Origin: Piedraia hortae CBS 480.64
Lineage: Eukaryota
Direction: 5' to 3'
DNA: 40,611 bases
NCBI GenBank assembly: GCA_010093745.1
Contig: MU006046.1
Span: 1 to 40,611 of the forward strand
The translations under genes were made by a program, and so were the position numbers. Numbering within the stretch: the stretch's first letter is position 1; each line of letters starts with the position of its first letter. Shown here in pieces: positions 1 through 40,611 of the stretch. Under the pieces are notes generated by a model. The model searched no databases. It worked only from the letters and a program-made list of their open reading frames with translations, and was not told the origin of the DNA.

Positions 1-252
1 TGTGGAGGTGGACTCGAAGCCACTGCTGGGACTGGTAGAACTGGATGTGTCTGATTCGAAGCTGCAGGTGTTGCTGCTTGAAGACATTCATGCGGTTGGT
101 GATGAAGGAAGGAGGGAATTCGCGTATGAACGTAATGATCTAAGTGTAGCGTTGTGCGCACGTAGGAAAACAAAGTGTGACAGAAAGCACGAAATTTATG
201 GAATTAGGGAACTAAGGGGCTATATTTGTAGACGGAGACCCTCAAAGGGGTC

Positions 253-1450
253 TCAGCCTCCGTCCATGGAGTCAGCAAACTCTTCCTTGTTAAGGGGCAA
301 GAACTTAGAAAAGCTTCTCAGAGAGGCGAGGGCAGCTTCTTCGATAGTCTGGCCTGACCATTTTTCCAAGGCTGAAAGTCCTTTGCAGATATTTGACGTC
401 GTGGGAATGAACGAAAGGCCCAGGTACTTGGACCAGTGGCCCCGCTCACGCTTGACATCTGCGATGATTTTGTCCAAATCGTTCCTCTCCCGCCTACTGT
501 TAGGATCGTGGCATGGCTGAGGCAACAGGAATCGGCCAACCCCCGAGCGCGACTCTTCAACTGAAAGAGTGTTTTTCTTGCCCTCTATGACCTTGATGAT
601 GGCTTTCTTGAATGCGAAATTTTCAACGATCCTGGCATGTTCGTCCCGGTACGGCCTGAATCAGGGGTAATCGAGCATCATTTCATCTAACAAGATTCTG
701 GCCTCATAGAGGGTCAAGTCCTCTCTTTGCAGGTATTTTGTCACCCTGTCAAGTTTAAAAAAAAAAAATCGCAAGCCTTGTGTTGCAGGCTTCTTCAAGT
801 GTCCTGTGATGCAAAGGCTTTGGCAGAAGCTCTGCGATCTTAGGGTCCTGCTTTTCCAGGAAAGAAAGCATCTCCCCAAAAAGTCTGATCATTTCAAACG
901 TCGACAGTCAGCGCGTCGTATTGCGCTTCTTCGGGGCCAGGGCGGTGTATCGACGCAGTTTCGATGACTGCTTGGACGTGTCGAAGTACTTCATCAGCTG
1001 GTGTATCTGATCCAGCTCCTCGTAAGAAAAGGCCAAGTAAGCGTCCACCGCGATGTTGAACCGATGGTTGACCGGGATCTGTGAACCCCTGGCAAACTTA
1101 CGGTTTGTGGAGCAGTTATTCCCGACAATCAGGAAGACACCACTCATGGATCTATTGTACTCTGCGAAGATCTCGTTAAACGTGCCCCGATGGGTGATGG
1201 CACCGTAGCTTCACTCGTCTTTGAAGCCACGGCATGCGATCATCGGAGATTCCTTCTTTCCGTCAACAGAGTAGACGGCAAATATCCCAAGATAATGGTG
1301 GGAGTCTTGCTTCCAGCCGTTCAATATAAGGCTAAACTCACGAGGCAGCCTCTGCCTGATGGACGCACCAACCTCATCACGCACCACCATGCAGTACTTG
1401 CGGATGGTTTCGCGGCTGATCGTGTCTACGTTGGCTATGGCTTTCTACGC
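253..1450 (-). mobile_element. Degenerate hAT-like DDE transposase remnant
   Basis: Minus-strand fragments in order: 'ISRETIRKY..LPREFSLILNGW..HYLGIFA', 'FLIVGNNCSTNRKFA..HRFNIAV..LMK..KLR..LAPKKRNTTR', 'VTKYLQREDLTLYEARILLD', 'FIPTTSNIC'. They match hAT motifs (DGW, GDN, RW, dimerisation-domain P(T/S)SxxxER) from memory and are broken by stops and frameshifts. Confidence 0.7.
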
Positions 1451-2578
1451 GGGTATTTCAAGGCAGGACAGGGCAGTATCAGAGTAGCGCATCTAACGTC
1501 GTGTCTCCTTCAACGAGATGAGATAAACTGAACCTAAAAGCTCCACGAAATGTACGGTCGAATGCAAGGAAACTCCCCGATTGGGCGCCTGTCATGACCG
1601 TTGGGTTCATCACTAGACTTAGCGCGCACCTAAATTTTCACAACACCGTAACTCATCATCTAAACACTGTTCCAAAAGTTGTAACCGTTTATCCAGCGCT
1701 CCAGTGATCCATACTGATATGTGCACCGTTTCACTTTGGTATGGATGTTCCGTGGTAGCCACGATATGACAGCTATGGCAGCTAGCTGAGGCTGGACTGG
1801 GTAGCGGCGAGCTGAGGCTGAGCAAAGAACTAGCTGATGCTACAATGAATGGAAGAGGAACGATGATGCGAATGGGAAAGAGAGATGCATACGTCTCCCT
1901 TCTGGGGATGATCCCTCGGCTAAGTACTCAGGTAAAGACGAGTCCCGGAGGGGATAGTGCACAGCGCGCATAATAAAAGGAACAATGTATGAAAACATGA
2001 TATGCGGGGACCAGCTTCACAGCAAGTGCGTCCGACGCTGTATCCGATTCAAGTAGTGAGAATAGGAATGGGGCGTGGCGCGAAAGACGATGTTGTTTGT
2101 ATCACCTTGCTACCAAGACTTTCGAGGGGCGAAGTTGCTTGTCACCTGAACCCTTTGGAACTATCTCCGACTGTGTATCTACAATGCACTTATCGCGGCT
2201 CCCCCTTTGACTTTCAAACGGTATCATACCAATGGAGTGTGAATGCCTCGTCCTCACCTTAAAGAAACAAGGTGTTGCGATTGTCTATTATGGCCAATGT
2301 TACTCGAGAAGGTCATTCTACAGGATCTCTCCAATTTCTTCCCAGGTAATCTAGCCGGGGCAACCCTGTCTGCTTGCCTGCGCATGCCTATGGTACATGC
2401 ATATGCCTCATTAGTGAAATTCGCTCGTACATGCTAACAGTAGGCTCATGCATGCACCCCACTCTTATCCCGCTTGATCAAAGCTCAGCCTTGAACACGG
2501 CAAAGCCTTGCAACAGCTTTCTTCATGCCAAACCTTCTCAAACTGCCCCTCTCTCATTGCCATTTAAACGTGCTCAGG

Positions 2579-5500
2579 ATGCCCGGATGCTGGGTGTCCT
2601 TCAAAGCGATTTGTGAATCACTGGTCTCGAAATTACGACCTCACAAATCAAAAAAATCAAAAGATGCCACGCCAAAGGCTCCAGCTCCCGCCTCACGGCA
2701 TCTCCAAACTTTGCGGTCAAACAATACGCCGGTAGAGGTGTCGCGTCCCGATCCACAGCCCTCACAGCCTTCGCAGTCAGAAAGTGCGCCTGTGGAAGCT
2801 GAAGCTTCCACTTCACAGACCTCACAGCCTTCACAGCCAAGCAATGCACTTGCAGAGGCTTCAGCTTCTGTTCCGCAGCCTTCGCAGTCGAATAATGTGC
2901 CTGTAGATGCGTCCCCTCCCGCTTCACAACCATTGCAGCCTTCGCTGCCAAACAATGCACTTTCAGAGGCTTCAGCTTCTGTTCCGCAGCCTTCGCAGTC
3001 AAGCAATGTGCCTGTAGATGCGTCCCCTCCCGCTTCACAGCCGTCGCAACCATTGCAGCCAAACAGTATACCAGCGGAAGTGTTGGCATCTAGCCCACGG
3101 TCCTTGCAGCCCTTGCAGCCATCACAGCCAAACACTACGCTTGTAGAGGCTTCATCTGAGGAGGCAGCTTCGGGATATTCTTTTCCAGACCAGCGGCAGT
3201 TAAGATTAGATGCTTTTGCTAGCATTTCACCGGACAATCGCAAGCTTGTTGAGGAGCACGTCGATTTGAATAATGATCTTGACATTGACGCCGCCAAAGT
3301 CCAAGCCTTGAGAGGCGTGAATCAGAGAAAACGTACCCACCAATGGATGGACAAGATGAAAAAGATTTCCTCGCATATCATGAATTTTGCGTCGGTGTTT
3401 GATGTGGGGACTAATGTCCAACCGGAGGTGCTTAGCTTGCCGTGGGCTGGTATCCGGTCTGTCTTGATGGTAAGGAGTCGACATCATCATCTGCGATCCT
3501 GGTTGACACCATTCTTTAGGTGGCTCATGAGGCTCACAAGCAGAGCGAATCAATTTTGGGGGGTATCGTAACGGTGCTAGATACCAACACTCTCCTTTCC
3601 GCGTACTTTTCCATCTACGGTCAGGTCGGTGGAACGCCCAAAATTCAAGATAAAAGTATTTCCAAACTTTACCGTGATCTGTACAACAGTATCGTCAAAC
3701 TTTACGGTCTCATTCTGGTATTCTTGGCGCAATCCCGAGTCATATGCGACAAAAACCCGCTGAAACAAGCCATACGCTCTCTGACTGATCAAATCATACC
3801 AGATTTCAGGAATGAACACGACAGGATGCTGAAAACTGTTGAATACCATCGTCAAGTTGTGAATGACATGGTCTCAAAGGAGCAGCGGGCTTGGGTCGAG
3901 GAGCAGCTTAAGGCGTTGGAGAAGGCCCAAGCAGAGATCAATCAGGGAGTCAAGGGCGTTCGAAAATTTCTAGATCTTAGTGCTCTTCAATGCGCTGAGA
4001 AGGCGGCCTACGACTCGAGGGACTACAGTGGTGACAACCTGGATGGTGACTTTCAGTTGTGTCTAGAGGGTACCCGAGTCGATATCATAGAGACCATACG
4101 AAATTGGGCCACCACCGACAATGAGCAAAGGGTATTCTGGCTATCCGGGAAAGCTGGAACGGGTAAATCCACAATTGCTCGAACCGTTGCCCATAAATTG
4201 GCGGAACAGGGGTATTTGGTGGGCAGCTTCTTTTTCAAGCGCGGCGTCGGCGACAACCTGAGCAATGCTCCATATCTGTTTCCCACCCTTGCCCATCACA
4301 TGGCCGATTTGATACCTAGCATCGGCGACAGAATTGCTGACGTCTCTAGCCGTGCAAATTCAAAGGCCTTGAAAGAGCAGTTCGAGATGCTCATTGAGGG
4401 ACCGCTTTCAGGGTATAACACGGGGTCTGCAACCGATGTCAGGGCGATTGTCATCGATGCACTTGATGAATGCGACGCCAGAGAAGGTGTAGGGCAAGCC
4501 ATGAAATTTTGGCCGTTGCTTAGTGCTCATACCTCTATGAACCTGAGGGTATTCGTGACGAGTCGGTCGGACAATGCGATTTGGCGCAAGCTCGGCCAAT
4601 TGGATCCCAAGTATTTTCAGTACAGAAAGCTTGAAAACTGGCAATCGAGTACCATCAAGGATGACCTAAGACGGTATTGCGAGATTGAGCTGGAGAAGAT
4701 TCGCGAGGAGCGCAAGAATAATATGATTCCTGATAAACTAGGAAATGAATGGCCGGGAGAAGGTGTTGTCAACAGGCTGGTTGAGATATCTCAGCCACTA
4801 TTCATCGCGGCTTCAACAATCCTTAGGGGTGCAAGAAATGATCCAGCACGTCTTCAAGATCGAGTAAACGAGCTCAAATCTACCGGTACAGATGCGCTGG
4901 CCGCGATCTATCTGGACATTTTGAATCAAGCTGCTCTCGACGCCAAGTGGCCGAATTGTTTCGGCCAGGTCATCAAGCCACTCGCTCTTCTTCATTCTTC
5001 TCTCACCATTCCGGCACTTGAGGATCTCTTGGGAGGGAATGCTATGGTTGCTAAAGCTCTCAATCCCTTGAGTTCGGTAATCGACTTCCCGACTGGACAG
5101 GAGGTGGGAACAGGCTCTCGGGCCACGGTACGGATTTATCATGAATCCTTCCGAGACTTTCTGATGGCTTCCAATTCTAAGGACAAATCCCAGTTCTCCA
5201 TCGACAAAGGCGAGACCCACGGCATTCTCCTAACGAGATGTCTATATTTGCTCAAGAACAAGCTCGAACGCGACGTCTGCAAGCAGAAAGACCCAGCAAC
5301 AGAACGCAAAGGCGTACCCGCCGAGGATGTCGAGAAGCACATCCCAGAGTCCGTACAGTATGCCTGCCGCTACTGGACCAGCCATGCAGTCAAAAGCAAC
5401 AAGACACTCGAAGTTGTCGAAGCAGTGGATCATTTCTTGCGTGAAGGTTTCCTTTACTGGACAGAGACAATGGCGTGGCTGGACAAGCTTGGGGAAATGA

Positions 5501-7716
5501 TAATATGCCTGAAGCAGCTGCAAAAGGTCATCGACGTATGTATCGCTTCCGTTTCCGTCTGCCAAAAGCATGCCTAACCCTGCGCAGTCGAAATCTTCGC
5601 CCAAGCTACACGCCTTTGTCGCCGATGCTCTGAGATGGGTCCCAGCAAGTCGAGATATGATCAGCGATGCACCGCTTCAGACATATCTCTCAGCACTGGC
5701 TTTTGCGCCGAGCAACAGTATCGTACGAAACACCTTCTGGCATGAAGTGGAAGATTTCTTGCAAGTTTGGGCGCCAGTCGCGACTGATTGGGGCTTTGAG
5801 TTGCAAACCCTGAGGGGGCATACTGGAAGGATACTGTCGATAACGCCTTCAATCGACGGGAGACGGCTTGTCACCGTTGCCGAGGACAACACAGTGCGAC
5901 TATGGGATGTTGAAAGCGGCACCGAAGAAAAACGTACGGAAGTTGTAATAAGTGTGGTCCAAACGTCGTCAGTAGGTTATCTTCGCGACGCCGCTTCAGC
6001 GTTCCCTGAAAAAGACATTGTGGTCATTGCCGAGTTGACCGGAGGTTATTGGAGGTGGAACTTGGAAGACGACGCCAGGCCAATTAATATCAAACTGCCA
6101 GGCGTTGCAGCAAGCGTTTCCGTCTCTCCGAACGGCCGATATGCCGCTTGGGGCTTGGACACCGGCGAGATTTACATCTGGGACGCCGATGAGGACGCCG
6201 GACAGGTGCTCAAGGGTCATAAGTCTCGAGTGCGGTGCCTGCACTTCTCGTCGGATAGTGAGACGCTGGTGTCGGGATCCACAGACATCTGGAAATGGAG
6301 CCCACAAGCTGCGCATAAGATGGTATACCAAGTTGGTGCTGATATCGAGCGCATCGCCATTTCGCCAAACCGCAAGTTCGTTGTCTTTTGTGCTGGCACG
6401 AGAGTTGCGTATCGCTTGGAAAACAGCACGAAAGTTGTGTATCCCTTGGAAAACGGCACGATATCGGTGTTTCACTGCACCACCCACCAAGTGGACCAGA
6501 TCAAGCGAAATTCTCGTGTCTATTCTCTCATGGTTACGCCAGACAGCCAGAATATTTTGTTTTTTGACGGGTCTAGTCTTTTTCTCTACGACTTTCAAAC
6601 GCAACAAAAGCCGATGAAGCTGCGATTGCGAAGCGGCGTCACAGCCATGACATCATCGCCCGACGGGAAGACAATCTGGGCGGGGTATGAAAGTGGACAA
6701 ATTACACAGCTGGACCTGCATCTACTCTTGAAGAGCCCGCAGCATCGGGCTGGCGACACTGAAGTCGCACTGTCAACCGATGGACGATCACTCGCCTCAT
6801 TGACTCAGGGAAACCAGCTCAGCCTTTGGAACATTGAAACGCGAATATGCGAACGGCGGTTAACAGATCACAGGCTTCCGAAACCTGATTACCCCGGATC
6901 CTGATCTCATCGGACAGTCGTTTCGTGGTTGTTGCCTCCCTATACCAATCCTCGGACAAGGCGGTTTTGATTTGGGACACGGATGCAGATGAACTGAGAG
7001 AGTTAAAAGACAGACCGAGATATATTACTGCTCTTGCGTTATCCGCAGACAACAAAACACTCCTTTGCGGTTTGCGCGACGATCAGATACGGGCTATTGA
7101 TCTGGAACGTGGACTTTTGCGAGAAGAATTCCCCGGTCATACGGAACGGATCTGGGATATAGCGATTTCTCCAGATGGGCAGAACTTTGCATCGGCATCA
7201 GGCGATGACACAATAAGGATCTGGGGACCGAAGTCACAAAACCCGCAGGTACTGAGCTCTGAAAAAGAAATGTATGGGGCATGTTTCTCAGCAGACGGTC
7301 GGATGCTCTACACTCATGACTCCAAGGATTGCATATCTGAATGGGACATTGAAAAGGCGTGCATTGTGCGCACACTCGATCGGGGCTGTTATGGTGGTTC
7401 GATACTTATCGATGGTCGCGTCGTGTCGTCAACGTTCCTGCCTGTCGTGGACAGCTTAGTAGCCAACGAAGACAATCAGCCCCAAACGCAGACGGACTCT
7501 TCCGCCTCGACAAGCTCAACTTCGATGTTCCAAGACCGACAAATCTGCGCCTTGGACGATACACATCCTTGGATCACTGTCAATGGTCGGAAGATGTTAA
7601 ACCCCCACGGCCAGCTGCGACATTATGGTTGGTTCTCGTGCGGACGAACAATGGTTTTCTCCAACGAAGAGACTGGTTTTACTGTTTTATATTTTACGGG
7701 CAAAGTCTCCTTCTGA
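2579..7716 (+). CDS. NACHT-WD40 NLR (HET-E/NWD-like), copy A; apparent 1-nt frameshift at ~6892-6895
   Basis: Walker A GKAGTGKST, 'GSFFFKRG', Walker B IVIDALDEC, 'VFVTSR', 'IYHESFRDFL', 'YACRYW', and WD40 repeats (GH..WD). Introns 3470-3519 (GTAAGG..TTGAC..TAG) and 5536-5587 (GTATGT..CTAAC..CAG) join the ORFs in frame. Start is 2579, or the in-frame ATG at 2525. Confidence 0.9.
2720..3150 (+). repeat. Coding tandem repeats (P/S/Q-rich) in the NLR N-terminus
   Basis: About 8 units of 17-20 aa, N-x-(P/L)-(V/A)-(E/D)-A-S..QPSQPSQ. A higher-order 111-bp duplication spans ~2843-2953 / 2954-3064. Confidence 0.9.
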
Positions 7717-9071
7717 ATAAAACTGAACCTGTTCAAATTTCCAACGGTCCCGATTCCTTTACTGAGCGATACAGTCAGTCTGTGCTGCTAAATTTGTAGC
7801 TTTTTCTTGAGCCTGCCATGAAAGCTTCCATAGGGAGAAGCAATGCAATTCACGATATGGTCATCGCCGCCAGACCATATGAAGAAGGGCCTTGTTGAAT
7901 TCCTTTAGAGGCAGATGCCAGTACTCAGCCGCGTCGTGCTGTGGATGTCTCCACGCTCTGTGGTGGTGTTGGGTGCGCCGGGATTCCATGTGCATTTGCC
8001 ATGATCGGCATCTGCGCAAGAACTTGGAGGGATATATGGTCATGTGTTTTGGCTGAAATTCTGAAGGGAAGCACTGGGAGTGAAGGAACCGCCGCTCATC
8101 CCAACGCGATCGAATGATCTTCCTGCTGCAAGCGAACGTGCAAAACGGCGGTCCTAATCATGACCTTATACTCATGGCGCATTGATCGGCGCCGCCATAC
8201 TTTATGGTGCAGGAGCCATGGACTGCGTTCGACAGATCCAGCCAGGCATTTCTCACCAAAACCCACCCCGACTATGCCATATTCTTGCCTCTTGGCGAGG
8301 AACATCTCAAACCGAGGGCCGCGACCTACATTCTCAAACCGTCAGGCTTGAGTGGAATGCAGAATGCCCCCAGGGCCTCGCGGGACATCGTCTGGGTCAA
8401 AGCGTTGGGGCACAGCGGCTCGCTGGACGCGGTTAATGTGTACCGGCACGCTGGCACGCGCGCCCCAGATTGCATCCACCAGCTACAGGCTCCAATTGGC
8501 ACCTTCCCTTCGAGAATCGTCATGACAGGCGATTTCAACCTGCGCTCGAGGCTGTGGGAGCCAGGAGCCAGCAAAACCGCTGGGGCACAGCTTTCGCACA
8601 TTAGACGCAGGATAACGACCTCGCCCTGTGCAACACACCTGGAGTTCCTACTCACAACAGAGGTCACACGATAGATCTGGTGTTTTCGAATATCCCACGG
8701 ACCAGGACCGAAGTGGCACCCCACCTGCACAGCACGTCTGACCACGAGAGGCTACTCACCAGGGTCCCCTGCGGAGGCGAGAACGAAAGCCACGCGAAAC
8801 GATCTAGATGCGTCTACAGAGACGGCGACGATGAGGCTCTCAGGGAAGCGTATCCCATCCGCCCGCTACCCGAGGTGACACCCGAACCTGGTTCCATCGA
8901 CGAGCTGGCCACTGCTCTCATAAGCAACATCAAAAGCGCCATGGAAGCGTCGCTACCGAAGAGTAACCCACGGGCGAGGCGCGCCTTGGCGGAACCAGGA
9001 GTGCAAAAATCCCCTAGTGGACTACAAAACACCTCCGAGGGCGAGAGACCCGGGCAGTGCAATAGATGGCA
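4354..9071 (+). repeat. Inverted segmental duplication, arm A (NLR 3' part + spacer + LINE 5' part)
   Basis: Colinear with the reverse complement of 35966-40611. 4354-4448 is identical to the window end, so homology probably extends further outside the window. Confidence 0.95.
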
Positions 9072-11978
9072 AGAAAGTTTTACGAGCCGCAGTGAGACGT
9101 TCCAAGCAACAATTCTGGACCAGACAGATTGGAATTGCGACAGGACAGAGCACCCCTGGAAGGTAGCTGGCTGGCGTAAGCCCAAGCGCCAAGCGGGTTG
9201 CCCTCCAATACAGGACGGTGAGTTCAGTGCAACCACTCCAGCTGAAAAATGTGCGCTCCTCAAGGTCGCGCACTCTCGAGCGAAGATTCCCCGCCGACGA
9301 TGTTCAGGCATGGGATACACCGTCTGTACCCTGTCGGTCTGTCCCCCTTGAGTCGGAAGTCGCTGCGGCCGAGGTCCGGCAGGCCACCATCGGCAGTTGT
9401 GGAAACACGGCTCCGAGAGAGGATGGCATCACGGTAGAAGTCCTGACTGCGCTCTGGGACAAGCTGGAGGAGGGTGTCACTATATTGTTCCAAGCTTCGC
9501 TGAAAACCGGGCACTCTCCCAAGCCCTGCAAAACCGCCGAGGCCGTCATGCTGCCGAAGCCTAACAAAGATCCAAGGACCCCAAAGGGCTGGCGCCCGAT
9601 ATCTTCCTTCTCAAGTCTGAGCAAAGGCCTGGGAGGACTGCTCGCCAAAAGGCTGGCCTTCCTCGCGATTGACCAAAGAGTCCTGCACGAGCAACAATTC
9701 GGCGCGCTCCCAAAGCGGTTCGCTGTGGACTTGGTAGCATGTGCCGTTCACGACGTTGATAAGACACGCAGCGCCAACCAAGAAGCATCCTTCCCTACGC
9801 TAGACGGACGAGGGGCATTCGACTGTGTTCTCGCAGGAAGATTGCAACGGAGTCTGAGAAAACTAGGCTGGCCCGCCTTTTTCGTCAACTGGACCGGATC
9901 CTTTATGACCGAAAGGACATGCAGAGTGCGTCTGCACGGGCATACGGCATAATCAGCTCCCTTGCAATGCGGATTGCCTCAAGGCTCCCCTATATCCCCT
10001 ATCCTATTCCTCCTTTATGTTCAGCCGATAGTTGACAGACGGTGCAGTACCAGCTACGCGGACGGAATCGGAATCCTCACCACCAGCCATGACATCACCC
10101 AGGCCACAGAGCTGCTGAGAGCTGGAAGACGAGGAAATTCAATCCTGGTGTGACGAAAATGCCATCACTCTTGACCCGGGCAAGGTGGAACTGATCCACT
10201 TCTGGCGGAAGCGCGTGCTCCAGTCGCCGTCGATCGTTATCGGCGGAAGGGAGATTCAGCCCACCGATTCTCTGAGCTGGCTATGAGTGTGGCTAGACCC
10301 AGCACTGACCTTCGAGCACCACATCGAAACGTGGGCAGCAAAGGCTACCAAGGCCGGGCACTTTCTCCGCTCCCTCTCAAACACACAGAGAGAAATCCCC
10401 CCAGCTAAAGCTCGACTGGCAGTCACGACATGCGTGCTCCCACTCCTCTCATGTGGCGTGGAAGCCTACTGGCCGGGCCTCGCCCGGAGCATCGGCGATC
10501 CCCAGGTCGGGACAGGCATGAAAACCCAAGTTGCGAAATTGGATAGAGCCCTCCGCCCCTCACTCCGAGCCATCGTACCCTGTTGAAAAACCACCCCATC
10601 CAGTGCACTAACCAGAGAGGCAGGACTGATGGCCATGCACATACACCTCGGAAGTCGATGCGCCATCTTCGCCGCGCGCCTATGCTCGCTCGACTCGTAC
10701 CGCCCGCTAGCTCGCAGAACCCACAGCTCAAACTAATCTTCGCCATCTCGCCTGGCCAGAACCACGGCTCTCGTCCCACCTTGCCCGAGACCTCTCTTAC
10801 ACCCGAGCCCTCCCCCCTTCCACAAGTCAAGACCTTCGAGCCGAATTCGACCCCTCATCCCTCCCATTCCTAAATAAAAGCAGTCCCAAAGTCATTCTCG
10901 CGTTCACAGATGGCTCGAGACGTGAAGAGGGCAGAACGGGATACAGGTTCATCGTATACCAGGGCGGCCACAGAGTCGCGACCGAGGCGAAACCTCTGAG
11001 TGCTCAGTGCAAAGTGTATGACGCAGAGGTAGAGGGCGCTCTGGCCGCTCTGCATGCCATTATGGACCGTGCCTGCACGCATCTGGCCGACAATGCTCTC
11101 CTCCTACTCGACAACCAGGCAGCGGCAGACTGCCTCGGGGACCTTGCGACTCCCTCCGACATCAGTCAAGCCTCAACCCTGGAGTTCCGTAACCTCGCCG
11201 AAAGATGGCTGTCACTCGAAAGGATGGCATTCGTCCAACCCGGCAAAATCCAGATACACTGGCTGCCGGGACACTCAGGCATAGCAGGGAATGAGGTAAC
11301 TGACTCTCTGGCTAAAGCAGGAGCGGCGAGACGCCCCAGTCGAAGGCCAGGCCTCAGAAATCTTCACTCTCTCACATTAGGCGCATTGCTCGGGCATCGC
11401 ACGCGGACCCTTGCGAGCATGGTGGGCAGGGAATGCACCTAGGTCATACCATGACCTCGCAATTGGTATCTCGACCAAGCCGCCGAAGGAACTACAACTC
11501 TCTCGCCCCGTCCTATCTCATCTTGTTGCGTGCAAAACCGGTTACGGCGACTTCGCAGACTATCATAACCGCTTCGATCACCCCGATGCGCTCCGGAACT
11601 GCTCCTGCGGCGCCATTAAGACGCCGACTCGCTTTTTCTTCTGCGAGGAGGGCCGTAGGCATTTAGGGGCTCTGAGATGCTCAGACCCCCGTCTGGGCGT
11701 TTCGTGGATTCTTTCAACTGCGGACGAAGCTCAGGCCTTCCGGCTTTTACTGAAGCACACCAACTTCCTCAACTCTGTATGCCCACAGCGCCAGCTGCAA
11801 AGTCAAGACGAGACGGTCGGCCGGGACGCATAGGAAGACACGGAGAATATTAATTTCTTGAAATGACAGATGAGACCGGTTAGGTAGCTTATACACTGAC
11901 CGCGGGTTTTAACCCCGCCGTCTAGCGCCCCATAGGGACTTATATAGATGTAAAATGCAACCAAAGGAGAAAAAAAAG
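8110..11978 (+). mobile_element. Degenerate Tad1/CgT1-like LINE, ORF2 region (APE endonuclease, RT, RNase H, CCHC)
   Basis: Endonuclease motifs LQANV, QEPW, NVYR, GDFN, SDH. RT motifs WRPIS, QFGALP, GAFD, GLPQGSPISPILFLLY, YADG. RNase H motifs YDAE, DNQAA, WLPGHSGIAGNEVTD. C-terminal CSCG, A-rich tail near 11960-11978. Many stops and frameshifts; no clear ORF1. Confidence 0.9.
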
Positions 11979-12989
11979 TCACGCAGTTTCGCCCACCTTC
12001 TTCCCGAGAATTTTTTTTTATCGACTATCAAGTTAAAGAGAGCTCGAGGGGTGTAAGAGGGAAGGTGTGGCGGTGAGACAAACGGGAAGATGATCAGATG
12101 GACAAATTTCTACAAATGTCCTCCCAATGCAACGACTACATCTATATCTAAGCCGGCCTTTGTCTAAGACCAGGCCAGAGAGCACCAGAGCTATCACAAA
12201 ACCATCTTGGCATAAAATGCATGCCAAACACGGAACCCGTGTCACATCGTTTCCCTTAGCTCTGGGCGATAAAAGTAGCAGAGTAGAGCACAGCGAACAC
12301 GGTGAAGTGAAGACTGCAGACAAGTCTTTCAAGGAAAGTAAAGATCCTGGCGAAGTGAATACTGTCTTGGAAACATCAGTCTCTGTAGAAGATGATATCG
12401 ATACAGCCAAGGGAAGATATCAAGCATATATTGAAAATAACGCAAACGAGTCGAGTTTGGAGGATGCTCGCCAAATACATGCAGCAGGAAAGCCGATCAG
12501 CGGAATGTGCCCCGAAGAAAAAATTTGAAATCGCTACCCCGCCCAATGAGAAGCCTATCATACTCAACAAGGCAGTCCAAAGCGCTCATGGGGCTGCGGG
12601 GCAGGGGCATGCACAAAGGTGAATACCAAGAAAGGAGCCCAACTCGAAAATGATGCGACATCTGTGGAAAGCACCTCGGAAGACGATGCCGCGCCTGTGC
12701 TGGACTCATCAGATTTGGCAGCACGACGGGACGCGATGATATTACTAGGTAAAGGCGATCCAGATCTAAAACCATCAATTCAATTACCACACGCAAGAAG
12801 CTATCAGAAGGTAGGAAAAATCCAAAAGCATCAGGATATGTGGGAGGAGACATGTCTGAGGGTGGCGCAACTGGTGTCGACTTCGTTGCCAGAATGAACG
12901 TCATTTAAAGATACTACTTCCAGGAGCCAGAGAAGGCCTGGGCGCAGGTTCGACGGGAGGGGCGGGTCGTGTCGGTGGAGTTGTGGGAG

Positions 12990-14000
12990 CTCATGCTAGG
13001 CGACCGTGAGGGCCAACGGCGTAGTGGTATGCTGGTACAAATTTTCCCCAAATGGCGATAGTCGAGCCTATATCGTAAGCCGATGCAGAGCAAAGCTCGA
13101 TTCTGCAAGGGAAACCAAGGCGCCACCAAGACAGGAAGGAACGCCCTCAGACGAAACAATGGTAATCACCGGCAAACTCCGGAACCGACATATAAATCTC
13201 AACCTCATGATCGATCACGGGTTCGAGAGGGACCGTTGGTACACCATCATGGGGTACTGCGGCAGCGGTGACCCGGCAGATCCGCATTTCCTCTACCAGT
13301 TCCATCGAAACCCCGAGGCCAATACTCTTCCTTAACCATTTTATGGCATCCATGGCGTCAGCCTTGGTTTTCTTACACGATGGCATCAAAGATATCAGCC
13401 GCCCTCATGAAAAGGTTCCAGATCATGAGGCCCTGATTCATGGAGACTGTTGGCATGAAGTCTCGTTGCTATCAGTGTACGATGCCACTGCGCGACACCT
13501 CTTACACCAGCAGCTGCACCCTAGGTTTTGTCCTCACAGAGGTTTCCCTCAGGGTCATGTCGCATGCGACATGGTGAATGCGCCCTGCTACTGTTATGAG
13601 GTGAGTCATGGAGTAAGACTGCATGCTGACAGTCTTACTGCATGTATGACCACTTGCTTATGGTCATACAATTGATGACTCTTCATACGAGGCTACGCAC
13701 GGGCCTTCCAGCCCAGAATATATTCTCTGATGTTCCCTCGAAGATATACTTGTATTCACTCATAAAAACACATCTCTACTTTCCATCCATCGTTCTCACT
13801 CATACATACTATCTTTCTTTTTCAGAGACATCAAGCCAGAAACCATCTTCCTGCATTGGGATCACCCGTGCGATGTGCTCCTGCTCTTTCAAATGATAGG
13901 CAAAAAACTTTCGACTGCAATATTTTCTCAGCGATTTAGGAGGTTGCAAATTTTCCGACACCGGATCTATGTACGACGCCCCTGGGGGTTGTTTCTTCCC
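12990..14000 (+). pseudogene. Protein kinase pseudogene interrupted by a solo LTR
   Basis: 'YTIMGYCGSGD' (hinge) and 'HFMASMASALVFLHDG..ALIHGD'. After the LTR the frame resumes 'IKPETIFLHW' (catalytic loop HxDIKPxNI), later 'LGVV'. The charged ORF fragments at 12127-12900 may be its N-terminal extension. Confidence 0.75.
13448..13824 (+). mobile_element. Solo LTR (377 bp) with 5-bp TSD GAGAC
   Basis: Begins TGTTGG, ends CA. GAGAC at 13443-13447 and 13825-13829. Removing it restores the kinase catalytic loop. Similar to sequences starting at 29924 and 30451. Confidence 0.85.
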
Positions 14001-14807
14001 CGCAAAACTTTACATCAGAGTGACTGATCGAACACCGCCTGTGAAGAGCTCGAGAACAACACCAAAGCGAACAAAAGTCTTGAACCAATAAATCTCCCAA
14101 GCGCAAACGTTTCAGCGAATAAGAACGACAAAGCAAGCGATTACTTGGCGAAAGATGATACCAAGCAACATTTGGGGTATGCAGCTTTTGAAAAGTTGTA
14201 TGTTGTTTTGCCTATCTCCACTGTTGCTTTAACGCTTTAGTTCCTATTATCGGGATATCGTTCCTTTCTCATGATGTGAATAACGCTTTCTAATAACTTG
14301 ACCAGGTGTCGCCCCCGACAGCAATGCCGTAAGAGGCGTGAGTGACTACCCGACGTGGTCTTCGTATTAATGGAAGGCAAGGTGAGGTGTTTACATGCTG
14401 AAAATTTCTCATCGATTGAAGAATCGCTCTGGATGGTCACCGCGTTGCCACGCATTGGATAGACTTTCTTGCCCTCGAGATCGTTTGGTGCCGATTTGGG
14501 TTGCTGTTTGAGGCATATTCTTGTGTAACATATACACTTTTTTATGTCTCCTAGGGTCACATGCTGTTCACATGACCCACTTCCGTTCGGCGGACGTTGT
14601 TAAACTTGGGAGTTTTCCAAGTGACAGATTGCCGTTAGTGTCGAGAAACGTCTTTAATGATTTGATTAGTTACACTTCTACATTCCCCTTATTTCTGCTA
14701 ATAAAGCATGTTAAAGTTGTGAAACTGTACCCTACCACGAAACTACTCTAACCCCCTTCTCCCCTCTCTTCCCGTCTTCACACGCGAGGCAGGCTACCAA
14801 TCGTTTG

Positions 14808-17498
14808 CTAAACGACCTCATTGTACACGTCGACGAGTTCAAACGCGCCCATTTTCCTCACCTGTTGTTTGACTTTGGGATTCCCATCCATGAGTCTTGT
14901 CAAAACCAGAATGCAAAGTTTCTTGACATTTCTCCAGTCGAATTCGCTTGGGTCAACTTCGGGAGGGAGCTGAGATGGGGGCGGCGGTATGGACAGTTCC
15001 GGCGGTGGAGATGCGGGTTCCGTGGGGGCTTCGTCTGGATCTTCATTCGAATTTAATTCGTCGATTTCGTCCTTCTTAAGGTTGTCGATGAATGGTTTGC
15101 GCAGGGGTGAGGAGAATGAGCGCGTTTCGAAATCGGTGACTCTGGTAGGAAATGCGTCGTCTGCGCTCTGTGATCTTTGATGTTTTGTAGAGTTCTGATT
15201 CGGTGTCGGGAAGGGGGGAGGGGGAGGTGGAACGGACGCGGCAGAGGCAGTGAGTTCGATTTTGGAGAGCTCGGAAAGGAGCGTGAGCAGTTCATGGACG
15301 AGGGACCAGTCGGTTAGAATTTCCTTCCAGATGTTCAGGGTCCCGGCGCCGTTTTCGCTGTTAGAGTCGTCCGCATTGCCCCGGCCCTCAACAAGCATGG
15401 CAAAGAACTCGAGGTACTGATAGACACCCTCGAACATTCTTTCCATGTCCCAAGAGTTTAGTGGGAAATCCTCCGCGCTCGCGTAGCCCCCGTGTATCTT
15501 TCCCTGGAGAAAGATCAGAGCACACGTCTGGGGGACAATGTGTTTGCGGAATTCGGTGAAGATGAAGTTGAGGGCTTGGGTATCCACCGCCTCGGGAGTT
15601 GTTGTGATCGTACGTTGACGGAAGATAGACGTCAAGACCTTAACAACGACAGCCTGAGCAGGAGAGACAATGTCCTTGGTCCTGCTGCGGTCTTCCATAA
15701 CGGTGTAGGCAAAAGGCAAGAGGCCACAGTTGAGGATGGCTTCGAGGATCTTGCAAATGAATTTGAAGTAGAGCTCTTCCTCTCGGAGGTCCCAGGCTGC
15801 TACGAAAATCAGAAGCTCACGCAGTAGATTGCGGCCCGTGGGCTGCGACAGGAGCAGATGAGTTCGTAGAATGTGCTGGCCGTTTCTAGGAGTCGGTACA
15901 AGGCCAGACATGATAAGCATCGGCAGCACCTCGATCTCACTGGGTCCCAGGATGAGCGGCACATCAGTCAAGAGTCCACGGCCGTCCTCGGTAGCGCCGG
16001 GATAGTCTTCATCTTCTTCGTCGTCTTCCGAGTCTTGCTCATCCCCGGCGGTATCGGCCTCGTCCTCTGGCGTAAGAGCGGCATCCTCTGCCTCGCCGTC
16101 GCTATCGCCGATGCGAAACTTCTCCAGCCGCTTGAGAAGTTCATCCTTGCCGGACTTGAGGATCCGCGCTCCTTCGTCTGCGCTCAAGGACATGATGCTG
16201 TCGTCTGCCGGCTCGGACTCGTCGTCCCAGCCAGCCGGAAGCATGACTTCTGGCGGAATGATCTCACGGCGGATGCGGTTAGCAATCTCCGGACTCAACA
16301 TGTCCAGCTGACGTTCGATTTCCTGACGGCGGTTTTTGATCATCTGAGGCTCGGGCTGTCCGCGCTGCTTTCGCTCCCACCGAATTGCATTTACCCGATA
16401 GTGCCGGTCCAGGCGACAGTATTCCACTCCCCACCATTCGCGGTCGGCGTCTGAGATGCCGTCGTCGCTATCGCCGGCCCACATCCGCCGCCATTCGAGG
16501 TGAATTTCAGCCGGAGTCGGCGCCCTCCCATAGGCCTCTTGGAAGTCGCTTTTGATGCTGTCGAGATTGTACTTGAGCGCCAGGACGTAGCCGTTTCCGA
16601 CGAAGCGGCCGGCATCAATGTTCTTTCGTACAGACGCCGGCAACTGATGGCTACCAGCATCCTGACACGGCAAAGATAGGCTTTCGGACCGCAACTGGCC
16701 ATACGCCAGCAGGATCTCTTGGTCGGAAACGGGAGGAAGCGGTTTGGATTCACCGTCCCACTCGCCTTCGAGCTCTGCCCGCTTTCGTTCTCTGCCCAAT
16801 TTCTCGCCGTCTCCATCTGACTGCGGTCCGTTGTCCAGATCTACGGCGGATCCATGGTCGAAAAGCGCTAGCCACAGCTCGTTTTTGCGCCGCTCGTTCT
16901 GCGCCACGGCGTTGTTCAGCCACTGCAAACCAGTGACGAGGAGCCTCTTGTAGCCGTTGACGACCCATTGCCATCTCTCTTCGTGATCGTTGCCGGCCAC
17001 GCCGTCGTAGCCGCGCACGGCCACGCGCACGCAACAGTGAATCAGGTTCCGGATGTTGCTGTCGATGCCAACGCGCGCCACGAGGTTCTGCACCCTGGGG
17101 CCGGCGTAGAGGCAGTTGCGGCTGATACACATCACGTGGTAGAGGCGCTCGAGGTCGGCCCATAGATCGGGGGCGTGTCGGACCATGAGTGCGCCGGGCG
17201 TAGCGTCGAAGTCGAGGCCGCCATCACCGCCGTTACCGCCGGTGAAGCTGCGACGCTCGAGGCTGGGAACGGCGGCAGAGAGGACGTCAATGAGGTTAGT
17301 CCAATATGCCTCGCTGAGGCCAATGGCGTTGCGGATGCCCGTGTCGCCGGCCGTGGCTTGGACAACGGCGGCAACCCTGGCGGCGAGCAGGTCCTGCGTC
17401 GTCCCACGCAGGTAATTAGGGCTCTTGAAGTGGATGACGTAGGCCGCCAGCACCAGGCGGATCAGCACGGCGTACGCTTGGTTGACGTCGCGTGCCAT
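14808..17498 (-). CDS. CTR86: Ataxin-10 / copper transport protein 86-like protein (C-terminus appears short)
   Basis: Long intact ORF with 'GLLTDVPLILGPSEIEVLPMLI', 'GRNLLRELLIFVAAWDLREEELYFK', 'FPLNSWDMERMFEGVYQYLEF' and 'WRNVKKLCILVL', typical of fungal ATXN10 homologs. First ATG is at 17498. Confidence 0.8.
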   Translation of the reverse strand: MARDVNQAYAVLIRLVLAAYVIHFKSPNYLRGTTQDLLAARVAAVVQATAGDTGIRNAIGLSEAYWTNLIDVLSAAVPSLERRSFTGGNGGDGGLDFDATPGALMVRHAPDLWADLERLYHVMCISRNCLYAGPRVQNLVARVGIDSNIRNLIHCCVRVAVRGYDGVAGNDHEERWQWVVNGYKRLLVTGLQWLNNAVAQNERRKNELWLALFDHGSAVDLDNGPQSDGDGEKLGRERKRAELEGEWDGESKPLPPVSDQEILLAYGQLRSESLSLPCQDAGSHQLPASVRKNIDAGRFVGNGYVLALKYNLDSIKSDFQEAYGRAPTPAEIHLEWRRMWAGDSDDGISDADREWWGVEYCRLDRHYRVNAIRWERKQRGQPEPQMIKNRRQEIERQLDMLSPEIANRIRREIIPPEVMLPAGWDDESEPADDSIMSLSADEGARILKSGKDELLKRLEKFRIGDSDGEAEDAALTPEDEADTAGDEQDSEDDEEDEDYPGATEDGRGLLTDVPLILGPSEIEVLPMLIMSGLVPTPRNGQHILRTHLLLSQPTGRNLLRELLIFVAAWDLREEELYFKFICKILEAILNCGLLPFAYTVMEDRSRTKDIVSPAQAVVVKVLTSIFRQRTITTTPEAVDTQALNFIFTEFRKHIVPQTCALIFLQGKIHGGYASAEDFPLNSWDMERMFEGVYQYLEFFAMLVEGRGNADDSNSENGAGTLNIWKEILTDWSLVHELLTLLSELSKIELTASAASVPPPPPPFPTPNQNSTKHQRSQSADDAFPTRVTDFETRSFSSPLRKPFIDNLKKDEIDELNSNEDPDEAPTEPASPPPELSIPPPPSQLPPEVDPSEFDWRNVKKLCILVLTRLMDGNPKVKQQVRKMGAFELVDVYNEVV

Positions 17499-18791
17499 GT
17501 TGACGTCAAGTCTACGTGACTCTATCTGCCCCGTGTCACGCTCTGCCCGGCATCCCCTCCAGCGACCAACTTTTGTCCGGTGCGTCGCTGCAGTGACGCC
17601 CTCTTCAAGGGGGAAGCCGCAGCCAACCACGGCGGACAGTCGGCAGCTGATATCATATGCTCAGGTACCCAAAGTATCACCAAGAAAATGGAATAGACTG
17701 TCAACTTGGCTTGTTGGAAGCCGAGACCATCCTTCAGCGCTGTCGTACACTTGCTCTACCAAGCTTCAATGACGCCATCGTTTTGTGAGTCATTGCCATG
17801 ACGCCATGCAAACGGGGTGCTGTCATCGCTGCACCATCAACCCGTCTGACATCACAACCGTCGTCATCACGACACCAACAACCGTCTTGTCATCCTTTGC
17901 CATGAGGGTCCTTGAATTAGCGCGTATCATTGTGCACGACACGTCACGCGGCCCCTAATCTACCTGGTAATGCCTCCAACTCGTAGACTGAAACTGTTGT
18001 ACAGGGCACCTTTGAAGTAGGCAACAGTACGCAGCTGGCAGCATGACTGCATTTGTTGACGAAGCAGCCGGACCAACCGCGGTTATTCGGACGCACGAAC
18101 AACACCTGCGGGCGTAGCTGCGCCAACAATGTCATAGGCATATCGCTGTGGCAGTGTTTTGCTGACGCCGGCAACCTGCCCACCAAGGCTGCTCTGCGCA
18201 GTGTAACGGGTGTGTCGCGGCGATGGCCTCGACAGGAAGCGGCTGTGCAAGTCAGACTTCGGCTTCTTCCCGTAATCATCAGACATGCACAAGATGAAAA
18301 CGCGCCCTGGCAGGGCGTGGCCTAGATGCACCTGTACTACTATCGGCTCGTCTTTACTTGAATCGCGCCATACTTGAGCTGTTTCTAGAAATGATCATGG
18401 CGGCAGCTTCGCGAACCCGGCACCGCTGCTGAACTGGCAGACAAGGCTGACTACATTTGACTTTGATGCCCGCTTTTTGCAAAAACGGCCTTCCCTTATT
18501 GAGAACCATAAGCTCGCTTGGCGTCTGTCAGAGTTTAGACGACGCCTTGGCGAAGCCACGCATACGGCTACGTGTCACTGAGCAACAGTCCACGTAACAT
18601 GGACCTGCATGCAATCGCCTTTGCACATCAAAAGGAGCGAAGTGCCACTTGCGCAGAACCACCTGACCGAACGGGTCCGCCAGTTTTCTTTCCCGACGCG
18701 CGGATAACCAATCAGGTGGCGCAAGGCTTCAAGGCAACAGCTTCCTGACTAAGCACATGGCGCGCCAAGTTGCGGAGTGACTCATGCTGCG

Positions 18792-18797
18792 TATAAA
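18792..18797 (+). promoter_or_regulatory. Putative TATA box
   Basis: TATAAA about 40 nt upstream of a strong-context start CACCATGG (ATG 18835). Confidence 0.4.
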
Positions 18798-18834
18798 TGC
18801 GCCCCCCATCCACCCTCGAGATTTAAACCCCACC

Positions 18835-19848
18835 ATGGTCCTGATCAGAGTCAAGAAGACAGTACAGAATTCCTCCGAAGTCATGGAAGAAACTAGCGAC
18901 TCGATTCCAGATAGAAGGCGTGTCTCAAAGCCCAACGTTCATTTCAGAGAGACGGTCGAGTATGAAGGCGAAGAGCAGAGAACAAAACTCCGCTCTATCG
19001 AGGAAGATGACAGAGAACATGGCTCATATCACAGCTCCTGCCACAGACGAGATCGTATTGTCGGTGGTGTAGGTCACTTGCATTACTCAGACAGAGACAA
19101 GGTCCATGCCCTAGATGGTCATAGAGGTGGCAGAGATGATCGTCATGGCACAAGACGGGAATATCACAGTTCCAGACACGACAGACATGCTGACGGAGCA
19201 CCATCATCGCCAGACGATCGACATGGTGCCAGGATCCTTGTTGGAGAAGGAATGCCAGCCAGGAAAGCTCCACTCAGACCAGAGGAAGAAAGTGCTGCAT
19301 ACACTTATGAAATACACATCAGGGTTTGCCAAAGCTGCCAGTTCAACGACGATTGCCGCATTGGACGATTTCTGGCAGATGAGCTGACGAGTTACCTACG
19401 CATCAAGAATGGGGTGGTGTATCGACGCGAAGGTCACACACGCGTACCAGTCGACTTGGACAGTGGATATTCTTACTGTCGCAAGCTGATGGCAGCCAGA
19501 AGAAGAGATTCCGACTCTTGGGATGCCGAGCACAAGCTCAAGGACGGCCACAAGCTGGCAATGGTCAACTCTCCCAAGTCTACCTCAGCCCTCGAAGCGG
19601 ACAAAGACGCGCCCAAAGCACCTCCCAAGCCGATTCTAAAAGAAAAACCCAAACCCAACATCATCGTCCACGAGCGTCCGACCCAACCCGCTCCAGAGAC
19701 CGCACTCAAGGTCACGATCCAACCAGGGGTCGGCAACAATACGCAACGACGCGGCTCACTGTACGAACAAGACAAGGAGCGACAGCGAGCGGCTTTAGCA
19801 AGGGAATACCGCAAAGAAACGGGACGCCAAGAAGGACGCTTTTTGTAA
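18835..19848 (+). CDS. Hypothetical hydrophilic protein (R/D/H-rich, CxxC-x5-C motif)
   Basis: Uninterrupted ~337-aa ORF with a good start context. It ends 34 nt from the convergent permease stop. No family recognised. Confidence 0.65.
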   Translation: MVLIRVKKTVQNSSEVMEETSDSIPDRRRVSKPNVHFRETVEYEGEEQRTKLRSIEEDDREHGSYHSSCHRRDRIVGGVGHLHYSDRDKVHALDGHRGGRDDRHGTRREYHSSRHDRHADGAPSSPDDRHGARILVGEGMPARKAPLRPEEESAAYTYEIHIRVCQSCQFNDDCRIGRFLADELTSYLRIKNGVVYRREGHTRVPVDLDSGYSYCRKLMAARRRDSDSWDAEHKLKDGHKLAMVNSPKSTSALEADKDAPKAPPKPILKEKPKPNIIVHERPTQPAPETALKVTIQPGVGNNTQRRGSLYEQDKERQRAALAREYRKETGRQEGRFL

Positions 19849-19882
19849 TTCACAAACGACGTACATAACGAAGAATCATCCA

Positions 19883-21328
19883 TTAAGCATCCTTCTCCTG
19901 CTCCAACCCCATTTTACTAATATCGTACCCATTCCTGCTGAGGTAATCCCTAAACCCCTTATCCTCCTCCACAATCGTATCCTGTCCAATATGCGGCAAC
20001 AACCCCAACGCAAGCGCAGCACTGACCACGCAAAGCGAAGCCGAAATCAAAAAAGGATACTGACCCGCCTTGACCTTCTCCCCGGAATTGTAATAATCGT
20101 TATACATGAGAATCAGCACTTTGCTTCCCACAAAAGCGCCGATCTTCCCCGTCGCGGCCGCGATTCCATAATACTGGCCCCTCACCGCCGTTGCGCAAGT
20201 CTTGCTCGCTATCAATCCGATATTATTCCCTGGACCGGCCTCGCCGATCGCGATGAAGATGCCATACACAACGACGAATGCCCCGACGTAGTGCGGTTGC
20301 GCGAGGTAGGAGTATGTCCCCGCCATTATAAATCCTATTATAGCTTGGACGAGGACGATGTATCCTAGTGCGTGTTTTGGGCCGAACCAATCTGACGTCC
20401 ACGCCCCGATAAGACAGCCGGGCATGTAGAAGAGGTTGAGGAGTGTGTTCCACCCAAACGACTTCCAGAGGGCTTTTTCGTCTCCCAAGAGGTTGGTTAA
20501 GAGTTGGCTGGAGAGGAGACCGAACGAATAAGCTGAGAAATCGTAGATGAACCATATCGCGGACACGATCATGAGTCTTTTCCAGTAGAATTTGATGACC
20601 AACCCCCAGGGCGTCTTTGTCTTGGCCATGGTGTTTTGGCGGTAACTTTCCGGTTCCTGGAGCCTTGCACGCATGAGGAGAAGGACTGTAGGTGGGATTA
20701 CGCCTAACCCGAGGCAGATTCGCCATGCGGCGCGCAGGTGGGATTGAGTTGTAGCTAGGACGACAATCATGGGGACGATTGCGCCTACGACGAATCCCAG
20801 GTCGATTTGGACGTTCGTGAAGAGACAGAACCACCTGTTGCGGGTTCCGCTGCGGAGGGAGCCGGTTGATTCTGCGCATGCGACGCTTCCCGCTGGGTAT
20901 TCACCCCCGATGCCGATGCCGAGGAAGAAGCGGTAGGCGGTCAGGGCTGCGAGGAGGCCGTGAACGCTGCCGCCCGCGCCGTAGGAGGCGGTTGTGAGGA
21001 TTGAGAAGAGGATCAATATCACGGTGCTGATTACGAGGGTCCATTTGCGGCTCCAGTGGTCGCTTGTCCAGCCGAATATGAGCTGTCCGAGGACGGTGCC
21101 GACGAAGGTTATGCTTGAGACGTTGGAGATGGCAGAGGAGTGTTTGTATTCTTTTGGGTAGATGACGGACAGCATCGTGCTGACGCTGCCGATTACGCTG
21201 TTGAGGTATCCGTCCGAGAAGAGTCCTGCGCCGCATGCGATGACGGGCCAGACTTGGGCCCAGCGGTTGGGTTGGCGGTCGCTGACATGGGGTGTCGCAT
21301 CGTCTGTCGCCGGGCTTTTTTCCGTCAT
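19883..21328 (-). CDS. GIT1: MFS glycerophosphoinositol/glycerophosphodiester permease (GIT1-like)
   Basis: 'ACGAGLFSDGYLN', 'GQLIFGWTSD..SRK', 'YRFFLGIGIGGEYPAGSVACAE', 'GEAGPGNNIGL..KT.ATAVRGQYYGIAAA.GKIGAFVG'; about 12 hydrophobic segments. Confidence 0.85.
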   Translation of the reverse strand: MTEKSPATDDATPHVSDRQPNRWAQVWPVIACGAGLFSDGYLNSVIGSVSTMLSVIYPKEYKHSSAISNVSSITFVGTVLGQLIFGWTSDHWSRKWTLVISTVILILFSILTTASYGAGGSVHGLLAALTAYRFFLGIGIGGEYPAGSVACAESTGSLRSGTRNRWFCLFTNVQIDLGFVVGAIVPMIVVLATTQSHLRAAWRICLGLGVIPPTVLLLMRARLQEPESYRQNTMAKTKTPWGLVIKFYWKRLMIVSAIWFIYDFSAYSFGLLSSQLLTNLLGDEKALWKSFGWNTLLNLFYMPGCLIGAWTSDWFGPKHALGYIVLVQAIIGFIMAGTYSYLAQPHYVGAFVVVYGIFIAIGEAGPGNNIGLIASKTCATAVRGQYYGIAAATGKIGAFVGSKVLILMYNDYYNSGEKVKAGQYPFLISASLCVVSAALALGLLPHIGQDTIVEEDKGFRDYLSRNGYDISKMGLEQEKDA

Positions 21329-21683
21329 GGTGGATGCGAGGAAATGCAGAGAAAGAGGGGCGATCAAGGACTAGTTATCTCGCAGATTGGCGCGTCCAAA
21401 GCCTTGATCGGTGGCCGGGTGGCCGGGTATAAGTAGTCGTTCAAGCCAACGGGGGATATCGCGATTTGGAACACTCCGTGAACGCTCCGTGGACTTCACG
21501 TGTCCATCTTTCTCTCCTTCTTCTTCTTCTTCTTCAACTTCCAGTCCATCCTATGGAAACGCCCCAATCCGCCCACGTGGCCCCTAATCTTCCCACCATT
21601 ACTTTTGTTTTTCCCAATCAGCGCCAAACGGGACGCGCCGACCCGTCGCGCATACCAACATCACCGCGTGATGCGTGTGACAA

Positions 21684-23053
21684 ATGTTGCAACGAAGTCT
21701 TCGACGTCGGCCATATAGCTGTCGCAGCAGTAGGTATCCGCATAGATTCGGCCAGCCGGTGCATGAAACCCACCCGCACCTCCTCGCTGCGGGTGAACTC
21801 ACGCCTGGTATCCCCGCTGTAGAGTACCACCACCGACGCTCCGCCCTCGCGAAAAAACTCCCCGCGAACAGCATCGCCATCTTGAAGGCGTCGGAGCTGA
21901 GGTTCAAATCCGGGCCGGCCTTTTATGAGTTTCATCAGGATCCGAATTTCTTTCATCTTACAGGTTCTGTCGTTGTAGCCCATGTGGAAGGTGACTGACG
22001 GGGGCTAAAGGATTCAACGAGCCGTCTGCGGTGGCGGCTATATCCACAGGAACGTCCCCCGCGGAGTATACCTTTCACCTCTTCGTCCGGCCAAAGGACG
22101 TGAAAGCAGAGCAGTGGGATGGCGCCCGCTCTGGGATTCAAGCCGCGCTGGATGTCTTCAACGCGGACGAGGCATGGAACGTTGCCGATGTGCACTCCAT
22201 CCTGCCGGATCTTGTGAAGAGCGCAAAGTGTGTGTATACTGATCTCGGTGAAAAGGAACTCGTGCCGCTGGTGCGGGCGGGGAAAGTAAGACAGCTGCGC
22301 AACGTCATGGACGAGTTGAGGGTTTATAAGAGCGAGGCCGAGCTGGAGTGTATGCGGAAAGCTGCTTCGGTGTCGGGGGAGGTTCTTAGACAAGTAATGC
22401 AAAGGTCTTTTGCGACGGAGAAGCTGCTCTGGGCTGATTTGGCCTATGGGTTTAAAACCAACGGACTTGATGGCGAGGCATATGTGCCTGTTGTTGCTGG
22501 TGGACGGAACGCTCTGTGCATCCACTATGTACGCAATGATGATGTGCTAAGACAGGGCGACGTCGTCTTGGTGGATGCTGGAGGGGAGTATGGTGGATAC
22601 ATCACTGATATTACGCGCACTTGGGCGGTAGATGGAAAGTTTTCCCCTGCCCAGCGTGATCTTTACGATGCAGTTTTACGAGTGCAGGAAAGTTGCATCT
22701 CGCTCTGTCGAGAAGACGTCGCCATGTCGCTCGACGAAATTCACAGCATCGCCTCAGCAGGGCTCCGTGAAGGCCTCAAAGATCTTGGATTTGACAACGC
22801 AGACAAGATAATCAACACGGTATTCCCCCACCACGTAGGCCACCACATCGGTCTAGAAGTCCACGATGCAGCAACATGGCCGCGGACCAAGAAACTGGAA
22901 CAAAATCAATGCGTCACTATCGAACCTGGATTGTACGTTCCCGACGACGACAGATTTCCCGCTCACTTCCGCGGCTTAGGCATAAGGATAGAAGACTCCA
23001 TCCACATCGGCCGCGACAAACCCGAAGTGCTAACCCACACAGCGCCGAAATAA
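21684..23053 (+). CDS. ICP55: Mitochondrial Xaa-Pro aminopeptidase family (M24B) intermediate cleaving peptidase 55
   Basis: Arg-rich presequence, 'GQPVHETHPHLL..GELTPGI', VDAG..DITRT, HHVGHHIGLEVHD, TIEPGLY, GIRIED. Intron 21964-22010 (GT..CTGAC..AAG) restores 'FFHLTGFNEP'. Confidence 0.9.
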
Positions 23054-23057
23054 CCCA

Positions 23058-24152
23058 TTAATTATCCAGCGTATTGTTCCCCAACGCAGCCGTCTGTCTG
23101 TAAATCCACTCCTTGGCGGGGACGGCCTCTTCATCTTTCTCGGCCTTGGGAACGTGTTCCCCCTCCAAAACCTGCAAGACGGCATCATCATTCGGCCTGA
23201 CAAAATACACAATCGAGTATCTGGTGTAGAGGCCCTGCTTCTCCGGCGCGGGCGTGACCCTATGCCGTCCAGAACACAACACCCCATTCGTAAACCTAAC
23301 CGCCGCATCCCCCAGATTAACAATCGCACACCCCTTCTTCGGCTTCACCCAGACCCATTCCCCCGGCGTATCCGGCTCTAGTGGCCCCATGGATCGGGCA
23401 CTCTCCGACCAAACCTGCAGCCCGCCCAACCAGTTCATCAAAATCGTAATCGTCCCAAAATCCGTATGCGAAGGGGTTTGAATCTCAGGCATTTTCGGAT
23501 CCTTCCTCGCCGGACCCCTCGTCAAACGGATATGATCCCCGGAAGGTAAATCAATCCTATGTCTCTTAACCAACTCCTCCTCCTCGATCCCCAACCTCCT
23601 CCCCAACATCCTCACAAGATCCATCCCAACAGTATGCGCCGCACGGCAATACCGCGCAAAAACCTCTTGTTCTTTCAGAATTACCTCCGGCCATTTACGA
23701 TCCATCTCTGAAGGAGGTTTGAGCATATCATTCTTCGAAACGTTGAAAAACTCAGCCGTATCCCTCGCGCCGCTGGGATCGGCTTTTGTTGCGCCCGCGC
23801 GTTTGTACCTAATTTTTCTGTCAGCGTCAGCAAGCCCCAGGAGACTCGCTCCGTACCCGAAAAGGTCTTTACTAGCGGGGAGGTATTTTAGTTTTTCGTC
23901 CAGAGGGAGGGAGAAGGTCTCCTCTGCGATACGGCCTATGGTTTCGCTTCCGTGGAGGATTGCTTCGCCGTTTGGGGAGGAGCTTAAATCGAGGTAGATG
24001 AATCCACGCGTTTTGAAAGCTTCGAAGGCGCGGGATTCTTCGGTGGGAGAGTGGGATTCGAGGGCGGAGAGGGAGATTGTGCTTAGGGAAACGCAGGGGT
24101 AGGAGGGGGAGGAGGGGAAGGGGGGGTAGGATGATGGATCGAATTCGGGCAT
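23058..24152 (-). CDS. 2-oxoglutarate/Fe(II)-dependent dioxygenase (IPNS/DIOX-like)
   Basis: HTD..H iron triad (SHTDFGTITIL, SGRHRV), RYS motif, 'AIVNLGD'. Probable in-frame 48-nt intron at 23809-23856. Confidence 0.9.
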   Translation of the reverse strand: MPEFDPSSYPPFPSSPSYPCVSLSTISLSALESHSPTEESRAFEAFKTRGFIYLDLSSSPNGEAILHGSETIGRIAEETFSLPLDEKLKYLPASKDLFGYGASLLGLADADRKIRYKRAGATKADPSGARDTAEFFNVSKNDMLKPPSEMDRKWPEVILKEQEVFARYCRAAHTVGMDLVRMLGRRLGIEEEELVKRHRIDLPSGDHIRLTRGPARKDPKMPEIQTPSHTDFGTITILMNWLGGLQVWSESARSMGPLEPDTPGEWVWVKPKKGCAIVNLGDAAVRFTNGVLCSGRHRVTPAPEKQGLYTRYSIVYFVRPNDDAVLQVLEGEHVPKAEKDEEAVPAKEWIYRQTAALGNNTLDN

Positions 24153-24330
24153 TGTTCGACGATGTTGTATTGATGCTGGGGGGGTTAGGGAGGGTCTCCG
24201 GACTTTAATGAGGGGTCGAGGTGGGGTCGAGCTCGGTTCATCGGAGAATTGTGAAGATCAGAGAACAGCTGTGACCTATCATATTGGATGTAACATTCGT
24301 AGGACTGCGTAAACTACCGGATGTGAGAAA

Positions 24331-26079
24331 TTACTTGGGTATGTTCTGTGCCATGTTTCCCATCTGGCCTGGTTGCATTGCCTGACCTTGGAGCATACCG
24401 CTTCCCGGCACAGCACCGCTCTGGCCCATTGAAGATGCGTTTTGGGTCATGGACGAAGGCATACTGCCTTGAGCCATCGATGAAGCGGGCATCCCACCTT
24501 GTGTCATGGTCGAAGGCATCTCGCCCTGAGACACTGTAGACGGCATTCCCTGTGTCATTGTAGAAGACATTCCTCCTTGGTTCATGGTTGGGGACATGCT
24601 ACTCTGTGCCATTGATGAAGCTGGCATTCCGGTTTGGCCTTGGCCCATAGTAGACATGGGTTGCTGACCCATGCCCTGCTGACCCATGCCCTGCTGCATC
24701 ATAGGTTGCTGTCCCACAGTCTGCTGAGCCTGCTGCGGCTGCATCAAACCAGTCTGCTGCCCCATGGCTTGCTGCTGCTGCTGCTGCTGATGCTGCCCGT
24801 GATGGCCCATGCTCAACAACCCCCCCGCGCCCGCAGCCCCTGCAGCAGCTGCAGCCTTTCCTCCCACGCCGCTCGGATGCTTCGCCATCTCGCAGATAAC
24901 CTCATACCACTTCATCGCCCCCTCCGGCGAATGCGCTTTGAGAGGATACTCATGCGCCATGGACAGAGCGCCCATATGTCCAGCAACATCCTTTCCCTTG
25001 ATGTTAAAATTCATCCCGTTCAACTCCCCAACAGTACAATCAGGCAGATAAAGACTCATCTGAGGGCTGGGGTCCTTGCTATAGTCATCTTCAGACTCAA
25101 ACTGATGCAGGTATTTCGCTGGTGTGATAACAAAATACCCATTCTCCGAGCGGGACATGAGCTTCCCTCTCTTCTCCAGCGTGCCTGCGAGTATAGGCTG
25201 TGTCGATCTGTGGTTCTGGTTCGGGAAAGATATGGACGAGACGCTTCGCTTTGGTGCATTCGGGTCGATTAGAAGGGTATTGTTTCTTTGAACGAACCCG
25301 TTCCATTCAAAGTCTGGAGGGATGCGTTGCGCCACGGCCAGGGAGTCGTTGTGCATACCGATGCACATCTCGCTTTGCTTGTTGACCGCCTGCGTGAACT
25401 GAGAGAGGCCGGTTTTGATGGTTTCAAGAACGTGCGCCTCAAACTGCGCGAACCCATTCTGCACGGACAAGAGATCACCACGGCTGTTGTTCTCCTCTTG
25501 AACCTGCTTGTGCAGCCGGTTGTAAACGTGACGTTGCAAAACGTAGGGGTCCTCGCTCGGCTTCACCGTCCCGCCCCTGGAATCAATCCCGGCCGCATGC
25601 TGACCCAAAAGCTCGATATACTTCTGCGTCGAAGCACGCGCCTTGTCAACTACCTTTGCGCTCTTTCCAGACCCCTTTGAGATTTCCTTTTCCTTGCTCT
25701 TGATCTCCGAAGTCAGACGGGTAAAGATAGGCAGCACGGTGCCATGAAGCGTCTTGGCAGTTTCGTAATGCGAATTAACCTGCCCCTGCGTGTTCGATCG
25801 CAAATTGTCAAACAATCCCGCAATCCCACCCAGTCGTTGGTCAAAGTTTTCCCCTTCCCGGAGAGGATGCGACAGGGCCTTCAGCGCTTTTTCGTACGAA
25901 TGGCCGTGTGCACTGTGTGCTTTTTCGATGCCGGAAACGTAGTCCTCCAAAGTGAGACTCACGTGGCGCCATGCAAGCAGACGCTCGACCAATAGCTTCG
26001 ATACAGAGCCACTATCTTCATCGGCGACGGCGGTATCATTGCTACCACTGGTGGAGCGGTGTGGGAGAGAGAATGCCAT
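24331..26079 (-). CDS. BAR-PH domain protein (Slm1/Slm2-like) with Met/Gln/Gly-rich tail
   Basis: Helical N-terminal region ('LLVERLLAWRH', 'DPYVL'), then PH-like 'GTLEKRGK..GYFVITPAKYLHQF..PQMSLYLPDC..KWYEVI'. Start is probably 26079. Confidence 0.75.
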   Translation of the reverse strand: MAFSLPHRSTSGSNDTAVADEDSGSVSKLLVERLLAWRHVSLTLEDYVSGIEKAHSAHGHSYEKALKALSHPLREGENFDQRLGGIAGLFDNLRSNTQGQVNSHYETAKTLHGTVLPIFTRLTSEIKSKEKEISKGSGKSAKVVDKARASTQKYIELLGQHAAGIDSRGGTVKPSEDPYVLQRHVYNRLHKQVQEENNSRGDLLSVQNGFAQFEAHVLETIKTGLSQFTQAVNKQSEMCIGMHNDSLAVAQRIPPDFEWNGFVQRNNTLLIDPNAPKRSVSSISFPNQNHRSTQPILAGTLEKRGKLMSRSENGYFVITPAKYLHQFESEDDYSKDPSPQMSLYLPDCTVGELNGMNFNIKGKDVAGHMGALSMAHEYPLKAHSPEGAMKWYEVICEMAKHPSGVGGKAAAAAGAAGAGGLLSMGHHGQHQQQQQQQAMGQQTGLMQPQQAQQTVGQQPMMQQGMGQQGMGQQPMSTMGQGQTGMPASSMAQSSMSPTMNQGGMSSTMTQGMPSTVSQGEMPSTMTQGGMPASSMAQGSMPSSMTQNASSMGQSGAVPGSGMLQGQAMQPGQMGNMAQNIPK

Positions 26080-28383
26080 TATTGCTGTTGCAATCGTTGA
26101 CAGAAGCTTCCAGGGGGCTTGGTGGGTCGGGGACATGACGTCATCAGTGACGATGATCGTTGGCCACTGCAGCTGTGACAACATCGTCGTGAGCGTGAAG
26201 GCATCGTTACATTCTTCATTAAGCTATCAGAGAATGAACAGTTAGTTCATACGATGCGCTCAATTTGACTTCAGGCTAATCGCGCCAAGACAAGTCGCGT
26301 CATGGGCCAGCCGGACACTTCCCAACTGGGTAACATCTTGATTCGAGTTTGAAGAATATATTGGCTCTACAGAGATCTTGAGGAATGAAAGAGGGTATGC
26401 GTGGCGGTGAGACAAACAAGATAATCATATCTCTTTCCCACCTGGTGGGAGGACTCTATATATAGGCCAGCCTTTGCTACAACAAAATATTCGAGGACGC
26501 ATGTGTGCCAAACTCACATGTATCCATCCCAGTCCACGCTACACTCCCGCCCTTGAAAATAGCTTTTTATTACTATGTTCACGTCGACGAAGCGTATGCG
26601 AGTATTACGTCCTTAGAGAAGACTTATGCCGCTCGTTTTGGCACTGCCCTTAGTTGCAGACATCGTTGCTGTATGGTGAGCTTGGTGATCACAGGAGAGA
26701 GTAGATGAAGCCTGGAAAGATTGGTAAGAGGTTGTTTGGCAGAATCCCACATTACTCCATCACCTCTCAGGTCATTTCTCACAGTCAACTTGACCTTAGC
26801 CCTGAACAATCCGATGAACGTTGGGGTACAGCATTCTTGCCAGCATTATCCTGTCGTGGTCACTTGGGATTAACGCGGCAGTTTCTGGCCCATAAAAGCC
26901 AGGCGCGGTGTCCGCAGGTGGGATTGCCTGTTCGTCAATTGGTGCGGCCGCTGAATTGTTGTACCCTTCCAGCATGGTCCCAGTGTCGGTGGTGGACTGG
27001 TACTGCACCGTAGCGCCTGGAAGGTGTAGTTCACGACTTGCGAACCAGACCCATGGAACAGGAGAGCTAGCCGTAACGCCGGGTGAGAAGAGGGATTATT
27101 TCTTCAAGCTAGCTTGAAAATTATGAAAGATGCCTATGCCGCACTTTCTCGGTTCGAAATAGCAGGTCAAAGGCTACTGGTATCCGAATTCCTCTGGATT
27201 CGGCACAATTCAAGTTCATGTCTTGGATACAGCCTCCCTGACCTTTTTGAATCCAAAGAATATACATCCAAAAAGTTCCGTCGAATCCTGCACCGCCCAA
27301 TCTTCGTTCATTAGCCCAAGAATACAAACGAAGGATTTTGTCCTGATTCTGCTTGCCACTCAGCATCTAGTCCACAAGCCGGACACGCTGAGTTTCGGAG
27401 ATGAAGACAACCAAGCTGCGGCGCCGCTGTGCAAATCGCCATAGGCAGACTCGTCGGTACCGTGATAGTCCACGCAGACGAGCAGATGGCCAATACCACT
27501 CTCACGGTTGACTTTCCCGGAGATATGAAGAGCGACGGTACCATGTTAGGTAATTGCTGAAGCCTTTGAGTCTGGAAACGCTTGTCCCGGGACCCATCCA
27601 CCCAGGCATCAATGAGAGGTCCGTCACAAATGCCACTTTAAAGCATCAGGTCCAACTTCCACGAATAATGAGAACTTTGAACGAGCTGTACTGCGATCTA
27701 TCGGGGAGGGGTCATTTTCAAGACAGCGTATATACGCTGGACGTAACGGTGAGTAAATGAGCACAAATGTCGCTCACAAGGTGATTGAGGAGCTTCTTTC
27801 CACCCTTTGCTCAATTTTTCAGGCGGGGGGGAGGGGCAACTTGAATCTCGCATTATCGAGAGGCTTTCGGAGCAGGCGGAATCGATAGGCATACACAGTG
27901 TCCTTCGGAAAAAACTTCCGCGCCTTGAGCGAGCGTAAGTTCCTTTCTCCCGCCCTCAATGCTCGCGCTGACTAACGCAGAACCTCGCGCAGCACCTCCT
28001 CTAGGTCGCCGTCCTTCATCATCGCCTTAAAGAGCTAAGAAGGGGCATGCAGTCGTTGGCATGCCGTACCCAACAACCCCGGCGAGGCTACAATCCAGCT
28101 TGACGACAATCATGGCGGCAACATTCACCTGCAGTTCTTTCCCATCTTGGAATCAAGAACGAAATTAGCATGCTAATGTGGATGATTTGGTCGAAGCCGA
28201 CACAAAGACCCGCATAAGCGTTGGCAAGGCCAACAAAGAGTTAACATTAGACTCAGAAAATATTCCCAACAGAGAAAACCCGCGAAGTCTGGTCAGTTGG
28301 TATCTTGCTCAAGCTACGAGGGCCTTGAGGAACACTTCAAAATGTCCCTATGAATACCATGCCGCCAATAACGACCAGGCATA

Positions 28384-29770
28384 GTGATAATGAGACTGGT
28401 GATAAGCTTCAGCAAGCACACCAAGATGACCCTACTCACTTCCGGCACAGTCACTATATTAAAACAACAGCTGGCAGAGAGAAACCGCCAGGTGACATTG
28501 CTCAAGATCGAACGGGCCAAGGAGCTTGAGCTTGCCATCAAGAATGACCGCATTTATTTCCAGACGGTCAACGGGCTGGAACAAGCCGACGCCTGTAGTT
28601 TAGCAGAGTGTGAGAAGCGGGCGAGTGCGGTTCAGGCCGAAGAAATGCGCCAGATTGCAGTCAAGAAGGCCTTGAAAGAGGCGGAGGACCAATTAACGGC
28701 CCAGTATAATGCGCTCAACCTGATGAAGGGCGAGCTGGCCGCATCTCTGAACGAGATGGCCGAGCTGAACGAGCGTGCAGCCCAATGGGCTCACACGAAT
28801 CAGGATGAGCTTCAGGTCAGCCTCGTCATGGAGCATGAGAATCGCCAGGCAGAGCGATTCTCCCTCCAGAAGCACTGAGAGCAACACGCGAGGTCGCAAT
28901 CCAGCTTGCGTTACAGCAGCAAGCCGCTCAGTCGCTAGAAAACGAGCTGGCCTAGACTGGCTAGGAGGCGGCCAAGTTCCAGAGTGCCGCTACAGAAAAC
29001 TTGAAAGCCGCTCAGGTTAGCGTCCTCGTCGAGAAGAAGCACAACAAGGACATCCAGGCTGCTTTTGCACACGAACTCGACACAAAGAGTGATGAGGTTG
29101 CCACACTGACCAAGCAGTTGGCGACAGCGAGCCAGCAGATCTCGCAAAAGACTGGCCACGGCAGGGCCGGACCTCCGTACATGGCCAACAAGCCGGCGTC
29201 GCTGTTGAGCCTACATCGCTTTCGCACATGGATCTTCAACTTGTGTGAGGGGGAAAGCGTGGCAAGGGCGCTTGCACAGCTCGCCAGGATATAGGCAGTG
29301 TCCCTGCTGCTCTCAAAAAAAAAGCTGGACAACGTGATATTCTATAGAATTAACACAGGAGTTGGCTGAGAAAAATGAGCTGGCCATCAAGAACGATAAA
29401 TTTCCTGCCAAGGCTGCCGATAAGCTCTGGAAAGCAGGTACACACACCTTGACAGAGCGGAAGAAATGGGCCGGTGCGGATGCCCTGATCCAGACCAAAA
29501 CAAAGAGGCGCGTACAGGCGATAATGGTCAGTAAGGAGTTGGCGTTTCGAATCCAACGCGAAGTCCACGCGCTCTATACGCTCAGGACGAAGTGGAGGGG
29601 CTGGCCAAAGTGCCACAGCCGAAGCCTACGCCAAAGTGAAAGAGTCCCGGTAGGGAAAGGCAAAGATAGGACAGGATGCGAAGACCCTGATTGACCTGAA
29701 AGACCAGTTGAGCGCGACGAACAACGAAACCAATCTCAAGAGCGAGTTGGCTTCCGTTTAAGAAGAAATG
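28384..29770 (+). pseudogene. Decayed coiled-coil protein gene
   Basis: Successive E/K/Q/L/A-rich heptad-like ORF fragments separated by stops and frameshifts. 'ELAIKND' recurs at ~28528 and ~29377. Confidence 0.45.
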
Positions 29771-29923
29771 GTCAGCTCAGCGAGCGCTGGATGAGCTGGG
29801 CTGTGGCTTTTCGAAGTGAATTCACGCACAACGATGTTAGACTGTCTCTATCACAACCTTCCGACGCTCTACAGGGAATCGACGAAGGTGCGGTGTGAAA
29901 CTGAGGTGGTTTGAGGTATCTTT

Positions 29924-30445
29924 TGTTGGAGTCAAGCATCGCCGCTACCGCGTACGCGAGACACTTGCACAGCAAGTCAGCTAAACCCCTACACTACGGC
30001 TGCACCCTAGTTTTTCCCCTCCCAGAGATTTCCCTTCAGGGTTATGTCAGATGTGACTTGGCGAACGCGCCCCGCTACTGTAGACTAGTGAGTTATAGAT
30101 GACTCATTGTTATATTTGTGAGTAGGTGTGTACCAGTATGCATACAAGTCTCTACGGACAACGGGTTGAGTCGAGCGCCGATTACTGATAATGCGCATAA
30201 TATACCGCATATTCGCAACACTCCTATGATAACATGACGTCACTGGCCCACCAGTACAGAATACCTATTCCGACGTTCCCTATAGAGATACAGACACACA
30301 CATAGTAATTCACACTATCACATCGACACTTGTATTGACTCCTATCCACCTGCATCTTTTCTATCCCCGTCGTTGATTTCCGTCTATCGCTACATCCTAG
30401 TTCGGGCCGCTACGCACTCCCATCCACGAGAGTAATATTGCTACA
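29924..30445 (+). mobile_element. Solo LTR with 5-bp TSD TCTTT
   Basis: TGTTGG...CTACA, with TCTTT at 29919-29923 and 30446-30450. Colinear similarity to the 13448 LTR (GCTGCACCCTAG, GCTACTGT, GTTCCCT, ACTTGTATT). Confidence 0.7.
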
Positions 30446-30450
30446 TCTTT

Positions 30451-31480
30451 TGTTGGCATGAAGTCTCGTTACTATGAGCACGTGGCATGCACCGCAGGGG
30501 TTCTCTAGGCTTTCTCCCATATGAAGTTTCCCCTATGGATCACGATCACACTGTCAGAAGGATGTGGCATCAACCATGACCAGAACTGTAGATAGAAGTC
30601 GTAACTTCTAAGGGTTTTTACCTCTATAGAGAAAGTTTTCCCTGAGACGGGTCATTGTCTCGTTCATGCTTAAGGGCATGGTTCGCTGACGTTGTCCTGG
30701 CGTATGCGGTTAGACTGAGGTAGTGTGGGGGAAGGCTTCGGACCTCACCTCACATAGAGATAGACATCTAGATTCAACTTTCGGTCAAAGTTAAGTGAAA
30801 ACACTAGTCGTTGATATCCGCTCAACTTTAGTCCTCGGAGGTTCACCACTCCGATACACGCTTGTATCGTGGCGAACACGCTCCCAAATGACTATTTAGT
30901 ATCGGAAGGAGGGAGGGACCTACTCACATCACTTCGAGATTGGTGAATGGTGACGCAGACAACAGTGTGTGTGATACCTCACTATGGAATCCATCCGAGG
31001 TCTGGAGAAGGCTTGCACCGCAAGACTGGCCTAGACTCTCTTCCCGGCCCGAACCGCATTCGCCGTGACAACGTCCTTTAATGTAACCACGCTCCAGAGG
31101 GAAACATCCTCCATGAGGTAAAAACCCTTGAGAGTCCGGTGTTCTATTGTCAGAACTCAGGGCCTACGTCCTGCGGAAGGGCCCGGTCCGTCCGCGGCCT
31201 GAGTCTAGGGGCCCCACTCTGCGGCACATACACAAGCGGCACTGACTTTTCTCTTCTCGTCTTCATGCGTTGTTCTCTGTCTACATAGGGTCTACGCAGT
31301 ACTTTCGTCCATAGTCCATTGCTTTGAGCCTCTTACCGTTGTATCTCATCGATCTTTCAACCCCGACCCTCGTCCTTAGCCTCGTGTCATGATACATATC
31401 TATCTAAGGCAGGCGTCTGACACATAGGTATTGTCGCGGTCCATGGTTCGTTGGGTTAAGACCTGCTGGATGTCATGCAA
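30451..31480. mobile_element. Nest of LTR fragments in both orientations
   Basis: 30451 starts with the same 20 nt as the 13448 LTR (TGTTGGCATGAAGTCTCGTT). ~31085-31147 is a diverged reverse complement of ~30590-30655. 31148-31422 is bounded by TGTCAGA...TCTGACA. Confidence 0.6.
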
Positions 31481-32130
31481 GGGTCCCTGTCGCTGCAGCG
31501 CCGATCATGTCGGTGAGATGCAGGATCTATTTCCAATCCCTTTATTTTATCCTAGAGGTCCCCATGGAGCTAATTAACTGAGATTGGAACTGCGATTCCA
31601 CGCTGTTCTCACACTAACTCTCATTTTCCATTTGTGCACATAACGCTACGCACCGAACAGCACACACAGAGACTTCAGAGAATTAGGCTCAATTAGGCAG
31701 CGCGCTAGGGATCGGCCCTACTTCTTGTTGAATATTGTCGAATGACGTCCCAAGCGGATCGGGCCGGTATAGGCCGGGAGATGACCACACCTCCTCAACC
31801 TTGTTGACAATACACTTTTAGTTAGTCACAACTCTATTAACTCCCATCTCTTAGGTTATTACTTCTCTATGAGAACGAGATTTGGATATGACATCTCACC
31901 TTGGTAGCCGCCTAACGATAGTGAAACAACCGGCTTCGGTCCATTCAGTAATAGCTCTACGTTGTACCTGAACTCAGGAAAAGGTCTATGGTATAATTTG
32001 AGGATTTTGAGGATTGCACGCCGCATTGACCTTCCGTGCTTAACACCGCAAAACTAGGTCAAAAGCTTTTCGATATCCAAACGATCGGACTGACACATCA
32101 CCGTATATACACCAGTACAGAACCCTCAAG

Positions 32131-35100
32131 ATGCCTGATACGCTGTGCCACATCTGTCATAGAATTGGGACGGGCAAGTCAACCATGAAAATGCCGTACA
32201 GTAACGGGGTTCACTTTTTGACGGCAATGCATCAAAGGAACAAGAACAGCTTGAGACACGATCCGGAAGAGTACCAAGAGGCCTTGTATTTCGAAGAATC
32301 CGAGGATGCCGATGCTCGCATGAGACTGGTCCTGGAATCGCGAGCGCAGAACGCCAAAATCCTAGCTCGACAGGCCACAACTCAAGCCGCAAGCACTGTG
32401 AATCCGGCACCTTTCTGGAACATGAACGCCCAAGCATTATACAATGATTAGTTCGAGCTATGTATGGATGTTGACGACCAACCTGACGGGAGAGATGAAG
32501 ATCAAGAGGCGGAAGACGAAGACAATTGCAGTTACGATGAGTGACTGGGATTCTGAAGACGACGATACTATCATTAGCGATGCCAGCGATGTTAGCGAGT
32601 CAACTCATGAGGACGAAGATGGCGAATTTCCGACTGGTAACTAGATGTTAGACGTCGAAATTTCAGTACCAATCGACCAAGAAATGCCCTGTTCTTGTCG
32701 TTTTACTCCGCCGGAAAACATCGATATGAGACTGCCTCGTAACCCATGGAACCCGTTTGCTTGCGAAGAAGATGCTCTTCTGTTTGCAATGTACCATTCG
32801 CATCGTCATCCTATCAGTGATACTCCGATGAAAACCTTTTTAAAAGTGGTGAAGGAGCTTGCAAAGATCCCAACCAGACTCAAAGTACCCTCATTGGGAA
32901 AACTGAAGAAGTATCGTAAAATCATTCCCAAACCTCAGGTGGTTCGTCGCAAGACCGAAGATGGAGCACCATTTTTATCAGATTAGTGTGCTTGACATTG
33001 TACGCATGCAAACATGTAGGAACATACAGAAGTCGTCCAGTATCCCGATGTGGTAGAGCAAGTGGCAACCTCGACTGATGGGCCTGCTTCGAAAAGTTGT
33101 TCCGAGATGTGGCACGGTACCAAGTGGCATTAGGAGCTACGTATGCAGCGACCTATGGAGATTACCTGGATCCAAGAGAGGCCAGTCAGTATTTGGCTTG
33201 GAGACGTTCTGCGGATAAGTCCATCTAGCTCGACCGAATACGCCTTGTATTACGGCCTGGAGACTCGCTCTAGCCCGTAGACACAGGATAACAAGACATA
33301 TCTTATTCGAGCGATTTCGCTGGTCTGTTAGAGCCGGTAAACGGGTGCACCCAAGGAAGCCGAAGTTCTCTATTCCTACCAAGGGCGGTATGTTGGAGGT
33401 GAGCGAGACGACCGTGGTATTCCTCGAAGAGACTCAAATTATGGATACCCTGGATAATGAAGATATTGAGTTTGTTTTGCAAGATGGCACGCCGCTCCAT
33501 GAGGACTTTGGTCCATTCCTGCGGACCCCATATCCGGCAAAGAAGTTCTACAAGAAGCATGACGCACGTGTTGTGCAGCTCAATGTCAGCTTTTGGCAGG
33601 ACAGGGTAAATGCGGCGCGAGGAGAGCGGTGGGATTCCCTGGAAGTGTGGACAACAAATTTGGCTGGCTTTTCACATAGGGTGAGTTTTGACTTTCAGTG
33701 CGAACAAATCATTGTAAGAACTGGACCCAATGTGCAATCTGGTCTAGCACAATTTCACGTATCTGCCAACTACTATGTTGCGGTTGGTGCCAAGATGAAG
33801 GCCACCAGTATGCTCCGTGGGTTGATGCCGGATCTGGTTCGGCCCCAGCGCGGCGTCCGGGCCTTCGGCTCGGGAAGTGGCCGCCCTGTGCTCATCTCTG
33901 GATGTGTCTGTCGGTTCATGGCCGATAATCCTGCCGCGGCGGCGCTTTGCTCGATCCATTGGACAGGAGGACAGCCTTGTCATGATTGCTACTGGCGCTG
34001 GACAGCAGTCAGTCAATGGAAGGACATTATCGATGTTTCCAGTCTGAGGGTGCTACGGCATACCAAAGGACTCTCGGCGAAGGAAGCCGATCTCGTTAGG
34101 ATAGAGCATCCTCGCACGGAGCTCTACCGACTCGAAGGGTTCGATCCACACCAGGATTATACTTACGAGATGCTCCATTCCCTCCTTCTGGGAGTGGTTA
34201 AATACCCGTGGTTGGACACGCTTAACCTCCCCGTAATCAAGGAAAAACTCTTGGCAGCTTGCAGTTCGTGCACATTCAGCCGGAAAGGACGGTTTTGCGA
34301 CATTACCCGCACCCGACAAATCGCCAATTGGAACAAGTCGTTCACAGGCGGCGATTTTCGAAACCTACTCTAGGTCTGGCCGCTAACCCTGATCGCATTT
34401 TTTACAGCCAAAGGTGGGCTTGCGGACGTTAATAATCTGATTCATTTGTGGTGCTTTGGAGGAAAGCTCAGCACGCTGCTCTACGCCACCAGCATCCGCG
34501 ACCTGCAGAAATGGTGTGATGCTGTTGAGGAAGCGAGTCGGGATCTGGTAGAGACCTGGTCAGACATATGGGGGCTTGATACCATCAGGAGGAAGACTAA
34601 ATTCAGCTTTTGTTCCATATGCCCGCAGGGACCTGGCGGCATGGGCCTGTTCTTGGAGGGACGACAGAGCGGCTGGAGAGTTTGAACAAGCCCCTTAGAC
34701 GCAATCTGGACCTCACCAACCGCCACGCCCCTGGTTTAGATCTCATGAATAAGTTTTCGGTCTTTCTGTCGGAACAGCACATCGTCCTTGAGGGCTGGTG
34801 GTGTGTGGACAACGAATATATGACACGAGCAGGGGATGAACTTCTCAACCTTTGTCAAGAGAAATGGATGAGGTCCATGATTGGCCTGCCAAATCCTAAG
34901 ATTTCCGGCCCTAAGACCCAACGCCTGCGCCATCAGCTTCCTGCAACGACCCAAGCCCCGCACAACAGGCTGGTCAGCACGTATGACCTGAGCTGGAGCC
35001 GAACGGTATATCGCCAATTCTCTAGATGTCTCGGATCTATATCATGTGGAGCGGGCTCCTTCGTGCAATGCTGGGAAAGTAGCACGATATTCCGCGTCAA

Positions 35101-35278
35101 CGCGCCCCTACAACAGGTTAAGACACCGCAGACGGCGATTGCCCTAGTTGAGGAGTTCCGGGCTGTGGCCCCCCAGAACGCCAACGAAGACATTTGTGCG
35201 TCGGTCAAAGTTCCCTTGCTTGCCTCGACACGAGGTTACAAAATCGTTTCGATAGAGGATCTGGGCCCGCATTCTTAA
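32131..35278 (+). mobile_element. Degenerate CACTA/EnSpm (CMC, Plavaka-related) transposase
   Basis: 'SEMWHGTKW', 'SFWQD..RWD..NLAG', 'MADNPAAAALCS..CHDC', 'FDPHQDYTYEMLHSLLLGVVKY', 'KTKF..FHMP..RHGP..TERLESLN'. These resemble fungal CMC-type transposase motifs from memory. Multiple stops and frameshifts. Confidence 0.65.
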
Positions 35279-35566
35279 TGTCATGCATTTGTTTGGCGAG
35301 GGGTGTGACGTGAAGCAGGTTCTCACCACTTAACGAAAGGAAAGGCAGATGGCCCCAGTTGATGTATGGCAGCATGAGGCAGAGAGCGTGTCTAGCCGCT
35401 GGAGGGTCGATGTCCATATGCTTAATTTGCATAGCTGATAGGCAGGCCAAGCGTGACAGGATTTCTCCACCACCGCGTGGCTTTTGACAGTTTTGATTCA
35501 TTTTGCACATGTTGATGAAATGTCCCTTATTATGTAGTTTCAGAACCAGGTAGTTCAGGTCCACGC

Positions 35567-35940
35567 TGTGACGGTCTCGATCTTGTCACTTGATTACTTT
35601 CCCCGGTTTCTCAGTTGTGATATTCCAATGCGGAGCATCTGATAAATGTCGGATTTCAGCCTGCAAACTTGTCCAGTGACAGGCTTGTGCCAAGCAACAT
35701 GTCACAATCTGCCTTAGGATCCCACAAATTTCAGACCGTGATAGCCTGAAAAGAATACTCTGTGACATCCTGATTGCAAATACCACAGGATTCAGGCCAT
35801 GACAGCCTGGAAAACAACGCCCTGTGACATCCTGATCTCAGGTCTCCTGGAACTCAGACTGTGACAGCCTGAAAACATGACCCTATGGTACCCTGATTTT
35901 AGGCATCAGGCGGTGGCAGCCTGATGCGGGATTGGCTGTG
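35567..35940. repeat. Subterminal repeat array and probable right terminus of the CACTA-like element
   Basis: About 10 spaced copies of a TGTGACA(G/T)CCTGA-like motif, ending in GGCTGTG (reverse complement CACAGCC, a CAC-type terminus) at 35940. Confidence 0.6.
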
Positions 35941-35965
35941 AATGTCCGTCCAGACGCACTCTGCA

Positions 35966-36950
35966 TGCCACCTATTGCTCTGTCCGGGTCTCCCGCCCTC
36001 AGCGGTGTTTTGTAGTCCACTAGGGGATTTTTGCACTCCTGGTTCCACCAAGGCGTACCTCGCCTCGCCCGTGGGTTCCTCTTCGGTAGCGACGCTTCCA
36101 TGGCACTTTTGATGTTGTTGATGAGAGAAGTGGCCAGCTCGTCGATGAAACCAGGTTCGGGTGTCACCTCGAATAGCGGGCGGATGGCATACGCTTCCCT
36201 GAGAGCCTCTTCGTCGCCGTCTCTGTAGACGCATCTAGATCGTTTCGCGTGGCTTTCGTTCTCGCCTCCGCAGGGGACCCTGGTGAATAGCGTCTCGTGG
36301 TCAGTCGTGCTGTGCAGGTGGGGTGCCACTTCGGTCCTGGTTCCTGGGACATTCGAAAACACCAGGTCTATCGTGCGGCTTCTGTTGTGAGTAGGGAATT
36401 CAGGTGTGTTGCACAGAGCGAGGTCGTTATCCTGCGTCCAATCTGCGAAAAGCTGTGCCTCAGCGGTGTTGCTGGCTCCGGGCTCCCACAGCCTCGAGCA
36501 CAGGTTGAAATCGCCTGCCATGAGAATTCTCGAGGGGAAGGTGCCAGTTGGAGACTGTAGCTGGTGGATGCAATCTGGGGCGCGCGTGCCAGCGTGCCGG
36601 TACACATTAGCCATGTCCAGCGAGCCGCTGTGCCCCAACGCTTTGACCCGGAAGATGTCCCGCGAGGGCCTGGGGGCACTCTGCAATCCACTCAAGCTTG
36701 ACGGTTTGAGAATGTAGGTCGCGGCCCTCGGTTTGAGATGTTCCTCGCCAAGAGCCAGTAATAGGGCATAGTCGGGGTGGTTTTGGTGAGAAATGCCTGG
36801 CTGGATCTGTCGAACACAGTCCATGGCTCCTGCACCGTAAAGTATGGCGGCGCCGATCAATGCGCCATGAGAGAGTATAAGGTCATGATTAGGACTGCCG
36901 TTTTGCACGTTCGCTTGCAGCAGGAAGATTATTCGACCGCGTTGGGATGA
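35966..36950 (-). mobile_element. LINE 5' fragment (endonuclease region), duplicate of 8110-9071
   Basis: NVYR, AGDFN, PTHNR..IDLVFSN, TDH, PWWNQEC. Reverse-complement match to copy A, truncated at ~35966. Confidence 0.9.
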
Positions 36951-37309
36951 GCGGCGGTTCCTTAACCCCCAGTGCTTCCCTTCAGAATTTCAGCCAAAAC
37001 ACATGACCATAAATCCCTCGATCATGGGAAATGCACATGAAATCCCTGGGCGCCCAACACCACCACAGAGCGTGGAGACATCCACAGCACGACGCGACTG
37101 AAGACTGGCGTCTGCCTCTGGAGGGACTCAACAAGGCCCTTCCTCATATGGTCTGGCGGCGGTGACCATATCGTGAATTGCACCGGTTCTCCCTATGGAA
37201 ACATTTACGGCAGGTTCAAGAAAGAGCTACAAATGTAGCGACACGGACCGACTGTATCGCTCAGTAAAGGGATCGGGACCGTTGGAAATTTGAACAAATT
37301 CAGATTCAT

Positions 37310-40300
37310 TCAGAAGGGGGCTTTGCCCGTAAAATGTAAAGCAGTAAAACCAGTCTCTATGTTGGGAACAACCATCGTTCGCCCGCACGAGAACCAACCA
37401 TAGGCTTGCAGCTGACCAGAGCGTTTGAACATCTTCCGACCATTGACAGTGATCCACTTTTCTGTAAGGTCCAAGGCGCAGATTTGTCGGCCTTGGAACA
37501 TCGACATCGATCTTGTCGAGGCGAAAGAGTCCGCCTGCGTTTGGGGCTGGCCAGCTTCGTTGGCTGCTAAGCTGTCCACGACAGGCAGGAACGTTGACGA
37601 CACGACGCGACCATCGATAAGTATCGAACCATCTTCAGGGCCCCGATCGAGTGTGCGCACAATGCACGCCTTTTCAATGTCCCATTCAGATATGCCATCC
37701 TTGGAGTCATGAGTGTAGAGCATCCGACCGTCTGCTGAGAAACATGCCTCATACGCAAAATGTTTAGAGCTCAGTACCAGCGGGGTTTGCGACTTCGGTC
37801 CCCAGATCCTTACTGTCTTGTCGTATGATGCCGATGCAAAGTTCTGCCTATCTGGAGAAATCGCTATGGCGGAGATCTTTCTCCTATGACCGGGGAATCT
37901 TTCTCGCAGAAGTCCACGTTCCAGATCAATAGCCCATATCTGACCGTCGGGCAAACCGCAAAGGAGTGTTTTGTTGTCTGCGGATAACGCAAGAGCGGTA
38001 TCATGGCCCGGTCTGCCCTTTAGCTCTCTCAAAACATTTGCTTCCATGTCCCAAACCAACACCACTTCTTCCGGGGATCAGCTTAAGGAGGCAACAACCA
38101 CGAAACGACTGTCCGATGAGATCAGGATCTGGCAGTGGTCAGGTTTCGAAAGCCTGTCATTTGTTAACTGCCGTTCGCAAATTCGCGTTTCGATGTTCCA
38201 AAGGCTGAGCTGGTTTCCCTGAGTCAATGAGGCGAGTGACCGTCCATTTGTTGACAGTGCAACCTTAGCGTAGCCAGTCCGATGCTGCGGGCTCTTCAAG
38301 ACTAGATCCACGTCCAGCTGTGCAATTTGTCCAACACCATCCCCCGCCCAGATTGTCTTCCCGTCGCGCGATGATGTCATGGCTGTGATTCCACTGGTTT
38401 CCAAGGGCAGTTTCATCGGCTCTTGTTGCGTTTGAAAGTCGTAGAGATTAAGACTATTCCAGTCACCAAAAAGAACTTTCTGGCTGTCTGGCGTAGCCAT
38501 GGGACATCTGGTGGAATGAAATGTGCTTCCTCGTACGATCTGCTCAACTTGGTGGGTGGTGCAGTGAAACACCGATATCGTGTCATCCTCAGACCCAAAG
38601 ACAACGAACTTGCCGTTAGGCGACATGGCAATCTGCCTGATAGCAGTACCAAGTTGGCATATCCTCTTGTTCCCAGCTTGTGGGCTCCATTTCCAGATGT
38701 CTGTGGATCCCGACAACAGCGTCTCACTATCCGACGAGAAGTGCAGGCACCGCACTCGAGACTTATGACCCTTGAGCACCTGTCCGGCGTCCTCATCGGC
38801 GTCCCAGATGTAAATCTCGCCGGTGTCCAAGCCCCAAGCGGCATATCGCCCGTTCGGAGAGACGGAAACGCTGTGTGCAAAGTCTGGCAGTTTGAGATCA
38901 ATCCGTCTGGCGTCGTCTTCCAAGTTCCACCTCCAATAAACTCCGGACGACGCGGCAATGACCACAATGTCTTCTCTGGGGAACGCTGAGGCGGCGCGAT
39001 AATAAATGTCAATTTCCGTACGTTTTTCTTCGGTGCCGCTTTCAACATCCCATAGTCGCACTGTCTTGTCCCATCCAACGGTGACAAGCCGTCTCCCGTC
39101 GATTGAAGGCGCTATCGACAGTATTTGATCAGTATGCCCCTTCAGGGTTTGCAACTCAAAGCCCCAATCAGTCGCGACTGACCGCAAAACTTGCAAAAAC
39201 TCTTCCATCTCACTTCTGAAGGTATTTCGCACAACACTGTTGCTCGGCGCAAAAGCCAGTGCTGAGAGATATGTCTGAAGGTGTATCGCCGATCAGGTTT
39301 CGGTTTGCTGGTACCCATCTTAGCGCATCGGCGACAAAGGCGTGTAGCTTGGGCGAAGATTTCGACTGCGCAGGGTTAGGCATACTTTTGGCAGACTGAA
39401 ACGGAAGCGATACATACGTCGATGGCCTTTTGCAGCTGCTTTAGGCATATTATCATTTCCCCAAGCTTGTCCAGCCACGCCATTGTCTCTGTCCAGTAAA
39501 GGAAACCTTCACGCAAGAAATGATCCACTGCTTCGACAACTTCGAGTGTCTTGTTGCTTTTGACTGCATGGCTGGTCCAGAAGCGGCAGGCATACTGTAC
39601 GGACTCTGGGATGTGCTTCTCGACATCCTCGGCGGACACACCTTCGCGTTCCGTTGCTGCATCTTTCAGCTTGCACACGTCGCGGCCGAGCTTGTTCTTG
39701 AGCAAATCTAGACATCTCGTTAGGAGAATGCCGTGGGTCTCGCCTTTGTCGATGGAGAACTGGGATTTGTCCTTAGAATTGGAAGCCATCAGAAAGTCTC
39801 GGAAGGATTCATGATAAATCCGTACCGTGGCCCGAGAGCCTGTTCTCGCCTCCTTTCCGGTCGGGAAGTCGATTACCGAACTCAAGGGTTTGAGAGCATT
39901 CGGAACAACCATGTTATCTCCTTCCCCCAGCAAATCCGTCAGCGCCGGAATGGTGAGTGGGGAATGCAGAAGCGCGATTGGTTTGATAACTTGACTGAAC
40001 CATTGAAGCCACTCGTTGTCGAAATCAGCGGCTTGTTTCAGAATACCAGAGTAAATCACGGTCAGTGTATCCGTTCCAGTGAATTTGAGCCGTTCGACCC
40101 ACTCTTGAAGCCGCTTTCGTGGATTGTTGCTCACTTCCCTGAATATCGTAGATGCCGCGATGAACATTGGATTTGATATTTTCACAAGTTTGTTGACAAT
40201 GCCTTCTCCAGGCCAGTCATCCTCCAGCTCGTCATAGCTAGAACCCTTCCTGCTCTGCTCCCGAAGCTTTCTCAGTTCATCGTAACAAAACGACCTCAAG

Positions 40301-40611
40301 TCGCCTTCGATGGTACTCGATTGCCAGTTCTCAAGCCTCTCATGCCGGAGATCCTTGTGCTCCAACCCGCTTAGCTTGTCCCCGATCTTGTTGTCGGACC
40401 GGCTCGTCACAAAAACTCTTAGGTTCATGGAGCTTTGTGCACGAAGTCTTGGCCAAAGGGTCATCGCATGACCTATCGCTTCCCAGTCCTCGCACTCGTC
40501 GAGTGCATCGATAACGATCGCCCTGACATCGGTTGCAGACCCCGTGTTATACCCTGAAAGCGGTCCCTCAATGAGCATCTCGAACTGCTCTTTCAAGGCC
40601 TTTGAATTTGC
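37310..40611 (-). pseudogene. NACHT-WD40 NLR, copy B (5' part outside window), disrupted
   Basis: Paralog of copy A with the same intron (39366-39417). It has a 2-nt deletion at 39280/39281 and an in-frame TGA at 38078-38080 where copy A has CAA. Confidence 0.85.

Follow-up and report, generated by a model that had tools for sequence, protein, structure and literature searches.

The closest described counterparts of the locus presented here are the NWD/HNWD genes of Podospora anserina (het-e, het-d, het-r and nwd), a multigene family in which a NACHT NTPase is followed by WD40 repeats and for which exchange of WD repeats between loci has been reported (PMC2873952). Fungal NLRs in general are described in terms of combinatorial domain assortment and birth-and-death (PMC4986451), and transposable elements have been associated with ectopic conversion (PMC13449251). 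The Piedraia hortae pair resembles the Podospora family in architecture and multigene organization and, as far as the published accounts describe them (PMC2873952, PMC13449251), in inter-locus WD exchange, frequent pseudogenes and association with transposable elements. In contrast to the HNWD genes, the pair carries neither a RIP signature nor highly conserved tandem WD arrays, where a TRF search of positions 2400-13000 revealed no array with a WD40-sized period and no near-identical tandem WD40 units. Exchange in Piedraia also differs in scale, with entire gene segments and not individual repeat units being swapped, and no HET domain is found in the visible N-terminus.

With two NLRs within 40 kb and fewer than eight genes between them, the locus corresponds to a fungal NLR cluster as defined in PMC12258605, and its near-identical modules joined to different partners recall the domain reassortment of Dyrka et al. 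2014 (PMC4986451). Unlike the cases in that work and in the 2025 Sordariales survey, reassortment here is between close paralogs of the same architecture; unlike in published NLR clusters, breakpoints can be located to ~100 nt and the module carried a LINE fragment along with it. The locus further resembles human and other NAHR inversion duplications, in that inverted paralogous arms flank unique genes and bear signs of conversion, but its visible arms are ~88% identical with perfect matches of at most 138 nt. The likeness to bacterial and plasmid shufflons is one of geometry only, with inverted repeats whose flip would exchange C-terminal coding parts. This eukaryotic chromosomal locus lacks short defined crossover sites, intact alternative C-termini and, among the 70 of 104 ORFs scanned, a site-specific recombinase.

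The window analyzed is an entire contig of 40,611 nt from Piedraia hortae CBS 480.64, a fungus whose 16.95 Mb assembly and 7,572 predicted genes are respectively the smallest and the fewest among the 101 Dothideomycetes genomes compared in PMC7082219. Table 1 lists its features. Repeat search and self-BLASTN confirm an inverted repeat far above chance, as an earlier sequence-only reading of this DNA had claimed. The arms are of kilobase scale (at least 4.7 kb visible) and ~84-91% identical, with 10 collinear inverted pairs (4354-8981 versus 36061-40611, 78-96% complementary) and three self-BLASTN matches with E-values of 0 to 1.7e-152: 6457-9071 with 38582-35966 (88.3% over 2644 nt), 4354-5945 with 40611-39010 (84.4% over 1617 nt) and 5989-6388 with 38996-38597 (90.8% over 403 nt). 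That reading had described the arms as reverse complements, and while the inverted pairing stands, their overall resemblance is not close: 200-nt windows vary in identity between 65% and 98.5%, and the arms differ by ~12%. The 583 substitutions between them comprise 347 transitions and 236 transversions without CpA bias, and thus reflect ordinary divergence rather than RIP. The end of the right arm at 40611 is that of the contig and not of the homology, and the final 95 nt of the arm match 4354-4448 perfectly.

Table 1. Features of the Piedraia hortae window, with the evidence that places them
Feature	Position	Strand	Evidence
Outer segment: upstream region and 5' half of left NLR	1..4448	.	X1 contig depth
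Left NLR pseudogene, NACHT-WD40	2495..7716	+	tblastn with paralog P0003, Pfam, translations
Left NLR exon 1	within ORF 2495-3468, start ATG not fixed	+	tblastn, translations
Left NLR intron 1	3469-3518	+	X2 contig joins 3468 to 3519, GT..AG ends
Left NLR exon 2	3519-5535	+	tblastn with P0003, translations
Left NLR intron 2	5536-5587	+	GTATGT..CTAAC..CAG, kept in both arms
Left NLR exon 3	5588-7716, stop codon 7714-7716	+	tblastn, translations
Left arm of visible inverted repeat	4354..9071	.	repeat search, self-BLASTN, windowed identity
Divergent island, NACHT-associated region	4449..5103	+	65-82% nt identity, pS 0.42-0.71
High-identity tract: exon 2 end, intron 2, exon 3 start	5104..5605	+	pS 0.00-0.18
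Left LINE: endonuclease, RT, RNase H	8078..11977	+	Pfam, ORF frames, contig ends
Spacer, 26,894 nt, including remainder of LINE	9072..35965	.	Pfam, homologs
Ataxin-10/CTR86 homolog in spacer	14811-17660	-	P0124 and ataxin-10 homologs, Pfam
MFS sugar transporter in spacer	19886-21370	-	Pfam
M24 aminopeptidase P in spacer	21681-23050	+	Pfam
2OG-Fe(II) oxygenase in spacer	23061-24257	-	Pfam
BAR/PH protein in spacer	24334-26223	-	Pfam
Right LINE fragment, endonuclease part only	35966..36966	-	Pfam, self-BLASTN, windowed identity
Right arm of visible inverted repeat	35966..40611	.	repeat search, self-BLASTN, windowed identity
Right NLR pseudogene, 5' part lost at contig end	37310..40611	-	tblastn, translations
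Right NLR intron 2	39366-39417	-	GTATGT..CTAAC..CAG, kept in both arms
Right NLR natural stop	37310-37312	-	translations

Pfam domains agree between the arms that each holds a NACHT-WD40 gene followed by a LINE, and the proposal that the same LINE lies at the same position is borne out by homology that is continuous from the NLR stop through the 3' flank into the element. On the left, NPHP3_N (2.8e-27) and NACHT (1.1e-7) fall in 3520-5577(+) and WD40 in 5513-7716(+); on the right, the portion of the NPHP3_N/NACHT region inside the contig, in 39376-40611(-), gives NPHP3_N at 8.5e-7, with WD40 in 37310-39292(-). WD40 (PF00400) matches occur in four ORF pieces across both arms (E 2e-21 to 5e-12). 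The left N-terminus (2495-3571) gave no Pfam match, and the precomputed NWD N-terminal families PF17100 or PF24809 are present in some paralogs. By tblastn, both arms are collinear with paralogs of 1346-1511 aa to the last residue. Neither copy keeps an intact reading frame, in line with the earlier observation that both are disrupted, and the frame is broken within each WD40 part: the left gene has lost 1 nt near 6894 and runs into a stop at 6902-6904, and in the right gene a 2-nt deletion near 39280 is joined by an in-frame TGA at 38078-38080. These lesions arose independently. The frameshift calls in both genes come from one assembly. Comparison of the left 20 kb of the window with short contigs from two runs (X1 and X2) listed no indel relative to the assembly at 6894, which falls short of proving the left frameshift.

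The two genes belong to a family of at least 31 annotated members in Piedraia hortae, of which 21 are long and 10 shorter (4 of the 10 marked partial). The family is species-specific, with next best matches elsewhere ~34% identical. Paralogs were compared as proteins, and segment trees A-D were built for the left and right copies together with 19 of them. Inspection of the segment A (NACHT) tree places left and right in different clades, left with P0003/4/5 and right as sister to P0009. In contrast, left and right are sisters in segment B, the high-identity tract (support 0.964), are not sisters in segment C, and share a clade with P0007 and P0015 in segment D (support 0.979). Protein identity across the WD40 region is 0.77-0.78 between left and right versus 0.79-0.82 between each and P0007 or P0010, so that segment B, the 3' flank and the LINE are the only parts for which a shared duplication is firmly established. 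A similar module-level patchwork is apparent in other family pairs, where P0007/P0015 identity shifts from 0.54 in segment A to 0.98 in segment C and P0003/P0005 identity from 0.96 to 0.76.

Divergence along the arms is strongly uneven. Synonymous divergence reaches 0.58-0.71 at 4504-4953, falls to 0.00-0.18 at 5104-5605 and lies near 0.1 elsewhere. Third positions across 5104-7713 differ by 10.8% (89/822), and neutral divergence is 10.3% in the 3' flank and 6.3% in the LINE. Matched third positions cluster: a longest run of at least 64 was reached in 399 of 10,000 shuffles, and a second-longest run of at least 59 in 17 of 10,000. The near-identical tract noted earlier between NACHT and WD40 is real, with 94-98.5% identity over 5142-5541 and perfect runs at 5108-5244 (137 nt) and 5373-5510 (138 nt, the longest perfect match between the arms). 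Its identity profile, its tree and the runs of matched third positions mark this tract as a gene-conversion patch. It is probably shared by further family members outside the contig, as a short-contig loose end at 5113 points to a contig from elsewhere carrying the tract from there onward. The copies of the divergent island, in turn, stem from different family clades. Over the WD40 region, left and right differ at synonymous sites by 0.01-0.29 with pN/pS near 1, a value that fits decay and also diversifying selection before breakage.

The LINE orders these events in part. On one strand, the left copy presents Exo_endo_phos_2 (8186-8674), RVT_1 (9167-9952) and RNase_H (10711-11442), and it is broken across at least five reading frames and hence dead. 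Its 5' end was set from where the endonuclease domain begins and from a loose end of an X1 contig at 8077, and its 3' end from a short A-run, an A8 tail candidate near 11969, and an X2 contig stop; no shared word of at least 7 nt, as a target-site duplication would leave, was found between its two junctions. The repeat takes in just the first ~1 kb of this element. The right copy holds an endonuclease in 35883-36989(-), reverse transcriptase and RNase H being found in the left copy only, and is cut 3' exactly at the repeat boundary. Retrotransposition could not produce such a cut, so the shared 3' part was copied after LINE insertion, and the earlier inference that duplication postdates the LINE holds for that part. 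A left copy complete in domain order beside a right copy truncated at the repeat edge indicates DNA-level copying from a left-like source. In a Pfam scan of 70 of the window's 104 ORFs of at least 100 aa (the other 34 overlap identified genes), no recombinase or transposase domain was found beyond the LINE endonuclease, RT and RNase H, consistent with the sequence-only reading.

Taken together, the locus is probably a decayed tail-to-tail NACHT-WD40 pair from a species-specific family, and its present form would be due to copying at the DNA level and to repeated rounds of ectopic gene conversion among family members. Under this account, a LINE would have inserted ~360 nt downstream of the left gene. 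A stretch beginning no later than the NACHT/WD40 linker, and taking in the WD40 region, the 3' flank and the first ~1 kb of the LINE, would then have been copied in inverted orientation 27 kb away, either through a whole-gene duplication partly overwritten later or through a long conversion tract replacing the 3' part of a resident paralog. The copied stretch has since diverged by ~6-11% at neutral sites. Later short conversions would have left near-identity patches, a ~650-nt NACHT island derives from a different family lineage, and separate disabling mutations would have hit both copies thereafter. Exchange would have proceeded by ordinary homologous repair, that is, gene conversion and perhaps a rare spacer-flipping crossover, with no dedicated inversion system. 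The locus as it stands is an ordinary product of known processes; it bears the record of an NLR cluster evolving by birth-and-death and exchanging modules. It offers a clean breakpoint-level example of module reshuffling in fungal NLR families, in which one pair combines a foreign-lineage island, a patch of conversion where NACHT meets WD40, and a LINE fragment that moved along with the WD40 module. It thereby lends support to the view, already published, that ectopic recombination diversifies the NLR repertoires of fungi, and the size of the family contrasts with the smallest assembly and fewest genes of the Dothideomycetes set (PMC7082219).

One inverted segmental duplication that took in the entire NLR and LINE, followed only by neutral point mutation with no paralog exchange, would explain the collinear homology over 4.7 kb of gene, non-coding flank and LINE as well as the ordinary substitution spectrum, but it is improbable given that pS varies from 0.00 to 0.71 along the gene, that left and right occupy different clades in segment A and that matched third positions cluster beyond shuffles. 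An assembly artefact, with one arm a mis-join or duplicated consensus of a single NLR, might be suspected from a contig that ends inside the right NLR and from a family that breaks the read graph into short contigs and often lies at contig ends. With their differing sites, indels and distinct lesions, however, the arms cannot represent a single sequence entered twice, and exact contigs from both runs match portions of the left arm and of the first part of the spacer; we give this explanation almost no credence. The sequence-only reading had raised the possibility of a recombinase-free invertible element, in which crossovers in the near-identical tract would repeatedly flip the 27-kb block and swap WD40 halves between two N-terminal/NACHT modules, diversifying receptors like a shufflon. 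That tract does sit exactly between NACHT and WD40 in inverted arms, left and right are sisters within it, so the arms have interacted, and module-level exchange is common in the family. Since the two loci and the wider family have exchanged modules, there is a real basis for the notion that WD40 halves move from one NACHT module to another. The inversion-based diversifier is nevertheless unsupported, and we judge it very improbable. Both receptors are pseudogenes, such that a swap would join broken halves and give no working receptor. Mismatch-repair suppression makes crossovers between diverged repeats rare, and the proposed crossover tract offers at most 138 nt of perfect identity within arms bearing 583 substitutions. 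No recombinase was detected in the 70 of 104 ORFs scanned, and the tract from 5113 on is probably not private to the pair. Crossover between inverted repeats cannot create mosaic divergence, whereas gene conversion and partial copying both can.

The spacer may occasionally invert through homologous recombination. Three exact X1 contigs in 1..4448 have depths of 27.6, 23.3 and 27.9, in contrast to 10.8-13.7 for five such contigs between 4799 and 20000; copy number can be read only roughly from the depth of assembled contigs. Sparse variant sites (~20) lie between 1682 and 4204, with none in 9551-20000, and one Logan contig extends 1,182 nt left of the window's start. The genome thus probably holds the outer segment in two near-identical copies that the assembly collapsed, and there is a hint that the arms continue outward as this collapsed repeat, over at least 4.4 kb. 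Such a copy, reaching at least 1.18 kb further left, together with a contig that ends inside a 95-nt perfect match and the signs of repeated conversion between arms, would suit a passive NAHR substrate whose spacer has inverted one or more times in the history of the species, or varies in orientation between isolates, chiefly by way of long near-identical outer arms and with no receptor role. We regard this as unlikely: placing the second copy as the continuation of the right arm goes beyond the rough depths, among annotated proteins of 376-1199 aa none exceeds 67% identity to left exon 2, and no short contig in the left 20 kb spans an arm, the longest listed within it measuring 339-452 nt. 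Should the outer repeat be real, the locus would offer a good natural setting in which to study inversions driven by recombination in a fungus. A stronger version is quite doubtful, namely that a much longer inverted repeat has the visible arms as its older, inner portion, and that its near-identical outer part of at least 5.6 kb (the upstream region with the N-terminal and first NACHT half), collapsed in the assembly, lets a 36-kb interior toggle by homologous recombination. Were it true, orientation and the NACHT-C/WD40 module behind each flank would both vary between isolates or even between cells of a single culture, making the locus a eukaryotic recombinase-free flip-flop at an immune-receptor cluster, with housekeeping genes included in its interior.

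The arms of the inverted repeat were compared by several alignment methods. A repeat search recovered ten collinear inverted pairs linking 4354-8981 to 36061-40611, and self-BLASTN resolved three blocks with 84.4-90.8% identity (table below), so that the inverted repeat proposed from the sequence alone is borne out. The arms enclose a spacer of 26,894 nt, and the right arm stops at 40611 because the contig stops there, the window being the entire contig. Inspection of a global alignment in 200-nt steps reveals very uneven identity between the arms, with values of 65-68% at 4554-4947, 94-98.5% at 5142-5541, 75-96% over the WD40 region and, as far as ~8900, 91-96% over the LINE; past 9071, identity collapses. 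The longest perfect arm-arm matches are 138, 137, 132 and 95 nt, where the 95-nt run sits at the extreme end of the window. Two sequencing runs of the same organism (X1 and X2), used as assembled contigs with depths, were compared with window 1-20000; within the NLR these contigs are short and fragmented, and none spans an arm. Contig joints at 6388/6390 to 6457 coincide with an indel between the arms, and a rearrangement at this site was rejected, as the contigs involved derive from the right arm or other paralogs and were matched onto the left arm.

Coordinates of the repeat blocks and of the left NLR gene model
Feature	Coordinates	Strand or orientation	Basis
Repeat block 1	4354-5945 / 40611-39010	inverted	self-BLASTN, 84.4% identity
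Repeat block 2	5989-6388 / 38996-38597	inverted	self-BLASTN, 90.8% identity
Repeat block 3	6457-9071 / 38582-35966	inverted	self-BLASTN, 88.3% identity
Left exon 1	up to 3468	+	P0003 alignment
Left intron 1	3469-3518	+	frame kept; GT..AG joint in one X2 contig
Left exon 2	3519-5535	+	P0003 alignment
Left intron 2	5536-5587	+	GTATGT, CTAAC, CAG; conserved in both arms
Left exon 3	to stop 7714-7716	+	P0003 alignment

Pfam places NPHP3_N/NACHT and WD40 domains in both arms, and by their domains the two genes qualify as fungal NACHT-WD40 NLRs. The annotated paralog P0003 (1511 aa) aligns to the left gene at 3005-7713 and, on the right, covers the gene between the contig end and 37313. That both copies are disrupted, as previously suggested, is upheld by these alignments. 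A single base is missing from the left copy near 6894, leading to a stop at 6902-6904; in the right copy, two bases are missing near 39280 and a TGA occupies 38078-38080, where the left copy has CAA. The lesions differ between the copies, and each copy therefore broke independently. Exon 1 of the left gene also contains a 111-nt tandem repeat at 2765-3065 (2.7 copies, 83% matches), whose product is low in complexity, rich in Ser/Pro/Gln, and precedes the conserved N-terminal part. A joint between 3468 and 3519, bounded by GT..AG, is present in one X2 contig and in none from X1, and exact X2 contigs span 3079-3469 and 3519-3954. This has the appearance of splicing in a transcript from the left pseudogene, but the labeling of X2 as RNA is a guess.

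The best NLR matches comprise 21 long proteins (1345-1550 aa) and 10 shorter ones, all from P. hortae, with four of the shorter proteins marked partial. Left exon 2 shares 46-70% identity with nineteen of the long paralogs and only 31-32% with P0030 and P0031; matches in other fungi extend only to ~34% identity. Neither the left nor the right copy is among the annotated P. hortae proteins. In a comparison of 101 Dothideomycetes genomes, the P. hortae assembly (16.95 Mb) is the smallest and its gene count (7,572) the lowest (PMC7082219). Among the papers returned by our literature search, none links Piedraia with its NLRs.

To describe divergence between the arms within the coding sequence, synonymous divergence was computed in 50-codon windows. 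Values are 0.27 at 4354-4503, 0.58-0.71 at 4504-4953 and 0.42 at 4954-5103, followed by 0.00, 0.18 and 0.03 across 5104-5605. The WD40 part shows synonymous divergence of 0.01-0.29 with pN/pS near 1. Matched third positions are clustered, such that a longest run of at least 64 arose in 399 of 10,000 shuffles and a second-longest run of at least 59 in 17 of 10,000. Neutral markers of the younger part agree among themselves, with divergence of 10.8% at third positions (89/822), 10.3% in the 3' flank and 6.3% in the LINE. Arm-arm substitutions comprise 347 transitions and 236 transversions; this ratio of 1.47 and the lack of CpA bias led us to reject RIP as the source of the divergence and of the stop codons. 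The 50-codon WD40 window at 7261-7410 has pN of 0.126 versus pS of 0.008 on small counts, which may mark a patch of conversion or earlier diversifying selection acting on surface positions of the repeats.

Trees built by segment from the left copy, the right copy and 19 paralogs, with all rows retained, give a different placement of the window pair from one segment to the next. In segment A (4504-5103), the left copy groups with the annotated paralogs P0003, P0004 and P0005, and P0009 is the sister of the right copy. A sister relationship of the two copies is recovered for segment B (5104-5535; 0.964) and not for segment C, and in segment D both fall in one clade with P0007 and P0015 (0.979). 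Protein identity between left and right is 0.61, 0.93, 0.78 and 0.77 for segments A through D, where the values for C and D are no higher than the identity of either copy to P0007 or P0010. This patchwork is not confined to the window pair, as other family pairs join near-identical modules to unlike partners. P0007 and P0015, which share one 331,972-nt contig, are 0.54 identical in the NACHT segment (A) and 0.98 identical in the first WD40 part (C); P0003 and P0005 are 0.96 identical in A and 0.76 in C; and P0004 and P0006 are 0.88 identical in the N-terminal part and 0.37 in D. Contigs originating elsewhere likewise match the left arm in patches of at least 95% identity before continuing into sequence that the window does not contain, leaving loose ends at 5113 and 8077.

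Homology between the arms extends unbroken past the NLR stop codon, covers 360 nt of 3' flank and enters the LINE, whose start was placed at ~8078 by the start of the endonuclease domain and the contig loose end at 8077. The endonuclease is present in both arms, and Pfam finds reverse transcriptase and RNase H only on the left, where the element extends to ~11977 and is spread across at least five reading frames. On the right, the LINE piece loses its 3' part at 35966. Because truncation by target-primed reverse transcription affects the 5' side of LINEs, a 3'-cut right piece sharing the same upstream junction must have arisen by DNA-level copying of a left-like source. A target-site duplication of the LINE was looked for and not found. 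The X1 contig that follows the NLR 3' flank to 8077 carries another 75 nt found nowhere in the window. Its origin may be a paralog that lacks the LINE, in which case its departure from the window would show where the element inserted. In X1, depth is at single-copy level over 9339-12006, the stretch of the LINE lying beyond the repeat, so close copies elsewhere seem to be lacking. X2 depth is 300-640 across the dead LINE (8005-12006) and 5-11 just past 11977, which would fit NLR read-through or LINE transcription if the guessed RNA label of X2 holds.

The repeat may be longer than its visible part. By the rough measure of assembled-contig depth, exact X1 contigs reach 27.6 (1-467), 23.3 (469-807) and 27.9 (3584-3954), and those at 4799-5137, 9551-10995, 11877-13475 and 13785-20000 reach 10.8-13.7. 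Variant sites number ~20 from 1682 to 4204 and are absent from 9551-20000, and one contig extends 1,182 nt beyond the window start. These contig data and the terminal 95-nt match suggest that, past the contig end, the right arm repeats window 4353-1 and more of the flank in near-identical form, and that the assembly collapsed the two copies. No annotated protein of 376-1199 aa exceeds 67% identity to the 5' half of the left gene, and no longer one exceeds 70%; the absence of such a protein neither proves nor disproves a collapsed copy.

The observation behind the sequence-only reading is thus confirmed and its interpretation partly supported. That reading envisaged a shufflon-like locus in which crossover between the arms inverts the spacer and swaps WD40 halves between the two NLRs. 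A crossover would indeed flip the spacer, but it cannot generate uneven divergence, it would join broken halves, and it would find little perfect homology in the visible part of the arms. Nothing points to a dedicated inversion system: the statement that no recombinase is visible stands, with no such domain among the 70 ORFs scanned with Pfam, out of 104 of at least 100 aa, the other 34 overlapping identified genes. A Starship or other giant transposon was rejected, given the lack of a tyrosine recombinase or transposase domain in the scanned ORFs. Among the papers listed by our literature search, none describes an invertible NLR locus of a fungus.

The most likely mechanism, and one that the data fit, is ordinary homologous repair within a young multigene family. 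One DNA-level copying step would have carried the WD40 part, the flank and the LINE start to the inverted position, conversion tracts a few hundred bases long would have been exchanged between the arms and received from other paralogs, and both NLR copies would have decayed. The locus is an NLR cluster that owes its present form to ectopic recombination and decay, an already known type of locus. Earlier work describes WD sequence exchanged between loci (PMC2873952), combinatorial domain assortment with birth-and-death (PMC4986451), transposable element association with ectopic conversion (PMC13449251) and NLR clusters within 40 kb (PMC12258605). The Podospora HNWD genes have highly conserved repeat arrays, in contrast to the window genes, which are without such arrays.

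Elsewhere on the contig, a short, very high-copy element lies at 13341-14007, with summed X1 depth of ~1,737 versus ~12 alongside and several recorded indel variants. The segment 13503-13594 has an 82% identical direct copy 16.5 kb away in the spacer, at 29990-30081. Beside the inner end of the right arm, at 35700-35960, imperfect ~60-nt repeats on a 'caggatgtcacag...ttttcaggctgtca' motif were seen by eye; TRF did not confirm them. A 950-aa ORF at 14811-17660 is 96% identical to an ataxin-10-domain protein of Piedraia hortae CBS 480.64.
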